From: a virus
Lineage: Duplodnaviria; Caudoviricetes
IMG/VR virus record: IMGVR_UViG_3300037067_015211
Span: 148,569 to 212,568 of that record
Reading direction: 5' to 3' (one strand)
Length of the DNA: 64,000 nucleotides
Positions 1 to 64,000 of this stretch are shown here, piece after piece. Position 1 is the stretch's first letter. Each line of letters begins with the position of its first letter. Both the position numbers and the translations under genes were made by a program. The notes beneath the pieces were generated by a model, which saw nothing but the letters and a program-made list of their open reading frames with translations, was not told where the DNA came from and did not search any database.

Positions 1-40
1 GCCTATCAAAATCATTGATCGGATTGTTTTTTTTGAACAT

Positions 41-331
41 TTAGTTTTCCAAAGCCATTACCAAAATGGCCTCAACCTTTTTTTGCAAATTCTCATAACT
101 ACTAGAAATATAATACGCCACAGTATAAATATCTCTGGCCAAATTAATTTGGCTATTATCTGGCCGTTCGCCGTCTTTCAAGGTTAGTGCATTTTCTAAA
201 ACCTTTACAGAACTTTGAAAAATCGGGCTATCTACCAATGCAGAACAATTACCACGAGACTTAAAAATCTCCAATGCCAAATTCACCTGATACGTGTCCA
301 CGGACTTCACAAACTTTGTTTCTTCTGACAT
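41..331 (-). CDS. hypothetical protein
   Basis: 96-aa ORF, AGAAAGGA RBS upstream, own sigma70-like promoter at 388-416. Confidence 0.7.
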   Translation of the reverse strand: MSEETKFVKSVDTYQVNLALEIFKSRGNCSALVDSPIFQSSVKVLENALTLKDGERPDNSQINLARDIYTVAYYISSSYENLQKKVEAILVMALEN

Positions 332-387
332 TTTTATTTCCTTTCTAAAAGTTGTTTAATTGATTTTTCCTATGTTTTTTTTCATTT

Positions 388-416
388 ATTTTACCATAAA
401 TAATTTGCCAAGTCAA
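388..416 (-). promoter_or_regulatory. sigma70-like promoter
   Basis: TTGACT-N17-TAAAAT with extended -10 TG. Confidence 0.65.
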
Positions 417-418
417 GA

Positions 419-1792
419 TTAAAATTCATTTCCTGCGCCTTGAAAGGTAGATTTTTCTTCTTCCTCTCCCCCGTCGTCCTGTGATACAAACTCTCCTACG
501 CTCAACTTAGGGCCGTTAAACTCATACTTAAAAATCAAATTTGGTATACCCCGTCTCTGCTTCAAGATACTCATCTCTATCGTATCGTTCAACACAGCGG
601 GGTTAAATATCTTTGGCCTAAACAATCCAATCACTAGGTCGGCGACCTCCGCATATTTACCGCTATTCTTCAAATATTCTAGCTGGGGCTTCTTGGCCTT
701 ACCCTTAATGTTTCTGGTATCTTTCCTATTCAACTGGGCAGTTATGGCAATGTGCGTATCAAACTCCTTTGCCATATCCTGCAATATATCCAAATTCATG
801 GATATATTTTTCTGGTCCAAATCCCTTCTTACTTCTTTCAGCTTTTCAAACAAATCCACCACAACAAAATCATAATGATTTTTACTCAATATCGTCCGCA
901 AATCCCCTATTCCAAACCCCGGCCTGTCTACCAAAAATAATTTGTCGTTCTGTAATAGCTTGGCGACATTCCGATACACTTGTATTTTTCTTTCATGAGA
1001 AAGGTTTTTAAAATCCTTAATAACACTCTCGGCCAACATCTCACACTCAAGACATGCCATACTATCTAGGGCGGTTATCCTGTCCGTCTCTAGCACACAA
1101 AACAATATCGACATGTCATTTCTGCGCAACATCCTAACAACCATGTTCGTGAGCAGAGTAGTTTTACCACAGCCTGAAAATCCAGCCCATACCGATATCT
1201 TCCTTGGTGCAACACCCTCCGTTAAATTCTCGTCCAATTCATAAAACCCGGTGGAATAAAATTTACGATTTCCCCTCTCCTTCAAATCTTTGTACCAATC
1301 CAATAGGGCCGCTTTAGAGTCAATTACACACTCTACTCCAGATTTTTCCAACAACTTATTAGACATCTTGGAAAGTTTTTCGGAGATAATCCGAATATCT
1401 TCCCCGTTGGCCAAAATTTGCTCTACTTCAGTTACTTCCCGTTCGTACATGTGCGCACGTATCGAATCCTCTTTCAAATCCTTTACATGCTTATCCATGT
1501 TCTCGTTATTCGGCACGTAATGAGATTCTATCTCTCGTAAAAATGCTATCCCTCCGTAATCATTTTCGGAAAAATGCAAATTATTTGCAGTCGTGTAAAA
1601 AGTATCTTCATTGTATTCTAAACCCTCTTCGACCATTTTCTTGATTACACGAAAAAGGTTTTGATGTTTGGGTTTGAAAAAATCGATAACATCCAGTTCA
1701 CAGACAAGTCTTTTTCTTAGTTCCTTGTCCATGAGCATATTGGCAATTACTATTTGTTCGTTGGTCTGGTCGTAATAAATTTCTTTTTCCAT
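419..1792 (-). CDS. dnaB: DnaB-like replicative helicase
   Basis: DnaB N-terminal signature (EQIVIANML, DFFKPKHQNLF), Walker A GFSGCGKTT, VVVDL, AQLNR, LKNSG..AEVADLVIGLFRP, KQRRG. Confidence 0.93.
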   Translation of the reverse strand: MEKEIYYDQTNEQIVIANMLMDKELRKRLVCELDVIDFFKPKHQNLFRVIKKMVEEGLEYNEDTFYTTANNLHFSENDYGGIAFLREIESHYVPNNENMDKHVKDLKEDSIRAHMYEREVTEVEQILANGEDIRIISEKLSKMSNKLLEKSGVECVIDSKAALLDWYKDLKERGNRKFYSTGFYELDENLTEGVAPRKISVWAGFSGCGKTTLLTNMVVRMLRRNDMSILFCVLETDRITALDSMACLECEMLAESVIKDFKNLSHERKIQVYRNVAKLLQNDKLFLVDRPGFGIGDLRTILSKNHYDFVVVDLFEKLKEVRRDLDQKNISMNLDILQDMAKEFDTHIAITAQLNRKDTRNIKGKAKKPQLEYLKNSGKYAEVADLVIGLFRPKIFNPAVLNDTIEMSILKQRRGIPNLIFKYEFNGPKLSVGEFVSQDDGGEEEEKSTFQGAGNEF

Positions 1793-1793
1793 A

Positions 1794-2405
1794 TTACTCG
1801 CTTGTCATCTTAATGAAGATTGAGTTGGAAAGAAGCATCTTTTTAGTCTGCTCGGAAAATACAGGATGGTCAAATACTGTCTTAAAAATATTCATGTCGC
1901 CATCACCAGCGTCTATAACCGTAACCACATTACTATTTTTTCTAAACGTCAAAAGATTTGACATAAGATACACATGATTTTTGTAGTGCAGAGCAAAGTC
2001 AATCAATGAATTCATATACACAAATCTAATTGACTTCATCGTATCGTAATCTGGGTCTCGGTCAAACTTGGGAAACCATATCGGCGAGTCCACCCATTTT
2101 GCAAATGTTTGCACACTATATTCGTCTTCGTCGTACACATTTGCCGAATTTACGAAAAAGGTATTAAGCAAATAACAAACAATATCGTACTTCCATTGAA
2201 TGTCGTTAGAGTCCAAGGCAACAAATATATTTTGCTTTTTCTTGAGCGCATCGATAGCTTCTAACATTGTCTGGGGGATTTCATCGTATCTGTCCAAAAA
2301 TACTTGTTTATTTATCACAGTTCCGTTTAGGGGAAAACCTGCGATTTCGTATTGTTGGGACAAATATAATTTGTAGCTTTTTTCTATATCTTCATTCATC
2401 GTCAT
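1794..2405 (-). CDS. putative degenerate DnaC/IstB-like helicase loader
   Basis: Immediately upstream of dnaB; LMSNLLTFRKNSNVVTVID resembles the DnaC C-terminal segment; no intact Walker A/B. Confidence 0.4.
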   Translation of the reverse strand: MTMNEDIEKSYKLYLSQQYEIAGFPLNGTVINKQVFLDRYDEIPQTMLEAIDALKKKQNIFVALDSNDIQWKYDIVCYLLNTFFVNSANVYDEDEYSVQTFAKWVDSPIWFPKFDRDPDYDTMKSIRFVYMNSLIDFALHYKNHVYLMSNLLTFRKNSNVVTVIDAGDGDMNIFKTVFDHPVFSEQTKKMLLSNSIFIKMTSE

Positions 2406-2544
2406 CGACTGTCTTATCCCAAGAAATTTTTGTTTCTATTTTTTCTTCTTCCAATAAGAAAATACAATCTCTTAAAAACATTAAATCCAAAATAGTTTTA
2501 TTGTCTTTTAAAAATTTCAAAAATTTTTCTTCAGTCGTCGTCAT
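2392..2544 (-). CDS. small hypothetical protein (50 aa, not in ORF track)
   Basis: MTTTEEKFLKFLKDNK...DDDE*, fills the gap and overlaps both neighbours. Confidence 0.55.
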   Translation of the reverse strand: MTTTEEKFLKFLKDNKTILDLMFLRDCIFLLEEEKIETKISWDKTVDDDE

Positions 2545-2809
2545 TCAAGTTATCCCAAGCGGTTTTAATAACGACTTTGTACGGATTTTCTCCGCGATTT
2601 ACAATTTCGGTTAGTTTTTCTCCATCCCCCATAGCCTGATCCAATTCGATTTCATCTACCATTCCATGCCTTACAGCCCATTGTAGGGCACCGTATTTTC
2701 TTTGTACATCACCTAGATCGATTCCAAAATCGACACATGTTGCAAGACCGGGCATGATATCCAGTGCAATACAATCCAACAAATCTTTTGTATTGGGCCT
2801 GATATTCAT
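2531..2809 (-). CDS. hypothetical protein
   Basis: 92-aa ORF in tight operon, AAGGA RBS. Confidence 0.7.
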   Translation of the reverse strand: MNIRPNTKDLLDCIALDIMPGLATCVDFGIDLGDVQRKYGALQWAVRHGMVDEIELDQAMGDGEKLTEIVNRGENPYKVVIKTAWDNLNDDD

Positions 2810-2826
2810 TTTCCAACATCCTTTAC

Positions 2827-3219
2827 TTAATTAACCATTCTTGGATTGAAACTATTATTTTTACTTGCCCACTCTTCCAAATCATGCAGAGTTTTCATTG
2901 GTTGTGGAAGCGTATAATATTTCCACCCATCATCAAATACGGCAAGAGACACACCACCGGAAAAAGATAAAGCAATGGCTGGTTTATCATCAAACGTTCC
3001 ACACCAATGTGCAGTTCCAAAAAGTTTACAAATATTTTTCTTTTTATTTTTCACATCCGGAACCTTTATTTCATCCAATTCTTTTTTCAAACCAAGCAAT
3101 GATTTTGCCGAAACAGTTATTTTCTCGCACTCTTCATTTTCGAGATGCAAAATTACACTGTTAACCATTTCGCCACAAAACGGACAACAGTGGTCTTCTG
3201 GTCTTGTATATTCATTCAT
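2827..3219 (-). CDS. putative Zn-finger protein
   Basis: CPFC...H...C near N-terminus; ATGA overlap with upstream gene. Confidence 0.65.
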   Translation of the reverse strand: MNEYTRPEDHCCPFCGEMVNSVILHLENEECEKITVSAKSLLGLKKELDEIKVPDVKNKKKNICKLFGTAHWCGTFDDKPAIALSFSGGVSLAVFDDGWKYYTLPQPMKTLHDLEEWASKNNSFNPRMVN

Positions 3220-4589
3220 GCCTTTTCCTTTCGGATATACTTTTCAATTTCCTCGTCATGCAAATACGTGATCTTCTTTTTCTTCTTACTCGCCTCGGTA
3301 GCCTCATCTATTTCTTTTTGCAAATCGAATTGTTCCTCTTTTTTGTGATTCAAAAATTTGTTTATATTTTCCTCCGAAATTACTTTATCAAATTCCATTC
3401 CGTGTTTTTCGCACCAGTCAATATATTCTTTGGATTTTGTTTTTTTCGTACCAAACTTTTTGAACGCCCCCTTTCCTTTTGAATGAATCCAACACTTTAG
3501 TTTGAATGCATCCTCAACTGAAAGATGATTCAATTTTACCATAAGATCGTGTTCTTTCCTAAACAATTCCCGATATTTGTAAAAATAATATCCAAGCATT
3601 TCCTTGGCGTTCCACTTTTCGGGTTCAGACAATTTCCACTCATCCCAAGTGATATTTTCCATGTATTCTTTTTGCCGTTGCTGGGCATCGTATTTTTGCC
3701 TTTGTTTTTTATCGTCAGTGGAATAGTTAACCTCGTATTCCTCGTTGTCGATATTTTTATTCCCATCCCCTACCGATTTCCTGTAATCCCGAAATCTTCC
3801 GCCCATATCGGCCTTTCTAAAACCATCTATCAACTCGGCGATAATCAGCTTGTTTTTTAGCTTGTCTTTTTTAGGCAGATAACGCTTTAGATGGTATAAT
3901 CGCTTAAAATCACACGGCACTCCGTCAAACTTATATTTTGAAAGTTTGTCTGAATCCGTCTCTTCCAAACAAAATTTGTCGTTTAAAACAGTAATTTTCA
4001 AAGATTTTTTAGACGTAATATTTTGAAGTGTACCGCGATATGCCGATAAAGCCAGTTGTAAAAAATATCTTTCGTACTTGACGAACACCCCGTACTTACG
4101 GGAAAGTACGAAACAAAGGTCTAAAATTAAAATCGCCGACAACGCGATAGAATGGCCTTCTAACGTCGTTTTAAGATCGGTATATGAAATCCCCCACAAT
4201 TTCAAAAAGAATTGCTCTACGGTCAACTGTGGGTGGTAATTTGCCAATTTCATGGCTTGGTATAATCGCCGTTCGAGATCAATGATTTCGTGGAAATAAA
4301 TGCTCTTACCCTTGGTTTTATCCCAAAATCCTAGTTCAATTCCATTGCCAAATCTACGTAACATGTTTATATTAGCCAAATAATCCAGAGTAGTATAAAT
4401 TGTTTGACGACTAACTGACAAAACATCAGCTAGGTATTTTATCTTCTTCTCCCTAGAAAATATCCTCCCGGTTAGTCCGTCTGTGGAATAAATCGTGTGG
4501 TTAGACAACAAGTGCCCAATGATATCGGCTTCTGCCTTACCACAACAATTTGACAAGAAGAATGATTTTCGAGAAATATTGTTTTTCAT
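3216..4589 (-). CDS. putative replication initiator (winged HTH)
   Basis: HTH-like YLADVLSVSRQTIYTTLDYL; Lys-rich; upstream of loader and dnaB, next to palindrome cluster. Confidence 0.5.
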   Translation of the reverse strand: MKNNISRKSFFLSNCCGKAEADIIGHLLSNHTIYSTDGLTGRIFSREKKIKYLADVLSVSRQTIYTTLDYLANINMLRRFGNGIELGFWDKTKGKSIYFHEIIDLERRLYQAMKLANYHPQLTVEQFFLKLWGISYTDLKTTLEGHSIALSAILILDLCFVLSRKYGVFVKYERYFLQLALSAYRGTLQNITSKKSLKITVLNDKFCLEETDSDKLSKYKFDGVPCDFKRLYHLKRYLPKKDKLKNKLIIAELIDGFRKADMGGRFRDYRKSVGDGNKNIDNEEYEVNYSTDDKKQRQKYDAQQRQKEYMENITWDEWKLSEPEKWNAKEMLGYYFYKYRELFRKEHDLMVKLNHLSVEDAFKLKCWIHSKGKGAFKKFGTKKTKSKEYIDWCEKHGMEFDKVISEENINKFLNHKKEEQFDLQKEIDEATEASKKKKKITYLHDEEIEKYIRKEKA

Positions 4590-4596
4590 ACAGCCT

Positions 4597-4625
4597 AGTA
4601 TAAGTCAGTTTAAGAATCGAATCAA
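4597..4625 (-). promoter_or_regulatory. sigma70-like promoter, probably leaderless
   Basis: TTGATT-N17-TATACT, ATG 7 nt after -10, no SD. Confidence 0.6.
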
Positions 4626-4745
4626 GTGTTTTCTTATTTTATCTTAGCCCGGGCCGGTTTTATCTTCCGGGGGTTAACTTTTTGTCCCCTTTTCTCGGAA
4701 AAAAGACTCTTTAATAGTGTTTGTCTATTCTAATATAAACTCAAG

Positions 4746-4858
4746 AAGTTCATATATAATATACTATGAACTTTAAACATGGTCAAAGTACTTTGACACT
4801 TTCGACCCTTTTTGTAAGAATGAGTTTACAAAAAGTGTCAAAGTACTTTGACACTTTT
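4746..4858. repeat. palindrome/inverted-repeat cluster, candidate replication origin
   Basis: Perfect 28-bp palindrome AAAAGTGTCAAAGTACTTTGACACTTTT (4831-4858); its 16-bp core recurs at 4782-4797; IRs AAGTTCATA/TATGAACTT and TTTTGTAA/TTACAAAA. Confidence 0.8.
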
Positions 4859-5165
4859 ACAACCCTTTTTTAACAGAAAGATAAGTAACTCTGGCTTCGG
4901 CTACCGCATTTTCGACCAGCATTTTATCTTTATCGGAAAGATCGGCCTCAAACTGGGCGTCGTTATCACCCCAGTAGCAGGATACGTAATCACGACCATT
5001 AAACTCGGGAGTTACAAATCCGTGTCCACAATCTCGGGTAAACCAACGAGAGATTTGAGTGATACCCATGCCCACAAGATGTTCAGCCAGAGCACTAAAA
5101 TCCTGCCCAAACTCCTCATAGGTGCCGTTTTCGCCCAGCCTAATCCAAATATATTTGTTGCTCAT
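4857..5165 (-). CDS. hypothetical protein
   Basis: 102-aa ORF, ATGA coupling. Confidence 0.7.
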   Translation of the reverse strand: MSNKYIWIRLGENGTYEEFGQDFSALAEHLVGMGITQISRWFTRDCGHGFVTPEFNGRDYVSCYWGDNDAQFEADLSDKDKMLVENAVAEARVTYLSVKKGL

Positions 5166-5524
5166 GATCCAATTTCCTTTTTAAAATGTTGGTTAAAAAT
5201 CCGATATGTTTTGTCCGAGTCGAGCAACCTATCCAATTCGCCGTGAAAGCATTGTGCTCGCACACCGTATGGGGTCAGATAATTGTCTCTCCAATATTCC
5301 ATAAACTGTACGCGGTTTAGGCTGTCCGGTTCACTCAAAACTTCAATTACAGCATCATCGCCAAACTCATTGAGTAGTTGCAACACCTTAAAAGAAAGGT
5401 TTCTATTAGCCATATATTTTTTATTTTCTTTCGGACGTTCTTTCAAATAATTATCACAATCTTTGCAACGATGATTTGAAAGAGGTTTAATTTCGGCGGC
5501 AATGCCGCATTTTTCGCAAATCAT
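5162..5524 (-). CDS. hypothetical Zn-ribbon protein
   Basis: Likely start MICEKC with GGAGG RBS; CxxC...CxxC. Confidence 0.65.
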   Translation of the reverse strand: MICEKCGIAAEIKPLSNHRCKDCDNYLKERPKENKKYMANRNLSFKVLQLLNEFGDDAVIEVLSEPDSLNRVQFMEYWRDNYLTPYGVRAQCFHGELDRLLDSDKTYRIFNQHFKKEIGS

Positions 5525-5526
5525 TG

Positions 5527-5616
5527 TCAGCACCCTCCAAGCATACAAAGAATGACATAAATCACAATCCAGACCAACACGTTAGAGCAACCATTACCAT
5601 TTGCATTTTCAGACAT
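5527..5616 (-). CDS. small membrane peptide (29 aa)
   Basis: MSENANGNGCSNVLVWIVIYVILCMLGGC*, AAGGAG RBS, fills gap. Confidence 0.5.
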   Translation of the reverse strand: MSENANGNGCSNVLVWIVIYVILCMLGGC

Positions 5617-5920
5617 TTTGTTCTCCTTCCCAAGTAAAAGGTGCATCAGTTTCACACTTAAACGCATATTCTTCACTCTTGGGATAATCATCATCCCAAT
5701 AACACACTACCTCATAATACCCATAAACAGAAAAGTCATGAGCAAATTGTTTGACGGCCAGTTCAGCCCCCTTTGGTTCTGGGCCTACGGTTTCTCGGAT
5801 CAACTCAATAAATCGTTTGCATTCTAGGGGTACCCGTTCGTAGTAATCGGCATCGCCAACCTGAGCACAATCTTCATCAGCCGGGACAGGCCCGAGACAT
5901 ACATAATCGTATCTGTTCAT
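5609..5920 (-). CDS. hypothetical phage protein
   Basis: 103-aa ORF, AAGGAG RBS. Confidence 0.75.
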   Translation of the reverse strand: MNRYDYVCLGPVPADEDCAQVGDADYYERVPLECKRFIELIRETVGPEPKGAELAVKQFAHDFSVYGYYEVVCYWDDDYPKSEEYAFKCETDAPFTWEGEQNV

Positions 5921-6057
5921 GATTTAATCTCCTTACACGAATCGAGATATTCTTTAGAAAATGGCCAAACAGGACTAAACTTAGGATATTTCTGTTCATA
6001 TTTCCTTGCACACTCATAACAAGGGAACTCCCAATATCCATTAAAATCTAGTTCTCC
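5917..6057 (-). pseudogene. 3' remnant of a gene disrupted by IS607
   Basis: Open frame GELDFNGYWEFPCYECARKY...KEIKS* starting at the IS right end and ending in ATGA overlap with next gene; orphan RBS+ATG AAA AGG at 8141-8160. Confidence 0.6.
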
Positions 6058-6200
6058 GTTCCACAAAACTTATAGAAATCTTAGCTTCTTGTTTGTTTCC
6101 TGCTTCTCAGAGACAACTTGCTTAGACTCTTTCAAACCTAAGTATTGGTTATTCTCTCCACAGGCTTTAATTCCCGTAGAACTTACGGTACTGTATTTTT
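6056..6200 (-). ncRNA. predicted TnpB omegaRNA scaffold overlapping tnpB 3' end
   Basis: CCGTAAGTTCTACGG hairpin, GCCTGTGGAG...GAAGCAGGAA blocks, ends at IS right end; boundaries approximate. Confidence 0.6.
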
Positions 6201-7284
6201 CTAGGTTAATAGCCGCGCTTAAATCCCGGTCTATTTCTAATCCACACGATTCACACTTGTAGATTCTATCAGCTAGTGTTAGCCCCTTTTTTATATTGCC
6301 ACATCTGCTACACTTCTTGCTAGATGGATAGAATCTATCTACTACGACAATCTTACAATTATACCACTCAGCCTTGTATTCAAGCTGTCTCCTAAATTCA
6401 GCCCACCCCACATCAGAAATAGCCTGAGCTAGGCAGTGGTTTTTCATCATATTAGAAGGAGATAAATCTTCTATGACAACTCTTGACTTGGTTTTCGTCA
6501 AATATGTTGTTAGTTTATGAAGAGTATCTTTTCTAATACACGATATCTTATAGTGTAACTTGGCCAATCGTTTTCTAAATTTTTCTTTATTCTTGCTTCC
6601 TTTCTGTTTCTTACTATGTTTTTTTTGCAGTCTCTTTAGCTTTTTCAAATTCTTTTTAAGAGGTCTAGGATTTTCCACCACCACGCCGTCTGAACAAACC
6701 GCTAGTTCTTTTAACCCCAAGTCAACTCCTACTGTGCCTTCTCTTGATTTAAAAGAAATTCTCTTGGATATATCGAACGAAATTGCAATAAACCACCTAC
6801 CAGCCCTTTCTGATATAGTGGCTTGGGTTATTCTTAGATTAGTTGGTATGTATGACTTTTCTTTTAATCTTACTCTGCCAATTCTAGGTAGCTGAATATA
6901 CTTGTTATAGGCATATATTGAACCATCTAGTGTAAAACTTCCTAGTGCATTTTTCCGAGATTTAAATCTCGGAAAGCCCTTTTTACCCTTCTTTTTCTTC
7001 TTACAATTTCTAAAGAAATTCTTATAGGCTTTTTCAAGATTTATTAAAGCAATTTGAGGGGCACATTTTGAAGCTTCATACATCCACGGAAAGTCTGTTT
7101 TCTTAAGTTTAACTAACTCTTTATGTAGATCATAGGCAGTTAGAAACTTATTGCCATTCTTTTTATTTTCTACTTGTCTACCTAATCCCCAATTGTAAGC
7201 AAACCTAGCTATCCCACTGTGCTTGACCAGAAGTGTTCTTTGCTTATTGTTAGGCTTTAGCTCTATCTTAAAACTTTTTCTCAT
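6070..7284 (-). CDS. tnpB: RNA-guided endonuclease TnpB
   Basis: N-terminal HTH (RFAYNWGL), RuvC GVDLG / VIEDL / DRD, Zn finger CSRC..CESC. Confidence 0.95.
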   Translation of the reverse strand: MRKSFKIELKPNNKQRTLLVKHSGIARFAYNWGLGRQVENKKNGNKFLTAYDLHKELVKLKKTDFPWMYEASKCAPQIALINLEKAYKNFFRNCKKKKKGKKGFPRFKSRKNALGSFTLDGSIYAYNKYIQLPRIGRVRLKEKSYIPTNLRITQATISERAGRWFIAISFDISKRISFKSREGTVGVDLGLKELAVCSDGVVVENPRPLKKNLKKLKRLQKKHSKKQKGSKNKEKFRKRLAKLHYKISCIRKDTLHKLTTYLTKTKSRVVIEDLSPSNMMKNHCLAQAISDVGWAEFRRQLEYKAEWYNCKIVVVDRFYPSSKKCSRCGNIKKGLTLADRIYKCESCGLEIDRDLSAAINLEKYSTVSSTGIKACGENNQYLGLKESKQVVSEKQETNKKLRFL

Positions 7285-7892
7285 GTTTTGGCTTTTCGCC
7301 TATTTTCTGCACCACGTCTTCCATATATTCTAGCCGAAAATGATGTCATTAATGAAATCATATCTTGTGTCAATTCCTCTTCATACGATTTAGGGAAAGT
7401 CTCTTCTACAATTTCCACAACCACACCGTATGAATTAAAGAAAAATTCAAATATTTTGAACATAAATCTACATAGCCTATCTTTGTGTTCTATAACAACT
7501 CTATTTATCTTTTTATCAATAATAAGAAAAAAAAGTTTATTTAGTTTTGGTCTAACATCCAACATACCAGAAGATATTTCTTCCAAAATATATTCAACTT
7601 GATATTTATTCTTAATACAATATTCAAAAATTCTTGCTTTTTGTCTATCTAGGTCGCCCTTTTGTTTTTGGTCATGACTAGACACACGACAATAAATTGC
7701 CGTGAGGTTATTTTCTGTTTTATCTAATTGTTTTTCTCCACAAAAATTTGCTAAATCGTCGATCTTAAAGCGTCTATGTCCGCCGACAGTTCTAATGGAA
7801 AATATTTTATTGGCATTACACCATTCGCGTAATGTAGTTGTGCTAATACCAAGAATTTCTGCTGCTTTTTTTATGTTTATAAGTTTATCCAT
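7281..7892 (-). CDS. tnpA: IS607 transposase (MerR-like HTH + serine recombinase)
   Basis: AAEILGISTTTLREW, RTVGGHRRF, YCRVSS catalytic Ser, EHKDRL. Confidence 0.95.
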   Translation of the reverse strand: MDKLINIKKAAEILGISTTTLREWCNANKIFSIRTVGGHRRFKIDDLANFCGEKQLDKTENNLTAIYCRVSSHDQKQKGDLDRQKARIFEYCIKNKYQVEYILEEISSGMLDVRPKLNKLFFLIIDKKINRVVIEHKDRLCRFMFKIFEFFFNSYGVVVEIVEETFPKSYEEELTQDMISLMTSFSARIYGRRGAENRRKAKT

Positions 7893-8037
7893 CTTTTTTA
7901 ACCAACATGTTAAACCACTTGTCGTATATTTCTTGAAATTCTTCTAACGAAGGAATATCTTTTAGTGGTATGGTGTGTTTATAAATATTGCCATCCTCCG
8001 TCTCAAATTCATCTGCTGTAATTCTAACTATTTTCAT
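7885..8037 (-). CDS. small passenger ORF at IS607 left end
   Basis: MKIVRITADEFETEDG...; overlaps tnpA start; inside inferred element; start uncertain. Confidence 0.55.
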   Translation of the reverse strand: MKIVRITADEFETEDGNIYKHTIPLKDIPSLEEFQEIYDKWFNMLVKKDG

Positions 8038-8150
8038 TTTTTTCACATATTCCCTTCTAATACTATAAACACTGATTTTTAGCACAAGTTTCTATAAAAA
8101 TCAATAAATTTTTATAATTTTTTTATCAACTATTCAAAACCCTTTTCATT

Positions 8151-8420
8151 TTATTTCTCCCAAACTGCCCAAATCTGATAACCGCTGCCTTTACCATCCG
8201 TGCTTGTCGAGCCAATGCGCTCACACCGACCTTTACGACATTGCCTGTTTCCATATCGATAACCAGTTATTTCATTTTTGCAACATTCGAGTTTTGCGCC
8301 GGGGTGATTGGACAATACATCAGACAATCGGCTAACTCTATGGTGCCAATTTTCCGTATACCGATATCCATACGGTTGCAACTCGGTCAACATTTTTTTA
8401 GCGATTTCTTTGGTGTTCAT
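8151..8420 (-). CDS. hypothetical protein
   Basis: Start MNTKEI after AAGGA RBS; track ORF extends upstream. Confidence 0.7.
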   Translation of the reverse strand: MNTKEIAKKMLTELQPYGYRYTENWHHRVSRLSDVLSNHPGAKLECCKNEITGYRYGNRQCRKGRCERIGSTSTDGKGSGYQIWAVWEK

Positions 8421-8430
8421 GATTTTTTCC

Positions 8431-8808
8431 TTAACCAACAAGTTCTTTGATACGGTTAATCTTTTTGATTTCATAATTCCTGTGATTAATTATGGCATCT
8501 TTGCTTTGAACGGTCATGGGCCACTTGGTGCAAAAAGAGCCAAATCCACTTGCCCCACAAACCGTGCAACGATAATCACGGCTACACCCAGTGTTTTTAT
8601 TGATGGCAATAATTTCTTCGGCACGGGATTTGGGATTAGCCACACGATAGAGAATATGTGCCATTCTCTCAGGGTCCAAATTAAACAAATGGCAAAAGTG
8701 GGCGGCAAGAATCCTGTGGTCCTGCACAGATTCCAAAACTGCATCACACATGTCCTTAGTAAGTGCTCTTTTGAGATAATTGGCAATTTCTCGTTCTTTT
8801 CTGTTCAT
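8431..8808 (-). CDS. hypothetical protein with CxxC motif
   Basis: 125-aa ORF, AAGGAG RBS. Confidence 0.7.
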   Translation of the reverse strand: MNRKEREIANYLKRALTKDMCDAVLESVQDHRILAAHFCHLFNLDPERMAHILYRVANPKSRAEEIIAINKNTGCSRDYRCTVCGASGFGSFCTKWPMTVQSKDAIINHRNYEIKKINRIKELVG

Positions 8809-8812
8809 GATT

Positions 8813-8998
8813 TTACTCCTTCACCGGCATATTGGTAATCTCAACCGTTTCATTAGTAAACCGACCATCACGGCCATACAATAATACCTGCACAAACGCA
8901 CAACAATCATTGTCTGGCCCCACACGATCCCACGCGCCAACCTCTGCGCGTCCCTCATCAACTTTTTTCATGAGGGTTTTATGCGTCATTCTTTTCAT
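8813..8998 (-). CDS. hypothetical protein
   Basis: 61-aa ORF, AGGGGG RBS. Confidence 0.65.
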   Translation of the reverse strand: MKRMTHKTLMKKVDEGRAEVGAWDRVGPDNDCCAFVQVLLYGRDGRFTNETVEITNMPVKE

Positions 8999-9010
8999 GG
9001 TTTCCCCCTT

Positions 9011-9229
9011 TCAATTGTTGTTGATGTTTTGGTAGTGCTGGGAAATTTCAAATCTCATTGTTTTGGCGGCATCCCAGTTGTTTAGAATTGCATAAGGAAG
9101 CCCAACCACATTGTTTACAACCACAAATCTTCCATCAGTGGTGGTTTCAATAGAGGCATAAGGGGATTCTTGATAATAGACCTTTTTTACTGCATAACCA
9201 ACTTCAACCTCTTCAAATCCTACTCTCAT
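9011..9229 (-). CDS. hypothetical protein
   Basis: 72-aa ORF, AAGGAG RBS, first gene after promoter 9256-9283. Confidence 0.65.
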   Translation of the reverse strand: MRVGFEEVEVGYAVKKVYYQESPYASIETTTDGRFVVVNNVVGLPYAILNNWDAAKTMRFEISQHYQNINNN

Positions 9230-9255
9230 GATCTTCTCCTTTCACAGTTATTGAG

Positions 9256-9283
9256 ATTGTATGGATAATTCTCGATTTGTCAA
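9256..9283 (-). promoter_or_regulatory. sigma70-like early promoter
   Basis: TTGACA-N16-TACAAT. Confidence 0.7.
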
Positions 9284-9345
9284 GGGACGAAATAAAAATT
9301 ATTTTTCTCTTCCATAATGCAATGAGTTTGTTATAATAAACAATC

Positions 9346-10779
9346 ATGTTTAGCAAAAAAATAACGGGATATATCTCGGATCGGGTTTACTTAAACTTAA
9401 GCCAGATTCCACAAGATGTCCATAAACAACTGCATATGTTGTTTGAGCGGTCAAATCCAGACTTTTTTAATAACAAAAGGCTAGGTTTTTCCAACTATAA
9501 TACCCCGGCGAAGCTTGTCTTCCACTTTTCTGAATATATGGACCTTAAATTCACAGGAGATACGTTTTGCTTCCCCGTAGGCGCATTGGAAGATGTAAGA
9601 GATACTCTGGCAGGGTATACGCTAAAACTTGACGACAGAAGGCTTTCTATCGCCGCTCAGCTAAAGGACAACATTAATCTATTGTCTCACCAAATTGGTG
9701 CCGTCAACGAAATGGTCAAACATGATACCGGCATATTGGTGGCCCGATGTGGCAGTGGAAAAAGTATATTAGCACTTAAATTGGCCACTATCAAGCAACA
9801 AAGAACACTAATTTGTGTGCATACAAAGAAATTATTAGAACAATGGATGGAGCGGGTGGAAGAGTTTGTGGGCGTGGTGCCCGGCCAATATGGGGCGGGA
9901 AAGAAGGAAATAAAAGACATCACAATAGGAATGATACAGACGATCACGAGGAATATAGATAGCTTAAAAGATAAGTTTGGTATGGTCGTGTTCGACGAGT
10001 GCCATCACGTATCGGCGAATACATTTTACGATATTGCCACTAAAATGCAGTGTAAATATCGGTATGGAATATCCGCGACTCCTTCTCGGAAGGACCAGAA
10101 ACAGTTTCTTTTCAAGGCCGCTCTCGGGCCAGTAAGGCACAAAATACAAAAGGCAGAAGTCGAAAAGGCGGGAATTATTATTCCGGCCAGCATTAAAATA
10201 GTGAAAACAAATTTCGAATGCCCCGAATATTTGGACGAGCAAGGAGACTATTTCAAAAACTACCATTATTTACTAGATAAACTGATAAAGGATGTGGAAA
10301 GAATAAAGCTTATTTTCAAACACCTTGAGCCAGAGTTAAAGGCAGGGCACAAGGTACTAATGTTGTTTGACCGCTTCAATATCAAGTTAAAAGACAAATT
10401 TGGGGAAGTAATCGCCGTTAGCAATATTGTCAAGAAGTGGGAAAAATGGCTTTGTGACAAAGGATACAAGGCTCTGGCGTGTACTGGTGGAAGCAAGGAC
10501 AACCTAAACGATATTGATGCTATGTTCAAGGATGGTAGACTCCAAATATTAATTGCATCTACCGTGGCCGATGAGGGGCTAGATATCAAGATCATCGACA
10601 GGCTTTTTATGTGCCTACCCTGTAAAAATAATGAAGGCTTGTTGGAACAAAGAGTGGGGAGAATAGAGAGAAAATATCCCGACAAGGAAGATGCCATAGC
10701 CTATTATTTTTTAGATACAAATATATTTGGCGAGAATATCTATCGGCTTAAGAAAAAATACAAGGTGGAAGAAACATGA
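9346..10779 (+). CDS. superfamily 2 DExH helicase
   Basis: ARCGSGKS, DECHH, GISATP, ADEGLDI, EQRVGRIER; TGnTATAAT at 9329-9337. Confidence 0.93.
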   Translation: MFSKKITGYISDRVYLNLSQIPQDVHKQLHMLFERSNPDFFNNKRLGFSNYNTPAKLVFHFSEYMDLKFTGDTFCFPVGALEDVRDTLAGYTLKLDDRRLSIAAQLKDNINLLSHQIGAVNEMVKHDTGILVARCGSGKSILALKLATIKQQRTLICVHTKKLLEQWMERVEEFVGVVPGQYGAGKKEIKDITIGMIQTITRNIDSLKDKFGMVVFDECHHVSANTFYDIATKMQCKYRYGISATPSRKDQKQFLFKAALGPVRHKIQKAEVEKAGIIIPASIKIVKTNFECPEYLDEQGDYFKNYHYLLDKLIKDVERIKLIFKHLEPELKAGHKVLMLFDRFNIKLKDKFGEVIAVSNIVKKWEKWLCDKGYKALACTGGSKDNLNDIDAMFKDGRLQILIASTVADEGLDIKIIDRLFMCLPCKNNEGLLEQRVGRIERKYPDKEDAIAYYFLDTNIFGENIYRLKKKYKVEET

Positions 10780-11081
10780 AGCTTCGATATTCAGATAGAG
10801 TATGTCTTGAGTGTGGGAAGGCGTTAGAAACACTGGATTGGCTATATATTGACGCTGTTTATTCTTTTTGTTCCATGAAGTGCAAGAATGTTTTTTATAA
10901 GTGTGATGGTGAAAAGACAAAAGAATTTATTGCTAAATCATTGGAGAACAAAATGGCTAACGACAAACATGTTTGGATTGTTCGAGGCAAGTTGATTGTG
11001 TGTAAGAAGTGTGGTGTTGTTCGCCGTGAGGACGGGCAGAATGGGCCGTGTAGGGGAAAGGCCAAAATATCGCTTAGATAG
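10776..11081 (+). CDS. Zn-finger protein
   Basis: CLECG..FCSMKC and CKKCG motifs; ATGA overlap. Confidence 0.65.
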   Translation: MKLRYSDRVCLECGKALETLDWLYIDAVYSFCSMKCKNVFYKCDGEKTKEFIAKSLENKMANDKHVWIVRGKLIVCKKCGVVRREDGQNGPCRGKAKISLR

Positions 11082-11379
11082 GTTTGTTTTCCACAATGAC
11101 CCTGTGGCCAGCATCATAAACTATTTGTTCGTTGTTTTCAGAAAGAACATATAGTTTTTCTTTCAACATTCTGATAAAATCTTTTATTGACATAACGCTA
11201 TTATTGTCCAAAAGTACGGCCGGTAATTTTTTTGATAGAATGGGAGAAATTTTTTTACCATAATAATTTGTGATTGTTATGGTTCTGTCATAGTCTTTTA
11301 AAAACTTTATCCCCTCAATATTTTCCAAACAACATTTTTCATTGGCCAATATTTTTTTTATTTTTATATGTCTGGCCAT
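11074..11379 (-). CDS. hypothetical protein (last gene of tail operon)
   Basis: 101-aa ORF overlapping upstream stop. Confidence 0.6.
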   Translation of the reverse strand: MARHIKIKKILANEKCCLENIEGIKFLKDYDRTITITNYYGKKISPILSKKLPAVLLDNNSVMSIKDFIRMLKEKLYVLSENNEQIVYDAGHRVIVENKPI

Positions 11380-14300
11380 ATATAATCTTTCTGGTTGCCA
11401 TCGGTATCGTCTCTCATATCTGGGAAAGGTTTGTCGTCCTTTTTTTCATAAGGAAATACAGCATAAGTAATTTGTCCGTCCCTTTCACCACCCCTATTTC
11501 TATTTGTATAATAAACGGATACAAGATGTGAATCTGAAGATTCCGTATAATCTGTTTCTGATGTTGGATTTATTGGCCACCCTATACGTTTCCAATCACT
11601 TTTATATTCAACTTTAGACCACATTTGCCGATAACCCTGAGTTATTTTTTTTGCAAATTCTTGTAAATCACTAATAAGTTCTCCAATTAATGGCATACAA
11701 TAATATTCCATTTTTAAATTTTGATTTCTTTTGGTGTCATCAAAATAACTATGAGCAATATCAAAATCTGTTTCTTCGTTATAAACTGTTTTTGTTGTTG
11801 TTTTTAGTTTAAATGTAACAACATTGTTTGTCCTGTATTCAAAGTATGTTATATTATACAGCTTTATTCTTATTTGATATGGATAATAAGAAACTATACG
11901 TAATATTTTTTCAACACCACCAGTGTTAATATTGTCGTATGTTCTGTAAAGTTTTAACCCATCCCCTTGTTCTCTTTCAATATATAATTCCATTTTTTCT
12001 GCGGCTACATTAACTTTAAGCGCGGTAATTTGTGTTCTTGTATCGTCGCCGGGCGAATGTGTGCGCATAATAATATTAAGCGTTTTGTCCCCGCCAGTAT
12101 AAACATATGGGCCAGTAGGTGTGGCAACTTCAACGCTTATTGTCCCCCCCAGTGTTTCTCTCAACAAATAACAATTTTTTTCAGACATAATATTTGGACA
12201 AGGGCATTGTTCATTCATTATTTCCCTATTAGAAAATCCATATGGAGAAAACAACGATTTTCTACAATATGTTTTCCCATCTTTATTATAAGCATAAAGA
12301 CATCTAAGTTTAAATTGTTGATTAAAATCAAAAATATCTATATCTACATTAGTTTTTTCTCTCAAATATTCATAAACAACATTAGAAGAATTTAAAAAAG
12401 CTGCGTATCTTCTTAATGGCAAGTGAAATGTTTCCCATCCATATGTAGGGTGCGGCACTGTAGAAGAAACAGCACCTCCCTTTGAAATTAAACCATTGCC
12501 AACAACGGTACAATCAGACTCTTTCGTAGTGCTTCCGGGTACATTTCCAACAACATAAGCACACACAACTTCTGCCGTAATTCCAGCACCACTCAATGTT
12601 CTTATTTTATATAAATCTTTATGTGAAATGGTTAGTGTAGCATATGAATGCCAATCCGATCCGCCATAAGAAAAGTCACCAGATCCAGCTTCATATGGAT
12701 AGTGGAGCCGTAATATTTTAAATGTCCAAGTAAGATCACCGTTGTATTTTGAATACAATATAAAAGCTGAGGGAGGAATTACAAAAGTACCACCTGTAAT
12801 GTATTCACCAGTTGCTCCAGCAGTTTTTGAAAAAGAAAATAAAACACCAACAGTATGGTATGTCCCCTGTATGCCACCTATTCCACTATAAATTGCTGTT
12901 CTCGTTAAATCTGTGCCACCAAAAATATATTGCGGTGCATAAGGGCCAATCCAGCGATCAAACCCAAAACCTGTTATAGAATCTCCACTTCTTGCCTTTG
13001 ACATATGTGATGTGCTAAACATAACCGTTCCATCGTATTCCCACTCTTGATAGCTACTCGAATACTTTGTACCATATGTCATTGCTATATTGGGAATATT
13101 AAACATTGAATTTTCTATGTATCTTCGTAACCACATAATCATTTTATAAATATCTGAATTGTTGTGTTTTTGCATTCTACCATATGCATCAAGCCTCCTT
13201 GAATACATTGTAAAATCATCACCAATCCAAACAAGCGGCTCAAACGGAATATTTACATTTGTATTTAAAACATCAACACTGGTTACATTGTTAAACTCAA
13301 TTTTATGTTGATAAGTTTTTGCACTACTTGATATATTTGCCGCCCAATCATTTGACAAAACATTTTGGATATACTGTGGGTATTCATATATTAGGGAATC
13401 AAGCCCATAATTATATACTTGATTTGTATGCCCATAAGGATGAGATGAAAAATAAAAATGTCCCCAAGAATATTTTTCTTGATAATAATTTTCTGTACAT
13501 TGACCATGAGGACATGCATTTATTTTATATCTAACATATAAATCATAGTCTGTTGTGCCAATATCCGCTTGTGTTCTTTTAAACTCGCCATTGTTGCCAT
13601 CAAGATAATAATTTTCTTTATCAATTAACGGCATATTAATAAGCCCCGTATATTTATTGTATGTAAAATCAGAAATTTCAATTTCGGCAGGAAATCCCAA
13701 TTGTATTTTTGCAGTATCATTTATTTTTAAATACAACTTTTGTATTGAAAATGTTCTTGGATTTTTTATTATCGCCCTAGCCATTACACCATTTGGTATT
13801 TTATATGAATGGATGTCCCAATTATTAAAATCTGGTCCATGAAAATATATATGTTCTTTGTCTTTGTTGCCACCCAAATCAGTTTTTTCTGAATAATAAA
13901 CAAGTTGTTTTGTTTGTGGTATAGTTAAATCAGAAATGGCCCAACATGGAGAATAATTTATAAAGCCAAATGGATTTGGTGTGGTGGCATAACTACTAAA
14001 AATATTAGGAACAGTATGGCCTAAAAATAATCTTGGTCCGCCCCCGATTGTCATGTCATCTGTATCAGAGTTGTCCGAACCAACATTATGATGTGCATTA
14101 CTTGTAACAGTATAATAATTATTAGTTAAATAATCTTCAACAGTATATGTTGTACTTTCCGAATAGCCGGGAATTATCATTTCTGGTGGAATTGTAACAG
14201 TTTTTGTTATATCTCTAGTTGATGAATACGTTTCACTTGTAGTTATTGTTTCTGTATGAGGCTGGCCATCTCCCGGAGAAATTGTTGTAATTTCTCTTGT

Positions 14301-16022
14301 TGAATCACTTGTAAATGTGTCTGTAACGGTTTGTGTTATTATTTGCTCGCCCGGAGGCCCATAGATTGTTGGATATTCTGTAGTCGTTGTGTTTGATGTT
14401 GAATTATCTTCATAATCTTCTTCCGTCCAATAAAGTGGGCCAGCATTAAACCTTATTCCATAAATTGGAAGCCAAGATATTTTTACATTTTCTATTTCTT
14501 CCTCTTCGCCATCTTGTCTTATGAAGGTGGTGGTTAATGCTTCTTCTGGAAAATCCATTGAATTTTTTACAACTTCACCACTTTCATCTTCTCCAATAAA
14601 TTCAGAACCATTTAAAAATACATTGTCAAACTGTCTGTAAAAAACAACATCTCTCATATTTAATGGATCTCGGGCTATATAATATGGCAATGTGCTTATT
14701 CCAAAATTTTCTTCTAGCATCATCGTATGCCAATTGGCAACAAAAAGACCTTTTATGTTTAAAAGACCAGTTTGAATTGCAACAATATTGTTTGATGTTG
14801 CTTTATTGTCTTTTAGAGATAAATTTTGTAGAGGGTAGTTTGGAAAGAAAAAAGGACCGCCCCCACCCCCCGGTCTGCGCCCAGAGCTACATATTAATTT
14901 ATCTTTTAAGTTATCATTTGTTGAAAATGGGGTGCCATACAAAAATGGAACAGATGAGCCGTCATTATAATTTGTGGAAAAATATGGCGTTGTTTCCGAT
15001 GGTTGTGTTGCGGAATAAGAAACTGGGTCTACTGTTAAAGGGCTAAACAAGGCCGTTGGTTGGTATAAATAAACATTTTTTATTTTTACACCATCAAAAA
15101 CTATTCTAATATCATTAACGGTAGTTGATTTTGATGCAGAATATATTTCTATGGTTATTTGGTCTATGTTTGTTGTTGAAATAGGAAGTTCAATTGTTTC
15201 TAAATTTGTTTTAGGGGTATAATCAGTATCATAACCGCTATATATAGCAGATGCACAATTTGTTGATATTTTTACATATCCATTTACATGAATTTTTTCA
15301 AAAGTTATTTTTACCGAAGATGCATAATATTGTTTTATTTGATTCTGATAATTATAATTCAAATCACCGGCATATGGTATTTCTATAATAGTTAAGTCTT
15401 CTTCATTAGGTGGAACATATTCTTTTGTATAATATGGTTTTCCATATGTGGACCCCACATTTGGATCCGTTTCCGGCAATTCTGTCCAATCATATTGTGA
15501 CTCGTCATATCTAAATGGAGGAAAAAAACAAATTCCTTGCTTCGGCTCAATTTTTTCTTCTACTATTTCTCCACCAGAACCAAACGTTCCGATACCCCCT
15601 ACAACATCATCTGCACTTTGCCCCCGAGTACACACATTATTTACTGGATCGGCAAATTCGCAAATATTTGCCCTTGTGCCCCACTGTGGTAACATTATTG
15701 CCGAGACCTGTTCTCCATCTTCATATGTGCCTTCTCCATATGGTCTCCAAGGAAAATAATGTGCCGCTTGAATTGCATTTAATATTTGACAAATATGTTT
15801 TCTGTTTACAGTTGTTCCTGCAACAAAATTTTTGCAAACTACATTGTCGGTGCTTGTAGCTTCATATGGAAACCCTTCAATACAGGGGCCATTAGGGCAC
15901 TTGTTGGTATAAACTGTTCCGGGAACAGTGGCATTGCATTTAGCCGAAGTTATTTCATGAAATGAATAGTTTTCGCCATATGTTTCCGTCGCCCATGTTG
16001 GCAAACCACTAACTGTTTCCAT
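11364..16022 (-). CDS. large Cys-rich virion/tail-tip protein
   Basis: 1552 aa, Y/T/N/G-rich beta composition, end of tail module. Confidence 0.6.
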   Translation of the reverse strand: METVSGLPTWATETYGENYSFHEITSAKCNATVPGTVYTNKCPNGPCIEGFPYEATSTDNVVCKNFVAGTTVNRKHICQILNAIQAAHYFPWRPYGEGTYEDGEQVSAIMLPQWGTRANICEFADPVNNVCTRGQSADDVVGGIGTFGSGGEIVEEKIEPKQGICFFPPFRYDESQYDWTELPETDPNVGSTYGKPYYTKEYVPPNEEDLTIIEIPYAGDLNYNYQNQIKQYYASSVKITFEKIHVNGYVKISTNCASAIYSGYDTDYTPKTNLETIELPISTTNIDQITIEIYSASKSTTVNDIRIVFDGVKIKNVYLYQPTALFSPLTVDPVSYSATQPSETTPYFSTNYNDGSSVPFLYGTPFSTNDNLKDKLICSSGRRPGGGGGPFFFPNYPLQNLSLKDNKATSNNIVAIQTGLLNIKGLFVANWHTMMLEENFGISTLPYYIARDPLNMRDVVFYRQFDNVFLNGSEFIGEDESGEVVKNSMDFPEEALTTTFIRQDGEEEEIENVKISWLPIYGIRFNAGPLYWTEEDYEDNSTSNTTTTEYPTIYGPPGEQIITQTVTDTFTSDSTREITTISPGDGQPHTETITTSETYSSTRDITKTVTIPPEMIIPGYSESTTYTVEDYLTNNYYTVTSNAHHNVGSDNSDTDDMTIGGGPRLFLGHTVPNIFSSYATTPNPFGFINYSPCWAISDLTIPQTKQLVYYSEKTDLGGNKDKEHIYFHGPDFNNWDIHSYKIPNGVMARAIIKNPRTFSIQKLYLKINDTAKIQLGFPAEIEISDFTYNKYTGLINMPLIDKENYYLDGNNGEFKRTQADIGTTDYDLYVRYKINACPHGQCTENYYQEKYSWGHFYFSSHPYGHTNQVYNYGLDSLIYEYPQYIQNVLSNDWAANISSSAKTYQHKIEFNNVTSVDVLNTNVNIPFEPLVWIGDDFTMYSRRLDAYGRMQKHNNSDIYKMIMWLRRYIENSMFNIPNIAMTYGTKYSSSYQEWEYDGTVMFSTSHMSKARSGDSITGFGFDRWIGPYAPQYIFGGTDLTRTAIYSGIGGIQGTYHTVGVLFSFSKTAGATGEYITGGTFVIPPSAFILYSKYNGDLTWTFKILRLHYPYEAGSGDFSYGGSDWHSYATLTISHKDLYKIRTLSGAGITAEVVCAYVVGNVPGSTTKESDCTVVGNGLISKGGAVSSTVPHPTYGWETFHLPLRRYAAFLNSSNVVYEYLREKTNVDIDIFDFNQQFKLRCLYAYNKDGKTYCRKSLFSPYGFSNREIMNEQCPCPNIMSEKNCYLLRETLGGTISVEVATPTGPYVYTGGDKTLNIIMRTHSPGDDTRTQITALKVNVAAEKMELYIEREQGDGLKLYRTYDNINTGGVEKILRIVSYYPYQIRIKLYNITYFEYRTNNVVTFKLKTTTKTVYNEETDFDIAHSYFDDTKRNQNLKMEYYCMPLIGELISDLQEFAKKITQGYRQMWSKVEYKSDWKRIGWPINPTSETDYTESSDSHLVSVYYTNRNRGGERDGQITYAVFPYEKKDDKPFPDMRDDTDGNQKDYIWPDI

Positions 16023-16029
16023 TATTGTC

Positions 16030-18009
16030 CTAATATTTTATTTTTATGTCGCCAGATGCAGTTTGAATGCCAGAATTTGTTTGATATGACAGGTCAATAA
16101 AAAATTTTTCATTAGATGCCCAAACTCCATTTGATAGTCCTGATGCTCCAGAGTACGCAAATTCATGTAATCTATTAGGATAATTATACCCATAAACAGT
16201 TTCGTTTACAACAGAAATCCCCTGCGTATCCTTTATTTTTATATAAGCATTAGATGTTTCATGTGCAACGGTTTCATATTTTGTAGAAAAACTCGGATAT
16301 TCATATTGGGTTGGCAAGGATGTGGTAATGTTTTCCCACACATCTGTATCAACATAATACTTCCAATGGTGTTGATTTGTGTAAAGCCCTCCAATAAGGT
16401 GTATTGTTCTATTTTCCGGATCCCAAAAGGTTGCCCCGCCACGATACTGCTGTCCATTTGCCGTGCCCTGTGTTGTTCCGCGCTTTGTCCAAATATTTGT
16501 TTCAATGTCATAAACATACGTTACGTATTTTGTTCCAGTGTCGTCGAGAGTGCCAAACACATATATTTTCCCCTCTATTCCTATTCCCGGCCTAAAAATA
16601 TATGTATTTAATCCAGTAGAAATTGGAGTATCCCACGTATTTGCAAATGGATCATAAACCAAAATGTATGGATATGCAGAAATGTCTATCCCAATTACAT
16701 ATATTTTGTCTCCATAAAAATAACATGGTCCAGATTGAATATCATAGCTAGAAGATACACTTGTTTTATTCGTTAGTGTCTGAGAAAAAATATTGTATGC
16801 CCAACAATAATAACCTTGAAAAATGAAAATATTGCCCAAACAATAAGCCGATACTGTTCTTTTACTTGCAGATGGTTGTGGTGCGGTTGTGCCTAAATCA
16901 ATAGTTTGCCAAGAATCGCCTTCTGTGTCATAAATTAACATTAATGTATCGTTTGGAGGGCTTTCCTGTCTATCAAAAACATAAACATTGTTATTATAAT
17001 ATCCGCACCATGCAATATAATCTATCTTCTCGCTTGGGCCTGTAAGGCCACTCCAAACACTTGTTTGTGGACTAAACTTATTCCAAACTGTTGAATCCTC
17101 TTGACCAATAAAAAAATCAAGGCTATAGTTGCTTTGTAGTTTTAAGGAAATATCGATTTCCTTTATTGTTCCCCTACATTGTAAATTAAATTCTTGATTG
17201 TACATTGTATTCAAGCCAGAGCCAACGGCAACAGACAAATTGTTTGCCCCGGTATATATGTTTGATTTTTCCTGATATACGCCAGAAACATAAGAATGTT
17301 TATATGTTGGCGATAAAAATTCTATATATCTTCCGCTATATAAATCGTGGCTATGCTTTTCCCCCGGCAATAACTCCGTTCCATTTTTCAAATCATTAAA
17401 ACCTGAAACATCAATTTCATCTATTGTAACACCAGAGTCTACGTTAAGGTCTCCATTAAGTGTTCCGCTACAAACGCTAATGCCGCCCGTTTGTTCTGGT
17501 GTAACAAGATGTGGATTATTGGCAATGCCCGAGAGCATATGAGATATCATAGAATTTGCTTCGGCAGATAGATCAATACCATTAAAAAGGCCGTCGATAG
17601 TTGTAATCGTGCTTCCACCATAAACCCCGGCCAAACCGCTTACATATAAATTATCCAGACCAGAGATATGATTTACCGCAACATCTTTTACAATAATTTG
17701 GTTAAATATACCAATATTTGCCTTTAGACCAGAGTGATATGAGAATACATATCCATTTTCATTAATAAGGTCTTGAACTTCCATTTCATTGGTCGTTATT
17801 CCAGAGACAAAAGCATCTCCAAATATATTGATATCATTTGCTACAGCACAGCTTAGGCCAGAAAACATCTCTTTAATAACAATGCCAGAAGAAAATTGTA
17901 AAATTGTTCCATGTGGATCAATATTGTTATCGTAGTGATCGCTCAAAATAACAACATATTTTTTTTCGCCCGGAGACTGTGTAATGCCATCAGTTACTAC
18001 TGTCGCCAT
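16030..18009 (-). CDS. tail fibre/baseplate protein with Kelch-type propeller
   Basis: Kelch-like repeats (KIYVIG, KIYVFG, YDP..NTW, HLIGG); N-half paralogous to 20114-21676. Confidence 0.7.
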   Translation of the reverse strand: MATVVTDGITQSPGEKKYVVILSDHYDNNIDPHGTILQFSSGIVIKEMFSGLSCAVANDINIFGDAFVSGITTNEMEVQDLINENGYVFSYHSGLKANIGIFNQIIVKDVAVNHISGLDNLYVSGLAGVYGGSTITTIDGLFNGIDLSAEANSMISHMLSGIANNPHLVTPEQTGGISVCSGTLNGDLNVDSGVTIDEIDVSGFNDLKNGTELLPGEKHSHDLYSGRYIEFLSPTYKHSYVSGVYQEKSNIYTGANNLSVAVGSGLNTMYNQEFNLQCRGTIKEIDISLKLQSNYSLDFFIGQEDSTVWNKFSPQTSVWSGLTGPSEKIDYIAWCGYYNNNVYVFDRQESPPNDTLMLIYDTEGDSWQTIDLGTTAPQPSASKRTVSAYCLGNIFIFQGYYCWAYNIFSQTLTNKTSVSSSYDIQSGPCYFYGDKIYVIGIDISAYPYILVYDPFANTWDTPISTGLNTYIFRPGIGIEGKIYVFGTLDDTGTKYVTYVYDIETNIWTKRGTTQGTANGQQYRGGATFWDPENRTIHLIGGLYTNQHHWKYYVDTDVWENITTSLPTQYEYPSFSTKYETVAHETSNAYIKIKDTQGISVVNETVYGYNYPNRLHEFAYSGASGLSNGVWASNEKFFIDLSYQTNSGIQTASGDIKIKY

Positions 18010-18012
18010 CTT

Positions 18013-19536
18013 TTATCCTAAATCAAAGTCTATGCCGTATAGACGAACTGCATTATTGTTGCTTGTATATAGTTCTGTTTTTAGAACTAGCGCATCTCCA
18101 GCTTGCCAGTTAGACCCTATGTTTGAAAGCTTCGTGGACGGAGCAGATACACCATAAAATCTACCTATACCCGCATTAAATAAATTTTCAATATCTGTAT
18201 CAGATTTATAGGCATTCCAATAACTCGCTTCATCCATTAAACCATCAAATGAATTTGTTGTAAATATAGATTTCACTAATTCCATATCCCAAGCATACCT
18301 TGCGCCAATAATAAAATCAGTGCCAATTGCCTGTGTGGTTTCAACCGTAGCTTCTGAAGTGGAATATAATGTTCCTGTCGAACAATCTCCAACATCTAAT
18401 TTAAATACATTTCCAGCACCATAAAATCTTCCTGCAATCATCCACCATTTGCCACTAATATCATCGCCAACAATTTGAGTGCAACTATTTGGCCCCATAC
18501 CATCTTTAAAAAGAAATACAAATTTTCGTCCAAAACCATCTCTTGTTATAGTAAGTGCCCAACATTCTGTGTCCATATCGGCAGTAACTTGTTTAAAGGC
18601 AATATCCCTAGTGGTAGAGAGGGCTATGTCACTTTCTGGTTTAATAAATACTGCATATGTGAAATCGCCCGTATTGGGGATAATAAAATTTGTAGGATAT
18701 GGAAGGGCATGGGTAAGATAATCCCCATCACCATTTTCAAAATCTAAACAATGATTGTAAATTCCACTGGAAGATTCTACCGTGCCCGTATTTGTCAAAT
18801 CAAATGCACCAACCGCGTCTTCGGCTGAAGTGTTTTCCATGTGCCAAACATGTTTTAAATCAGAATTCAAATTATCTGTATAGCTTTGATCCGCCGAATA
18901 TGTGAACATTTCAGGTGTTTGGCCCGTTCCGTTTTGGAAAACTGTAGTCACAACCTTGGCATCTGTGGCTACCGTACTGTCGGCATCAAAATTCAGTTCA
19001 ATTGTATTGGCTCCAAATGCCGCACTGGGCGGGAACTTTTTGGCAAAATACATGTCCAAATGCTCTTGATATGCCTGACTAGAAACAGCCTGTACAAATA
19101 AATTTGTACCGTTAAACCCTTCCGTAACCGTCAAGCCAGACTGTACGCCCAGCCCTGAACTATATTCTAGTCTAATTGCATGGAAGGGGGGAAGTTCATT
19201 ATTGGGACTAAAATATGGATAAACCTTAGCCTCTGTACCAGAAGCGTAGTTTATCACGCTGGAAATGCTAGATGTGTTCGTGCTCGTCTGTGCGCCCACT
19301 CCAGACGCATAGCCCGTAACGGCAGTGATTTGGGTAGTATGGGTGCCTACCGTGCTCGCTGTGGCCACCGCAAGCGTTCCTACGCCCGATCCGTATAGCT
19401 CTTCCTTGTACATCTGGTCATCTACGATGTCTAAACCAGAGTTTACATATGTTCCCCAGTTATCGGACTCTGTGTAGACCTGATTGGGAACTGGTTTTTG
19501 TATTGAATAATGACTTGTCGGTGTCGGATCTGCCAT
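18013..19536 (-). CDS. tail fibre with LamG/ConA-like domain
   Basis: N-terminal WGTYVNSGLDIVD; C-terminal FIIGAR...FDGLMDEASYWN..SDTDIENLFNAG. Confidence 0.75.
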   Translation of the reverse strand: MADPTPTSHYSIQKPVPNQVYTESDNWGTYVNSGLDIVDDQMYKEELYGSGVGTLAVATASTVGTHTTQITAVTGYASGVGAQTSTNTSSISSVINYASGTEAKVYPYFSPNNELPPFHAIRLEYSSGLGVQSGLTVTEGFNGTNLFVQAVSSQAYQEHLDMYFAKKFPPSAAFGANTIELNFDADSTVATDAKVVTTVFQNGTGQTPEMFTYSADQSYTDNLNSDLKHVWHMENTSAEDAVGAFDLTNTGTVESSSGIYNHCLDFENGDGDYLTHALPYPTNFIIPNTGDFTYAVFIKPESDIALSTTRDIAFKQVTADMDTECWALTITRDGFGRKFVFLFKDGMGPNSCTQIVGDDISGKWWMIAGRFYGAGNVFKLDVGDCSTGTLYSTSEATVETTQAIGTDFIIGARYAWDMELVKSIFTTNSFDGLMDEASYWNAYKSDTDIENLFNAGIGRFYGVSAPSTKLSNIGSNWQAGDALVLKTELYTSNNNAVRLYGIDFDLG

Positions 19537-19548
19537 AGTTATTTTCCT

Positions 19549-20109
19549 TTAACTTCCGTAAGAACCTTGCCCAAAATACCCTTGACCATAAATGCCAGTC
19601 AAAGATGGAGGCGTTACCATTCCCATATATAACTCGATATTTGTTGTTGTAAGTCCATTTTTTGTAATTGCCAAAAGGTTTGCAAACTCCCTTGAACTCA
19701 AATAACTAGATACACTTTCATTTGTTCTATCTTCCTCAACAAGCTTAAGAAACAAATAATATGTTTGTCCTGCAATAAGATCATTCCACCGCACATTAAA
19801 AATTTCAATATATACACCATTAATTATACATTCAAGTTCATCACAAATACATGCAATATTGCCATTGTCTTCATAAAGAAGATAAAAATCGCTTTCTCTA
19901 ATAACACCGTTTGCCCGAGTCATATAGTCGTTTATGGACAATGCTCTTGCAGTTCCATATACATTATTTTCAATAATGTCGGCATATCTTTTTTCAAGCT
20001 TGGCACTAAACTGGGTATCCCAAACCCCATCTTCATCTGCATCGTTTGGGTCAATAATTGGAAGCACATAATGGGTGCTTACTCCACCAACATATGATGT
20101 TATGGTCAT
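19549..20109 (-). CDS. baseplate/tail-tip protein
   Basis: Paralogous to N-terminus of 20114-21676 (ADIIENNVYG vs ANIIDNQLYG; TYYLFL vs TYYLYV). Confidence 0.6.
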   Translation of the reverse strand: MTITSYVGGVSTHYVLPIIDPNDADEDGVWDTQFSAKLEKRYADIIENNVYGTARALSINDYMTRANGVIRESDFYLLYEDNGNIACICDELECIINGVYIEIFNVRWNDLIAGQTYYLFLKLVEEDRTNESVSSYLSSREFANLLAITKNGLTTTNIELYMGMVTPPSLTGIYGQGYFGQGSYGS

Positions 20110-20113
20110 ACAG

Positions 20114-21676
20114 CTATCCTATATACTTTAAAGTATAATCAGAAACAGATGTAGTTAAACCAGAATCAGTTTTTAGCTCTAAAATAACAGTATACGCATC
20201 TCCAATATTCCATGTTCCAGAATCTATTCCTGATATTGAGAATGAAGATACGGCCAGTCCGCTTGTATATCTTGTTGCGTTTTCTAAAACTATATCGTTA
20301 TTTTCTGTGTCTTTTATATAAGCAGTTAATGACCCATCTGTGATATCGGCAGTTTCTTCTACATGTCGCACAAATAAAAATGGAGACACCCATTGCAAAA
20401 AGTTTGTTGGAATTATGTTTCTGCAAACAACGCTTGCCCTGCTATCAGATGCATCACCAGTTAGTTTATATAAAATATCATTGTTGCTATATTCTGTAAC
20501 AATGTATGACGAATACACCCCGCTAACGACAGTGTTTGAATATGTTGGATATTCTGTTGTTGTTCTTAACCCACTTGAATATTGATGGCTGTGCCAAATA
20601 TTTGTCAATTCAGAGCCATTAAATAATGGCGACATTGTGCTTAAATCAATTCCCGCAATTGTTACGCCAGAAGAAACAATTAATGGGCCGTGCAGTGTAT
20701 CGCCACTGCTCATTAGAGCACCAATTCCAGAAGCATGCGTTTGATGGGGGTTATTATAATTTGCAATATGGGCAGTAAATGCATCGTAATCGGATTCAAT
20801 ATTTCTATCATTTACTAAAACGCCAGAATCTAAATCAAGACTTCCCATTATAATTGCACTATCTTCTACGTTCAGTCCGCCATGAACATTTATTGCCCCC
20901 GTCACATCTATGGTTTGTGCTACAAGACCACTTGAAAAATCTCCGATTCCATTAATCACCATTAGCCCACTTTGAACAAGAAGGCCGTGATTTATTATAT
21001 TATTATAAACAGTAAGATTTTTGCATGCTACTGTATCTGCGGTCAACCCGCTTGCCGTCATCGAACCAAATATCCCAATGCCGCTTAATGTTACTTGATT
21101 TGTAATCAATTCTGTTTGATACAGCACAGACGTATGTGGATCTACATTAATGGCAATATGATCTATCAATCTTGGTGTTCTTATTTTATCTGGGGGAACG
21201 CTATCTATTGAAATTGCAGAACCAGTTGTTGTAACAATTGCAATAAGCAATCTTGTGTCCTGTTCTCTTTCTGTAGAATAGGCGGAAACGGTAAAATTTC
21301 CATATTGATATGTTGAATAATTTTCTGTTTCATCAACTGGGCTTATCGGTTCAACGTAAAGATAATATGTTGTGTTGTCCAAAAGCCCCGTTACTTCAAC
21401 CAAACCATTTGAAAAGAAGTATACTTGATTTATAAAACCCTCTAGCGTAGGGTGTGGTTTGTTTTCTCTAATTGATACGGTAGAATTATTTGTGGCAAAA
21501 GTGCCAGTATAGGTTCCATCGTCAATAATTCCGTGGCCATAACAATGAACGCGAATTGCCCCGTATAATTGATTGTCAATTATATTAGCGGCTCGTCTCT
21601 CTTCCGCCCCATCGATAACGTCACCAGATTTGACCGCCGGTATTAAATATCTTTTTGTTTGATAGCCGTATGTCAT
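20114..21676 (-). CDS. tail fibre/baseplate protein
   Basis: HI...NPH fibre motifs, trimeric beta-like composition, position. Confidence 0.65.
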   Translation of the reverse strand: MTYGYQTKRYLIPAVKSGDVIDGAEERRAANIIDNQLYGAIRVHCYGHGIIDDGTYTGTFATNNSTVSIRENKPHPTLEGFINQVYFFSNGLVEVTGLLDNTTYYLYVEPISPVDETENYSTYQYGNFTVSAYSTEREQDTRLLIAIVTTTGSAISIDSVPPDKIRTPRLIDHIAINVDPHTSVLYQTELITNQVTLSGIGIFGSMTASGLTADTVACKNLTVYNNIINHGLLVQSGLMVINGIGDFSSGLVAQTIDVTGAINVHGGLNVEDSAIIMGSLDLDSGVLVNDRNIESDYDAFTAHIANYNNPHQTHASGIGALMSSGDTLHGPLIVSSGVTIAGIDLSTMSPLFNGSELTNIWHSHQYSSGLRTTTEYPTYSNTVVSGVYSSYIVTEYSNNDILYKLTGDASDSRASVVCRNIIPTNFLQWVSPFLFVRHVEETADITDGSLTAYIKDTENNDIVLENATRYTSGLAVSSFSISGIDSGTWNIGDAYTVILELKTDSGLTTSVSDYTLKYIG

Positions 21677-21678
21677 TT

Positions 21679-21882
21679 TTAATCTCCAGCAGTGGCATCG
21701 CCAGCAATTAATTCATCCGTCAAATCGTCTATATTGGTATAGTTTTGTGTAGCCGAATAATTAGACGATCTAAACGTTGAAGAAAGTTGTATTTGTAGCC
21801 AAGATCGTCTAATGGTATCTTGTACCAAAGACGATCTTAACGACCCCGTTTCATTTCTAATTTTGTTTATTGGAACAGCCAT
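21679..21882 (-). CDS. small tail protein
   Basis: 67-aa ORF in tight operon. Confidence 0.55.
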   Translation of the reverse strand: MAVPINKIRNETGSLRSSLVQDTIRRSWLQIQLSSTFRSSNYSATQNYTNIDDLTDELIAGDATAGD

Positions 21883-21884
21883 AA

Positions 21885-24404
21885 TTAAACATCCACAAAA
21901 TCAGGGACGGTATCCCCGGACAATAAAAATGCAGATGGGTCGTATAGTTCACATTCTAAAGAAGTGTCCCAAACACACCCATTGCTAAATGAATGATTAA
22001 CCGCCGTAACAATATATTTTTCTGCCGAATTTTTTGCATCAATGTTAATAAAGGTTTCGGACTTTATGTTTTCTTCGACTTGTATAATTTCATATGGAAT
22101 TACCTTTTTACCCCAACACGAAAAACCTATATTTCTTCTCTCCCTGCTATTTCTCTTGGCCGCAATAATAGCCGCTCTATTAACGGAATCCGCGCTATTC
22201 ATCGATGGATCATGTGCGGCGTCCCATCTTAGCCAAGGCACAAATGTTTTGCCCTCTATAACGCTAGACGGCCACCCCTTTTGTTTTAATATTACAACAA
22301 ATGGTTCTGTATCTACATTATCTTTTTCGTAGTCTTTTACTATAATTCCTGACCGATAAATAGCATTTCTAAATGTTCCAAAAGTAACATCTAGTCTCAA
22401 ATTTCTGCGTATTTCATCAAAATCACCAACTACGGTCGGCGTTTCTTTAAATAAATTTCCCCTATATTTGAAAAGTTTATAATGTGGCGCATATGTTAAT
22501 TTACCGTCATATTGGCCAAATAAATACCATTCCGAAATTCCACGAATTGTTTGCATACAATCCCAAAGTGGGGTACCCATTTGGAACATATAGCCGGGCG
22601 TTTCAAACAAATGAAATGGTACAAGAAAATGCCATTTTTCATTTGGCAAAAAATCTGTATGTCCCTCATAGCATGTATCCGTATATGGTTCTACGGGCAA
22701 TATTTGGCTATCGGACGTTGTATAGCCAGCCTCCATCATAAGGTTTCTCATTGCGGCCAAGTGACACCAACCATCATAAATAGGCAAATTTATTCCAAAT
22801 GTTTCTTTAGCCCTAATACTAACATCAATACACGACAGAGATATTGTTGCCGTATCCTTTGTTTTTTCTATCTTAGGCTCTCCGTTCGTATATCCCTTAA
22901 AAATTAATTCTAAATTTTGTGTGTCATAGCCAGCATAAATAGATATTGGTCTTATTCCCCAAATTAAATATTCGTTTTCGAACACACTTGTTGAAAAATT
23001 TTCCGTTGGCATATCTCTATTTGTTAGCGTTATAGATGCAGTAGATTGCTCTACGGTTAAACTAACAGATGCGCTTAAGACATAGCTAGTTATGTCTAGT
23101 AGCTTTTGTCCAACAGAGCGAATATACGGTTCCATATACATTTCGCATCTGCATATTGCGGGGCTGTAATATCCATATCCGCTACTCATTAGACTAACAC
23201 CATAATGCCACTTTTTCTTAGATTTTTTTCCGCTCGCACTTGTTACTGTAAAATTATACGACACCTCATCTACTAAATAAGTAAAGTCTCTCCCTTCTTC
23301 GTAATAAAATATACCATCACCTTTTTCGTATGGTATTTCGACAGACGTTGTACTTACATTTTTCAGTTCGGAAAGAAGAAGTTTCTTTTGTCCAAGCATT
23401 ACCGCTTTTAATGTTGTAGAATTTGGATTGTTTACACTAATGTCTGGCCTAATAAATGTGCCTAAATCTTCATGTATAAGATAGTTTAATGTAAATGCCG
23501 CCGTCCCACCATATACCATAACGCCTATATTGCTCGCTGGCATATTAACATAAGAGCTAAACGACACAAAATCATTTCCTGCCTTCCAAGGGTCAATTGT
23601 TCCGTCTCCAATATATAATTTTGACCCCAATGGATAAAACATAAGTGTAAATAGTTTGTTGTTTTTTGTGCCCGTTTTTTCGTTCGCCTGTTCTTTTTTT
23701 CCTTCTACAGTAGAGTATGTTGTTGTAATAGTTTTTAGCAGTACAAACTTAGTTGTTTCTTCATCACCATCCTTTGTTGTTATCTTTTTGTAAAAAAAGA
23801 TTTTTCTGGAATTTCTATCAAACACGTAATAATAACTATCGACTACAAATATTATTTTAGGAGACGTTGGGTCTGTATCTGTCAATATTTTTGTAAATAC
23901 TGTTTCACCTATTCCATATTTTGCGACTACGGCATTTGCAATTTCTTCTTTTGTTAATGCTTCGCCTTCTTCATTTTTTGATAGATTTTGTATTTCTTTA
24001 ATAAACTTTCCATTCATGGGGCCGATATTAAAATCTACGCTCCAAGGTTGATTTTTTAGAATCGGATAAACATTTGTGCTTGGTTTCATTATAACAGTTT
24101 CGCTTGCGCTAATAGTTATGTTGTCCTTTGCGTCTGGAAAATCCGACGGTGAAGATGAAGATACTTTTTCCAATACTGGCTCGGCATTATATTTTAAGAT
24201 AACCCAGTTATCTAACATGGCCAATGTATCTTGAAAATACCAATCACCTTTTGCTTGCGCGTCTTCGTATGTTTTATACTTTGAGTTTTGGTTAAAAATC
24301 TGTCTATATAAATCTTTTGTGCCAACAGACGGCCACTCACATACATCGACACTGCCACCAAGCAAAACCTTTAATTGTGCTATATCTCTAGGTCTTGTGC
24401 CCAC
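21885..24404 (-). CDS. tail tip/hub protein
   Basis: LDITSYVLS...ASITLTN...IYAGY...IFKGY...ISLSCID; C-terminal YIVTAVNHSF..WDTSLE; downstream of tape measure. Confidence 0.65.
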   Translation of the reverse strand: MGTRPRDIAQLKVLLGGSVDVCEWPSVGTKDLYRQIFNQNSKYKTYEDAQAKGDWYFQDTLAMLDNWVILKYNAEPVLEKVSSSSPSDFPDAKDNITISASETVIMKPSTNVYPILKNQPWSVDFNIGPMNGKFIKEIQNLSKNEEGEALTKEEIANAVVAKYGIGETVFTKILTDTDPTSPKIIFVVDSYYYVFDRNSRKIFFYKKITTKDGDEETTKFVLLKTITTTYSTVEGKKEQANEKTGTKNNKLFTLMFYPLGSKLYIGDGTIDPWKAGNDFVSFSSYVNMPASNIGVMVYGGTAAFTLNYLIHEDLGTFIRPDISVNNPNSTTLKAVMLGQKKLLLSELKNVSTTSVEIPYEKGDGIFYYEEGRDFTYLVDEVSYNFTVTSASGKKSKKKWHYGVSLMSSGYGYYSPAICRCEMYMEPYIRSVGQKLLDITSYVLSASVSLTVEQSTASITLTNRDMPTENFSTSVFENEYLIWGIRPISIYAGYDTQNLELIFKGYTNGEPKIEKTKDTATISLSCIDVSIRAKETFGINLPIYDGWCHLAAMRNLMMEAGYTTSDSQILPVEPYTDTCYEGHTDFLPNEKWHFLVPFHLFETPGYMFQMGTPLWDCMQTIRGISEWYLFGQYDGKLTYAPHYKLFKYRGNLFKETPTVVGDFDEIRRNLRLDVTFGTFRNAIYRSGIIVKDYEKDNVDTEPFVVILKQKGWPSSVIEGKTFVPWLRWDAAHDPSMNSADSVNRAAIIAAKRNSRERRNIGFSCWGKKVIPYEIIQVEENIKSETFINIDAKNSAEKYIVTAVNHSFSNGCVWDTSLECELYDPSAFLLSGDTVPDFVDV

Positions 24405-24406
24405 AA

Positions 24407-25111
24407 TTACTCCACATAATAAGGTATTCTACAGTCTGTTCCACCGCCACCAGCACCGCCAATAAAAACATCAATAACAGCCTCTCCAGTTCCAATTTCC
24501 AAAACTACCGGCGGCGAGAAAATAGGATAGGAAACAACTGTATTTTCTTCTTCTCCAACTTTATTAAATGTAACAATTTGCCCAACAGAATACAATGTTG
24601 CGACTATCAGATTATCTTTTAGTTCTTCAGTGTCGGGGTCAAATGGATATACAATTGAATATCTTGTGCCAGTGCCGGTTCCTCCAAAATTAACACTACC
24701 ACCAATAGTATACACAGATCCACCCGCATTAACAAGCAAATTCGCATGACATGTTAAAACATATCTATCAGATTCTTTGAAGTATGTTAGTTTAGGATAA
24801 AAGCACCATTCAAATGGATACAAATTATTGCCAATAATATAATAAATTGGCCCAGTATAATCTTGTAATATAGTGCTTGCTTGTCCTCTATACAGCTTTA
24901 GTATTTGGGTTTCATTGCTTCCATCAGATGTGCCATTAACGGTTAGAGAAGTTGTGGTGTCCACTATAATCGCATCTGAATTAACTGCTTCTGTTTGTTT
25001 GTTGTCAAATTCAGAAACGACAATATTTGCAGACCAGTCTGATGAAAAAACTGGTTTTGCCACCCTGTCACATGCAGAATGTTTGGCTGCAAATTGTTTT
25101 ATTGTTGTCAT
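24407..25111 (-). CDS. distal tail-like protein
   Basis: Likely start MTTIKQ (ATGA-coupled to 25108-25242); follows tape measure. Confidence 0.55.
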   Translation of the reverse strand: MTTIKQFAAKHSACDRVAKPVFSSDWSANIVVSEFDNKQTEAVNSDAIIVDTTTSLTVNGTSDGSNETQILKLYRGQASTILQDYTGPIYYIIGNNLYPFEWCFYPKLTYFKESDRYVLTCHANLLVNAGGSVYTIGGSVNFGGTGTGTRYSIVYPFDPDTEELKDNLIVATLYSVGQIVTFNKVGEEENTVVSYPIFSPPVVLEIGTGEAVIDVFIGGAGGGGTDCRIPYYVE

Positions 25112-25242
25112 GAATTTTTCATTTCTATAAATAAATCGATTCCCCACTCTGTTCTTACTACATGTACCGCCCCATCGGACGATAAAACAGGATGGCAAGA
25201 ACCATCGGCTGGGGCAAAACTATATCTGGTGTCATTGGCCAT
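25108..25242 (-). CDS. small hypothetical protein (44 aa, not in track)
   Basis: MANDTRYSFAPADGSCHPVLSSDG...; starts 3 nt after TMP stop, ATGA overlap downstream. Confidence 0.55.
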   Translation of the reverse strand: MANDTRYSFAPADGSCHPVLSSDGAVHVVRTEWGIDLFIEMKNS

Positions 25243-25245
25243 TTT

Positions 25246-28200
25246 TTATGCCTGAATAATTTTATATGCCTGTGTTTGAGCAACACCCTCTATTTGTGTT
25301 TGCAAGTCAAATGAATTGTCCATTTTTACAACAATGGTCACAACGCTTGAACCCGCCATTGCAGTTGGACCAACATATCCGCCAGAATTAATCCCGGCTT
25401 TAAAATAATCTTGTGGTTGAGATGGTTGATATTTTGGCACAGATTGCATTTGACGATATTTTGCCTCATCTCTCTTTATTTTAGCATCATCTCTAGCTTT
25501 TTGTCTTTCTCTTGCACCCTTTGTACTGTTTTGTAATGTTTCGTCTAAGGTTGGGGCACCAAGGTCTTTTCGAACAGCATCTTCAGCTTCTCTTTTTTGT
25601 TTCTTTTTGTCTCTTTCAAATTGTTCTGCTTCTGCCTTTCGCTTTTGTTCATCAGCCGCATATGGATTTACTTCTTGCCCCGGCTTTACATCTTGTTGAC
25701 GCAACGGCATTGGCTGGGCATGCCGATCTCTTGTTGATTCTTGTCTTTCTGTGGCAGAAAATTTTCCGCCTGTTTCCGCATGCTTTTTTAATGCTTCTTT
25801 TTGTCCTGCCCTTGCCTTTGCTTTTAAACGAGCGGCTTCTTCTGGCGAGACCATTCCGACACCACCCGGAACATATACTTTTCTTTTTTTCTGCTCATAT
25901 TCTTCATAGCCAAGTTCAGTGACGCCATTTCCCATATATCTCGGTTTATCATGAAAAACTTGACGCCTACCCTTGCTATATGGAGAATCATAACCAATTT
26001 TATCAGATAACCCCTCAAAACGTTTTTGTTTTGCTATATCTTCCGGTGTTGCATTTTTTTCACCCGCCCCCCATGCTTTAAGCTGTTCTTCCGAAAGCGG
26101 CTGATATCTTCCACGTTCAATTTCCTTCATTCTTTCTTCAGATATTGGTTTTCCAGTAGTAAAGCCTTTTGGTTTTTGCTGTGGCTTTGTTGGAATTTGT
26201 GGTTTGGGTACATCCGGCATTGTTGATGCTTTTTGGCCATAACCCATCATGTTGCCAAGATTTTTCATTCCTTTAATTGCAGGATCAACCATCCAGCCAA
26301 ATTTGTCCTTCCAAATTTTTGGTGCGATATCTCCCGGTCGCATTCCTTCTTCTTCTTTGACATCGAGCAATGCTTCTTCAGATGGTTTTCTGCCTTCTTC
26401 TTCTTTGACATCGAGCAATGCTTCTTCAGGCGGTTTTTGTGATTTTAGTTTCATTGCATCGCGCATAACCGCTTTGCGCATTACATCGCCATATTTTGCA
26501 GTATTAAAATATGCATGCATTCTTTGCGCCGCTTGTTCTGATGTTATTTTCCCAGATTTAACATCATCTCTAATGCTTGCCATTTTCTTAACAAGAACCT
26601 CTCTCTTTTTAAACCAATCATCGGGAAGGGCAAGGTCTTCCTGTTTTTCTATTGTAGATTTATGTTCTTCCCATCTACCACTATGATATTTTGACCTACG
26701 GTCAATATCAACGTCTCTCATTTTCATTACTTTTTCAGATAAAATATCTTCTAACGATTTACCCTTTTCTTTAACCCCCATATCTGAATCGTGTACATCA
26801 AATTCACCACCACGACGAATGGGGGGCAATGGATCGGCATATTGAGGTTTACGATACATTTTAGCCTGTAGTTTACGCAAATTGCCCTTTTGTCCTAACA
26901 TAGTCGCTAATAAAGTCGCTCGCCAATTATCTGGATCTGGCGTTAATGCACGGCCCAAGCCCTCTCTTTCTATGTCTGAGCCAAGCTTGGCCACTGACCC
27001 AATTCCTCCTGTCATAAGTTTTTCTGCCCTATTCATGCGCCAAGCTTCGGCAGAACCGGGTAAATCTTTTGGTACGCCCTGCATTCTATAATATAATCCG
27101 GGCGTTTTTTTGCCGCCATCTGGTTTGTCTAATAAATATTTTTTAACACCATTAACATATCCGCCATCTGCATATTCTTGTAAACCTCTTATTTCTTGCA
27201 ATAATTTGTAATTATTTGCATTTTTCAAAAATTTTTGAATTTCTACATTACCTTTCATTAGGTCGCTAACCGAATCGCGACTCATGGGAATTCCACCAGA
27301 ATCCTTTTTAAAATTAGAAAGCCTTAATTTTTCATCGGCCAATTTTTCTAAATATTCTGGACTTTCCTTTCTCTTGTAACCGGGCAGTCTAAGCATTTTG
27401 TCGGCAAGGTTTTCTAAATATTCTTTGTCTTGTTCACTATTCCAAAATGTAGATTCCCCATTATTAATTTTATCGAGTAGCCCACGATATTTTGATGTTG
27501 CTTTCGCATTAACAACATATTCGCCTTTGTGAACAATGCCAGCGGGTTCAGTGGTGGTGCCCTGTCCAGTATATCCACCAGATGCGAAACCCTTATCTTT
27601 TTGTGTGTTTTCTGCTATAGATTTAAGATAATTATTCGCTTGTTTTTCCATCTCAAGACGACTATCATCAAGGCCAGTCATCCTTCTCCAAAAATCTTCA
27701 TGCGTTCCTATGCCTCTTTCACCACTGGTTGTCATGCCAGTATCACCACGCTTTACTTGTGCTCTACCCTTAATGTCAATCATTGACATATTGGCAGAGC
27801 CGCCTAAAGTATAACTACCGCTTGTTTGACCGAACGCAAATTGCGTGAATTGTTGTTGCCATGTTTGACGAATATAGTGTTGCTTTTTTATCACATCTAA
27901 TTTTTTATTTTCGGCATCAATTTCATATTTTTTTAAGTCTTGAGCAGACATTAAGTTTTCAGCAGCCTGTTGTCTCGCTATCTCTAATTGTTTTAAAGAA
28001 AGGCCGTATTCTGTTTTTGCTATATCTAATCCTTCTTTCGCTTTTTCTACAATAAGGCTGGCCGGAGCGTACATGTTTTCATACATCTCTTTTTGTATGG
28101 CATTTCTTTGTTTATCAATATCAAGAAAAAATTTAGCATTATTCGTTTCTAAAAATGCCGCTCGCCTTTTTGCGTCATTAATTTTTTGTTGTTGTTGCAA

Positions 28201-30504
28201 TTCTTGAGTCATTTGTTTTTGTTTTGTTACATCTTTGTCAAGAATTGCCGCAATTCTTTCGGAAGTTTCCTTAATATTATTTTGTGTTTTATCTCTTTCT
28301 TTTTCGGCTACTGCAATTTTTTCATCCAATTGTTTTGTTGATGTCATCCAAATAGTAAGATCATTAAGATTCGTGGGCATATCCATTTCAGCGCGTTCTT
28401 TTCTAAGCTTTTCTAGCTTTTCTATTTCAACTTTTTGATTTTCAAGGGATGCAGTCTGTTCATCTACATGCTTTTTAAATTTAGGTAAATCTTTTTCGTC
28501 TTTTTCCGTTGCCTCCATAATTGCTTTATTTTTTTCTCTCATTACTTTTAAAACTTCTTCTTGTGCAGCAACCTCATCCTTTATTGCCGCCAATCTCGCA
28601 TCAACATTTTTGCCACCAGTATATTTTTCCTCCATTTCAAATCGTTCACGAGCCAAATCTACAGCAATTTGATTTAGCTCCTTTACCCTTTTCATGTGTT
28701 GTTCTACAATTTCGTATAGCCTAATAGACCTCAACAACAAATCATTTTCTTCTTTTTTCTTTCGATTTATTTCTTCTTGTTTTTCTGGTTGAAGTCTAGG
28801 TCTTGTTTTTTTATATTCATCTTCTAATTTCTTAATTTCTACCCTTGTTGCTTTTATTTTCTCCAGATTTTCATTCAATGCACCCAAACTACTTTTAAAT
28901 AATTTTACGCTTCCTTGAGCAACTCCGCCCTCCAATTTTTCACCAGACAAAACCTTTTTTATCTCTTCGTCACTAATATCTATTTTAAAGGCTTTAAATT
29001 CTATGGCGTTCATCTCTCTTGCAAATTTTCTTGCTTGTTGTACTCCCCAATCTTCTGTGTGGTCTAAAAAATATTCGCTAAATTTTTCTCCAAGAGTTTC
29101 CCCAAGATTTGAGCCAGCAATACTGCCAACCATTGCACCAACGGCAGTGCCAATCCCCGGGGCGATTAAAGACCCAATTGCCCCCCCAGCAAGGGCACCG
29201 GACATGCCCCCTCCAATGCGTCCGCCGCCCTTTGAGTATGCATCTTGTTTTGCTTCGGCCCTTTCACGCGGAGACAAATCTTTTGCATTATCAATTTCAG
29301 ATGTTGTTTGAATTAACGAAATGCCTTCCAGCAATGCATCGAGCACTGCTATACTACCCGCTATTTTTAAAGTTTTTCCAATTGGAAAGCCGCCAAGTCC
29401 GCCCCCAGCAGCACCTTGTTTGCTGGAACTTACTTGAGCATTTGTATTTTTATCAATTGATATTCTGTTTCTGTCGGTAGATATAATATGTTTGTTCGTA
29501 GAAACAATTTGTTTTTCGGAAGTCAAATAACTTCTTTTAATATCAATTGTGTTTTTTTCTGTTGCTATAGCACCCTTACTATTTATTGCCTTACTAGCAT
29601 TTAAAGCGGCAATCAACTTATCGTTTGAAAGTATTAATTTGTTTACAGAAGAAGATAGTGCCATTGTAGATTTATCAGCACTAAATGAGCCTATACTATG
29701 TTTTTCTTGAAAAGATTTTGGCGTAAAAAGTGTTGCCAACCCACGACCTGCTACTGGTAATCCTTTTAAAATACCAGCTATTCCCGTAATATTAACAAGT
29801 GTTTCTCCAAGGCTTGAGTTAAAGTTATCTATAGGTTTAAGATTAAAAGCATTAAGAACGGTAGAGTTTAAAGATGAAAAAGTTCTTCCTAAAACGAGTG
29901 ATCTATCCGTAACGCTTTTTGTGGCGGCATCAAATTTCTCTGCCATTGTATTTGTTTGCCTAGTGGCATTGCCCATAGCCTGAATATATATTTTTAGATT
30001 ATCTGCGCCGCCTCTTTCTAAAATCTCAAAGAAGTGCTTCATGCTTACAGCACCCTCTTCAAAATTCATGTTCAATGTTGGTATTGTTTGCTTTAATTGT
30101 AGTAGTGCCCTATTTGCCTGATCTGTTGCGTGTGGAAATGCTTTTGATAGTTGTTGTATATATTTTTCCTGAGCCGCCATGCTAAAAGACAATGAGGTTG
30201 TATATTTATTGATTTCATTTTGTAGGTTTAGTATTTCTGTTCTGGTTTTATTTTTTATTGTTGTTGCCAACAATTCATTTGATTTTGCCAAAGAGTTTAA
30301 CTGTGTAGCGGTTAACCCAGACGTTGTACCTAAATTTTTTAACGATTTTTCAAAATTGACAACAGCAGCAATTGGAATATACCTAGAAAGAGACGACATC
30401 CCTTCGCCAAGGGCTTCTATTTTACCAGTTAAAGAAAAAGCCGCTGCCGCTGCCGCACCACCAACGCCAACTCCACCGGCATCAGGAACAAAATCACCCG
30501 CCAT
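25246..30504 (-). CDS. tape measure protein
   Basis: 1752 aa, helical, Gly-zipper segment (GALAGGAIGSLIAPGIGTAVG), FASGGYTG..PAGIVHKGEYVV motif; follows tail chaperones. Confidence 0.88.
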   Translation of the reverse strand: MAGDFVPDAGGVGVGGAAAAAAFSLTGKIEALGEGMSSLSRYIPIAAVVNFEKSLKNLGTTSGLTATQLNSLAKSNELLATTIKNKTRTEILNLQNEINKYTTSLSFSMAAQEKYIQQLSKAFPHATDQANRALLQLKQTIPTLNMNFEEGAVSMKHFFEILERGGADNLKIYIQAMGNATRQTNTMAEKFDAATKSVTDRSLVLGRTFSSLNSTVLNAFNLKPIDNFNSSLGETLVNITGIAGILKGLPVAGRGLATLFTPKSFQEKHSIGSFSADKSTMALSSSVNKLILSNDKLIAALNASKAINSKGAIATEKNTIDIKRSYLTSEKQIVSTNKHIISTDRNRISIDKNTNAQVSSSKQGAAGGGLGGFPIGKTLKIAGSIAVLDALLEGISLIQTTSEIDNAKDLSPRERAEAKQDAYSKGGGRIGGGMSGALAGGAIGSLIAPGIGTAVGAMVGSIAGSNLGETLGEKFSEYFLDHTEDWGVQQARKFAREMNAIEFKAFKIDISDEEIKKVLSGEKLEGGVAQGSVKLFKSSLGALNENLEKIKATRVEIKKLEDEYKKTRPRLQPEKQEEINRKKKEENDLLLRSIRLYEIVEQHMKRVKELNQIAVDLARERFEMEEKYTGGKNVDARLAAIKDEVAAQEEVLKVMREKNKAIMEATEKDEKDLPKFKKHVDEQTASLENQKVEIEKLEKLRKERAEMDMPTNLNDLTIWMTSTKQLDEKIAVAEKERDKTQNNIKETSERIAAILDKDVTKQKQMTQELQQQQKINDAKRRAAFLETNNAKFFLDIDKQRNAIQKEMYENMYAPASLIVEKAKEGLDIAKTEYGLSLKQLEIARQQAAENLMSAQDLKKYEIDAENKKLDVIKKQHYIRQTWQQQFTQFAFGQTSGSYTLGGSANMSMIDIKGRAQVKRGDTGMTTSGERGIGTHEDFWRRMTGLDDSRLEMEKQANNYLKSIAENTQKDKGFASGGYTGQGTTTEPAGIVHKGEYVVNAKATSKYRGLLDKINNGESTFWNSEQDKEYLENLADKMLRLPGYKRKESPEYLEKLADEKLRLSNFKKDSGGIPMSRDSVSDLMKGNVEIQKFLKNANNYKLLQEIRGLQEYADGGYVNGVKKYLLDKPDGGKKTPGLYYRMQGVPKDLPGSAEAWRMNRAEKLMTGGIGSVAKLGSDIEREGLGRALTPDPDNWRATLLATMLGQKGNLRKLQAKMYRKPQYADPLPPIRRGGEFDVHDSDMGVKEKGKSLEDILSEKVMKMRDVDIDRRSKYHSGRWEEHKSTIEKQEDLALPDDWFKKREVLVKKMASIRDDVKSGKITSEQAAQRMHAYFNTAKYGDVMRKAVMRDAMKLKSQKPPEEALLDVKEEEGRKPSEEALLDVKEEEGMRPGDIAPKIWKDKFGWMVDPAIKGMKNLGNMMGYGQKASTMPDVPKPQIPTKPQQKPKGFTTGKPISEERMKEIERGRYQPLSEEQLKAWGAGEKNATPEDIAKQKRFEGLSDKIGYDSPYSKGRRQVFHDKPRYMGNGVTELGYEEYEQKKRKVYVPGGVGMVSPEEAARLKAKARAGQKEALKKHAETGGKFSATERQESTRDRHAQPMPLRQQDVKPGQEVNPYAADEQKRKAEAEQFERDKKKQKREAEDAVRKDLGAPTLDETLQNSTKGARERQKARDDAKIKRDEAKYRQMQSVPKYQPSQPQDYFKAGINSGGYVGPTAMAGSSVVTIVVKMDNSFDLQTQIEGVAQTQAYKIIQA
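26345..26437. repeat. 48-bp tandem duplication in tape measure gene
   Basis: Two near-identical units encoding KP(P/S)EEALLDVKEEEG. Confidence 0.9.
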
Positions 30505-30506
30505 CT

Positions 30507-31070
30507 TTATCCCCTATAGAATGTTTTTATACAATCTATAATTGCAAATAAAATATTGTCGTTTTTCGCTTTTTCTTCATTTGGCGACAAATTAAAAATT
30601 TCTCCAATATTACTTATTAATTTTATTCCACTATATATTTCACTAAACTTTAAGTCTAATTTTATTGAACTGTCTTTTAGTAAAAACATTACTTGCGCCA
30701 AAACAAAAGAAAATGGATTTATAACAACATCTCCGTTTATAGTTGTTAGAGAATTTGCCTGTATCAACTCTTTTAACATCCATGTATCTCGATTAAACTC
30801 AAACCATTCTTCCTCAAACTTTTTGCCGCTAACAACAGCTTTATCTAAAGTATATTTCAATTCACCATTTTCTTCATAAAAGTATACATAAACCCTTATT
30901 GGTTTATTGGATACAGTATATTTACTTTTAATGTCATCTACTATAATAGGCTTTTCTTCCGTCTTTATTTCCTTTTTAAATGGTGCTGCGGCGAATTTGA
31001 CGCCGCTTGCAGTTTGTTGTTCTCCGCCTCTATTTTGATGTTGTGGATTAAAAGCATTTTTCTTAGCCAT
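30507..31070 (-). CDS. tail assembly chaperone paralogue
   Basis: KYTV...VYV.F shared with 31216-31794; just upstream of tape measure. Confidence 0.6.
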   Translation of the reverse strand: MAKKNAFNPQHQNRGGEQQTASGVKFAAAPFKKEIKTEEKPIIVDDIKSKYTVSNKPIRVYVYFYEENGELKYTLDKAVVSGKKFEEEWFEFNRDTWMLKELIQANSLTTINGDVVINPFSFVLAQVMFLLKDSSIKLDLKFSEIYSGIKLISNIGEIFNLSPNEEKAKNDNILFAIIDCIKTFYRG

Positions 31071-31219
31071 GTTGGGTCAGCCCTTTCTACCATATCTGGC
31101 GTCATGCCAAATTCACGCCAGTAAAATGTCATATTGTTGTATTCAATTATCGCCGGGTCTATACCGCCTAAAAATGCGCCGCCAGATGAATTAAAATATG
31201 CACTGGCGGCAATGGTTAG
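30965..31219 (-). CDS. -1 frameshift extension (gpT-like) of tail assembly chaperone
   Basis: 84 sense codons in the -1 frame after A AAA AAC; LTIAASAYF...FYWREFGMTPDMVERADPTWLRKML... Confidence 0.8.
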   Translation of the reverse strand, partial: LTIAASAYFNSSGGAFLGGIDPAIIEYNNMTFYWREFGMTPDMVERADPTWLRKMLLIHNIKIEAENNKLQAASNSPQHHLKRK

Positions 31220-31225
31220 TTTTTT
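31178..31225 (-). promoter_or_regulatory. programmed -1 ribosomal frameshift signal
   Basis: Slippery A AAA AAC (31219-31225), 8-nt spacer, GCCGCCAG/CTGGCGGC 8-bp stem. Confidence 0.82.
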
Positions 31226-31794
31226 TCTTCTTCCTCACTCATCCCCTGACCAATATCAATGATCCGCAATACACCATCAATGATCTGCGGCATTGCCCTC
31301 AAAATTCTTTGCATACAAGGACCAGATATAATACGAATCCCCAACTCTGCATGATTCTCGTACTCAAGCTTCAGAATGGGATCTTCCTTTTCAAATGTCC
31401 ACGACATGAGCAGACAGCGCAGTGTAAGGGCTTCATACTTGACAAAATTTCTGATCCGAGTCATTGTCTGCTGATTTAACTCGAATGATCCATTGTCAAT
31501 CCACTTGTCAAGTGCATATGATTTACGTCTAAAGCCAACGACATTCTTTTCTAAACTTACGTCAATGCCAGTGGTTTCAATCTTCTTGACCTTTTCGGTC
31601 AGGGTCTTTATCTGCTCTGCATGCTCCGGATTTTTTACATCCAAATTATTTAATGCCCCCTTGTGGATTTCCAACAAATCCTGACTATACTTTTTTGCCC
31701 CATCTTCGTCAAATAAAGATAGTCCGTCCTTGTCAAATAGAACATAAACATTCTTCTTTAACTCTTTGTCTGGATCAACCGTGTACTTTCCCAT
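31216..31794 (-). CDS. tail assembly chaperone (gpG-like)
   Basis: LLMSWTF motif, ends EEEEKN* on slippery site, between tail tube and tape measure. Confidence 0.8.
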   Translation of the reverse strand: MGKYTVDPDKELKKNVYVLFDKDGLSLFDEDGAKKYSQDLLEIHKGALNNLDVKNPEHAEQIKTLTEKVKKIETTGIDVSLEKNVVGFRRKSYALDKWIDNGSFELNQQTMTRIRNFVKYEALTLRCLLMSWTFEKEDPILKLEYENHAELGIRIISGPCMQRILRAMPQIIDGVLRIIDIGQGMSEEEEKN

Positions 31795-31810
31795 GTTTGA
31801 ATGCCTTTCA

Positions 31811-32116
31811 TTATAATGGGTTATTTTCTCTCAAAGCCACATCTACGTAGGCTATGCTCCAATTCTTGATAATAAACGTTATAATACAGTTATCTAGTTT
31901 ATATTCTTCTTTTCGTTTTTCAAGCCAATCTTCAATTTTCCAAATATTTGTATACTTGATACTCTTGGTTGCCACTGGCTTGTCTGGTCTGATTTCTGTA
32001 GTATAAGTTAACTGTTCAATCTTTCTATCAATGATCTTAACGGCAATACTGCCATGATGTATTTTTTCCAAATCATTTGCATAGTCTTTTAGAAATGCAA
32101 GAATTTTTTCTTTCAT
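31811..32116 (-). CDS. hypothetical protein with two YezD/DUF2292-like units
   Basis: Likely start MKEKIL; HGSIAVKIIDRKIEQL and NCIITFIIKNWSIAYV. Confidence 0.45.
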   Translation of the reverse strand: MKEKILAFLKDYANDLEKIHHGSIAVKIIDRKIEQLTYTTEIRPDKPVATKSIKYTNIWKIEDWLEKRKEEYKLDNCIITFIIKNWSIAYVDVALRENNPL

Positions 32117-32117
32117 T

Positions 32118-33038
32118 TTAGTCCTCGTAAATAGATGGTGAACCATCATCACCGGCGAACATAACCAGATTGGCGGTTCTGCCCAACATGCCATTAATAT
32201 TCCCGCCGTTAACCGGATCTGTTATGATATGACAATGTGGCATAACGACTCGTTTATTGCCATAGGTAACTCGTAATTCAAATGGCCCTGCCCCTAAGAT
32301 TGAATTTTCTGCACCAATTTGAATATAGTATCCCAAAGTGGCTGTCACTTGCATTCTACTTTGGCTAACCCTATGGGCATTTACATTGTCACCAAAGGTA
32401 TATTCTACATACGTGCCATTATCGATTGCCAGATTAAATTGAAATATTGCTTTGGGGTCAATAATGGACGATGAAATACCATCAATTTCAAAATCACACT
32501 TCCACCAAGCCAGAGGCGAATAATTATCGTTTCCACTCGTTAAAGGATCATATGGAATGTATGGTTCAAAATGATATTTGGGGGTGCCGGTAATTTCTTC
32601 GTTCAGAATGGCCCCAGTGGCCTTAAATGAAGCCGTAAATGCAACAGCCTGCCCAGCGGTATAGTTCATGCCCAAATTCGATACAAGGCACTTCCCGCCC
32701 TCATTAGGGAGTGTTGCCCTGCCCGAATAATGGGCAACTACAATGTTTTCCCTTCTCGTTGTTGCATCTATTGTGTGGTTAAATATTTCCTCAAAGCCTT
32801 TGGCAAAATTATCGCTCGTACCGGTAAAAATATTTCCGCTTAAATCAGCGGCATTGTATTCAGTTTTTGTGCTCTGGTAATTTACTTCAAAATGTTTTTG
32901 TGCCGATGGGTCGCCCCCATAGCCATGTACTGCTTCCGAAAATACAATATTATCGTATGCTTTGATACCGCCAGATGCTTGTAGCGAATATCCATTAATA
33001 AGATAATAATCTCGCCAACCGAGTGAATAATCAGCCAT
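32118..33038 (-). CDS. tail tube paralogue (minor)
   Basis: Colinear similarity with 33142-34173 (INGYS, VHGYG, FEP..PY, DN..PL.W). Confidence 0.7.
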   Translation of the reverse strand: MADYSLGWRDYYLINGYSLQASGGIKAYDNIVFSEAVHGYGGDPSAQKHFEVNYQSTKTEYNAADLSGNIFTGTSDNFAKGFEEIFNHTIDATTRRENIVVAHYSGRATLPNEGGKCLVSNLGMNYTAGQAVAFTASFKATGAILNEEITGTPKYHFEPYIPYDPLTSGNDNYSPLAWWKCDFEIDGISSSIIDPKAIFQFNLAIDNGTYVEYTFGDNVNAHRVSQSRMQVTATLGYYIQIGAENSILGAGPFELRVTYGNKRVVMPHCHIITDPVNGGNINGMLGRTANLVMFAGDDGSPSIYED

Positions 33039-33051
33039 TTTTTAATCCAAT

Positions 33052-33084
33052 AAAAAAGCGAGATGATTTATGGTCATCTCGCTT
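33052..33084 (-). terminator. rho-independent terminator
   Basis: AAGCGAGATGA-loop-TCATCTCGCTT followed by T run, after major tail gene. Confidence 0.85.
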
Positions 33085-33141
33085 GTGTGGTTGTTTCTCA
33101 TTTCGCGGTTCCTCCGCTTAATTTTATTGCATTAATTTAAT

Positions 33142-34173
33142 TTACAGACCATCCGATACGATAGATGCATCGTGTTCGGCTGATGTATACGTGTATCCAG
33201 AAATTGGGTCTGTAACCGATTTGCCAGCACCCGGAGCGAACGCCTCAAAGTTAACTGTACGAGTTACAGTTGTGTTTGCACCCGGCATAGGCACTGGAGC
33301 GTTATTGATGTAAATGTGGCCAAGCACTAATTTGATTCCACCGAAGGGAATAATAACTGTTGAAGACTGTTTCAAGTTACCGCCGTAATCCGCATCAGGC
33401 ATAAAATACGTAAATGAACCAGTAATTGCCATCTGCCCGATATCCACGATGGACGGGAAGTTCTGACCGCTAGAAGCATGTTCAAGGACAACGTTGTTTG
33501 TGATTGTCAGCGTCCATGCCGTGATTGTTGCACCCGAATTAAGATATGTCTCTTCTGTACCCGTCGAGGCTCCGAAGACGCGGAAGGGGGCTTGGAACCA
33601 GTTCAGGGGGTTAGAATCGTCGTTTGCCACAACAGATGTATACGGAGTTGAAGGTTCAAAAGAGTATGAGCCGTCGCCGGGTACGTCTGTAACACGAGAA
33701 CGACCTACCGCCTTGTAGTTAGCAGTATAGGTTACGATTCCACCAGCGGTGAATGTAATTGTTAAAGAGTCGCAAAGACACTTTAACAGCGAAGAATCAA
33801 TTGAAGGATAGTCGGCGGCTAAGCCGGGATAGCGATAGGTATAAGCACCACCACCGGGAGAACCAATGATATAAATACCATTTCTTCGGCAAGTGCCGCT
33901 TGTTCCGCCAATAATGGCAGACCGCAACATCTCTTTGAAAGCCGTAGCCGCATTTCCTGTACCAGTGAATACCGACCCACCGATAGAGCCTTCGTGAGTT
34001 ACGGCACCGATACAGTAATTTAGTCGGCTATACGCATCGCCATGTGTTGACGTGTTGCCATAACCGTGAACGCCTTCGTCCACCAATGGGGTAATGGTCT
34101 CATCAAGAGAGTTGCTTGTAACGGGTATCGAGTACCCGTTAACAATGGTATAACCGTATAGACCTAGAGCCAT
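33142..34173 (-). CDS. major tail tube protein
   Basis: WTLTITNNV...ITGSFTY...VTRTVNFEA tube pattern; AAGGAG RBS; followed by terminator. Confidence 0.75.
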   Translation of the reverse strand: MALGLYGYTIVNGYSIPVTSNSLDETITPLVDEGVHGYGNTSTHGDAYSRLNYCIGAVTHEGSIGGSVFTGTGNAATAFKEMLRSAIIGGTSGTCRRNGIYIIGSPGGGAYTYRYPGLAADYPSIDSSLLKCLCDSLTITFTAGGIVTYTANYKAVGRSRVTDVPGDGSYSFEPSTPYTSVVANDDSNPLNWFQAPFRVFGASTGTEETYLNSGATITAWTLTITNNVVLEHASSGQNFPSIVDIGQMAITGSFTYFMPDADYGGNLKQSSTVIIPFGGIKLVLGHIYINNAPVPMPGANTTVTRTVNFEAFAPGAGKSVTDPISGYTYTSAEHDASIVSDGL

Positions 34174-34188
34174 GTCATATCTCCTTTA

Positions 34189-34959
34189 TTAGAACGCAGG
34201 CGTTCGTTCCGGAATATTTACAATATTAACTTCGTCCGTTGCATCGCCACCAGTCGTTTGAATGTTGGTAACATCGATAAATGTATCAGCAGTTGTTCCA
34301 ACATTAACTTCCGAGTCAAGAGTCGTAATTGTAACGTCAATTGTAGTCTCGGTGCCATCTTCCTGTGTGGCATAAATTTTCATATCCACATCGGAAGTAA
34401 GCCCAGAAATTACTACGCACTTTAATTGAGATGCACAATAATTTCCAACTCCAGCATTGCCAGTGCCCGTCCCGAGAGCAACACCATCCGTAAAGGTACA
34501 GCCAGTTCCTGAACCAACAATTGTTGCGGTGCCCATAACGTGTATGTATTGGTCAAACACATTGTTGGCTGAAAGGTGACGGCCATTTACGTAGTAATAC
34601 ACTTCTTCGTATTTGGAGTTTACGTTGATACCGGAGTTTGTGAGAAGTGTATTGAGATTCGCCGATCCACCAACCACGTTCTGCACATGTGTATCGTGTG
34701 CTCGCACAACATTAGAAAAAACTGTAGATGCAATTGTGCTTTGTGTAATACCATTGATATCAAGGGTCTTACACGAAGATGCCAGATCGCCCTCAGACCA
34801 AGCGTTATTGTCAATCGTAATATGGCGATATGCTTCTTCTCCATCAGCGGGTGAAGCATTTACAATACCGCTCTGAATCTGTTCCCACATATATGCATAG
34901 TGGTCCGTTACATTCTCGATACCACTATTGCTAATAACCTGTTTTGTTACAGTGGACAT
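34189..34959 (-). CDS. virion structural protein
   Basis: T/G/N/S-rich, upstream of tail tube. Confidence 0.6.
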   Translation of the reverse strand: MSTVTKQVISNSGIENVTDHYAYMWEQIQSGIVNASPADGEEAYRHITIDNNAWSEGDLASSCKTLDINGITQSTIASTVFSNVVRAHDTHVQNVVGGSANLNTLLTNSGINVNSKYEEVYYYVNGRHLSANNVFDQYIHVMGTATIVGSGTGCTFTDGVALGTGTGNAGVGNYCASQLKCVVISGLTSDVDMKIYATQEDGTETTIDVTITTLDSEVNVGTTADTFIDVTNIQTTGGDATDEVNIVNIPERTPAF

Positions 34960-35030
34960 GTTTTTATCTCCCGTCTAAACGTTTTACCATTACAATAATA
35001 TCCACTTCTTTCAACAATATATTTTTTATT

Positions 35031-35825
35031 TTACTTGATTGCTTTTTCTTTTTCCTTGGCGACTCTCGCATTTTCCGCGTCAGTTACTTTCTTTTCCACT
35101 TCTGTCAATGACGCAGAAATTGTCCTATCCTTCTTCCCATCATAGTATTCTACAAGATCATTATTTGAATCAATTCCAAGAATTTCAATTACCGAATTAT
35201 CGACAACATATTTGCCGCCCTGTTTGAGAGATGATGCTACACGATGAGCAACCTTTTTCTTGGGAGCAAGCGAAGAGCGGGACATAACTTCATTATAATC
35301 CGTGCCCATACGCATAGTCTCAAGTCGTTTACCGAGATTGACCTTTCTGGCCGCTTCTCTCTCTTCAGAGTATTTTCTAAAACCATCACACTTTGCCTCT
35401 ACCTCTTGCATGGGGCTTTCTATGATTTCTTCTTCTTCCTCTGTCTCTTCTACTTCGTCGCCCTCTTCCTTTTCCTCTTCGGCCACTTCTTCTGCCTCTT
35501 CCTCTTCATAGACAGTGCTTGTGGCATCAAAAGAAAAGTCCACATTAGCGTCCTCAAGGGCATCCTTAATGGCTTCTTTCGCCAATTCAAGATCATCGGC
35601 ATTAGTTACTTTAAGAGAAATTTGAGAAACACCTTCTTCGGGAGTCTCAACAGTTTCTTCTATCTCTTCGGCAACCGGGGCTTCGGCAGGAACTTCATCC
35701 ACAGAAACTTCCTGTACTTCGCCGGGAACTTCTACTGTTTCCAGATTGTCTTCTTTAATTTCTTCCTGAGCAGTTTTCTTGGAAGCAGTTCTCTTCTGTT
35801 TCCAGCTTTCAAAACAATTAGCCAT
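35031..35825 (-). CDS. acidic putative internal head protein
   Basis: Glu-rich; N-terminal FESWKQKRTASKKTAQ leader. Confidence 0.6.
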   Translation of the reverse strand: MANCFESWKQKRTASKKTAQEEIKEDNLETVEVPGEVQEVSVDEVPAEAPVAEEIEETVETPEEGVSQISLKVTNADDLELAKEAIKDALEDANVDFSFDATSTVYEEEEAEEVAEEEKEEGDEVEETEEEEEIIESPMQEVEAKCDGFRKYSEEREAARKVNLGKRLETMRMGTDYNEVMSRSSLAPKKKVAHRVASSLKQGGKYVVDNSVIEILGIDSNNDLVEYYDGKKDRTISASLTEVEKKVTDAENARVAKEKEKAIK

Positions 35826-35836
35826 TATATCTCTCC

Positions 35837-36325
35837 TTAGTAGTAAAAGTTATAGACCTTGCAAAACCAAGGGATACGTGCCGTTCGTACAGCCTTATCC
35901 CGCCTAAATCCAAATTGTTTGCTCCCAGCCCAACTGTGATACCATTTCCAGTCGTAGCCAGATATTGTTTGTTGCAAACTAGCGGTATCATTTAGCAAAT
36001 AATTTATTACCGCGCTACTTGCAACCTCTAACAATGCATCATCAACTTCTGGCTTTTTTGAAACAATCATAATATCAATATTAAAATTATATGTATCGTC
36101 TCTCGCGCCAGTAGCTATCGGTTCATGTCCCGTACCCGCATAGCTAACTTGCAATGATGCATTTGTGCCGGGGTTTAAAACAACATCCGATTTATCAAAT
36201 CTGCCAAATCTGGTTTCGAAATTCGCATCGGCTAAAGCTTGGTCAAAAGATGACCTTCCAAATTCTAGGAAGGAAATCAATTGTTCCATGATTTTCTCTG
36301 TAATTGTGTTTCTATTTGCCGACAA
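35837..36325 (-). CDS. tail terminator/completion protein
   Basis: Size, position between adaptors and tube, DTYNFNIDIMI strand. Confidence 0.55.
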   Translation of the reverse strand: MSANRNTITEKIMEQLISFLEFGRSSFDQALADANFETRFGRFDKSDVVLNPGTNASLQVSYAGTGHEPIATGARDDTYNFNIDIMIVSKKPEVDDALLEVASSAVINYLLNDTASLQQTISGYDWKWYHSWAGSKQFGFRRDKAVRTARIPWFCKVYNFYY

Positions 36326-36449
36326 GTTTCAACACCCTTCTTATAGATTTGAAAATCAGTTTTATTGTTTTTTTTCTTTCAAGTTTTAAAAGAACTTGTA
36401 TATCGTCTAATTTTTCAAACTTTTTGCCGTCAGGAACAAAATCATCCAT
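36312..36449 (-). CDS. small hypothetical protein (45 aa, not in track)
   Basis: MDDFVPDGKKFEKL...LVGK*, overlaps both neighbours. Confidence 0.45.
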   Translation of the reverse strand: MDDFVPDGKKFEKLDDIQVLLKLERKKTIKLIFKSIRRVLKLVGK

Positions 36450-36678
36450 TAACTCTGCTCATAGAACAATTAGGACATTCCGCATATGTCTGTGCATCAA
36501 ATTCACAGCCACACTTACAACGGCGCAAATTTTTTTGCCCATAAACATTGTGCTTTTTATCCACCGCACAATTTACCACAGCGGCTATTCTACGTCTCAT
36601 GGCCATGATTTTCGTTTCCTCTCCAACATTAATATTAATAATATTATTTTTTATACATTTTTGATGGTACTTTCCCAT
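36442..36678 (-). CDS. small Zn-ribbon protein
   Basis: CKCG...CPNC. Confidence 0.6.
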   Translation of the reverse strand: MGKYHQKCIKNNIININVGEETKIMAMRRRIAAVVNCAVDKKHNVYGQKNLRRCKCGCEFDAQTYAECPNCSMSRVNG

Positions 36679-37060
36679 CTTTTATGCCCTGTATAGCTTT
36701 ATCAAACAATGCGTCCTCTATTCCCTCAAGAATCTTTGGATGTACCATACTCTTACCATTAGGGTACCACGGATATCCAGCTTCAGTTAACATATCTGAT
36801 AATTTTTGTAATTTATTTGGTGTATATTTCCACGCTTTACCATCCTTGCCAAAATACAATAAGTCACTTATTGCTACGGCCACATCATTAAACAATAATC
36901 CTTCTTTTTCAGTGGAATTCATAACACCACCATAACCCATACCATATAATTCATCTTCACTTAAATTTAATAATTTTTTAATTTTTGTATTTTTTTCCTC
37001 TATATCATCATTTTGTTCTTGTCCAGATCGCTTTCTTTTCCAATCTTCAAATGTAGCCAT
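36644..37060 (-). CDS. putative internal head protein
   Basis: Start MATFEDWKRKRSGQ after AAGGAG RBS and late-type motif. Confidence 0.6.
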   Translation of the reverse strand: MATFEDWKRKRSGQEQNDDIEEKNTKIKKLLNLSEDELYGMGYGGVMNSTEKEGLLFNDVAVAISDLLYFGKDGKAWKYTPNKLQKLSDMLTEAGYPWYPNGKSMVHPKILEGIEDALFDKAIQGIKDGKVPSKMYKK

Positions 37061-37138
37061 GATTTTCTCCTTATTATTTTTTATATTCTTTATAAATAAT
37101 AGCAATAACAATAGACATTATTTATTTTTTTTTATATG

Positions 37139-37606
37139 CTACGCTTGCCCCTGTGTGGTGTCCTGCTGTATTGTCCCCGGTACAGCACTTTGAATTATAT
37201 TCGGATTACAAAATCTAGTTCTGGCCTTTTTCTGCTGCCCCGGCAAAGTAGTTGCACCTATGATTACATTTCTCAAAAGATTTTTGGCAATCGAATCCAC
37301 TTGATTCGCATTTGCAATTACAACATCTTCTTTTTCGGTAAAATAATTTGCTATCATATCCGCCACACAAATTCTTGTGGCTATATAAGGGATAGGATAT
37401 GGATATACCAGTTGGTCGTGCTGGTCCGTGACCTTGTTTAGTGGAAGAATATAAACTGGTGCTAACATTGAGTTTATATAGTTATCCGCGTCGATGATAA
37501 ACTTTAGTACATCATCTGCTGTGAGGTCAGACTCTCGGGAAGTCCCAATATGCAATGATTTGAGCACCCTCTGAACTTCCGTTACACTTGTGTAATATTC
37601 AGCCAT
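37139..37606 (-). CDS. head-tail adaptor
   Basis: YTSVTEV..L...FIIDADNYINSMLAPVYILPL typical of adaptor family. Confidence 0.75.
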   Translation of the reverse strand: MAEYYTSVTEVQRVLKSLHIGTSRESDLTADDVLKFIIDADNYINSMLAPVYILPLNKVTDQHDQLVYPYPIPYIATRICVADMIANYFTEKEDVVIANANQVDSIAKNLLRNVIIGATTLPGQQKKARTRFCNPNIIQSAVPGTIQQDTTQGQA

Positions 37607-38307
37607 TAAATGTACCTTCCGACAAATTTAAGGTCTCCAACCGTGGCAGGAATTCTTGTTGTAGAAATATTGTAATCCATAATGATCCGCGCTTTGAGAT
37701 TCCCCCTACGCTTCCGCATAATATCTCTTAGAGAGATATAATCCGCATACGCCTGAGAATACGCACTCTGAATGCTCTGTTGCATCGTCAAAGTGCCGTC
37801 ACCAAAAATATATCTGTTCTTCCAAATTATTTGATCCAGTACCAATTTTCTTAGCATTTTCACGTATGTACCGAGAGAAAGCAAATAATCCATTTCAGTC
37901 GGCATATCCGCCAGTGCATATTGATTTGCAGATTTGATTGCATTTAGCTCTGCATTTGTTTGGTTGATGTACGCGGTTATAGCGGCATTGGTAAAATATC
38001 GGAAAGAATATCTGCCCATAACCACGTCTGCAAATGTAAGTGTTTTCCACCCCGGATTAAATGTTACAATGCCTTCTGTTCCATCAACCACATAATTAGT
38101 ATCGGCAATTTGCGCTTGGCCAGCCGATCCTTCTAGCTTGAATGACATAAGGGGATAATCGCTTAGCCAATTTTTAAATTCGAAATATACCCTATTGTTG
38201 GGGATTAAAACGCCCCGCTCGTCAAATACTTGCAGATGTTGGAATTCGTAGATATCCCACTGAAGCATGTCGTTGTAGATATCAGAATATCTGCCTTCTA
38301 GTGCCAT
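37606..38307 (-). CDS. neck/head-tail connector protein
   Basis: NYVVDGTEGIVTF, YFTNAAITAYI; adjacent to adaptor. Confidence 0.6.
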   Translation of the reverse strand: MALEGRYSDIYNDMLQWDIYEFQHLQVFDERGVLIPNNRVYFEFKNWLSDYPLMSFKLEGSAGQAQIADTNYVVDGTEGIVTFNPGWKTLTFADVVMGRYSFRYFTNAAITAYINQTNAELNAIKSANQYALADMPTEMDYLLSLGTYVKMLRKLVLDQIIWKNRYIFGDGTLTMQQSIQSAYSQAYADYISLRDIMRKRRGNLKARIIMDYNISTTRIPATVGDLKFVGRYI

Positions 38308-38352
38308 ATTTTTTCCTCTGTTATTTATAATAGGAAAAAAGTATATCTTTAC

Positions 38353-40227
38353 CTATTCGTCAAATATGTCTTGTATTCCGTTATACCATCCAGAATCATG
38401 TGAATCTTCTGGATCATAACTACCATTATCGCCCCAATTATTTGTAATACCCGAATACCATCCTCCAGAATGATCTGTAGTTTCTCCACTGGCTGGGATT
38501 CTTGAAACCACGATTGTTTCTGATACTACTGCATCGGAATAACTATCACCCACTTTTGAAGCCGCAAAGAATGTATAATGTTTTCCTCGTTCAAGTCCAC
38601 TTGAAGCAATAATGCCGTCTCCATCTCTCGATCCAGCGGGATTGTAATTATTTATAGTGCTAGACTCATTTCTGATGTGCAAATAATTTGTTGCCCCGGG
38701 ATAGGTGTCGGAGAATGTGGTTGTATTTGTTGTTTGGTTTAATGCTATGGTTATTATAGGTGGAGAAACTTGGATTGTGGTGCCGATGAATTCTCCCGTA
38801 TATTCCTCATTATAGCCATATTTGACATTCAATTGAGTTTGGGCTATTGTGGGGACTACAAATTTTCCTTCACTGTTACCATCATTGTAAATAACGCCAG
38901 ATACCACTCTGGATATAGACGGTTGTGTAGGCGGTACATATGTTCCTGCACTTACTCCAGAAAGAACTGAAGCGAGAGAGACTAACCCCTGTACTCCGCT
39001 TGTAGTATCGTTGGCAAGCGTGTTAATTGGCTCTGAGTAATCGGGGATAAATGTTCCTACCCCCACACCAGACAATAAGGCAGATGGGGGAAGCAGACCA
39101 GTTACACCACTAGAAGTATCAATGTTCAAAAGATTTGCCGGATCCGCGTAGTCGGGAATTAAGGTTCCCGCGCTTATGCCTGATAGTACAGATGAAAGAG
39201 AAATTAACCCTTGTACACCACTTGTGGTATCATTTGCCAGCGTATTGATTGGCTCAGAATAATCAAGCACTAAAGTTCCATAGGAAATTCCAGACAATAC
39301 GGCTGAATTTGGAATTGCTCCGCTATATTGAATACTATTAAAATAATAATTTTTATTTTCAATTACATTTAAAAAAATTGGATCTGAAAAATAATCGCCC
39401 TCGAAACACCCGATACTCGGGGTTGTCTCATGTCGCGCTTGCCCAAAAATGTCAGTCGCGATCCCCACAATCGGCGTACCGGCGTGATACAGTTCGGACG
39501 TATTCAATATTCCCATCGGCAACGACAATACGCCGATATATTTCCCAGTCGTCAACTCCTTGCTCGTGAGATTGTTTCCGCCCGCCGCCGTTGCGCCGCT
39601 CGTGGCGTTGTATCCGCTCGAAGCGTTCAGCGTTCCCGTAATCGCGCCAAACGGATCGGAGCCGCCGATACAATCGCAATTCTGAATCAGCACGTCATCG
39701 ATATTCGTGCCGATAACTAATGTAAAATGTTCGGCGTCGAAGTTTTTGAACGTACAATTTTGGACAATCAGGTTTCCGCCCGATCCTTGCGTGGCGCGAA
39801 TTCCGTAATCGTACCCATTCAAAAAAAGGCAGTTTCGGAAAGTTACGGTCCCGGTTCTCGTGTAGTTTCCAAATGCTATCTGCGTTCCTTGTAGCAAATC
39901 CAGTATGCAACGGTCAAAAACTACATTTCCGCCTGTCTGGTTTAGTGCAATGCCGGAGCGCGCAAGGTTTATTTTTGAAAAGGTGAGCGTCTCAGTAATT
40001 GATCCACCGTTCCCGATAATCAGATTGCCATTTCTCGTGGTGCCTATACGAATATCATCGTATTGCCCGACAATATTTAGCCCTTTTGTAACGGTTGTAT
40101 TTCCCTCGGCGAAAGCCGCATCTCCGGCATTGCGATACCATTCAATTGTATCGCCATCGCTTGCTGCTGAGTTAGCCGTAGCAAACGTAGAATATGTCTT
40201 TCCGTCACCTAGCGTAAGCGTAGCCAT
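38353..40227 (-). CDS. virion appendage with beta-helix (pectin-lyase-like) domain
   Basis: GKTYSTFATA..AASDGDTI start, NC.F repeats, DIFGQARH..PSIGCFE; internal repeats. Confidence 0.7.
   Translation of the reverse strand: MATLTLGDGKTYSTFATANSAASDGDTIEWYRNAGDAAFAEGNTTVTKGLNIVGQYDDIRIGTTRNGNLIIGNGGSITETLTFSKINLARSGIALNQTGGNVVFDRCILDLLQGTQIAFGNYTRTGTVTFRNCLFLNGYDYGIRATQGSGGNLIVQNCTFKNFDAEHFTLVIGTNIDDVLIQNCDCIGGSDPFGAITGTLNASSGYNATSGATAAGGNNLTSKELTTGKYIGVLSLPMGILNTSELYHAGTPIVGIATDIFGQARHETTPSIGCFEGDYFSDPIFLNVIENKNYYFNSIQYSGAIPNSAVLSGISYGTLVLDYSEPINTLANDTTSGVQGLISLSSVLSGISAGTLIPDYADPANLLNIDTSSGVTGLLPPSALLSGVGVGTFIPDYSEPINTLANDTTSGVQGLVSLASVLSGVSAGTYVPPTQPSISRVVSGVIYNDGNSEGKFVVPTIAQTQLNVKYGYNEEYTGEFIGTTIQVSPPIITIALNQTTNTTTFSDTYPGATNYLHIRNESSTINNYNPAGSRDGDGIIASSGLERGKHYTFFAASKVGDSYSDAVVSETIVVSRIPASGETTDHSGGWYSGITNNWGDNGSYDPEDSHDSGWYNGIQDIFDE
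38940..39290. repeat. three ~37-aa (111-bp) internal repeats
   Basis: DYSEPINTLANDTTSGVQGL..L.SVLSG.SAGT twice, flanking a diverged DYADPANLL copy. Confidence 0.85.
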
Positions 40228-40424
40228 TAGACGGCCTCCACGTTGCCATCGACAAGTTGCAACGAGACACCATTAACTACTATAGGATCATCACCAAAAT
40301 AAATATCGCGAACCAATTCGAACCTAGCATCGGGGATTGTACCATCCTCGCCTGGTCCCCATTGCCAGCCGGTTTTTTTTGCAAGAAGGAATTTATTTTC
40401 AAAAAATAAAACATCAAATTTCAT
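40227..40424 (-). CDS. hypothetical protein
   Basis: 65-aa ORF, TAATG coupling. Confidence 0.6.
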   Translation of the reverse strand: MKFDVLFFENKFLLAKKTGWQWGPGEDGTIPDARFELVRDIYFGDDPIVVNGVSLQLVDGNVEAV

Positions 40425-40441
40425 GCTTTTCCTATCAATAA

Positions 40442-40478
40442 ATATGGCGTCAATATTATAGTGATATTGACGCCATAT
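40442..40478. terminator. 15-bp perfect hairpin (terminator or RNA processing site)
   Basis: ATATGGCGTCAATAT-N7-ATATTGACGCCATAT, intergenic. Confidence 0.6.
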
Positions 40479-40498
40479 AGTCTCCTAGAAAATAGCAA

Positions 40499-40843
40499 TT
40501 ACGAATTCTTGGTAAATGTAACCGATCCACTGGAAACCGCCCAGCTTGTTACGTCATTGTATACCACATCCTTGAACTTGTTGATCCATGCATCCGTCAT
40601 CGTAGCACGAGCCGGAATAGCATCCGTCTTTGTCGCACTTGTATACGAGGTTTCTGTAAAGGTAAAAGCCGTTCCAGCATCAGCATTGGACACAATGTAC
40701 TTCAAACATTTTGTGAGTCTGGGCATCTTGTTGAAAAATGCCGTAATGGTAATAGCCGTATAGCCCTTCCATTTGCGTCCAGTAATTTCCGCGTCATGAA
40801 CTTTGTAAAGGTCGTCTGAAAAATCGAGTGTAAGAGTTGCCAT
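40499..40843 (-). CDS. hypothetical protein
   Basis: 114-aa ORF, AGGAG RBS. Confidence 0.65.
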   Translation of the reverse strand: MATLTLDFSDDLYKVHDAEITGRKWKGYTAITITAFFNKMPRLTKCLKYIVSNADAGTAFTFTETSYTSATKTDAIPARATMTDAWINKFKDVVYNDVTSWAVSSGSVTFTKNS

Positions 40844-40846
40844 TTT

Positions 40847-41800
40847 CTATCTCCTAAAATTTTTCTTTTTGTATGCTCTACTAAACTTAAAGTCTTTTAA
40901 TCCCTGCTTATGATCTTCAAAAAATTCTGATGTGGCATTTACGCCACTCATATAAAGCAGTTCCTTTTCCTGCTTCGTAATGCCAAAATTTGTAGAACTA
41001 ATATTAAACGTATCTATTACAACTATCCTATTTTTCCAATCTTCCGGTTCTATGTACAAATAATCTGCACCGCCGGAAATAAAATCTATAAGCCCACATA
41101 TATAATCATAGGGTCCGGTGACTTCTTTATATTTTTTATTTTTATCCAAATCTCGTAAAATAAATCCAACTGTTTTTATGCCACTATTTTTGAAGAGATA
41201 GATGGGCAACATACAGGACATTCCACCATCTACAAAATAAACCTTGCGGCCTAAACTATCCTTGATATTATATTGTTTGAAAAAGAATGGGATTGACATA
41301 GATGCCCTAATTGCATCTGCCACTGGAAATTTATCTGCATCAAGGCCATACATGTCTTCAAGATCGTCGGGCAATACAACTCCATGTGAATTAGACAAAT
41401 CAGACGCTATTACATGTAATTTGTAACCATCCTTTGTTTTTAAGTCTCCGAATGTCGTAATTCCCTTATCCTGCAATAGTTTAGCAATCCATTCCCTAAA
41501 AAATTTACCCTTATAAAGCCCATCTTCCCACAATGCCGTAATTAGACTGCCAATAAATGGTATATTGTTAGTCCACCATTTATCACAAAATTTATTGTAA
41601 TCAGTATCTTCAAGGATTTGCTTACATTCGTAAGCCGTATACCCAGCGGCCACCAGAGCCGCCATAATGGCCCCTGCGCTCGTTCCAGCAGTTTGGTTGA
41701 CCAAATACCCTTCTGTCTCACAAACTGAAATAGCACCCGTATACGCGCTTCCTCGAACGCCGCCACCCTGAAATACCATATTTAGTAATTTTTTAGCCAT
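40847..41800 (-). CDS. patatin-like phospholipase
   Basis: GGGVRG oxyanion loop, GTSAG nucleophile, ASMSIP, DGG catalytic Asp. Confidence 0.93.
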   Translation of the reverse strand: MAKKLLNMVFQGGGVRGSAYTGAISVCETEGYLVNQTAGTSAGAIMAALVAAGYTAYECKQILEDTDYNKFCDKWWTNNIPFIGSLITALWEDGLYKGKFFREWIAKLLQDKGITTFGDLKTKDGYKLHVIASDLSNSHGVVLPDDLEDMYGLDADKFPVADAIRASMSIPFFFKQYNIKDSLGRKVYFVDGGMSCMLPIYLFKNSGIKTVGFILRDLDKNKKYKEVTGPYDYICGLIDFISGGADYLYIEPEDWKNRIVVIDTFNISSTNFGITKQEKELLYMSGVNATSEFFEDHKQGLKDFKFSRAYKKKNFRR

Positions 41801-41807
41801 TTTGTTT

Positions 41808-42269
41808 CTACTTTAATAGTTTAGTTATGATTTCTTTGGCAAATTGATAAATTTTGTCAGACATCATAAAACTAACCAAAAGAGAAACTATTAGAAATAT
41901 TCTCCAAATTATTGCAAAAATATTGTCTTTAATTCTTTTTAACAATCCCCAAGTATGTTCGTTGTTTAAGTGATATATATTGTGTTCTTTTTTGAAAGAG
42001 CAGTTTTCATCATGCTCATCTACCATCTTTTTTACACGATCACCCAATAGATTGGCCACTTCTTCCCGAAATGTTATCCTGTCACAAATTTCGACAACCA
42101 ATGCTTTAATAAAATCAGAATCGCTAGGCATTTTTCTTGTGTATTCGGAAAACAATGATTTGATTCCATCTCTGGTTAGTCTTTCATCCCTAAGAATTTT
42201 ATTAATTCTATTTTCGATTTCCAAATCAATGTATTTTTTTGTTTCATCGCTTAGATTTCCATTCGACAT
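41808..42269 (-). CDS. membrane protein with single C-terminal TM helix (holin-like?)
   Basis: IFAIIWRIFLIVSLLVSFMM hydrophobic segment. Confidence 0.6.
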   Translation of the reverse strand: MSNGNLSDETKKYIDLEIENRINKILRDERLTRDGIKSLFSEYTRKMPSDSDFIKALVVEICDRITFREEVANLLGDRVKKMVDEHDENCSFKKEHNIYHLNNEHTWGLLKRIKDNIFAIIWRIFLIVSLLVSFMMSDKIYQFAKEIITKLLK

Positions 42270-42691
42270 TTTTTCTCGCTTTTTCTTGTTTGGAGCAAGC
42301 TGACAACCATGTCTAATTTGAAGCCTCGTTTCAACGCATCTGATGATAGCTTTTTAACTCGATTTTCTATATTTTTTGCAAAATTATTTAAATCCTTAAA
42401 TGGTTTTGATATACATATTTCGCTATCCTCTTTTTCTTCATTTGACATTAGGAGAATAATTGCATTTGGGTTTATTTTTTCTACCCCGTAAATAATTTTA
42501 AGGGCATTGCCATTTAATGTATCAAAATCCAACAAAACAATATCTTCTACGGTTTCTTCATATGTTTTAAGAAAGGCATCGGCATCGTCATATGTCGATA
42601 CATCTACATTTGCGCTTTCATCGTAAAAAAAATGTCTCACCGTTTCTTGTATCGCTCTATTATTGTCTACGACTGCCAATTGCCTTAACAT
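42251..42691 (-). CDS. stand-alone response-regulator receiver domain protein
   Basis: AVVDNN, DIVLLDFD (phospho-acceptor Asp), ILLMS, ISKPF. Confidence 0.8.
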   Translation of the reverse strand: MLRQLAVVDNNRAIQETVRHFFYDESANVDVSTYDDADAFLKTYEETVEDIVLLDFDTLNGNALKIIYGVEKINPNAIILLMSNEEKEDSEICISKPFKDLNNFAKNIENRVKKLSSDALKRGFKLDMVVSLLQTRKSEKKCRMEI

Positions 42692-42703
42692 ACTATATCT
42701 CCA

Positions 42704-43108
42704 TTAAGAAAAAATTGGACCGGGTAAATAGTTGTCTGCCGCCGCTTGATTAGTATCTAGTTGTTCTTGTGGAGAAAATTCGATATAATCTTTAAGTCCT
42801 TTAAGAATCTTGGGCTGTTCTGGGTCTGGATTGGAAATACCGTTTACCCACTGTATAAGATTTTCGTAGGAACGTTTATCGAGTGCCCCACGAATTTCGG
42901 CGGCTAAAAATGCAGGGACGGCAGTAGATGCGGCACACTGTAAAAAAATACCTGTCTTTAACCACTCGCGAAAATTATCCCAGTTCAAGGAATCGTGAAA
43001 CATTTGCTCAAACTCTTGGCGAGTCCATCCTAACGAGGCCAATACGGCCGGATCAGGATTTGCATCATCAATTTCTATCGGTCCATTTGGTGTATATACT
43101 GTGGTCAT
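42704..43108 (-). CDS. hypothetical protein (fibre assembly-like)
   Basis: 134-aa ORF after carbohydrate-binding genes. Confidence 0.55.
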   Translation of the reverse strand: MTTVYTPNGPIEIDDANPDPAVLASLGWTRQEFEQMFHDSLNWDNFREWLKTGIFLQCAASTAVPAFLAAEIRGALDKRSYENLIQWVNGISNPDPEQPKILKGLKDYIEFSPQEQLDTNQAAADNYLPGPIFS

Positions 43109-43557
43109 TATGCTGTCCTTTCAAAAGATATCATTTCGAAATATGTCGCATATCCCGTTCCCGTTTTTGTATCACACAGTAAAGTTACTGTATGTGAACC
43201 AGCCGATATTTCGATATTTGCGGTGCTAAAATCTGGAAGATAAGTGGCGGCTATATTCGTATCATATCCACTATCGTTAACAGTGACTCCGTCGATCTGA
43301 ATTTTCAAAATCCCACGGTTTGCGGCAGTAATACAAAATGCTCGTAATGTATAAGTACCTTTTGCAAAATAAAAATTCCACGAATGGTTGTCCCCACTAT
43401 CAGCAGAACTTTGCCCATATCCACTATTCAGAGAAGAACCATCATCAATAGTAGCCGTAAAAGTTCCTTGACCAGTAGAATCTGGCGGCATGGTTAGGGG
43501 AAAAATTACTATCGGAGAAGCTCCCCCCACGTCCTTGAGAATCGTTGTCGTACCCAC
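43108..43557 (-). CDS. CBM6/35-like beta-sandwich protein
   Basis: AKGTYTLR...RGILKIQIDG...AGSHTVTL. Confidence 0.65.
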   Translation of the reverse strand: MGTTTILKDVGGASPIVIFPLTMPPDSTGQGTFTATIDDGSSLNSGYGQSSADSGDNHSWNFYFAKGTYTLRAFCITAANRGILKIQIDGVTVNDSGYDTNIAATYLPDFSTANIEISAGSHTVTLLCDTKTGTGYATYFEMISFERTA

Positions 43558-44480
43558 TATGCTGTCCTCTTCAAAAGCATGGAACTGAAACCATGTATGA
43601 CATAGGCCGAGGATGAAGCATTCTTTCCGTTACATACTGCACGTAAAGTATGTATGCGGTTTGGATTGGTTATTGTTATGTTTGTTTGAGTAGTAAATAT
43701 TCTCGCTGTAGCCGCCGCATACATGTCTAGCGAGAACTTATAAACATCATCAATATACCAGTCGATAATTCCGGCATTATTTTGTACCTGATGATATTGA
43801 ATGGCGGTATATGTTCCAGCGGCGGCAATAAAATTCACTGACCAACTATCCCCATCGGCGACAGTTGACGAAAGCCACGGTTGTATTCCATACAGGAAAT
43901 TGGCGTTTGTGCTAGTGTTACGATACCATGTCCCGACTAAAGCAGTTGCCGCACAATTTATCGATGGGATGATAAGTATCGGAGACACACATTCTTGCTC
44001 TTCCGGATTGGTCGCCGTTCCGATAACGTAGGACGTTGGTTTCCATGATATGCCATAGAATCGATTTAGGTATCCAGTCGAGGATGCGTTGTGCCCATCA
44101 GTCAAAAGTTTTATGGCGTGTTTACCGTTGCCTATTGTTATTCCCGTGAATGACGCGAAAGTATTTAAATCACTAACGCCATAACAGTCTTGTGAACTTA
44201 TATAGTTATCGTCCACGTATAACTTGACTATTGAGCGATTTGTCGCTCTACCATAGTCAAGGCGCATTGTGTATGTACCCGCTGGAAGCCAAATGTTATG
44301 TGTATAGTTATCGCCATCGGCGTTACTGGCTAGGTTATTGAAGTCTGCGTTATATTTATAAAATCCAACGAATTGAGTAGTAACCCAAGTACCTTGCCCC
44401 ACACTATCCGCTCCCATGTGTCCGGGATGATAGAACAGCGGTAAATTTCCGCCCGGCTTCATAAAAGATGTTATGCCCAT
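43557..44480 (-). CDS. tandem CBM6/35-like protein
   Basis: Two copies of DGD...AGTYT...YVDD/YIDD...H.I/L module. Confidence 0.65.
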   Translation of the reverse strand: MGITSFMKPGGNLPLFYHPGHMGADSVGQGTWVTTQFVGFYKYNADFNNLASNADGDNYTHNIWLPAGTYTMRLDYGRATNRSIVKLYVDDNYISSQDCYGVSDLNTFASFTGITIGNGKHAIKLLTDGHNASSTGYLNRFYGISWKPTSYVIGTATNPEEQECVSPILIIPSINCAATALVGTWYRNTSTNANFLYGIQPWLSSTVADGDSWSVNFIAAAGTYTAIQYHQVQNNAGIIDWYIDDVYKFSLDMYAAATARIFTTQTNITITNPNRIHTLRAVCNGKNASSSAYVIHGFSSMLLKRTA

Positions 44481-45358
44481 TAAGAAGTCTCCAACGTTAC
44501 GGCACCATGAGAGATTCTAAGTGAACTGGTAGCACTATCCATTGTTTCAATAGTACCAGTTGTATTTTGCGTTTCAATCTGGGCAAATCCACCGGCGATT
44601 GTATTTACACCTATGTAATTGATATAATCACCGGTATTCGCTATAAATCTAAGTCCACCATTTGTAGCTGGATTTTGCACCGCAAACCAAATTCCACCTT
44701 CAGCAGATGGCAACGTTACAGCCGCCATACCACTAGAATATGATGATATTGTTTTGCCGCTATCGTCCGTGGTTAAAGTATGTGGGGCACCAATGCCACT
44801 CGCGGCCGGAATTAAAATAACTGTTCTTTGGCCAGATGCAGAGCCACCTGCTTCCACATCCGTAGTTCCGCGCATCAAATGGCTGTCACTTGCTCTAACC
44901 CAAACTGTATTGTCCCCACCGGGATTAGATGCTTTTGCAATAAAATCTATACCACTATGGGATAAAATTCCGCTCGTAGCCTCAATAATAGTAAATTTAA
45001 CATTATCGGTTGTATTAAGGCTTTGGTCATAGGCTGTTCCACCACCACCAACACCAGATTCAACATCTGTGTCGCCGCGCATCAGATGTCCGCTCGCTTG
45101 AGATACCCATAATGTTGATGCGCCACCCGGATTTGACGCCTTGGCAATAAAATCAATTCCACTTTGAACCACAATTCCACTTGAAACTTCAATTATGCTT
45201 TGTTTGGCATATGTATCGGCGGTTAATATTTTATTTTGAATAGCGGAAACATAAGCCGCATAATCATTGCCGCTAATACCGCTTGTACCAACAAACATTA
45301 ATGCATTGTCCGGTATGCCAGACAATACGGTTAGTTGTGTAATATTTTTGTCGGCCAT
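44480..45358 (-). CDS. virion fibre/appendage protein
   Basis: MADKNITQL start; ~48-aa internal duplication (SGIDFIAKASNPGG...HLMRG.TDVE). Confidence 0.65.
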   Translation of the reverse strand: MADKNITQLTVLSGIPDNALMFVGTSGISGNDYAAYVSAIQNKILTADTYAKQSIIEVSSGIVVQSGIDFIAKASNPGGASTLWVSQASGHLMRGDTDVESGVGGGGTAYDQSLNTTDNVKFTIIEATSGILSHSGIDFIAKASNPGGDNTVWVRASDSHLMRGTTDVEAGGSASGQRTVILIPAASGIGAPHTLTTDDSGKTISSYSSGMAAVTLPSAEGGIWFAVQNPATNGGLRFIANTGDYINYIGVNTIAGGFAQIETQNTTGTIETMDSATSSLRISHGAVTLETS

Positions 45359-45404
45359 GTCTTTGTTCTCCTGTATTTATAATAGCAAAAAAAATGCTTA
45401 TAAT

Positions 45405-47441
45405 TTATTCTGAAGGCATCCAATATCTTCCTTGCCCCTCATTTGACAATAATTGTGCCGCCGTTAAATTAAGATCGTCATGCCAAATATATACCTCGTC
45501 AATCGTGCCATTAAAATAATCTGTACTTGACCCGCTTTTATGACCAAGATATGTGCCAGACGCAGAAACCGTATTGTCTAATGGCCCCATAGTTCTATAC
45601 GGTGTGCCGCCCGATGGATTAAAAGACGAAATAGTTGTATCTAGCCAAGCAGAACCGTTTACAAAAATACGAATTGTATCACCGGTTGTATTAGCGGACA
45701 TTAAGATATGATACCATGTATCTGTTGAAAGTGTTAAATCAGTATATGGCATAGCTTCGCCTAAATCATCCTTAAGAACTACTGAAATTTTACCGAAGGT
45801 TGAAATGAAAAGACGAAATCTATCGTCTGATGCTGAAGAGTCTGTGCTATCATACAAAATCGTATGCTGTGTGCCGATACTATTTAGTTTTATCCAACAT
45901 GAAGCACTTATTTTTGTAACACCCTGTGAAAATCCCAAAACATTAGTAAAATATTGTTTATACGTTTTATTCATTGCAATGGCAATAAAGCTTGTTCCAT
46001 TTCCCATTGTATATGATTGCGGCGTACCGGTATATTGCGGTGTTAAATCTAAATCTCCCTTTGAATCTGTAGTGTCAAATTCCCATTTCCATGCGTGTTT
46101 TAAATTTTCTCCATAAGCATCAAGAGTAGCGTTATTAAAACTATCGTTGCCAAGATTTGCCACTTTTGTTATACTACCGCCACCTGTAGTGTATTTCAAA
46201 ATATTCAAGCTACCTTCAGGCGCAGATGCCGCTTGATGTAAATTATTGTCACCCTCAAGATAAACATGCCAATCTGTTTTGTCGTCCAATAATGCCGTAG
46301 TGCCGCTTTCAATTGAATACAAATTGCCGTTGTATTTCCATTCACCAGCAGTATAATCTGCGTTTAACCCACTAGAAATAGTAAACATTGGTTGTGTAAT
46401 TATATATGTTTCTATCGGTATTGAATTTGTACGACACAAAACTAATCGTCCACCACCATCCCGTAATCTAAAATCTCTACCATCTTGTGTTAAAAAGCTA
46501 TCACAAAAATTAGTGCTATATAGGAGATAATACACATTTTGTGTATTTGTTGTATAATCCCAATCGTCACAAACATCGCCATCGACTGCACCAACAAGCC
46601 ATGTTTCATCTGCGTTAACAAATTCTTGTCCTTGATTCATAAAACCAAAACGATCACATGTTATTGTTCCTACAATTGTTTCAACTAAAATTGATAATGT
46701 TCTTATAGAGCCAGTTTCAGCAACCATATCAGCATAAGATGTATAAAAATCAACAGTCATTGTTGTACCATCACTTTTTGTTCTTGCCCAATATTCCGTG
46801 TCAATTACAATGTCTCCATCAGAACCAATTGAATATTTTGTCCCACCAACAGAATTTGAAACAAGAAAATATGGTGCTCCAGCATTGGTAACTGTAAAAA
46901 TAATTGAATTTGGAGTTGGAGAGTTAACACCGGAGTTAAAAAGACCAAACCAAATTGTAAAATCAGAATTAATGACAGTTCTTTTAAAGTTTACCCAATA
47001 ATCAAATTCTGATGTCTCAAGATAATTTTGTTTTGTATTTCGTAAATAACTTATTTTTTTTGTGGTAGAATTTTCATTTTTGAAAAAAAGTTGTAATTTA
47101 TCTGCAACAAAGCTAACCGCACTTGTTCCACCGCCAGAAATGGTTTCAGTCCAACCAGAAAGCGTTTCTCCACTTTCATCTGGATGATCTGTTTCATTCC
47201 ATGTTTCACCATTAGCACAACCAGCATGTCTTGTTGTCGAAGATGAAGATGTTTTTACTGTTCGATAAACATATTTGTTTCCATTATTTGTATCTGTACA
47301 CTCAGTAAATCCATATGTGTAGTCATCCCAGAGCAAAACATGATCGTCATTTGCAGGAATAATCATGCCAGCACCAGAAACACTTTCATATGGCGCGGCA
47401 CTTTGGTTTGCATTAAACCATTTTCTTGTTAATTTCCCCAT
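45405..47441 (-). CDS. LamG-domain virion protein
   Basis: SASCWIK...TWYHI...IRIFVNG...FNGTIDEVYIW. Confidence 0.75.
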   Translation of the reverse strand: MGKLTRKWFNANQSAAPYESVSGAGMIIPANDDHVLLWDDYTYGFTECTDTNNGNKYVYRTVKTSSSSTTRHAGCANGETWNETDHPDESGETLSGWTETISGGGTSAVSFVADKLQLFFKNENSTTKKISYLRNTKQNYLETSEFDYWVNFKRTVINSDFTIWFGLFNSGVNSPTPNSIIFTVTNAGAPYFLVSNSVGGTKYSIGSDGDIVIDTEYWARTKSDGTTMTVDFYTSYADMVAETGSIRTLSILVETIVGTITCDRFGFMNQGQEFVNADETWLVGAVDGDVCDDWDYTTNTQNVYYLLYSTNFCDSFLTQDGRDFRLRDGGGRLVLCRTNSIPIETYIITQPMFTISSGLNADYTAGEWKYNGNLYSIESGTTALLDDKTDWHVYLEGDNNLHQAASAPEGSLNILKYTTGGGSITKVANLGNDSFNNATLDAYGENLKHAWKWEFDTTDSKGDLDLTPQYTGTPQSYTMGNGTSFIAIAMNKTYKQYFTNVLGFSQGVTKISASCWIKLNSIGTQHTILYDSTDSSASDDRFRLFISTFGKISVVLKDDLGEAMPYTDLTLSTDTWYHILMSANTTGDTIRIFVNGSAWLDTTISSFNPSGGTPYRTMGPLDNTVSASGTYLGHKSGSSTDYFNGTIDEVYIWHDDLNLTAAQLLSNEGQGRYWMPSE

Positions 47442-47453
47442 TTAGCGTCTTCT

Positions 47454-47687
47454 TTATAGTGTGAAAAGTTGACGATAATAAACATCTGTTGTTGTTTTTA
47501 TTGTCTCAAATACATATTCATTGCCAGTGTCAGTATCCGTACAAATAGTAAATCCTGTTGTATTGTCTTCCCAATCGTCAGTGTGGCTATTGTCTAGCGG
47601 ATATATTAAACCAGCCCCCGACAATAAAGCATAAGGCACAAAACTTTCCGTTGTATAGTTGGTCCAATTTTTATTTATTTTTGTCAT
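47454..47687 (-). CDS. small virion protein
   Basis: Start MTKINKNW; paralogous to N-terminus of 45405-47441. Confidence 0.65.
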   Translation of the reverse strand: MTKINKNWTNYTTESFVPYALLSGAGLIYPLDNSHTDDWEDNTTGFTICTDTDTGNEYVFETIKTTTDVYYRQLFTL

Positions 47688-47695
47688 AGGAGTCC

Positions 47696-48835
47696 TTATG
47701 CAAAATATGTAACTATAATTACATCGTTTTCTGTCCAATCTCCTGTTAAGCCAGAATGCCCATCGACATTTTTAAAATATATTTTATTTGTATCCATTTC
47801 AAAATCAGGTGTAGACCCAGTTGCGCCAACAATAGATTTATTGATTTGCATAGGCCCACCATCTGGAAATGCCGATACGGAGATTGGATTTATTGGCGTA
47901 TTGTTTAGTGAGAAGTAACCACTAGCATAATCCCCCCCCGATATTTTATGCGCTTCACTTATTGTCCTGTTTGTGTTATAAATACCAGATGCGTAAGATG
48001 TCAGGGTGTCAATTTCATTTAATAATTGGCTATTAATTCCAGAAGCATAAGAAATTGTTGTATCTAAAAGATTATCTATCCCAGATGCAAAAGTCGAAAC
48101 AACAGACAACGATGCATCAAGCTTTCCAATAGCAATATTATGAGTGTCACCATTTGTAATATAAATATTGCTTGCATATGTTGGAGTCGATGCTGTTTTT
48201 TGTGTGCCATCATCTTCACCAACTTTGTTCGATAAATTATCGACATTTGCTTGAATGGCGGCAGTGCCAAGGTTTACTAATTCATCTATATTGCCAGAAC
48301 TTGTAGTATATCTGACCAACCCAATTCGACCATCAGGAATATAACTTCCATGATGTAAGGATGTATCGCCCTCTAAATAAATGTACCAATTTGTTTTGTC
48401 GTCTAACAATGTTTCAGTCGATGGAGAAATAGAATAAGATGTTCCATCGTATTTCCAAGAACCAGCCGTATAGTCTGCATCTAGCCCACCGGCATCTGTA
48501 AAAATTGGTTGTGTAATTACATATGTGTCTTGTACTGAGCCGCCTCCGCCAATCTCAGTCCATGAAGCATAGCCGTCCGCAACTTTATAATGTTTATTGT
48601 CAGAAATAAGATAATAAATTCTTCCGGCCAAACCAGATGAAGCCGATGGCAAACTATCTGTATAATAAACAGGATCGCCATTAACAAATGTTACCTTCAA
48701 AGCATTTGTTGCATCATCAAACACTGCGTTTAAAACATGTTCATTGCTAAGAAGCGTAGTGGTATTTAATCCACTTATTAGATGAACGGTATTTAAAATA
48801 TATTGGTTTGAATAGAATGTCATATTTGACTCCAA
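47696..48835 (-). CDS. virion (head fibre-like) protein
   Basis: Directly after capsid gene; shares ~85-aa module with 45405-47441. Confidence 0.65.
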   Translation of the reverse strand: MESNMTFYSNQYILNTVHLISGLNTTTLLSNEHVLNAVFDDATNALKVTFVNGDPVYYTDSLPSASSGLAGRIYYLISDNKHYKVADGYASWTEIGGGGSVQDTYVITQPIFTDAGGLDADYTAGSWKYDGTSYSISPSTETLLDDKTNWYIYLEGDTSLHHGSYIPDGRIGLVRYTTSSGNIDELVNLGTAAIQANVDNLSNKVGEDDGTQKTASTPTYASNIYITNGDTHNIAIGKLDASLSVVSTFASGIDNLLDTTISYASGINSQLLNEIDTLTSYASGIYNTNRTISEAHKISGGDYASGYFSLNNTPINPISVSAFPDGGPMQINKSIVGATGSTPDFEMDTNKIYFKNVDGHSGLTGDWTENDVIIVTYFA

Positions 48836-48894
48836 ATAAAAAATATCTTCTTATAAATAATAGTGATTAAAAAAAGGAATATATAATTACAAAT

Positions 48895-48931
48895 AAAAAA
48901 AGCGGAGAGTTTTAAGGCTCTCCGCTTTTTT
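48895..48931. terminator. bidirectional rho-independent terminator after major capsid gene
   Basis: AAAAAAGCGGAGAG-loop-CTCTCCGCTTTTTT. Confidence 0.9.
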
Positions 48932-48943
48932 GTTCTCGATTTA

Positions 48944-49828
48944 TTACGAGAGGAGGATTCGGCAAACACCGCCAGTGATGAGAATTGTGGGAACAACGTA
49001 TTCGAAGAATACGAGTCCTTCTTCGAGCAAGCCGATACCGTAGCCAGCGGCGTCTTTCGAAGAAATCTCAATCTGGATGGTGAATACACCGAGATGCTCG
49101 GGTACTGCGCTGACGAATGCGCGATTCTGGGGGAGAATACGAGTAGGAATCTGTCGGACAGCCGCGCCCCAGAGGTCTCCCATGAGGCCGGTCTTGACCA
49201 ATTCCTGTTGTTTCTCACGACCGAAATCAGCATCAGTCCATGTGAGGAAGTTGGCGTAATTCTTGCTGTTGACGACGATATTGCCTACAGGAGCATTACG
49301 GTCGATGATCTGAACGTATGCTTCGGCAAGGCAGTCACGCGACAGCGAGGAATACGAACTTACGAGGTCATTGTAGGCAGAGCCAAGTGTGGAACCGGCT
49401 GTGGGTGTGGCGGCAAGGAAAGCGTTCAGTGTATCGGTGTCTTCCTTTTCCGCCATCTTGGCCTGCGCCTTGAGGCTGTGCTGGTCGATTAAATTATAAT
49501 TTGCGGTCTCGATGTCAACAATCGGGAAGCGCAAGAGAGCAGTGATGGGATATGAACGCGGCTCAACCCATTCGTCCGTGATATAGGTTGTGGGCACTTG
49601 GCCATGCTCGGAAATTGTTACTGCAACAAGATCCGCGTCCTTGTGATACTTGGGGTACTTGTCGAGGCCCACATTGTGCTTGAGAAGCAGTTTTGTGGTA
49701 TGACCAACCCAGTATTTACCCTCAAGGAACGGCCCATAAATGTTCTCTTGGGCAATGCGCTGACGACCTTCACTGGTCTTCAGCAAACTTGCAAACTCAC
49801 GCGCGTATCGATCCATTTCATTCTCCAT
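48944..49828 (-). CDS. major capsid protein (HK97 fold)
   Basis: 294 aa after protease/scaffold and decoration genes, raised GC3, AEKED..L, LMGDLWGAAV, strong terminator. Confidence 0.8.
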   Translation of the reverse strand: MENEMDRYAREFASLLKTSEGRQRIAQENIYGPFLEGKYWVGHTTKLLLKHNVGLDKYPKYHKDADLVAVTISEHGQVPTTYITDEWVEPRSYPITALLRFPIVDIETANYNLIDQHSLKAQAKMAEKEDTDTLNAFLAATPTAGSTLGSAYNDLVSSYSSLSRDCLAEAYVQIIDRNAPVGNIVVNSKNYANFLTWTDADFGREKQQELVKTGLMGDLWGAAVRQIPTRILPQNRAFVSAVPEHLGVFTIQIEISSKDAAGYGIGLLEEGLVFFEYVVPTILITGGVCRILLS

Positions 49829-49874
49829 TTCATGTTTAAAATTTTACAGTTTTAAAGAACAAATTAATTCTCAA

Positions 49875-50324
49875 TTAGTCGCCTGTTGAAGCGAAGTCAA
49901 TGTTGCCGTCAACAACATCAGCGTCCGCATCCCAATGGCCAACAAGCTTGGTTCCAACGCCACTGGCCGCGATTGTGGTCAGTGCGCCAGTCGAATCAAA
50001 ATAAATGTCGTCGCCATGAGCGAGAGATGCAGAAATACCAGAAGCGAAGGTGCCTGCACTTGTGAACTCGTTGTTATACGCTTCAGGAGCGAATACAACT
50101 TTGTCCATGATAATTGCAACGCTTGTCTGCCCGTCAGAAGCTTTCTTGCCTTCAACAATAAATCCCTTGGGATAATTGTCGGTTGTCGGAACTTCCAAAG
50201 CACCTGTTGTTCCAACCTGTCCTACACGACCGGGAATCCACTGATCCGTGTCCGTCACTGTGGCACTTCGGCGCATATATCCACCGCGCTTGATGTCCAG
50301 CATAATTGTTTTGCTTCGACCCAT
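49875..50324 (-). CDS. capsid decoration protein
   Basis: 149 aa between scaffold and capsid; GDDIYFDSTGALT pattern. Confidence 0.65.
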   Translation of the reverse strand: MGRSKTIMLDIKRGGYMRRSATVTDTDQWIPGRVGQVGTTGALEVPTTDNYPKGFIVEGKKASDGQTSVAIIMDKVVFAPEAYNNEFTSAGTFASGISASLAHGDDIYFDSTGALTTIAASGVGTKLVGHWDADADVVDGNIDFASTGD

Positions 50325-50413
50325 GTTACGTTCTCCTTTTTTTAAAATTTGTTTGGCTTTCGCCTATCACATTGTATAATAGCTAAAAAGAGCGTTTTTA
50401 TATTTTTTTATTT

Positions 50414-53400
50414 TTATTGTCCTTGACTTCTTACAGAGCTAAACTTAAACGGTACTTTTGCAGAATTAATTTTTCTCTCCGGCTCTGCTTTTGGAAGCGT
50501 TCCACCAATTAATCCCGTTGTGTCAACATCTGAAGCCGCCGCACTTCTCTTGTTCTGCTCTTCAAATTTGGCGTAGATTTTTGAAACTTCTTGCTGTTTC
50601 GCAACAAGAGCCTTATCATCCATCGCCATCAATTGTTTTTCGTCCGGTTCTAATCCAATCGACTTCATCATCGAAGAAATCTTTTTTACTTTTGGCTTTT
50701 TTACCAGTTCAACCTTTTCTGCTTCGTAAGCAGAAATTTTTCTATCACGTTCTGCAATAATCTTTTTCAATTCAATATTCTTTTTCTTTTCGGTTGCATA
50801 ACGTTCTTGCAACTTTTCTACCTTTTTCTCAATATCATAAATTGATTTGGCAACCTTTAATCGAGCCATTTTGTTTGTTATCTCACCCGCATTTTCTGTC
50901 TCTTGATTAATGGGTGTTTCTACGCCCACCGGCTCTTCGCTAACAACATTTTCATTTACAACAGTTTCTTCACTTTGTTGCATCTCGTCCTGTTTGGCCT
51001 TTACCTTTTCGTCCAACTTTCCACGGAATTCGCTAAGAGCAACTTCGTCCGTTCCAAGTGTTCTAACCTGCTCAATAAAATCTTCTGCTGTAAGTGTGCC
51101 AGCGGCAACCATTGGAGCAATTACGTCAGAAATTGTATCAAGAATATCCGACTGGCCCTCTGGCTCGCTATTTAACACTTCGTCAGAAACTTCTTGGTCT
51201 ACAATTACGTCTTCTTCCGGCTCTGTTGGCGGAACATTTTCTACCTGTGTGTCTTGAGGCATCCCCACACCCGTTGTTGCCGATTTCATGGAATCATATG
51301 TCTGAGCAACACGAGTCTTGGGTTCAAAATCCTCTTTTCTTGTAGCGTGTTTAAAATGCTTGGTTAAAGTTCCTTCAGTGCCAAGAACATTCAATGCCTC
51401 AAGCAACTTCTCTTTATAATCCGCCGATCTGAACTCTTTGTAATGCGAAATCATTGTTGCTGATGCAATACGTTTGTTGTCATTATCTACATCGCCGAAT
51501 GCTTGCCGCACCGAGACTGAAAATTGTGGCTCGCCGTTTTCAAAAACAAGATAACCAGATTCTTCTTTATGCAATTTACCAGTCTCATCATCTATTGAAT
51601 CAACCCATTCAGCGGCATAAATTTTCTTTGTTTCTTCCAAACTATTTTGCGCCTCTTCCATTTCCTTTTCTGTTTTGTCTTCATTGGTGTTAAACATTTC
51701 TTCGTCTTTTTCCTGCGAAGCCACTTTTAGCTGAGAAACATTTTCTTCCTGTGATTCTTTTACGCCAGTGGGGGTTTGTACTTGTACTGTTTTCTTGGCC
51801 GGATCAACATTAGTCACAGTTGCCTTTTCCATTTTATTTGGGTCTTCGGGAGTTTTTACGGCCACTGTATCACCAATATTAATTTGTTTTTGTGCGCCGC
51901 CCATTAACTGAGCCTTTTTTTTCAAGGAAATTTTCATTTTGGCATAACGGGCAACCTTCTTTTTAGCCGTAAGAATACAGGCTTTTACATCTTCGTCTTC
52001 TCCCGGCACATCAACATTATCATAAAAAGAATCCAATACCGCATATGCCCCATCTTCGTCTTCGACTTCATCCGAAAACACATCATTATCAACCAAATTT
52101 TTGCCAGTTTCTTCCAGCTTGTCAGCAGGAACTTCGCCGACAATGGCGGCAAAATCGGAACCGATATCGGCAAGACTGTCTTCCAAGTCGCCAATAGCGT
52201 CTTTGATGTCCTCAACCTTATCTTTTACTTCTTGAACATCTTCCTGAATGTCGTCTGCTACGCCTTCGACACCATCATGCTCTTCCAGTTCTTCGGAAGG
52301 AGTTTCTAACTCTTCGGAAAGGTCGCCATCACAGGACAAACATTCTGCACCCTCTTCCACGGCTTCGCCAACAGCTTCCGCGCCTTCTTCGATTTCTTCT
52401 TTTACTTCTTCATCAAGCTGGGCAATTTTTTGTGTCGGCACTTCTTTGAAATCGCTGTCTTTTCTCTTGGGGTCATTTTCTGTTTCTTTGGAAACTGTTA
52501 ATACAGTTTCGGGAGCCTCTGTTTTGACTGTAGGAACCTTGTCTCCCTTTTCCTCCGGCCCCTTTTCCACCACTTTTTGTTCGACCTTCACGGCTTTCTC
52601 CTTTTTGATTGCTGTTATCTTTTTGCCGCAGAGGGGGCAAAACCGGGCAGTTTCCGGGGCCATCTTGCCACAACTCGCGCACTTAATGGATTTTTTAGCC
52701 TCTACTTTTTTAAATGCTACTTTTTTGGCCTGTGGTTTACCAAACGATTCTTTTGCACTGGACGCAATAACTTCTTTAGCCTGTTTGATATTGCAGTCTT
52801 CCACATCCTTTACCAGTTGCAAATCACATGCAACTCGGATAATGTCCGCACCATTTAATTTCCCGGCCTCAATGGCGGCATGGGCCTCTAATGGAGTGGT
52901 ATAAGATGCGGGGAGTTGAATAGGTGAATTTCCACCGACATTCTTATGGCCTGTCTCTTCGGCAATGAGATTGCGCAATTCTCTAGCTAAACGAGGATCG
53001 CCAGCACCAATTGTATTGCCGCCGCCCCCACCGCCAGTGGGAGACCCCATTTCAACCTTGAATGCTTCTTCAGCACTTGTTGATGCAGAAGCACGAAGTT
53101 TTTCGTAAGAATTTGCAATAACAGTGCCGTCTTTTTTCACGCATTGCGAACCTTCAAACATATCCTTAGCCATGTCAACCTCCATTTTTTTTGCCACAAC
53201 CGTTTTTGCTTCTGCGCCCTTATCTGCCTGTATGTCATTTTCCCATTCATTGCCTATTTTTTTTACAATGAATGAAATTTCATTTCCCTCAATATCTTTA
53301 TTTATTTCATAAACCCATTTGTTGTCCTCGGGATGTCTTCTGCCCTTATACTTTTTAAGGCATTCACACCATTCGTCATCGTTGTAGGATACTTTTTCGC

Positions 53401-53902
53401 ATCGCCCACAAATAGAATATTCAATAGTGCATCCCATAGATACAGCGTTCACATTGCCATCTTGAATTGCTTGACATAATTCTGGTTCTTTTTCTTTGTC
53501 AACTGCCAGCAACATATATATCGATTTAGATTCAGCAATTGGGAATGTGGCAACAATATATCCCCAGCTATAATCTTCTTTATGATTTAAATGAACTGGT
53601 TTACCATCCCATGTCTGAAAAGTTAATTTACCACGGAATGGCCCACTTGTCTTTACCTTAAGAAGTTCATTTTCCCACTCAAAAAAATCTCCGTTGTCAT
53701 TTCCCTTGTTTTCGCCATATGTGGGAGATTCTTTATCGTCATCTTTTTGGTCGCCATGTAACCCAGTTACACTGACATACAAATATTTGTCGTCTACGTC
53801 TGTAATGGGTTTCTTGTCGGCAGTGCGTAAACGCTTAGTGCTGTTTACGGCACCAATGCCGACTTCAAGAATAGAAAAATTTGCTTCTCTTTTTCTTCGC
53901 AT
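50414..53902 (-). CDS. prohead protease-scaffold fusion
   Basis: N-domain NDNGDFF..KPVHLNH..VSMGC..CxxC; long acidic/coiled-coil remainder; between portal and capsid. Confidence 0.72.
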   Translation of the reverse strand: MRRKREANFSILEVGIGAVNSTKRLRTADKKPITDVDDKYLYVSVTGLHGDQKDDDKESPTYGENKGNDNGDFFEWENELLKVKTSGPFRGKLTFQTWDGKPVHLNHKEDYSWGYIVATFPIAESKSIYMLLAVDKEKEPELCQAIQDGNVNAVSMGCTIEYSICGRCEKVSYNDDEWCECLKKYKGRRHPEDNKWVYEINKDIEGNEISFIVKKIGNEWENDIQADKGAEAKTVVAKKMEVDMAKDMFEGSQCVKKDGTVIANSYEKLRASASTSAEEAFKVEMGSPTGGGGGGNTIGAGDPRLARELRNLIAEETGHKNVGGNSPIQLPASYTTPLEAHAAIEAGKLNGADIIRVACDLQLVKDVEDCNIKQAKEVIASSAKESFGKPQAKKVAFKKVEAKKSIKCASCGKMAPETARFCPLCGKKITAIKKEKAVKVEQKVVEKGPEEKGDKVPTVKTEAPETVLTVSKETENDPKRKDSDFKEVPTQKIAQLDEEVKEEIEEGAEAVGEAVEEGAECLSCDGDLSEELETPSEELEEHDGVEGVADDIQEDVQEVKDKVEDIKDAIGDLEDSLADIGSDFAAIVGEVPADKLEETGKNLVDNDVFSDEVEDEDGAYAVLDSFYDNVDVPGEDEDVKACILTAKKKVARYAKMKISLKKKAQLMGGAQKQINIGDTVAVKTPEDPNKMEKATVTNVDPAKKTVQVQTPTGVKESQEENVSQLKVASQEKDEEMFNTNEDKTEKEMEEAQNSLEETKKIYAAEWVDSIDDETGKLHKEESGYLVFENGEPQFSVSVRQAFGDVDNDNKRIASATMISHYKEFRSADYKEKLLEALNVLGTEGTLTKHFKHATRKEDFEPKTRVAQTYDSMKSATTGVGMPQDTQVENVPPTEPEEDVIVDQEVSDEVLNSEPEGQSDILDTISDVIAPMVAAGTLTAEDFIEQVRTLGTDEVALSEFRGKLDEKVKAKQDEMQQSEETVVNENVVSEEPVGVETPINQETENAGEITNKMARLKVAKSIYDIEKKVEKLQERYATEKKKNIELKKIIAERDRKISAYEAEKVELVKKPKVKKISSMMKSIGLEPDEKQLMAMDDKALVAKQQEVSKIYAKFEEQNKRSAAASDVDTTGLIGGTLPKAEPERKINSAKVPFKFSSVRSQGQ

Positions 53903-53944
53903 ACTGTTTTATATAATAGCCTTATTAATATGTTTTTATATATT

Positions 53945-55699
53945 TTATAATGCAGTTGGAAGTCCGGGTGCCTCTCCTGATGTTTCCGCAATTGGTCCGC
54001 CAGACTCAGTTCCTTCACCCTCTACTCCAAATTCACCGCCACCAATACCAGCCCCTTCTCCAGCACCTTCCATTTGATTCGACATGTCCACGCCACTCAA
54101 ACCTTCACTGCCAAAGAAGTCCTCACCGCCACCCATTCCGCCGCCCATTCCGCCCGGTAGCCCACCAACATCCGGCATGCCCTCTCCAGCACCGCCGCCC
54201 TCAGCGGGTGTTTTTACACCATAAGCCGCTCTTAATTTGGCAAGTTTTTGCTGGCTCTCATAATCAGACTTAAAGCCTGTAAATATTTGCTCAGACGTAA
54301 TATTAATAGAGTCTGTAACAAACTTCCACGGCACAAATCCTTCCTTTGCCATCTGAATAAGAAGCTGAATTTTAGCCTCATCACGACGCAAATATTGTTT
54401 GTCCCATTGGAATTCAGGCACCCAAGCACGGGGCTTGAATTTAATGTAATATTGAGATGTGGGAGTAGATTTCTTTTTACGATAAATTTTTTGCATCTTG
54501 CAAATTGGTTCAAATATCGCCTTCGTAATTGCGTATTCCAAATTCTGCCTATATGTTAACCAGTTGGAAATAACAACTTCCAAAGCTACAGATGCATTTG
54601 CATATGCAATATTTTCACCGGCCATAAATGATTTGGGAATTCCAAGAGAATAAAGAATTTGCTTTTCTACCCATTCATATTCTGGGCCTAGAGGAAGAGT
54701 CTTTCCATTTGCGCCCTCAATTTGCACTTTCATAGCATGATGCCACACAAATGCATTGTTGGTCCCCTGCCACATTGTTTGTAGGGAATTATAAACCTCG
54801 TCAATTTCTGTTTGCGAAGCAGGTTGTTCATCGGAACCAACAAAATAATATTCGTGTGGGGCCAAATGTCTGCGGATTACCGCTCTTTGCCCCTGTACCA
54901 AATCATCTTGGTACTGTAGGGCCGTAAGTGCGGGATAAATTGCCGATTGTCCACGAGGCGAAAGGGGATCGCCTGTGCGCTTGAATAGAGTCGCCTGTAA
55001 TGGCGATAATCTTACTGGTCTGCTATCAATAACATTGGCTCGAATATCCGATGGAATATCATTCGCCAACATCATTTCTAAATCAGTCTTGGGATTTTTG
55101 CACAATTGTTGTAAATACGGATCTTTGTGAAAATGGTAAACTAATTCACAATCTTTACCGATGAAGTTTTTATGTGAAATAACTTCCGTCCACGACGGAT
55201 TGAGCAAATCCATTTCCTTGAACATTGTCGGATGCTTAACATCATCGACAATGCCAAACAAAATTGCTTCTCCGTAGATGTAATAAAAATATGTAATATC
55301 GGAAATATACCGATAAAGGTCTAGTTCTTCCGCAATATCGTTAAAAAACTGCTCTAAAGCGGGGTCTTCATGGGTGAGCCTGAATTGGGAAAGGGGGAAA
55401 TCTACGGCCAGCCTAATACCCCTGTTTACTACGGGTTCTCTTAAAAAGTATAACATGCAAAGATTGTTGAGTGTTTCCCTGTCTGTAGGGATATCCTTGT
55501 CGTATTTGCGGTAATCATACCATCTAGGCATGTCGTACATAAGAGCCGCCGTTTCGGCTGTACGAATTCTTGTGGCATGTCTCGCTGGCCCCTGTTTCTT
55601 AAGTTCTTGACCTACTTTACGTTCTATCTCCGCTGTGGTTGTTGTGCTTACAAGGGCGGGAGCATCTTTTTTCTTAAACAAGGTTTTTCCTCTTGACAA
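53945..55699 (-). CDS. portal protein
   Basis: EPVVNRGI, YIYGEAI, PRGQSAI, LGIPKSFM...YANASVAL; start uncertain. Confidence 0.82.
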   Translation of the reverse strand: MSRGKTLFKKKDAPALVSTTTTAEIERKVGQELKKQGPARHATRIRTAETAALMYDMPRWYDYRKYDKDIPTDRETLNNLCMLYFLREPVVNRGIRLAVDFPLSQFRLTHEDPALEQFFNDIAEELDLYRYISDITYFYYIYGEAILFGIVDDVKHPTMFKEMDLLNPSWTEVISHKNFIGKDCELVYHFHKDPYLQQLCKNPKTDLEMMLANDIPSDIRANVIDSRPVRLSPLQATLFKRTGDPLSPRGQSAIYPALTALQYQDDLVQGQRAVIRRHLAPHEYYFVGSDEQPASQTEIDEVYNSLQTMWQGTNNAFVWHHAMKVQIEGANGKTLPLGPEYEWVEKQILYSLGIPKSFMAGENIAYANASVALEVVISNWLTYRQNLEYAITKAIFEPICKMQKIYRKKKSTPTSQYYIKFKPRAWVPEFQWDKQYLRRDEAKIQLLIQMAKEGFVPWKFVTDSINITSEQIFTGFKSDYESQQKLAKLRAAYGVKTPAEGGGAGEGMPDVGGLPGGMGGGMGGGEDFFGSEGLSGVDMSNQMEGAGEGAGIGGGEFGVEGEGTESGGPIAETSGEAPGLPTAL

Positions 55700-55720
55700 A
55701 CAGCAAATTATACATATAGT
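55693..55720 (+). promoter_or_regulatory. sigma70-like promoter for antisense gene
   Basis: TTGACA-N16-TATAGT, then GAAGGAG RBS. Confidence 0.65.
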
Positions 55721-55743
55721 CTAAACAGTAGAAGGAGTTTGAT

Positions 55744-56022
55744 ATGGAACCATTTGGACTTATTTTCTTGTTTCTAACTAAACTCATTCTTGGGCCAGCC
55801 TTCTTAATTAGGTTTATTTTTTTTGCAGCCTATTATTCCATTCTAATATATTGTATAACAATATGGGTATCATTTTCTATTTTTAAGGAGCCAATTTCAA
55901 TATTCAAAAAAATTTATAAATTTATTTCTTTAAATTTTGCCCTATTCAAATGTTTTGCAGTTGAATTTCCAGATAGTATAATTGATGCAATAAAACGTTG
56001 GGCAATATTCATGGGAGAATAA
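55744..56022 (+). CDS. small membrane protein, antisense to head operon
   Basis: Hydrophobic N-half, own promoter and RBS. Confidence 0.7.
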   Translation: MEPFGLIFLFLTKLILGPAFLIRFIFFAAYYSILIYCITIWVSFSIFKEPISIFKKIYKFISLNFALFKCFAVEFPDSIIDAIKRWAIFMGE

Positions 56023-56743
56023 CTCCGAATATTCTTTGCACCATTTCGCGATATTGACGCAAAATTGGTGAATCTTCCATTTCTCTCGCGCCTATTTTAT
56101 TTTTTAACTGTTGATAAGATGCAAATATTTTTTCTTTTACTGCGGTAGCACCTTCACTTTTTGCGATACCAGCCAATGGCCATGCAAGTGCTTTCACATA
56201 TGGGCTTAATTCGTTAATATATTTTACATCTTCCTGTGATAACACGGTTGTATTTTTCCAATCGGCCTCAGTTTTTCTATATTCGAGATTTAATGCTTTT
56301 GCTATGCGTTTTTTAGCCTCGACCTTCATGAATTGCTCGGCTATATTTTTTACTCTCTCAACCGTGATGTTGCTGATATAGTCAGAAATCATTGTAACAA
56401 TTTTTGTGGTAATTTCTTGGCTTTGATTTTGGGTCAATTGCATTTGGTAAACTGCTTTTGCCACTTCATTGATATAGGTAGATAGTTCACCGATTGATTG
56501 TTTTACTTGTTCTTCCCTGCTCGCCCCCGCCGCCGGTTTTTCTAATTCTTCTTCTTTTATTTCTGCCGCCGGTTGTGCCTCTTGGGCAATATTTTGCGCT
56601 TGATCCAAGGACAAGGTTGGGTCAAGTTCAGTCGGCATCAGTTTTTCTTGCACCATAGGAGTCGGGGGCGGAGGCGCAGGAGTGGTAGCCTCTTGCTGTG
56701 CTTTACGCCGCATCCATGTCTGGTAAATTGTTTCTTCGTACAT
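56009..56743 (-). CDS. putative internal head protein
   Basis: YQTWMRRKAQ leader, helical. Confidence 0.65.
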   Translation of the reverse strand: MYEETIYQTWMRRKAQQEATTPAPPPPTPMVQEKLMPTELDPTLSLDQAQNIAQEAQPAAEIKEEELEKPAAGASREEQVKQSIGELSTYINEVAKAVYQMQLTQNQSQEITTKIVTMISDYISNITVERVKNIAEQFMKVEAKKRIAKALNLEYRKTEADWKNTTVLSQEDVKYINELSPYVKALAWPLAGIAKSEGATAVKEKIFASYQQLKNKIGAREMEDSPILRQYREMVQRIFGVILP

Positions 56744-56747
56744 TTTT

Positions 56748-57833
56748 TTACTCCGACAATAAACCGGCTTTTTTGGCCACTCTTTTTAAACGATATTTTT
56801 CTTCTTTTGTCATATCCATCGTCATGTAAGAAAAAGCTTCTGGAAATGTTTTGAAGCCATTGCCAACTTCATCTACGATTTTGTACAAATAAGATGCATC
56901 TCGTTGATTTCTGGAACGAATTTTCTCGTAATATTCCATTGCATCTTCTTTTTGTTTGTCGGTAAGGCCATAATCTTTTGTCAGCCGTTCAATCTCTTCC
57001 AGAACCGTGCCTTGATTGGCCTGTGCATCTCGCATAGCCCATTCTACAACGATTTCGGGAGATACCAGTCCTTCATTTACTTCTAATTCTTTGGCCTTTT
57101 GTTCAGTCATTTGTTCTTCTCTGGGTTTAATTGGTTTGGCATCGCTTTCTTCTACCGGCCCCTGTACGTCAGGCACATTGGATACGTTGTTGATAAGCCT
57201 ATCGCTACCAACACGAGGCATTGTGCGCGGAATACGCTCGATAAGCGGCGTAGTCTGTGGCTCGTTGACGTATTGAGCACGGTCCTCAATGACCTTACAT
57301 TGGGGTTTCTTTTCTTCTTTTTTTGTTGTTGTTGCTGAACCTTTTGCAGATTTATTAATTGTTTTTGTAAAATCTGGAAATTTATCATCAATAACAGACA
57401 CCCTAAAAGAATGCCAACCATCCTTTTCGGCCAAAGCCTTTATTTTTTCTATGTGCTCATCATTTATTGCATTGGACAATAACAATTCTTCGTCCAGCCT
57501 ATCTGTTTTGCCTTTAGGAATACCCCACAATATTTTGGTTTTTTTGTCCATTTCGGCCCTTCGTTCTTTTGTTGTCATATTTGCCTCTTTTTCGTTTACT
57601 TTTTCCAATGCCTCAAATGGCACAAATACGCCACCTAATACCCAACTATTGGAGCCAGCACCGTAAATCTCTGCCTTGTCGCCAGACATCGACTTCACTT
57701 TGACGAATCCATTGCCGTTTTCAATCTCCTGTTGCACCAAATTCATGTATTTGTCGGAATCGTCATAACCCTTTACGGCATTAAGGTTTACCTTAAATGT
57801 GCCGACTATGTTTTGTTGTGCTTTTTTCTTCAT
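56748..57833 (-). CDS. putative internal head protein
   Basis: Likely start MKKKAQ. Confidence 0.65.
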   Translation of the reverse strand: MKKKAQQNIVGTFKVNLNAVKGYDDSDKYMNLVQQEIENGNGFVKVKSMSGDKAEIYGAGSNSWVLGGVFVPFEALEKVNEKEANMTTKERRAEMDKKTKILWGIPKGKTDRLDEELLLSNAINDEHIEKIKALAEKDGWHSFRVSVIDDKFPDFTKTINKSAKGSATTTKKEEKKPQCKVIEDRAQYVNEPQTTPLIERIPRTMPRVGSDRLINNVSNVPDVQGPVEESDAKPIKPREEQMTEQKAKELEVNEGLVSPEIVVEWAMRDAQANQGTVLEEIERLTKDYGLTDKQKEDAMEYYEKIRSRNQRDASYLYKIVDEVGNGFKTFPEAFSYMTMDMTKEEKYRLKRVAKKAGLLSE

Positions 57834-57841
57834 ATTTTCAC

Positions 57842-57869
57842 TTGACAAAAGACAGATTGTGCATATACT
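57842..57869 (+). promoter_or_regulatory. sigma70-like promoter for antisense gene
   Basis: TTGACA-N16-TATACT, then TAAGGAG RBS. Confidence 0.65.
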
Positions 57870-57892
57870 TTAAATTGAGTAAGGAGAAAAAA

Positions 57893-58141
57893 ATGTTACT
57901 CATTAGAATATTGTTGACGGCACAATTATATTTGCACCTATATTTTGCAACAATTTTTGATAAAAATTGTTTTGATATGTCTTGCATGGTGTGCAAAATA
58001 ATTTTTACCGATGCTTTAAAGGAAAAAAAATATTTTGCCCTTTTTATTGTAATCCTAAAAATTTTATATTTATATCTCATTTCGTTTCCTGATGAATACG
58101 CAAAGTTTCGTTGCAAAAGTTTTTGGAACGAAACAAAATAA
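57893..58141 (+). CDS. small hydrophobic protein, antisense to head operon
   Basis: MLLIRILLT... 82 aa with promoter and RBS. Confidence 0.6.
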   Translation: MLLIRILLTAQLYLHLYFATIFDKNCFDMSCMVCKIIFTDALKEKKYFALFIVILKILYLYLISFPDEYAKFRCKSFWNETK

Positions 58142-58142
58142 A

Positions 58143-60122
58143 TTATAATAATTTGCCAGACAAAATGTTTGCTTTTACTTTTTCATATGAATTTGGAAAA
58201 TCTTTTACAAAAAACTCCAATATTCTTTTGCCAAACATTTGTGCTTTAATTGGATCGGTAAAAACATAATCGTTGTACTTTAGCATCATATTTTTTAATG
58301 GTGCTGGTATTACATCAGTATAAGCCTCATTTAATTCGCCAATATAAGCGTTTCGTTCAGAAGCAATTCGTTCCTCATTATATACCTTGCCATGCATTCG
58401 CCTAATATTTGCCAAAAATTCTGCCATGTCTCGCATCTTTTCAGCCCTATTTTTTAATTTTTCAATTACTTCTATTTCCTCATCGTCAGAATCTTCCAAC
58501 ATTTCATCAAGTTCCTCTAACACCCCATCCATTTTTTCAATTATACATGCACTAACTTTTTTTTTAGCTTCTTTGGTAGACTTGGGAAGCTTGCCAGAAT
58601 CCCCATCTGTAATATTTTTGGTATTTTCTGGCGTCTTTACAGGATCTTCATTGCTCTCGATAACTTCCGAGTCTTCTGGTGTTTTGGCCAATTCCTTTTC
58701 TGTCTCAACAACTGGACCTTCCTCTTTGGGAACTTCTGGAATTGAATTCTTGTCTAGCTTTACTTCCAGCATTTCCATCTGGGCCAATCGCCTTTCCTCT
58801 TCCTCAATCTCTTCAAATTGTTGCCCCGCCCATTCGTCCGTAATCTTATTGTCATTCCAGTCCTGTAACACCTGTGCTTTACGAGCCATCACCTTGGCCT
58901 TGGCCGTAGCATTGTCGAAGCCCTTCTCACTATTTTCCTTAATAGGTTCACCGGCATTTTTCGGGGTCTTTACAGGATCGAGATTTTCGTCAATAACATC
59001 CATATTCTTAGGTGTTTCAACTGGATTTACATTTTCATCTACCACATCATTCTTTTCAGGAGTCTTTACAGGCTCTTCGTTTTCTTTAATGACTTCCTGT
59101 GATGCAGTGACAGTGCCGGGGAAATTTTCAAGATTTTCTCCCACTGTTGCTTGTGCTTCAGTAGCCACTGTACCATCAATAACTTCTTTTTGCAAATAAT
59201 CTGTAATCGAATTATCGAGCATATTTGCCGCATCCACTAGCCCGGCATCAACAAGCGTCTTTTTAAGATTGTAATATGTAAATGATTTGTTGTTTAGCTG
59301 GTTTTTAAGCATATTGGACCCGCCGCCACGAACAATAATGGTCCAAGTGTCGCCATTACCCTTGTTGATTTCCAAGGCCGTAGAAAGTGTGGCAGAATTT
59401 ACATCAAACTTAGTTGCAGGCTCAATAGCCTTTGCCTGTTCATCGATCTGTACGGGCGCAATGTCTGGCTGTGTTGTTGTTGGAGCAACTGCGGGTGCAA
59501 CAGGAGCCATCTGGGCAAACAATTTGCGCACATCAGCCACCTTGTCATCATCGGCAAAGATTTCGCAAATAGGACCATTCTCGTAACGATTTTCAAAATG
59601 AATCTTGGCCTGACGAAGATTTCTCTCCAAATCATAGGAATGATTGCCCAGAACTTCTAGTTCGTCATTCTCGGGATTCCACATTACGGCTTTTCGAAGT
59701 GTCATATCGGTTTCCTCACTAGCAGACAAATCTTGTTTGCTGGCAATTTTCTTATTTTTTTCACCGTAAAGGCTTTCGCCAACACGATAATCGTCCTCGT
59801 CGTCAATGTTATACATTACGGATGCAATGTATTTTTTGGGCTTTTGCTCACGAGCATTAACTACTTCGAAAGCCAAGGCCGCTTTTCGGATAATTGCTTT
59901 GCGACAATCAACCGGGCTTTCCGTTTGCGCCATAACATCGATGTTTCGAAATGAAATCACAGGAGAAAGAAAACCAAATTTGTTTTTTACAAACTCGGCA
60001 ACCCTCTTAGATGCATGTCGAACAATTTCATCCTTATTCGATGAGGTTTCCGAATAAGATATTTTGCTAACGGTTTCCGACTTTGAATCTTTCGAGCCTG
60101 CAAACTTTTTGAAAATATTCAT
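58143..60122 (-). CDS. putative internal head protein with ~15-aa repeats
   Basis: (D/E)V(I/V).EN..PV(K/E)TP repeats; many K/R-x-A motifs. Confidence 0.65.
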   Translation of the reverse strand: MNIFKKFAGSKDSKSETVSKISYSETSSNKDEIVRHASKRVAEFVKNKFGFLSPVISFRNIDVMAQTESPVDCRKAIIRKAALAFEVVNAREQKPKKYIASVMYNIDDEDDYRVGESLYGEKNKKIASKQDLSASEETDMTLRKAVMWNPENDELEVLGNHSYDLERNLRQAKIHFENRYENGPICEIFADDDKVADVRKLFAQMAPVAPAVAPTTTQPDIAPVQIDEQAKAIEPATKFDVNSATLSTALEINKGNGDTWTIIVRGGGSNMLKNQLNNKSFTYYNLKKTLVDAGLVDAANMLDNSITDYLQKEVIDGTVATEAQATVGENLENFPGTVTASQEVIKENEEPVKTPEKNDVVDENVNPVETPKNMDVIDENLDPVKTPKNAGEPIKENSEKGFDNATAKAKVMARKAQVLQDWNDNKITDEWAGQQFEEIEEEERRLAQMEMLEVKLDKNSIPEVPKEEGPVVETEKELAKTPEDSEVIESNEDPVKTPENTKNITDGDSGKLPKSTKEAKKKVSACIIEKMDGVLEELDEMLEDSDDEEIEVIEKLKNRAEKMRDMAEFLANIRRMHGKVYNEERIASERNAYIGELNEAYTDVIPAPLKNMMLKYNDYVFTDPIKAQMFGKRILEFFVKDFPNSYEKVKANILSGKLL

Positions 60123-60658
60123 ATTAATTCTCCTGTCTGTAACTCTTCTATTGTTGACTCGATCCAGTCTTTAATATCTTCTGGATCGGCGTTTTCGAAA
60201 TCTGCCATTTCCTCTTTACCATCAACTGCAATCCAAATTTTTATTTTTATGTCATTATTTTTGTAAACACGTTTAATAGAAATGCCGCGACTAATATTTC
60301 CATTTTTATCATATTCAATATTAAAATAATGATTTTTATCTTCAGAATAATGACGAGGAAATAATTCATCCAACTCTAAATCATCGTATATGTCTTGTAT
60401 TGTTGCAGGACTAGCTTCAAACATTGCTGCTCTTTTTTCACCTTCATAGTTTTCGTCATATTCTTTTTGTTCTGATATTTGAGAATATGAACCGGCCGTT
60501 TTGTTCCCAGAAGAAAAAAAGGATTTTAACAATTCATCATTTAAGTCTTTTTCCAAATAAATTTTGTTGTCTTCCGATTTGGCCCAAACTTTTTCGTCTA
60601 CTCGCCGTTTATCGGCCTTCTTGCGCTGATTTTTTTTATATCTATCAAAAACACCCAT
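60119..60658 (-). CDS. putative internal head protein
   Basis: FDRYKKNQRKKAD leader, NKTAG; GGAG RBS. Confidence 0.6.
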   Translation of the reverse strand: MGVFDRYKKNQRKKADKRRVDEKVWAKSEDNKIYLEKDLNDELLKSFFSSGNKTAGSYSQISEQKEYDENYEGEKRAAMFEASPATIQDIYDDLELDELFPRHYSEDKNHYFNIEYDKNGNISRGISIKRVYKNNDIKIKIWIAVDGKEEMADFENADPEDIKDWIESTIEELQTGELI

Positions 60659-60728
60659 GTCTTTACTCCAAGCTTACGATGTTGCTACACACCGTAAATT
60701 ATAGATTTTATTTAAACTATTATTTAAT

Positions 60729-61127
60729 TTATCTTTCCAAAATTATTGTTCCGTTAACAACCTTGGATTTCTTAATGCTCGCTCTAACATGATCCAACAA
60801 TCGCTCTTTAATCGATGTCGAGTTATAAACACGCGGAGGCAAATCCTTTCTTTGCCGTCCGCACTCCATATGTATAATAGCCTTACCGCCCTTTTTTATT
60901 TTTTTTACAATGAGTTTCATAACGTCTTTATCGCTGGGCGCAGTTGCAACCACTTTTTGTGATATATATATAATGTTCTGACTGTTGTTTTCCAGCCGTT
61001 CAATGCCCTTTATCGTTTTAATGTATTTTGCAAAATCGTCCGCATGGGGTTCATCCACTGCCTTTAAATTGGACACATTCTTTCTTTCAAAAATAACATT
61101 GTTTTGCCGCTTCACTTTTTTAAACAT
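60729..61127 (-). CDS. hypothetical protein, partial SAM-methyltransferase-like fold
   Basis: LENNSQNIIY...LIVKKIKKGGKAII resembles class I MTase C-half; no GxGxG. Confidence 0.4.
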   Translation of the reverse strand: MFKKVKRQNNVIFERKNVSNLKAVDEPHADDFAKYIKTIKGIERLENNSQNIIYISQKVVATAPSDKDVMKLIVKKIKKGGKAIIHMECGRQRKDLPPRVYNSTSIKERLLDHVRASIKKSKVVNGTIILER

Positions 61128-61282
61128 TATTTGCTCTCCTCTTCTTTTTTGTCCTGCAAAAGATCGGCGATTATCAAGCCCTCAACGTATTCGGAGAAAT
61201 TATTGTTGCACTTTTCCTTAGACTTTTTTCTAGCCGCCTCAAATAACGTTGTATTTAACGTCAGGCAATGTTGTTTTTTCAT
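61127..61282 (-). CDS. ribbon-helix-helix DNA-binding protein (51 aa, not in track)
   Basis: MKKQHCLTLNTTLFEAARKKSKEKCNNNFSEYVEGLIIADL; GGAGG RBS; TAATG coupling. Confidence 0.65.
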   Translation of the reverse strand: MKKQHCLTLNTTLFEAARKKSKEKCNNNFSEYVEGLIIADLLQDKKEEESK

Positions 61283-61346
61283 ATCGGGCACCTCCACTCA
61301 ATAAACATGATAGTAAATATATTGAAAAATATATACAGAAAAATAG

Positions 61347-61391
61347 CACAACATATTGTATTATGTATATAAATATATACAACATATTGTG
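61347..61391. promoter_or_regulatory. tandem NrdR-like boxes
   Basis: CACAACATATTGTA (61347) and TACAACATATTGTG (61378), 31 bp apart, upstream of redoxin and NrdD-like genes. Confidence 0.72.
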
Positions 61392-61406
61392 GTTGAAAGA
61401 TTTAGC

Positions 61407-61434
61407 TTGACTTTTCCCCCATCATATATATAAT
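61407..61434 (+). promoter_or_regulatory. sigma70-like promoter
   Basis: TTGACT-N16-TATAAT, then AAGGAG RBS. Confidence 0.65.
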
Positions 61435-61456
61435 GATAATATGAAGGAGAAATAAT

Positions 61457-61708
61457 TTGGACGTTAAAATTGACGAGGTAAAGCCCAAAGAGAATGGGCT
61501 TTGGAACATTATCGGTACCATTGATGGGGCAGTGTTTGGCCTAAGAGTAAAATACAAAATGGGCAATGCAATTCCATTTGGATCGCTCGTATTCTCAATT
61601 GGAGATAACGATATCCCTGAATTTACGGCAGAACTGTTTGCGCTCATTAAAGTTGCGATTGCCAAATTCAATGCAGAACAACACACTGATTTGAACAAAT
61701 TATTGTAG
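61457..61708 (+). CDS. hypothetical protein
   Basis: 83 aa, TTG start with AAGGAG RBS. Confidence 0.65.
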   Translation: MDVKIDEVKPKENGLWNIIGTIDGAVFGLRVKYKMGNAIPFGSLVFSIGDNDIPEFTAELFALIKVAIAKFNAEQHTDLNKLL

Positions 61709-61855
61709 AGCAATTTTTATCAAAAAAATTTTCTACACTTATCCACTTGTGGCAATCATGGTTGAATAAAAGGCGTCGTCAATGCATTATTTTTTACTCT
61801 ATAAGTTTATAAAAAATCGCTATGATGCTTTCACTTCAAATTTTAGGAGAATCAA

Positions 61856-62179
61856 ATGCTAACAATCTATACATTCGGAAAAGTCGGTTGCGCCAAGTGC
61901 GATTCCAGCAGACGAAAAATAGAGCACTACATAGAAAAATTAGAACTTGCCGAATGTGTGGATTATACGTTTTACGATATAACTGAAGAAGAGGGCTTGG
62001 CACTAGCGGCGTTTATGGATGCCGCTGTCGATATCCCACATACATTTATTTGGGAAGACCTCGAAGAGTTAGATCAATATAATTGTATTGCCCAGTGGCA
62101 TAAAGAAGTGCCCGATAAAACGCTCAAGGATATCCTTGTGGCAAATTGTTGTCCCTCTGATGAATTGGCAGTCGTATGA
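61856..62179 (+). CDS. glutaredoxin/thioredoxin-like protein
   Basis: TIYTFGKVGCAKC (CxxC), DIPHTFI cis-Pro motif. Confidence 0.8.
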   Translation: MLTIYTFGKVGCAKCDSSRRKIEHYIEKLELAECVDYTFYDITEEEGLALAAFMDAAVDIPHTFIWEDLEELDQYNCIAQWHKEVPDKTLKDILVANCCPSDELAVV

Positions 62180-62532
62180 AGATAACTAAGGAACGCTTTA
62201 AAGAACTTCTCTCATCTGAAACCGTAGACGGAAAGCAAATATTTGAAATTAAAGAAGAAACTGATAATAGTTGTATCGTCTGCGGAGATGGCAAATATGC
62301 CTTTGAAGTGAATTTCAAGCAAATGGAACAGAATGACGATTCTAACTGGAAACAAATTGTTGCTGTTTTCTTAGATAAGAGAGAAGCAAGGATTTTATCC
62401 CATCTTACTCGCGTAGTAGGCTACTATTCGCAAACACATAACTGGAATGATAGTAAAATAGGTGAGTTAAAAGATAGACGTGCAGGTGATTATAGCCTTA
62501 TGAAAGCGGAAAAGACAAAATCATTGATTTAA
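62176..62532 (+). CDS. nrdD: stand-alone NrdD-type glycyl-radical domain (only C-terminal part of class III RNR)
   Basis: TRVVGYY...NWNDSKIGELKDR matches NrdD C-terminal motif; only 118 aa. Confidence 0.75.
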   Translation: MKITKERFKELLSSETVDGKQIFEIKEETDNSCIVCGDGKYAFEVNFKQMEQNDDSNWKQIVAVFLDKREARILSHLTRVVGYYSQTHNWNDSKIGELKDRRAGDYSLMKAEKTKSLI

Positions 62533-63275
62533 AAAAATCTTGATAACCAATCTGATAGTGCGGGATCTTTCAGTGAGGCATACCGCTTATTCTTGTCTGT
62601 CAGGTCAACATTGAACAAAAATTTTGCTTCTTCTATATGTTTTTGTTCAAATGGAATCTTGATGCTAACCTTTTTGCGCTCCACTACATTACTGTTTAGG
62701 ATTTCCTCTACGCGACCCACATAACCTAATCCGCCGACAAATATCATTGTATCTGGCAAGGACATTCCATCATTTAGTGTTTGGTACAAATATTTTTTGT
62801 TTGTATCGTCAATTTTCTGATAATTTGCCATTACATCTTTAGCAGGAGTAATTCTACCACTAAATTCATTGCGCCCAGCAATTTCAATTGCTTTTCCTAA
62901 AATATCCAACAATATTTGTTTTTTGTTAGCATTGTTTGATATTTCATGCAAATATTTGTTTACATTATTGGTGGTATCACGTAAAACGAGATTTAGTGCT
63001 AGGGCAGAATGTGTGTAATCGTAAATATCATCTATTTTCTCTTGTATATTTTCTCTTGAATTGAAACGAATAACGTCTTGAATATTTTTAAATGTAATTA
63101 TGGGTTCTTCGCCGCCAATCAGATACTCCATATGACCTTTGTATATCAAATAAACGATTGCGCCGCTTATCGGAAGAAGATCATCTGGCCATATGTTATC
63201 TTTTACGACAGTCTTATTTTGCTGTACTGGGCTTGCCGAATTTAACGCGCTTCTTTTGTTGAGGCTCAATAACAT
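62529..63275 (-). CDS. hypothetical protein
   Basis: 248-aa ORF; NKRSA near N-terminus. Confidence 0.65.
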   Translation of the reverse strand: MLLSLNKRSALNSASPVQQNKTVVKDNIWPDDLLPISGAIVYLIYKGHMEYLIGGEEPIITFKNIQDVIRFNSRENIQEKIDDIYDYTHSALALNLVLRDTTNNVNKYLHEISNNANKKQILLDILGKAIEIAGRNEFSGRITPAKDVMANYQKIDDTNKKYLYQTLNDGMSLPDTMIFVGGLGYVGRVEEILNSNVVERKKVSIKIPFEQKHIEEAKFLFNVDLTDKNKRYASLKDPALSDWLSRFF

Positions 63276-63555
63276 GGTTTACCAGCCTAATTAACAAGGC
63301 ATCTCTACTCGTATCGATATATAAAATACTCGTGTCCTTAATATCATAGTGCTTTAGCAACTCTTTATTGTATTCTGTTAAAAATTCTTCGACTCTTTTT
63401 TTAGACTTTAGCTTAGTCGCTCTTTGATGGAGATTAAGTGCAAGCAACTTATCACCATCGGGCAATGAGTAAAGGGACCATGAATAAATCTTGTTAAAAA
63501 TACCGCTATTTTCAAGCGGGAGTCTGGCTACATCTTCCCATGTGTTGAAGTCCAT
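63214..63555 (-). CDS. hypothetical protein
   Basis: 113-aa ORF, GAGG RBS. Confidence 0.65.
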   Translation of the reverse strand: MDFNTWEDVARLPLENSGIFNKIYSWSLYSLPDGDKLLALNLHQRATKLKSKKRVEEFLTEYNKELLKHYDIKDTSILYIDTSRDALLIRLVNHVIEPQQKKRVKFGKPSTAK

Positions 63556-63558
63556 GTT

Positions 63559-63993
63559 TTACCTCAGATTAATTACTTTGCCGCCTTTGCCTTGTTGCAT
63601 CTGGGGATTAAATGATGCACCGGGTACGGCAATTTGTTGACGGGCTTGAGATTCCATCTGACGCCTACGGCAATAATTTGTGTATTCGCCCTTTTCATTC
63701 TCATTAGGCTCTCGATATTCGCCCCTGACAGGTCCAACTGTATAAATTACCGTCTCGTCATTTTCTGTGATTACAAACTCTTTGTCCATCACCACATATT
63801 TTTTATCTAGGTGAGTTACTTTGTTGCCTTGCATCAGATTATAATCTACTTCCGATACAAATAATTTGTCGTTGTCCTCGATAAAATTAGGCCGCAACAT
63901 AATAGTTGCTTGGCCGTATCCATCGGGCGGCGTCTCTGTCGTTTCGTAGCCCTTTTCTTCGTCGAATTTCAGAAAATTAAACTTCGTACCCAT
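63559..63993 (-). CDS. hypothetical protein
   Basis: 144-aa ORF. Confidence 0.65.
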   Translation of the reverse strand: MGTKFNFLKFDEEKGYETTETPPDGYGQATIMLRPNFIEDNDKLFVSEVDYNLMQGNKVTHLDKKYVVMDKEFVITENDETVIYTVGPVRGEYREPNENEKGEYTNYCRRRQMESQARQQIAVPGASFNPQMQQGKGGKVINLR

Positions 63994-64000
63994 TACATTC

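Follow-up and report, generated by a model that had tools for sequence, protein, structure and literature searches.

The tripeptide Ser-Gly-[Ile/Leu/Val] (SG[ILV]) occurs 60 times in seven fibre-like virion open reading frames (ORFs) of an uncultured 212-kb phage, taken from an IMG/VR record and described as jumbo siphovirus-like, against 6.7 occurrences expected after correction for composition, which is about nine times chance (Poisson p ~6e-36). The genome also encodes soluble sugar transferases in a cluster; the tripeptide may therefore mark sugar attachment points, and we tentatively read it as the acceptor motif of a phage-encoded cytoplasmic O-glycosylation. Coordinates refer to the window, the whole 64,000-nucleotide stretch of DNA that was analysed, unless they are given as genome positions, and proteins are named by the first coordinate of their gene.

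Count and grammar of the tripeptide

SG[ILV] is found 98 times in the genome and 60 of these lie in the seven carriers; the remaining 270 ORFs hold 38 against 41.9 expected, and are thus at expectation. The hand counts of SG and SG[ILV] made in an earlier, sequence-only reading of this DNA were all reproduced exactly. The carriers have a high Ser and Gly content (9-12% each), but the enrichment outlasts the correction for it that the same reading had proposed as a check, both by expected counts and by shuffling. With composition-keeping residue shuffles, p was <=5e-5 for five of the seven carriers and <=7e-4 for the other two, and the reversed dipeptide GS is not enriched (16030-18009 has 19 SG vs 2 GS). 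Internal repetition supplies part of the count (the 37-aa units of 38353, a unit found twice in 44480, the paralogy of 16030 and 20114), but the motif also has many sites outside repeats, and the protein families that carry it, at least five in number, are mutually unrelated by BLAST and profile search. At the motif, all six Ser and all four Gly codons are used, which argues that selection acts on the protein level. That composition, a DNA-level signal or one repeat counted many times produced the excess was tested and rejected by shuffles, codons and unrelated families, and deserves next to no weight.

The motif has a fuller form, [VYF]-[AS]-S-G-[ILV], with V/Y/F at -2 and A/S at -1. Among the xG[ILV] tripeptides of the seven carriers, Ser alone is enriched (observed/expected: S 60/6.7, T 3/7.3, N 6/4.9, D 5/4.5), Gly is the sole enriched middle residue in Sx[ILV], and I, L and V are the sole enriched third residues in SGx. 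The fibres of G001, the only complete relative of this genome (G000), have the same Ser-only pattern (S 35/4.7). The position profile around SG is hydrophobic at -6, -4, -2 and +2, with T/G/S/D/N at +3 to +5; it contains no acidic cluster, and few SG have Asp at -1 (6 of 87).

Carriers, relatives and motif-free virion proteins

The virion ORFs that bear on the argument are listed below, with observed/expected counts for the carriers.

16030..18009, minus strand: paralog of 20114 with an inserted Kelch propeller; SG 19/5.8, SG[ILV] 13/1.2
18013..19536, minus strand: fibre-like, 507 aa; SG 8/3.9, SG[ILV] 6/0.7
19549..20109, minus strand: stand-alone N-terminal domain of the 20114 family, 186 aa; 0 SG
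20114..21676, minus strand: tail fibre/tailspike-like, 520 aa, richest carrier; SG 15/4.4, SG[ILV] 12/1.1
32118..34173, minus strand: two tail-tube paralogs, Phage_tube_2; 4 SG each, 0 SG[ILV]
34189..34959, minus strand: 256 aa, directly upstream of the tail-tube gene pair; SG 5/1.9, SG[ILV] 4/0.4
38353..40227, minus strand: 624 aa; SG 18/7.4, SG[ILV] 11/1.6
44480..45358, minus strand: orphan fibre-like, 292 aa, in the head-proximal gene block; SG 13/4.3, SG[ILV] 8/0.9, all eight of them SG[IV]
47696..48835, minus strand: 379 aa, adjoins the capsid gene; SG 9/3.9, SG[ILV] 6/0.8
48944..49828, minus strand: major capsid protein, phrog_2522; 0 SG, within-virion negative control
49875..50324, minus strand: putative decoration protein, 149 aa, between the protease-scaffold and capsid genes; FASGI, AASGV

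Only 20114 and 16030 belong to the HxH/NPH trimeric tail-fibre family (DHxxxNxNPH, HxH, tailspike-like fold), which has 565 representatives. In 20114 the hallmarks take the form DHxxxNxxPH and HSH, and H173, P180, H181, H362 and H364 are invariant in 30 family sequences. The protein has a beta-helix-like stretch (residues 200-290) and a C-terminal beta-sandwich (370-519), and its AF2 model (monomer, pLDDT 86.5) matches in Foldseek the Klebsiella K2-2 tailspike, the phage Kp7 gp52 fibre and CBM-like sandwiches. In this one monomer model, 8-9 of the 12 SG[ILV] form the turn or coil right before a beta-strand opened by I/L/V, and such turns are found in both the beta-helix-like stretch and the beta-sandwich domain.

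The whole 20114 family is rich in SG[ILV] (735 vs 154 expected). Sites 198, 336, 368, 385, 482 and 505 of 20114 are kept in 60-80% of a 148-member family sample, adjoin the HxH and NPH hallmarks, and conserve Gly at least as well as Ser; where Ser is lost, its replacements include the bulky or charged Y, F, E, K and M, which suggests that these positions are not tightly packed. At depth, sites turn over while their density is retained, P0005 having three shared sites and four of its own, and 16030 six shared and seven of its own. The fold does not require SG[ILV], as can be seen from family members P0029 and P0033, with the same NPH repeat unit and no SG[ILV], from S316-G-I of 20114, where the family mostly has A-Q-V, and from T4 fibritin, where x in xG[ILV] is I, Q, N, G, S, A or R. 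The paralog 16030 is 30% identical to 20114 over ~245 aa plus the last 68 aa. Nearly all of its SG lie outside the Kelch part, which holds one (SGP), and 43557-44480 has 0 SG, so that both are nearly free of the dipeptide, as the sequence-only reading had it. The stand-alone domain 19549..20109, with 0 SG, serves as an internal control by which the anchor domain is seen to be without the motif.

The other carriers, like the decoration protein, had been named in the sequence-only reading, and recounting bore out the recurrence of the motif in 18013, 34189, 38353 and 47696. Protein 18013, with no kinship to the 20114 family detectable by BLAST or profile search, repeats Y-[AGS]-S-G-[VL] units within its first 140 aa, and its orthologs at 61% and 33% identity stay enriched (SG[ILV] 7/0.7 and 5/0.8). 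Between 34189 and its G001 ortholog (~30% identity), one site is aligned exactly and one is displaced by three residues. Protein 38353 consists of a beta-helix-like N-terminal part, ~3.5 tandem 37-aa units, each with two SG[IV], and a C-terminal domain; its homolog P0008 has one additional 37-aa unit, and the two are ~30% identical in the N-terminal 300 aa and nearly identical in the C-terminal 320 aa, a comparison of sequences in which the fibre genes are visibly mosaic. In 44480 an SGI-x3-SGI-DFIAKASNPGG unit is duplicated, and the structural look-alikes found in the atlas are viral fibre clusters (Mtd_N, PTL_trimer, DUF2793) at TM 0.38-0.43, which we take as leads only. Protein 47696 has three [YF]-A-S-G-I units, each ahead of a short coiled-coil-looking segment, and shares with 45405-47441 a 45%-identical, motif-poor domain (75-190). 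In G001, the protein at the position of 49875 (~25% identical, taken as its ortholog on the ground of that position) has a single SGL close to the first site. The motif is borne by a beta-helix-like stretch and a beta-sandwich, by an NPH linker helix and coiled-coil-looking segments, and by proteins unrelated to one another, in agreement with the earlier claim that it recurs across unrelated folds, and the view that it is a turn of a single repeat fold fails.

The scarcity of SG reported earlier for the major capsid protein (0 SG), the 1162-aa protease-scaffold (2 SG) and the tape measure (10 SG, one of them SG[ILV]) was confirmed. The most abundant exposed virion proteins, the capsid and both tail-tube paralogs, are without the motif. 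In relatives at 28-60% identity the motif pattern is retained protein by protein. SG[ILV]-enriched ORFs (Poisson p<1e-4) number 5 of 135 in this genome, 3 of 129 in G001 and 1 of ~620 in the controls; none of the T4 structural proteins is enriched, and 14 further fibre ORFs with the NPH motif hold 9 SG[ILV] vs 8.0 expected. By these sequence counts, the enrichment is lineage-specific.

Glycosyltransferase and sugar genes of the same genome

Between 25 and 46 kb upstream of the window, the genome encodes 6-8 soluble glycosyltransferase (GT) genes and an amino-sugar pathway:

genome 102.7-109.3 kb: sugar island with DegT aminotransferase, GNAT, methyltransferase, MaoC/SDR, HAD and VOC genes
genome 116.7-123.3 kb: GT cluster with GT2- and GT1-type genes
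genome 117395-118231: GT2-like, weak match
genome 118924-119901: GT2, profile match
genome 119879-122080 and 122096-123349: GT1 domains, profile matches

The sequence-only reading had stated that the window holds no glycosyltransferase, which stands for the GT2 and GT1 models but does not extend to the genome, and its suggestion to look for sugar clusters elsewhere led to this soluble multi-GT cluster with its amino-sugar pathway. Co-occurrence in a related phage, which it had also advised to look for, is seen in G001, which has SG[ILV]-rich fibres and homologs of six GT-cluster ORFs; the co-occurrence covers two related genomes. Scanned against Pfam and NCBIfam, the GT-cluster ORFs gave generic GT2 and GT1/GT4 matches only, and the sequences are too divergent for acceptor assignment. 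The GT-cluster ORFs have no transmembrane (TM) segments, and TM-like segments never exceed four per ORF genome-wide, which argues that there is no flippase, polymerase or oligosaccharyltransferase.

The GT cluster is surrounded by DNA-metabolism genes (dNMP kinase, RuvC, SbcC-like, RecA, Pol III alpha), so that DNA or another target is possible. The known hmC, hmU and 5hoC routes of DNA glycosylation start with a thymidylate-synthase homologue (PMC13326640). PF00303 had no match in G000 or G001 at E<=0.01 while the control genomes matched, and the homologue from which sugar hypermodification of DNA by these routes would start was therefore not found; in a Tet/JBP search the controls themselves gave no match.

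Possible roles and known systems

The mechanism that we propose, as the likeliest of the readings, takes SG[ILV] as a Ser-specific motif at a turn that would open a beta-strand (or short helix) of trimeric fibre-like appendages. The phage's own soluble GTs would read [VYF]-[AS]-S-G-[ILV] as an acceptor signal, the motif serine would be O-glycosylated in the host cytoplasm, during or after fibre folding, and head and tail fibres would come to be decorated with sugar. It is conceivable, if short of probable, that this uncultured jumbo phage clade covers the fibres of head and tail with a glycan made by the phage itself (in this genome probably one with an N-acylated amino sugar), added by soluble cytoplasmic GTs to the [VYF]-[AS]-S-G-[ILV] serine at strand-start turns; both the action of the GTs on protein and the choice of the motif serine as its site are inferred. 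The strictness of Ser, the use of all codons, the unrelated families, site turnover, lineage specificity and soluble GTs speak for the acceptor role, as do the lack of a thymidylate-synthase homologue in G000 and G001 and, by analogy, the TibC/TibA precedent. The sequon-directed O-modification put forward in the sequence-only reading is upheld in part, as regards enrichment, varied folds and GT cluster, whereas no link joins the GTs to the serine, the capsid and tail-tube proteins, reportedly both glycosylated in mycobacteriophages, are here motif-free, six 20114 sites are conserved like structural turns (Gly at least as well as Ser), the whole 20114 family is SG[ILV]-rich, and the GTs are divergent and located among DNA-metabolism genes.

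We consider a purely structural role nearly as likely. Ser-Gly would then form a particular tight turn or a strand-start cap, after which the aliphatic residue would begin the core of the following strand. The clade's trimeric fibre modules would have inherited the motif and put it to repeated use through duplication and module shuffling, and the GTs would serve another target, e.g. DNA or a host glycan. The 8-9 of 12 motifs that precede a strand starting with I/L/V in the 20114 model (pLDDT 86.5) are consistent with this role, as are the hydrophobic positions -6, -4 and -2, which fit a strand-turn-strand arrangement, the six sites conserved near the HxH/NPH hallmarks, the tandem or duplicated units that hold much of the count, the fibre-like look of every carrier together with the motif-free capsid and tail tube, and the mosaic fibre genes. 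However, generic turns would be expected to use N-G, D-G and T-G too, and Ser alone is enriched; the same repeat unit is built without SG[ILV] in P0029 and P0033, neither T4 fibres nor other NPH-motif fibres show an excess, and non-beta contexts and profile-unrelated proteins have the motif as well, while the Ser replacements Y, F, E, K and M suggest loosely packed positions.

We consider it unlikely that the motif is a signal for another trans-acting factor, be it a fibre chaperone or trimerisation aid peculiar to the clade, or an enzyme of a different Ser modification, e.g. acylation or phosphorylation. Such a signal would account for strict Ser, unrelated proteins, lineage specificity and site turnover at constant density, and the sugar island has GNAT and MaoC/SDR genes, but the neighbourhood of the fibre genes yielded no candidate chaperone or kinase, and the acyl genes share an operon with the sugar aminotransferase, an arrangement that speaks for an N-acyl amino sugar and not for protein acylation.

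To our knowledge, phage virion glycosylation is established for a few actinobacteriophages only, and we know of no simple sequon for it. If the acceptor reading were true, [VYF]-[AS]-S-G-[ILV] would be the first O-glycosylation sequon of phage appendages to be defined by sequence, glycosylated appendages could be predicted from sequence by a strict, countable tripeptide together with a GT cluster, and there would be consequences for host recognition, evasion of antibodies and proteases, and the design of glyco-decorated phage parts. If its role were purely structural, the tripeptide would still cleanly mark a large fibre family that lacks annotation (565 representative clusters) and would caution against taking a Ser-Gly excess in fibres as a sequon.

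The xylosylation site of eukaryotic proteoglycans, to which the sequence-only reading had likened the motif, needs acidic flanks. The Ser-Gly dipeptide is in common, but the analogy breaks down at the flanks, which in the phage are hydrophobic and not acidic (V/Y/F at -2, A/S at -1, I/L/V at +2), and no GT14-type xylosyltransferase is evident in the phage genome. The O-glycosylation motif of Bacteroidota, D-[ST]-[AILVMT], likewise has three residues with a hydroxyl and an aliphatic one, and is used in the periplasm with a flippase and an oligosaccharyltransferase; the phage motif differs in the Gly between Ser and the aliphatic residue, the rarity of Asp at -1 and the disuse of Thr, and the phage, with no multi-pass membrane ORF, in lacking both of these proteins. 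Structural turn motifs of phage fibres, namely the NPH/SGGTLTG tail-fibre repeat and the xG[IL] with which coils start after loops in T4 fibritin, compare with SG[ILV] in that it too stands where a strand or helix sets in and in that 20114 has the NPH unit and HxH, but the residue before Gly varies there, whereas here it is nearly always Ser, also beyond the repeat unit.

In mycobacteriophages Che8, Corndog and Myrna, phage-encoded GTs O-glycosylate virion proteins, the capsid among them, in the host cytoplasm, according to the summary of Freeman et al. 2023 in PMC12363180. The encoding of GTs by the phage genome is a common feature; host and phage lineage are unrelated. Freeman et al. 2023 are said to have found the tail tube glycosylated as well, and we know of no defined tripeptide sequon for these virions. 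As judged by motif presence only, the phage studied here is different in that capsid and tail tube are motif-free and fibre-like proteins motif-rich.

TibC heptosylates Ser313 of TibA within N-S-G-G-A-V of a beta-helix, acting on Ser and not Thr, in the cytoplasm (PMC4358343). No BAHT-type enzyme was recognised among the phage GTs, which match generic GT2 and GT1/GT4 models only (Pfam/NCBIfam); their proposed targets are phage fibres and not secreted adhesins, and an aliphatic rule at +2 is not described for BAHT. In BAHT heptosyltransferase systems, which hyperglycosylate autotransporter beta-helices (TibC/AAH on TibA/AIDA-I), many turn serines of a repetitive beta fibre or solenoid are modified by a soluble cytoplasmic enzyme (PMC4358343), and the phage fibres resemble these acceptors in their Ser-only enrichment and, in the 20114 monomer model, in the location of motifs in turns before strands.

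Excess of Ser-Gly-[Ile/Leu/Val] in seven fibre-like proteins

Seven fibre-like proteins of the window, here named by their lower coordinate, together hold 60 copies of SG[ILV] (Ser-Gly followed by Ile, Leu or Val) where 6.7 are expected (Poisson p about 6e-36).

Copies of SG[ILV] in the seven carriers (observed/expected)
16030-18009 (-), fibre-like: 13/1.2
18013-19536 (-), fibre-like: 6/0.7
20114-21676 (-), fibre-like: 12/1.1
34189-34959 (-), fibre-like: 4/0.4
38353-40227 (-), fibre-like: 11/1.6
44480-45358 (-), fibre-like: 8/0.9
47696-48835 (-), fibre-like: 6/0.8

On recount, every hand-counted figure of the sequence-only reading, which had proposed a virion glycosylation sequon, was exact, and the excess did not vanish on correction for Ser and Gly content, as that reading had allowed it might: shuffles that keep the composition of each protein gave p of at most 5e-5 in five of the seven carriers and at most 7e-4 in the other two, ruling out an artefact of composition. 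SG heads the dipeptide ranking (z = 9.8) and SGI, SGL and SGV lead among tripeptides seen more than twice, while the reversed dipeptide GS is not enriched. Internal repeats inflate the counts: 38353 has 37-aa units, 44480 contains one unit in duplicate, and in 47696 and 18013 the repeated units are [YF]ASGI. Of the 98 copies in the genome as a whole, the seven carriers account for 60; the remaining 270 ORFs contain 38 vs 41.9 expected.

The motif is strict at each of its positions. In xG[ILV] of the seven carriers the excess is confined to Ser (S 60/6.7, T 3/7.3, N 6/4.9, D 5/4.5, G 6/7.1); likewise Gly alone is in excess in S-x-[ILV], and I, L and V alone in SG-x. Flanking residues are also biased, with V, Y or F at -2 in 31 of 60 copies and A or S at -1; positions -6 and -4 favour hydrophobic residues, and +3 to +5 favour T, G, S, D or N. 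Because of the preferences at -2 and -1, the fuller form of the motif is [VYF]-[AS]-S-G-[ILV], as in YASGV, YSSGL, FASGI and VSSGV. A signal at the DNA level is ruled out, since all six Ser and all four Gly codons are in use.

Distribution among families, relatives and other phages

The carriers 16030 and 20114 are paralogs with 30% identity, and the N-terminal domain of both recurs as a stand-alone 186-aa protein, 19549, which lacks SG. None of the other five carriers was detected with a profile of the 20114 family (E about 1-5), and sequence searches of all seven against PHROGs, Pfam and PDB returned nothing useful except the Kelch propeller of 16030; Atlas searches gave generic viral fibre look-alikes only. 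The profile searches and the 20114 model rule out a single repeat fold, whose turns the sequence-only reading had named as a possible source of the motif. Despite the repeats, SG[ILV] is found in many unrelated contexts and is confined neither to one family nor to one fold.

Two further observations concern the carriers themselves. Between 38353-40227 (-) and its homolog P0008 the C-terminal 320 aa are nearly identical, identity drops to about 30% over the N-terminal 300 aa, and P0008 has one more 37-aa repeat unit; 38353 is a mosaic fibre with recent module exchange and a change in repeat number. Residues 75-190 of 47696-48835 and 316-431 of 45405-47441, neighbouring head-proximal proteins, form a common 116-aa domain (45% identity), and the latter protein additionally has a Laminin_G_3 lectin-like domain.

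The 20114 family is large, unannotated and metagenomic, with 565 representatives at E of at most 1e-3. Pooled over 148 of these, SG[ILV] occurs 735 times vs 154 expected and TG[ILV] 139 times vs 145. Sites 198, 336, 368, 385, 482 and 505 of 20114 are family-wide, with Ser in 60-80% and Gly in slightly more, and sites 209, 249, 472 and 316 are particular to the lineage, the family having mostly A-Q-V at 316. Orthologs down to 45% identity retain 8-12 of the 12 sites. Near 30% identity the sites shift at unchanged density: P0005, a homolog, shares 3 and has 4 new ones, and 16030 shares 6 and has 7 new ones. Alignment error contributes to this shift. Two homologs, P0029 and P0033, contain five to seven repeats of the NPH unit, a conserved fibre motif of the family, yet lack SG[ILV] entirely, so the unit can do without the motif.

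A relative with 59% identity was compared over the first 19.7 kb of a 104-kb metagenome contig: its orthologs of 20114, 18013 and 16030 are enriched (10/0.8, 7/0.7 and 12/1.1), and its tape measure, hub, 186-aa and 1089-aa proteins are at expectation. A relative with 45% identity has the same pattern. The sole complete relative, G001 (194 kb, protein identity 25-35%), encodes four proteins rich in SG, of which two are unrelated to any protein of the full genome that holds the window (G000). The gene at G001 133852-136377 (-) (L014) codes for 841 aa in which about ten units take the forms Y-A-S-G-I-E-[ST]-M-R-R and Y-A-S-G-I-N-x-Q-L; these are like the [YF]ASGI units of 47696, yet the gene is far from the main structural block of G001.

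When ORFs of at least 150 aa were screened for enrichment at Poisson p<1e-4, with 35 other viral loci or genomes as controls, 5 of 135 passed in G000, 3 of 129 in G001 and 1 of about 620 among the controls. Enrichment was absent from the T4 structural proteins, with gp12 at 0/0.8, gp34 at 4/1.5, gp37 at 1/2.1 and fibritin at 2/1.2. A generic trait of NPH-motif fibres is ruled out, as 14 other fibre ORFs with DHxxxNxNPHG have 9 copies vs 8.0 expected; the back-translated pattern matched 31 viral loci, none in the 20114 family. A 149-kb phage bearing glycosyltransferases (GTs), G004, was rejected as an independent replicate, its SG excess occurring with any next residue (SGQ, SGE, SGS) and otherwise in a Gly-rich 210-aa protein lacking the -2 aromatic.

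Structural module and sugar genes of the phage

The IMG/VR source record of this uncultured phage (212,568 bp, 38% GC, CheckV completeness 95%), of which the window is the final 64 kb, carries its structural module on the minus strand of the window.

Structural module, in order of transcription
659-aa ORF (-), where a terminase is usual; no family match, identity unconfirmed
Portal (-)
Protease-scaffold fusion (-), 1162 aa
Small decoration-like protein (-)
HK97-type capsid protein (-)
Block of fibre-like and lectin-like genes (-)
Neck genes (-)
32118-33038 and 33142-34173 (-), adjacent tail-tube paralogs (Phage_tube_2), 306 and 343 aa
Tape measure (-), 1752 aa
Hub, then a run of fibre genes (-)

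Because it combines a very long tape measure with the lack of a sheath gene, this is probably a jumbo siphovirus-like phage; cultured phages gave no tblastn match to either the putative terminase or 20114. Within the head-to-tail block, 40847-41800 (-) encodes a patatin-like phospholipase (PF01734, E 2e-30) that may be a virion-associated lipase. A TnpB-type gene (OrfB_IS605 with a Cas12f-like TNB domain) has four copies, at window 6070-7284 (-) and genome 3056-4048, 10535-11797 and 51472-52710, all resembling one G001 gene. On the opposite strand, the ResIII/DEAD helicase at window 9346-10779 (+) is 94% identical to the copy in the 59% relative (L080), its neighbours being 26-65% identical, which points to either a recent exchange or very strong constraint.

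The sequence-only reading rightly saw no GT in the window, because the GTs lie upstream of it.

Glycosyltransferase genes (genome coordinates)
117395-118231, GT2-like, weak match
118924-119901, GT2
119879-122080, GT1 domain, 733 aa
122096-123349, GT1 domain

This soluble run (116.7-123.3 kb) adjoins a plus-strand sugar island at 102.7-109.3 kb with genes for a VOC protein, a HAD-domain protein, GNAT, a methyltransferase, a strongly matching DegT/EryC1 sugar aminotransferase and a MaoC-SDR fusion, the whole spanning genome 102724-123349 (L078, L018) and interleaved with a dNMP kinase, an HNH endonuclease and a phage metallopeptidase. No ORF of the GT cluster has a TM segment; a single TM-like stretch occurs in the small ORF closing the island and in two other ORFs of the 99-124 kb region. 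Since no ORF of the genome exceeds four TM-like segments, the phage has no flippase, polymerase or oligosaccharyltransferase of its own, and its gene set would fit stepwise glycosylation of a cytoplasmic target. Six ORFs of the cluster are common to G001, which has three GT2 matches and is without DegT. Searches for further relatives with GT and portal alignments recovered only G001, a G001 fragment and distant GT homologs, and a single-protein GT query had no match.

Pfam and NCBIfam do not classify these GTs by acceptor from sequence. DNA is kept as a possible target because the cluster is flanked by genes of DNA metabolism (dNMP kinase, RuvC, SbcC-like protein, RecA and Pol III alpha). A thymidylate synthase homologue, the enzyme with which known routes of sugar modification via hmC, hmU and 5hoC start (PMC13326640), is absent from both G000 and G001.

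Acceptor site or structural turn

Our tentative first choice is that SG[ILV] is a recognition signal, its serine possibly an O-glycosylation acceptor: the motif would act as a sequon served by the soluble GT cluster, which is otherwise unexplained and common to the relative. The strictness for Ser, the spread across unrelated proteins and settings, the restriction to this lineage, the turnover of sites at constant density and a fold able to do without the motif all point this way, although co-occurrence of motif and GTs is known from two related genomes only, G000 and G001.

Nearly as probable is the second choice, that the motif serves structure only. The AF2 model of 20114, built from a 97-sequence alignment, is confident (pLDDT 86.5). 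Its parts are a beta domain at the N-terminus, a beta-helix-like run (200-290), a helix, a linker with NPH/HxH and, at the C-terminus, a beta-sandwich (370-519). Structural matches are the K2-2 tailspike of Klebsiella, the fibre gp52 of phage Kp7 and CBM-like sandwiches. In its secondary structure 8-9 of the 12 motifs (198, 209, 249, 284, 336, 368, 472, 505) lie in turn or coil directly before a strand that opens with the I/L/V, two are mid-strand (236, 385) and one is in a short helix (316); the beta-helix-like part and the sandwich both contain sites. Short coiled-coil-looking segments follow [YF]ASGI in 47696 and in the 841-aa G001 protein. This placement, the hydrophobic register, conservation across the family that is no weaker for Gly than for Ser, the repeats, the resemblance of all carriers to trimeric fibres and the lack of the motif in capsid and tail tube are what a structural role would explain. 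That a chaperone or another modification reads the motif is unlikely, and an artefact is scarcely credible.

The eleven xG[ILV] of T4 fibritin have I, Q, I, N, Q, G, N, S, S, A and R at x, unlike the strict preference for Ser seen here. The analogy with eukaryotic proteoglycan Ser-Gly drawn by the sequence-only reading does not fit the motif, nor does the Bacteroidota motif D-[ST]-[AILVMT]. For the reading of the motif serine as an acceptor there is a bacterial precedent in TibC, which in the cytoplasm adds heptose to Ser, not Thr, in the N-S-G-G-A-V turns of a beta-helix (PMC4358343).

Follow-up and report, generated by a model that had tools for sequence, protein, structure and literature searches.

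A phage operon encoding a stand-alone NrdD-type glycyl-radical protein and a redoxin, putative accessories of host class III ribonucleotide reductase

Oxygen irreversibly cuts glycyl-radical enzymes at the radical glycine and, to our knowledge, a replaceable radical module is known for pyruvate formate-lyase (PFL) alone. The PFL spare parts are the autonomous glycyl radical cofactors GrcA/YfiD of E. coli and Y06I of phage T4 (PMC13450708, PMC8683613), and a review of June 2026 reports spare parts for formate lyases only, with none for class III ribonucleotide reductase (RNR). An operon of an uncultured phage raises the question of whether a comparable module exists for class III RNR: it encodes a redoxin and a 118-aa protein for which the sole known match is the last ~30 residues of the class III enzyme NrdD, including the sequence R-V-V-G82-Y-Y. 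The DNA analysed here, referred to below as the window, is a stretch of 64,000 nucleotides from the linear 212,568-bp record of this phage, which is estimated to be 95% complete. The operon lies 1.5 kb from the end of the record, a position that we count against the reading preferred below and in favor of a split phage enzyme, and the genes flanking it on either side are on the opposite strand.

The original prediction for this locus described a pair of boxes 31 bp apart, a promoter, an 83-aa open reading frame, a CAKC redoxin and a 118-aa gene coupled to it by an ATGA overlap of the redoxin stop and the next start, and all of these elements are present (Table 1). In a related phage contig (L137), all three genes are retained together with the promoter and both boxes at an unchanged spacing. 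The glycyl-radical protein of this contig is 72% identical to that of the window and the regulatory region is about 87% identical, even though the flanking genes have a dS above 1.7. In the same comparison, dN/dS is 0.05 for the redoxin and 0.13 for orf83, and the 118-aa gene has a dN of 0.175 with saturated synonymous sites. The operon is, thus, a conserved unit under purifying selection. Its first gene, orf83, encodes a conserved small protein with no match in Pfam, PHROG or NCBIfam, Atlas scores below 0.9 and no homologue in the other loci.

Table 1. Features of the operon, in window coordinates.
Feature	Position	Strand	Description
NrdR-type box 1	61346..61361	+	GCACAACATATTGTAT; 13/16 consensus match
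NrdR-type box 2	61377..61392	+	ATACAACATATTGTGG; 13/16 consensus match; 31 bp from box 1
Sigma-70-type promoter TTGACT-16-TATAAT	61407..61434	+	11/12 positions matched
orf83	61457..61708	+	83 aa; TTG start behind GAAGGAG; cysteine-free
Redoxin	61856..62179	+	107 aa; G-C-A-K-C; C12-A-K-C15, cis-Pro P61; thioredoxin fold
Stand-alone NrdD-type glycyl-radical protein	62176..62532	+	118 aa; G82 codon 62419-62421

The 118-aa protein had been described as carrying only the C-terminal motif of NrdD, with no catalytic barrel, and profile searches bear this out. The match to the Pfam model NRDD (PF13597; E 6e-5) is limited to model positions 533–560 of 562, that to TIGR02487 is limited to positions 551–579 of 581, and the barrel and finger-loop cysteine (model positions ~1–530) are absent. 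Both matches fall below the curated cut-offs (22.2 bits vs 26.2, and 19.9 bits vs 326, respectively), and this counts against the preferred reading. The C-terminal loop R-x-x-G-Y with its radical glycine is present: R79-V-V-G82-Y-Y is invariant in 123 family members, and the radical-loop residues R79, G82, Y83, W90, S93, K94, E97 and R101 do not vary across the family. The loop aligns to residues 705–735 of the Prevotella copri NrdD (PDB 8p23), where the glycine loop of that enzyme lies, close to its C-terminus. An AF2 model (pLDDT 82.7) predicts an alpha/beta domain (residues 1–70), a hairpin (77–86) with G82 at its tip, and a helix (92–102). The protein shares with the C-terminal domain of NrdD (PF13597, TIGR02487; P. 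copri 8p23 and T4 NrdD) the loop-and-helix pattern R-x-x-G-Y...W-N-x-[SG]-K-x-x-E-L-x-D-R but, unlike NrdD, it has 118 aa and is encoded alone, without barrel, finger loop, ATP-cone or conserved zinc ribbon. The missing four-cysteine ribbon, in place of which the phage protein has a single C-I-V-C, is a further point against the preferred reading; no cysteine column is conserved across the family. A Foldseek search of the PDB with the model gave no significant match, and a wide structural search with residues 2–70 gave weak alpha+beta matches (CyaY, Z 5.4; HicA, Z 5.3) that are within the noise of the tool. No clear structural relative of the N-terminal domain emerges at a best Z of 5.4, which we also count against the preferred reading. 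Membership of the GrcA/YfiD or Gly_radical (PF01228) families was considered and rejected, as neither the protein nor its 123 relatives had any such match in Pfam or NCBIfam, the NrdD models alone being hit. No PHROG family was found for the protein or for these relatives.

The 118-aa protein aligns end to end with an uncurated family, defined by an alignment made in this analysis, of which it is a full-length member. The traits of the family are an N-terminal alpha/beta domain, a D-W...G-x-R-E-P linker, and a glycine hairpin and helix, within a length of about 90–170 aa. At least 684 clusters were retrieved at E <= 1e-10, and 149 of the best 150 were 74–221 aa long; there were 317 genome and more than 566 metagenome matches, both counts including some full-length NrdD tails. 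Full-length NrdDs from Brocadiaceae, Planctomycetota and some phages have tails nearly identical to the loop of the small protein.

The family is found in cells in two settings. In one, in Elusimicrobia-like operons and in Planctomycetota, it is the separate radical subunit of NrdDs that terminate after the zinc ribbon. Elusimicrobia-like metagenome-assembled genomes have operons with the gene order nrdR, redoxin, nrdG, nrdD, small gene, with a 783-aa NrdD ending just past its CxxC...CxxC ribbon; in these two-piece systems, the ribbon remains on the NrdD body. Planctomycetota chromosomes have nrdR-nrdD-nrdG operons with a loop-less NrdD, and in one of them (G076) more than 1 Mb separates the small gene from this operon. 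NrdD genes without a glycine loop, thus, exist in cells. In the other setting, the small gene is an extra copy beside an intact NrdD, often near superoxide reductase, Hcp or Rrf2 genes; in genomes of this kind, it occurs in operons of the type Rrf2 / small gene / desulfoferrodoxin, or adjoins Hcp or Rex. Cellular members share their cell with an NrdD body and NrdG. Across 121 sampled Planctomycetota genomes, the small gene is strictly linked to NrdD: it is present in eight genomes, all of which have NrdD (8/8), in each of the genomes with a loop-less NrdD (4/4) and in none of those without an NrdD match (0/82). The proposal that the radical domain acts in trans is consistent with these findings, since whole-protein homologues are the separate glycine-loop subunit of loop-less NrdDs and, in the sampled Planctomycetota, NrdD always accompanies them.

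The two boxes upstream of the operon share the sequence ACAACATATTGT, which has exactly two copies in the window (61348 and 61379, vs 0.03 expected), and these are its sole two copies in the 212,568-bp genome. When scored against the NrdR consensus, which we take to be ACACAATATATTGTGT, the boxes are also the sole good tandem pair genome-wide. They have the layout of an NrdR regulon, in which tandem 16-bp palindromic boxes at a promoter are spaced by about three helical turns; tandem boxes upstream of cellular nrd operons are 32 bp apart. Box 2 ends 15 bp before the -35 hexamer, and the boxes, therefore, lie upstream of the promoter rather than over it, which counts against the preferred reading. 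In L137, the counterparts of boxes 1 and 2 are CCACAATATATTGTAT and ACACAATATATTGTGG, again with a spacing of 31 bp; they are nearer to the NrdR consensus than those of the window, and the -35 and -10 hexamers are unchanged. Boxes within 300 bp upstream were found for 22 of 144 unique small genes when up to four mismatches were allowed (7 of 647 control windows), and for 10 of the 144 with up to three mismatches (0 of 647). The same type of box is found upstream of small genes that are unlinked to cellular nrd operons. No ATP-cone or NrdR is encoded in the whole virus record. A lone box at genome position 124308, with a RuvC-like gene on one side and an unknown gene on the other, was considered as a second phage target of NrdR and rejected, having no link to nucleotide metabolism. 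Control by NrdR, as first proposed for this locus, is favored because the boxes persist in L137 despite saturated synonymous sites, and the occurrence of the same boxes in cells, both at nrd operons and at unlinked small genes, argues in the same direction. This comparative evidence supports the tandem boxes as a candidate control site for a host NrdR.

The redoxin has the hallmarks of a thioredoxin fold, with a CxxC where helix 1 begins and a cis-proline ahead of strand 3. Its AF2 model (pLDDT 90.6) has the topology strand-helix-strand-helix-strand-strand-helix, and the top 20 PDB matches to this model are all thioredoxins or thioredoxin-like domains (TM 0.6–0.69 for the top ones). All of 14 homologues retain C12, C15 and P61. 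Profile comparison gave an E of 4e-10 with PDB entries 1j08 and 1a8l, and of 0.48 with NrdH (1h75). The protein resembles NrdH, thioredoxin and the archaeal glutaredoxin-like PDO units (1j08, 1a8l) in its fold, its N-terminal CxxC, its cis-proline and the occurrence of such proteins in nrd operons. Unlike the redoxins of RNRs, it reaches the threshold of no Pfam redoxin model and has no Pfam match; its relatives have sub-threshold matches to Thioredoxin_3 and Glrx-like. It also has an insertion and a C-terminal tail with a C-C. Thioredoxin has been described as reducing the NrdD of Neisseria bacilliformis (Wei et al., 2014, cited in PMC4493059). The suggestion that the redoxin is a reductant for NrdD is strengthened by its thioredoxin fold and by the 13 loci in which its homologues, small redoxins, are encoded immediately beside nrdD, and its membership of an nrdD-linked redoxin family is supported by these sequence comparisons. 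Synteny of boxes, redoxin and radical domain in homologous loci had been proposed as a check. The arrangement is kept in L137, but a general pairing of redoxin and radical domain was found neither in viral loci (BLAST) nor among the upstream neighbors of the small gene, and a count of the redoxin motif gave weak enrichment (2.4 vs 1.5 per 100 kb). The redoxin is, thus, not a general neighbor of the small gene, and this counts against the preferred reading.

The enzyme that these parts would serve seems not to be encoded by the phage. As a check on the original proposal, the whole virus record (linear, 95% complete) was searched for a complementary truncated nrdD and for nrdG, and neither was found; nor were Fer4_12, a class I or II RNR or a PFL-like body. 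Of the 50 virus records tested, 40 carry only a small stand-alone form, and three further records encode a full-length NrdD. All eight complete phages with the small gene (8/8) lack an NrdD body, NrdG and a class I or II RNR, and NrdG is confined to phages with a full NrdD. A gene split within the phage was rejected on these grounds. A phage-encoded activase was also rejected: the two radical-SAM genes of the record are generic (MoaA/viperin-like, SPASM).

The 118-aa protein is, in our judgement, probably a radical module acting in trans, and the redoxin a reductant, for the class III RNR of the host, both under the control of host NrdR. According to this reading, the operon would provide two small consumable accessories of class III RNR for an enzyme absent from the phage. 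The 118-aa protein would carry the radical glycine, G82, as an autonomous unit, the radical would be installed by the host activase NrdG, a radical-SAM enzyme, and the hairpin would be inserted into the barrel of the host NrdD. The protein might be there the radical subunit that a two-piece NrdD normally has as a separate chain, or it might replace an NrdD tail that oxygen has cleaved or NO has quenched. The co-translated thioredoxin-fold protein would be the source of reducing equivalents for the host NrdD, and host NrdR, acting on the two boxes, would switch the operon on when the nucleotide sensor calls for more dNTP synthesis; a rise in dNTP demand would be expected during replication of the 212-kb genome. 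We infer radical formation, docking, electron transfer, NrdR binding and benefit to the phage, and each element of the original proposal (a radical domain and a reductant supplied by the phage for host NrdD under NrdR) is independently supported by comparison of sequences.

The same features could be read in other ways. The free loop protein could be a decoy or inhibitor that competes for NrdG or plugs the NrdD barrel, halting anaerobic dNTP synthesis in the host or diverting radical equivalents. One-domain mimics encoded without the enzyme are a common design of phage inhibitors, and the conserved residues are those that binding of NrdG would require. Such a role nevertheless seems improbable, given that a phage without RNR and with 212 kb to copy would itself be harmed by a dNTP blockade, that homologues in cells are indispensable to functional nrd operons, and that translation of the gene is coupled to that of an nrdD-linked reductant, behind boxes that control RNR genes in cells. 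Equally improbable is an ordinary split phage enzyme, the body and activase of which would be encoded in the part of the genome left unassembled (5%) or be too divergent for recognition. The linear, incomplete record and the position of the operon near its end would be compatible with such an enzyme, as would a gene for a 284-aa radical-SAM protein (genome positions 42972-43826) that is weakly NrdG2-like (23 bits vs a cut-off of 131; 25–27% identity over the core). This protein scores higher with MoaA- and viperin-type models, however, the genes flanking the operon are on the other strand, the record has no PFL-like body, and the eight complete phages also lack the missing components.

Another partner altogether, either a different glycyl-radical enzyme of the host or an unrecognized phage enzyme, with the redoxin serving in general thiol-redox reactions, would fit with a family member that is fused not to an RNR but to a family-A DNA polymerase (P0086, 802 aa, three contigs), and with the unexplained orf83. 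We consider it improbable as well, because the loop matches NrdD models alone, and no Gly_radical, GrcA or PFL family, because the family is found only with NrdD, and because the NrdR boxes and the nrdD-linked redoxin point to RNR. Little credence can be given to the idea of a non-functional remnant of a decayed nrdD: the resemblance to NrdD is indeed limited to the last ~30 residues, but at least 684 clusters retain the full architecture of 100 aa with an N-terminal domain of its own, and purifying selection, translational coupling and the conserved regulatory region all argue against decay.

For the preferred reading, that of a radical module and a reductant for host class III RNR, the mode of action here, as a spare part or as an obligate subunit, depends on the host. 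The capsid is 24–28% identical to those of phage G and Tunturi_5, the window has no tRNA, the phage protein is left unplaced in the family tree, and the redoxin, which as the query had no match in 399 Clostridia genomes, is 29–41% identical to proteins of a small phylum with adjacent two-piece NrdD genes. Attempts to infer the host from these four sources failed, none of them placing the phage. The original suggestion of repair needs to be widened: repair of an oxygen-cleaved NrdD corresponds to one of the two modes seen in cells, the other being that of an obligate subunit of a two-piece NrdD. In many cells, the small protein would be such a subunit rather than a spare, because its gene is the sole copy of the loop.

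By analogy, the 118-aa protein may be compared with GrcA/YfiD and Y06I as a small, stand-alone, C-terminal radical module that would depend on an activase and for which a phage-encoded example exists. It differs from GrcA/YfiD in its NrdD-type loop, which has no sequence relation to that of GrcA/YfiD, in its proposed target, class III RNR, in having its own folded N-terminal domain, as predicted by the model, and in that the NrdD-type small protein is often the sole copy of the loop in the cell. A precedent for an RNR with a detached C-terminal module is provided by the split class II enzyme NrdJa/NrdJb of Pseudomonas aeruginosa, in which this functional module is described as a separate polypeptide encoded by an adjacent gene (PMC4520616, cited in PMC9669993). 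The class and chemistry are different, however; the detached NrdD-type piece carries the radical, may be encoded apart from the body, and is acquired by phages on its own.

The new element is the phage-only, redoxin-coupled form. Two accessory parts alone, behind candidate NrdR sites, point to an undescribed way of sustaining the oxygen-fragile enzyme of the host. On balance, we lean towards a broader proposal, in which many anaerobic lineages would have a two-component class III RNR with a small, sacrificial loop subunit that is encoded and regulated separately, and RNR-less phages would encode only that subunit, here with a dedicated reductant, under host NrdR to sustain dNTP synthesis in the host. 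If true, this would provide a second, unrelated module, for an enzyme of anoxic DNA-precursor synthesis, and make the spare-part or detachable-cofactor strategy a general one; it would establish a two-subunit architecture for class III RNR and explain NrdD genes without a radical glycine, which otherwise resemble pseudogenes. It would also define a new kind of phage auxiliary gene, encoding not a whole host enzyme but its consumable part.

The virus record is linear, comprises 212,568 bp with a GC content of 38% and is estimated to be 95% complete, its final 64 kb forming the window; its capsid protein is of a distant phage-G type (24–28% identity). The operon is a short plus-strand unit between minus-strand genes, and every element described for it was confirmed in the sequence: tandem boxes, promoter, orf83 (a conserved 83-aa protein), a CAKC redoxin and, ATGA-coupled to the latter, the 118-aa glycyl-radical protein. 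The 12-mer common to the boxes occurs twice in the window, versus 0.03 copies expected, with no further copy in the whole genome. Each 16-mer agrees at 13 of 16 positions with ACACAATATATTGTGT, the consensus for NrdR, the dNTP-sensing repressor of the host, and the pair is the sole good tandem of NrdR-type boxes in 212 kb. Directly upstream of the first box, an AT-rich imperfect inverted repeat, AATATATT-GAAA-AATATATA, also kept in the related phage contig L137, may be part of the divergent promoter of a 56-aa minus-strand gene, or an extra operator. A single NrdR-like box beyond the window, CCACAATATATAGTGT (two mismatches), occupies the intergenic space between two divergent genes, one RuvC-like and one of no assigned function; its neighbourhood contains no second box and no tie to nucleotide metabolism.

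Coordinates of the operon, of neighbouring features and of related loci (window positions unless otherwise stated)
Feature	Position	Strand	Remarks
56-aa gene	61127-61297	-	
Inverted repeat	61315-61336		
NrdR-type boxes (16 bp each)	61346-61361 and 61377-61392	+	common 12-mer ACAACATATTGT
Promoter TTGACT-16-TATAAT	61407-61434	+	11/12 positions matched
orf83	61457-61708	+	TTG start, GAAGGAG in front
Redoxin, 107 aa	61856-62179	+	G-C-A-K-C
A-N-C-C of redoxin	62149-62154		close to C-terminal end
Glycyl-radical protein, 118 aa	62176-62532	+	ATGA overlap with redoxin gene
248-aa ORF	62529-63275	-	
Radical-SAM protein, 284 aa	genome 42942-43796 (L002:1471-2325)	+	outside window
Lone NrdR-like box	genome 124308-124323 (L222:2309-2324)		outside window
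Putative TnpB-like gene, 403 aa	L137:7580-8791	-	
Mini form, 50 aa	L048:9950-10102		
Additional small genes with their neighbours, in genomes with intact NrdD	L072:5382-6609, L074, L083; L128:3969-6023; L118:3344-4512		

The synteny of boxes, redoxin and glycyl-radical domain holds in the metagenomic contig L137, which retains the entire unit, including boxes CCACAATATATTGTAT and ACACAATATATTGTGG with the same 31-bp spacing. The dN/dS ratio between the two phages is 0.13 for orf83 and 0.05 for the redoxin; for the glycine-loop gene, dN is 0.175 and synonymous sites are saturated. The 150-bp regulatory stretch is about 87% identical (our own count) despite dS values above 1.7 in the flanking genes, and is therefore under constraint. 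Directly downstream of the glycine-loop gene, L137 carries a putative TnpB-like gene (IS200/IS605 OrfB-type), so labelled from the look of its sequence; the equivalent spot in the window is occupied by a 248-aa ORF.

The 118-aa protein matches the Pfam NRDD model at positions 533–560 of 562 only (E 6e-5, under the cut-off) and TIGR02487 at positions 551–579 of 581 only (below threshold), and GrcA and Gly_radical models were not among its matches. It is not a fragment but a member of a family conserved end to end. An initial search found nine small relatives; 53 viral loci matched, and a subsequent test of 50 virus records showed only a stand-alone ORF (50–192 aa) in 40 of them. Species-representative genomes yielded 317 matches and metagenomes more than 566, some in each case being tails of full-length NrdD, the catalytic subunit of class III ribonucleotide reductase (RNR). 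An exhaustive profile search gave 684 clusters at E ≤ 1e-10; among the best 150, 149 are 74–221 aa long and match over their full length. R79, G82, Y83, W90, S93, K94, E97 and R101 are invariant, and the family profile has a single PDB match, P. copri NrdD (8p23), at residues 705–735 in the glycine-loop region close to the C-terminus. The AlphaFold model (pLDDT 82.7) has an N-terminal alpha/beta domain, for which structure searches returned no convincing relative, a hairpin (77–86) whose tip bears G82, and a helix (92–102). The family has no PHROG, no dedicated NCBIfam model and no name in the source databases. In P0086, an 802-aa family protein found on three contigs (the longest 42.5 kb), the glycine-loop module forms residues 1–105 and the remainder resembles a family-A DNA polymerase that includes an exonuclease domain; this fusion, if real, would physically join the radical module to a phage replication enzyme. 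A mini form, shorter than the main family, has one CxxC ahead of the glycine loop, without the N-terminal domain, and lies on a 44-kb viral contig (L048) without an NrdD body.

In cells, the small gene is found in three settings. In Elusimicrobia-like MAGs (L085, L063, L088, L101), the operon order is nrdR, small redoxin, nrdG (encoding the radical-SAM activase), nrdD and small gene; NrdD (about 783 aa) ends directly past its CxxC...CxxC ribbon, without R-x-x-G-Y, and the small gene follows about 70–140 bp after nrdD. In complete Planctomycetota chromosomes with nrdR-nrdD-nrdG operons, the ribbon of NrdD (about 797 aa) is followed by a short glycine-free tail and the small gene is unlinked; in one genome (G076), over 1 Mb separates the two. 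The glycine loop must thus be able to work from a separate polypeptide, since the loop-less NrdD operons would otherwise be dead. In the third setting, an additional small gene accompanies an intact NrdD: it lies between the genes for an Rrf2 regulator and a desulfoferrodoxin (superoxide reductase), follows a hybrid-cluster protein gene or precedes Rex. Such surroundings point to oxidative or nitrosative stress and are compatible with use after oxygen or NO damage. Eight of 121 Planctomycetota genomes have the small gene, and all eight have NrdD; it is present in 4/4 genomes with loop-less NrdD, in 4 of about 24 with intact NrdD and in none of the 82 without an NrdD match. Within 300 bp upstream of small genes, boxes with at most four mismatches to the consensus were found for 22 of 144 unique genes versus 7 of 647 control windows, and with at most three mismatches for 10 versus none; tandem boxes with a 32-bp spacing head the Elusimicrobia-like operons. 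Taken together, the cellular settings, co-occurrence and NrdR-type boxes link the function of the family to class III RNR. A lone Cys or C-C terminates many cellular small proteins (L085, L088, L089, L097, L101, L090, L095 and L098), loop-less Planctomycetota NrdD bodies (L217-L221) have the tail C-C-[GTNS]-W-[NS]-[KR]-E, and the phage redoxin has A-N-C-C; class I/II RNRs have cysteine pairs at the C-terminus, and by analogy these residues may form a thiol relay.

The redoxin has no Pfam match. An atlas search indicated glutaredoxin and Thioredoxin_3 clusters, a profile of 14 homologues matched the glutaredoxin-like units of 1j08 (E 4e-10) and 1a8l (E 5e-8), and the structural model (pLDDT 90.6) matched thioredoxins (TM 0.6–0.69), firmly predicting a thioredoxin fold. 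Its homologues (27–37% identity; pairwise E 2e-16 to L085), in which C12, C15 and P61 are invariant, lie directly 3' of full-length nrdD at ten loci (Planctomycetota, Brocadiaceae and other bacteria), downstream of full-length nrdD in a phage locus (L031) and, in the two-piece operons of L085 and L063, after nrdR and before nrdG. All seven genomes of the small phylum with adjacent two-piece operons have a homologue; none was found with the phage redoxin as query in 399 Clostridia genomes. These positions in nrd loci make it an nrdD-linked redoxin and favour its predicted role as an RNR-linked reductant, which agrees with the thioredoxin-type reduction described for some class III RNRs (Wei et al., 2014, as cited in PMC4493059).

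The virus record contains no NrdD body, NrdG, Fer4_12, class I/II RNR, ATP-cone or PFL-like body; the truncated nrdD and the nrdG for which the original prediction called for a full-genome search were thus both absent from this 95%-complete record. Its two radical-SAM genes are of generic types. One, encoding a 284-aa protein, scores best with MoaA- and viperin-type models and weakly with NrdG2 (23 bits); an activase role is conceivable, with nothing positively in its favour. In all eight virus records at least 90% complete with the small gene (seven with terminal repeats), the small piece was the only NRDD match, and NrdG and class I/II RNR were absent. Among the phages examined, NrdG was found only where full-length NrdD was also present. 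Carrying the radical piece only is, therefore, a recurrent phage habit rather than an assembly accident of this record, and undetected nrdD and nrdG genes in the phage seem improbable, even with a small part of the record missing. The full-length phage NrdDs of L031 (1584 aa) and L049 (1203 aa) are far above the usual length, and their NRDD matches are split into pieces inside one open frame, suggesting inteins.

We infer the following course of events, and a benefit to the phage from it. NrdR, presumably of the host, would keep the operon off until a nucleotide signal demands more dNTP synthesis; on derepression, the small protein would be made along with its redoxin reductant. Host NrdG would presumably install the radical on G82, the hairpin would dock in the barrel of host NrdD, as a regular detachable subunit or as a substitute for a damaged NrdD tail, and the redoxin would re-reduce the active site. 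A small protein that acts as a decoy or inhibitor is about as improbable as overlooked phage genes. Slightly less probable still is a radical module working with another partner enzyme; the cellular family keeps company with NrdD. That the small gene is a dead remnant, as its short NRDD match might suggest, is very improbable, with invariant residues and an intact unit in L137.

The closest functional analogues of such a spare part are GrcA/YfiD and T4 Y06I, both for pyruvate formate-lyase; the present family is NrdD-type and shares no sequence relationship with them. A formal parallel exists in the split class II NrdJa/b. A survey of phage RNRs from 2013 described split nrdD genes only of the intron, intein or endonuclease kind (PMC3653736), and text searches of the literature yielded no publication describing a spare part for NrdD or an NrdD in two pieces. 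This locus extends the picture with a phage that has the module but neither RNR nor activase, and in which the module is joined to an nrdD-linked redoxin and conserved NrdR boxes.
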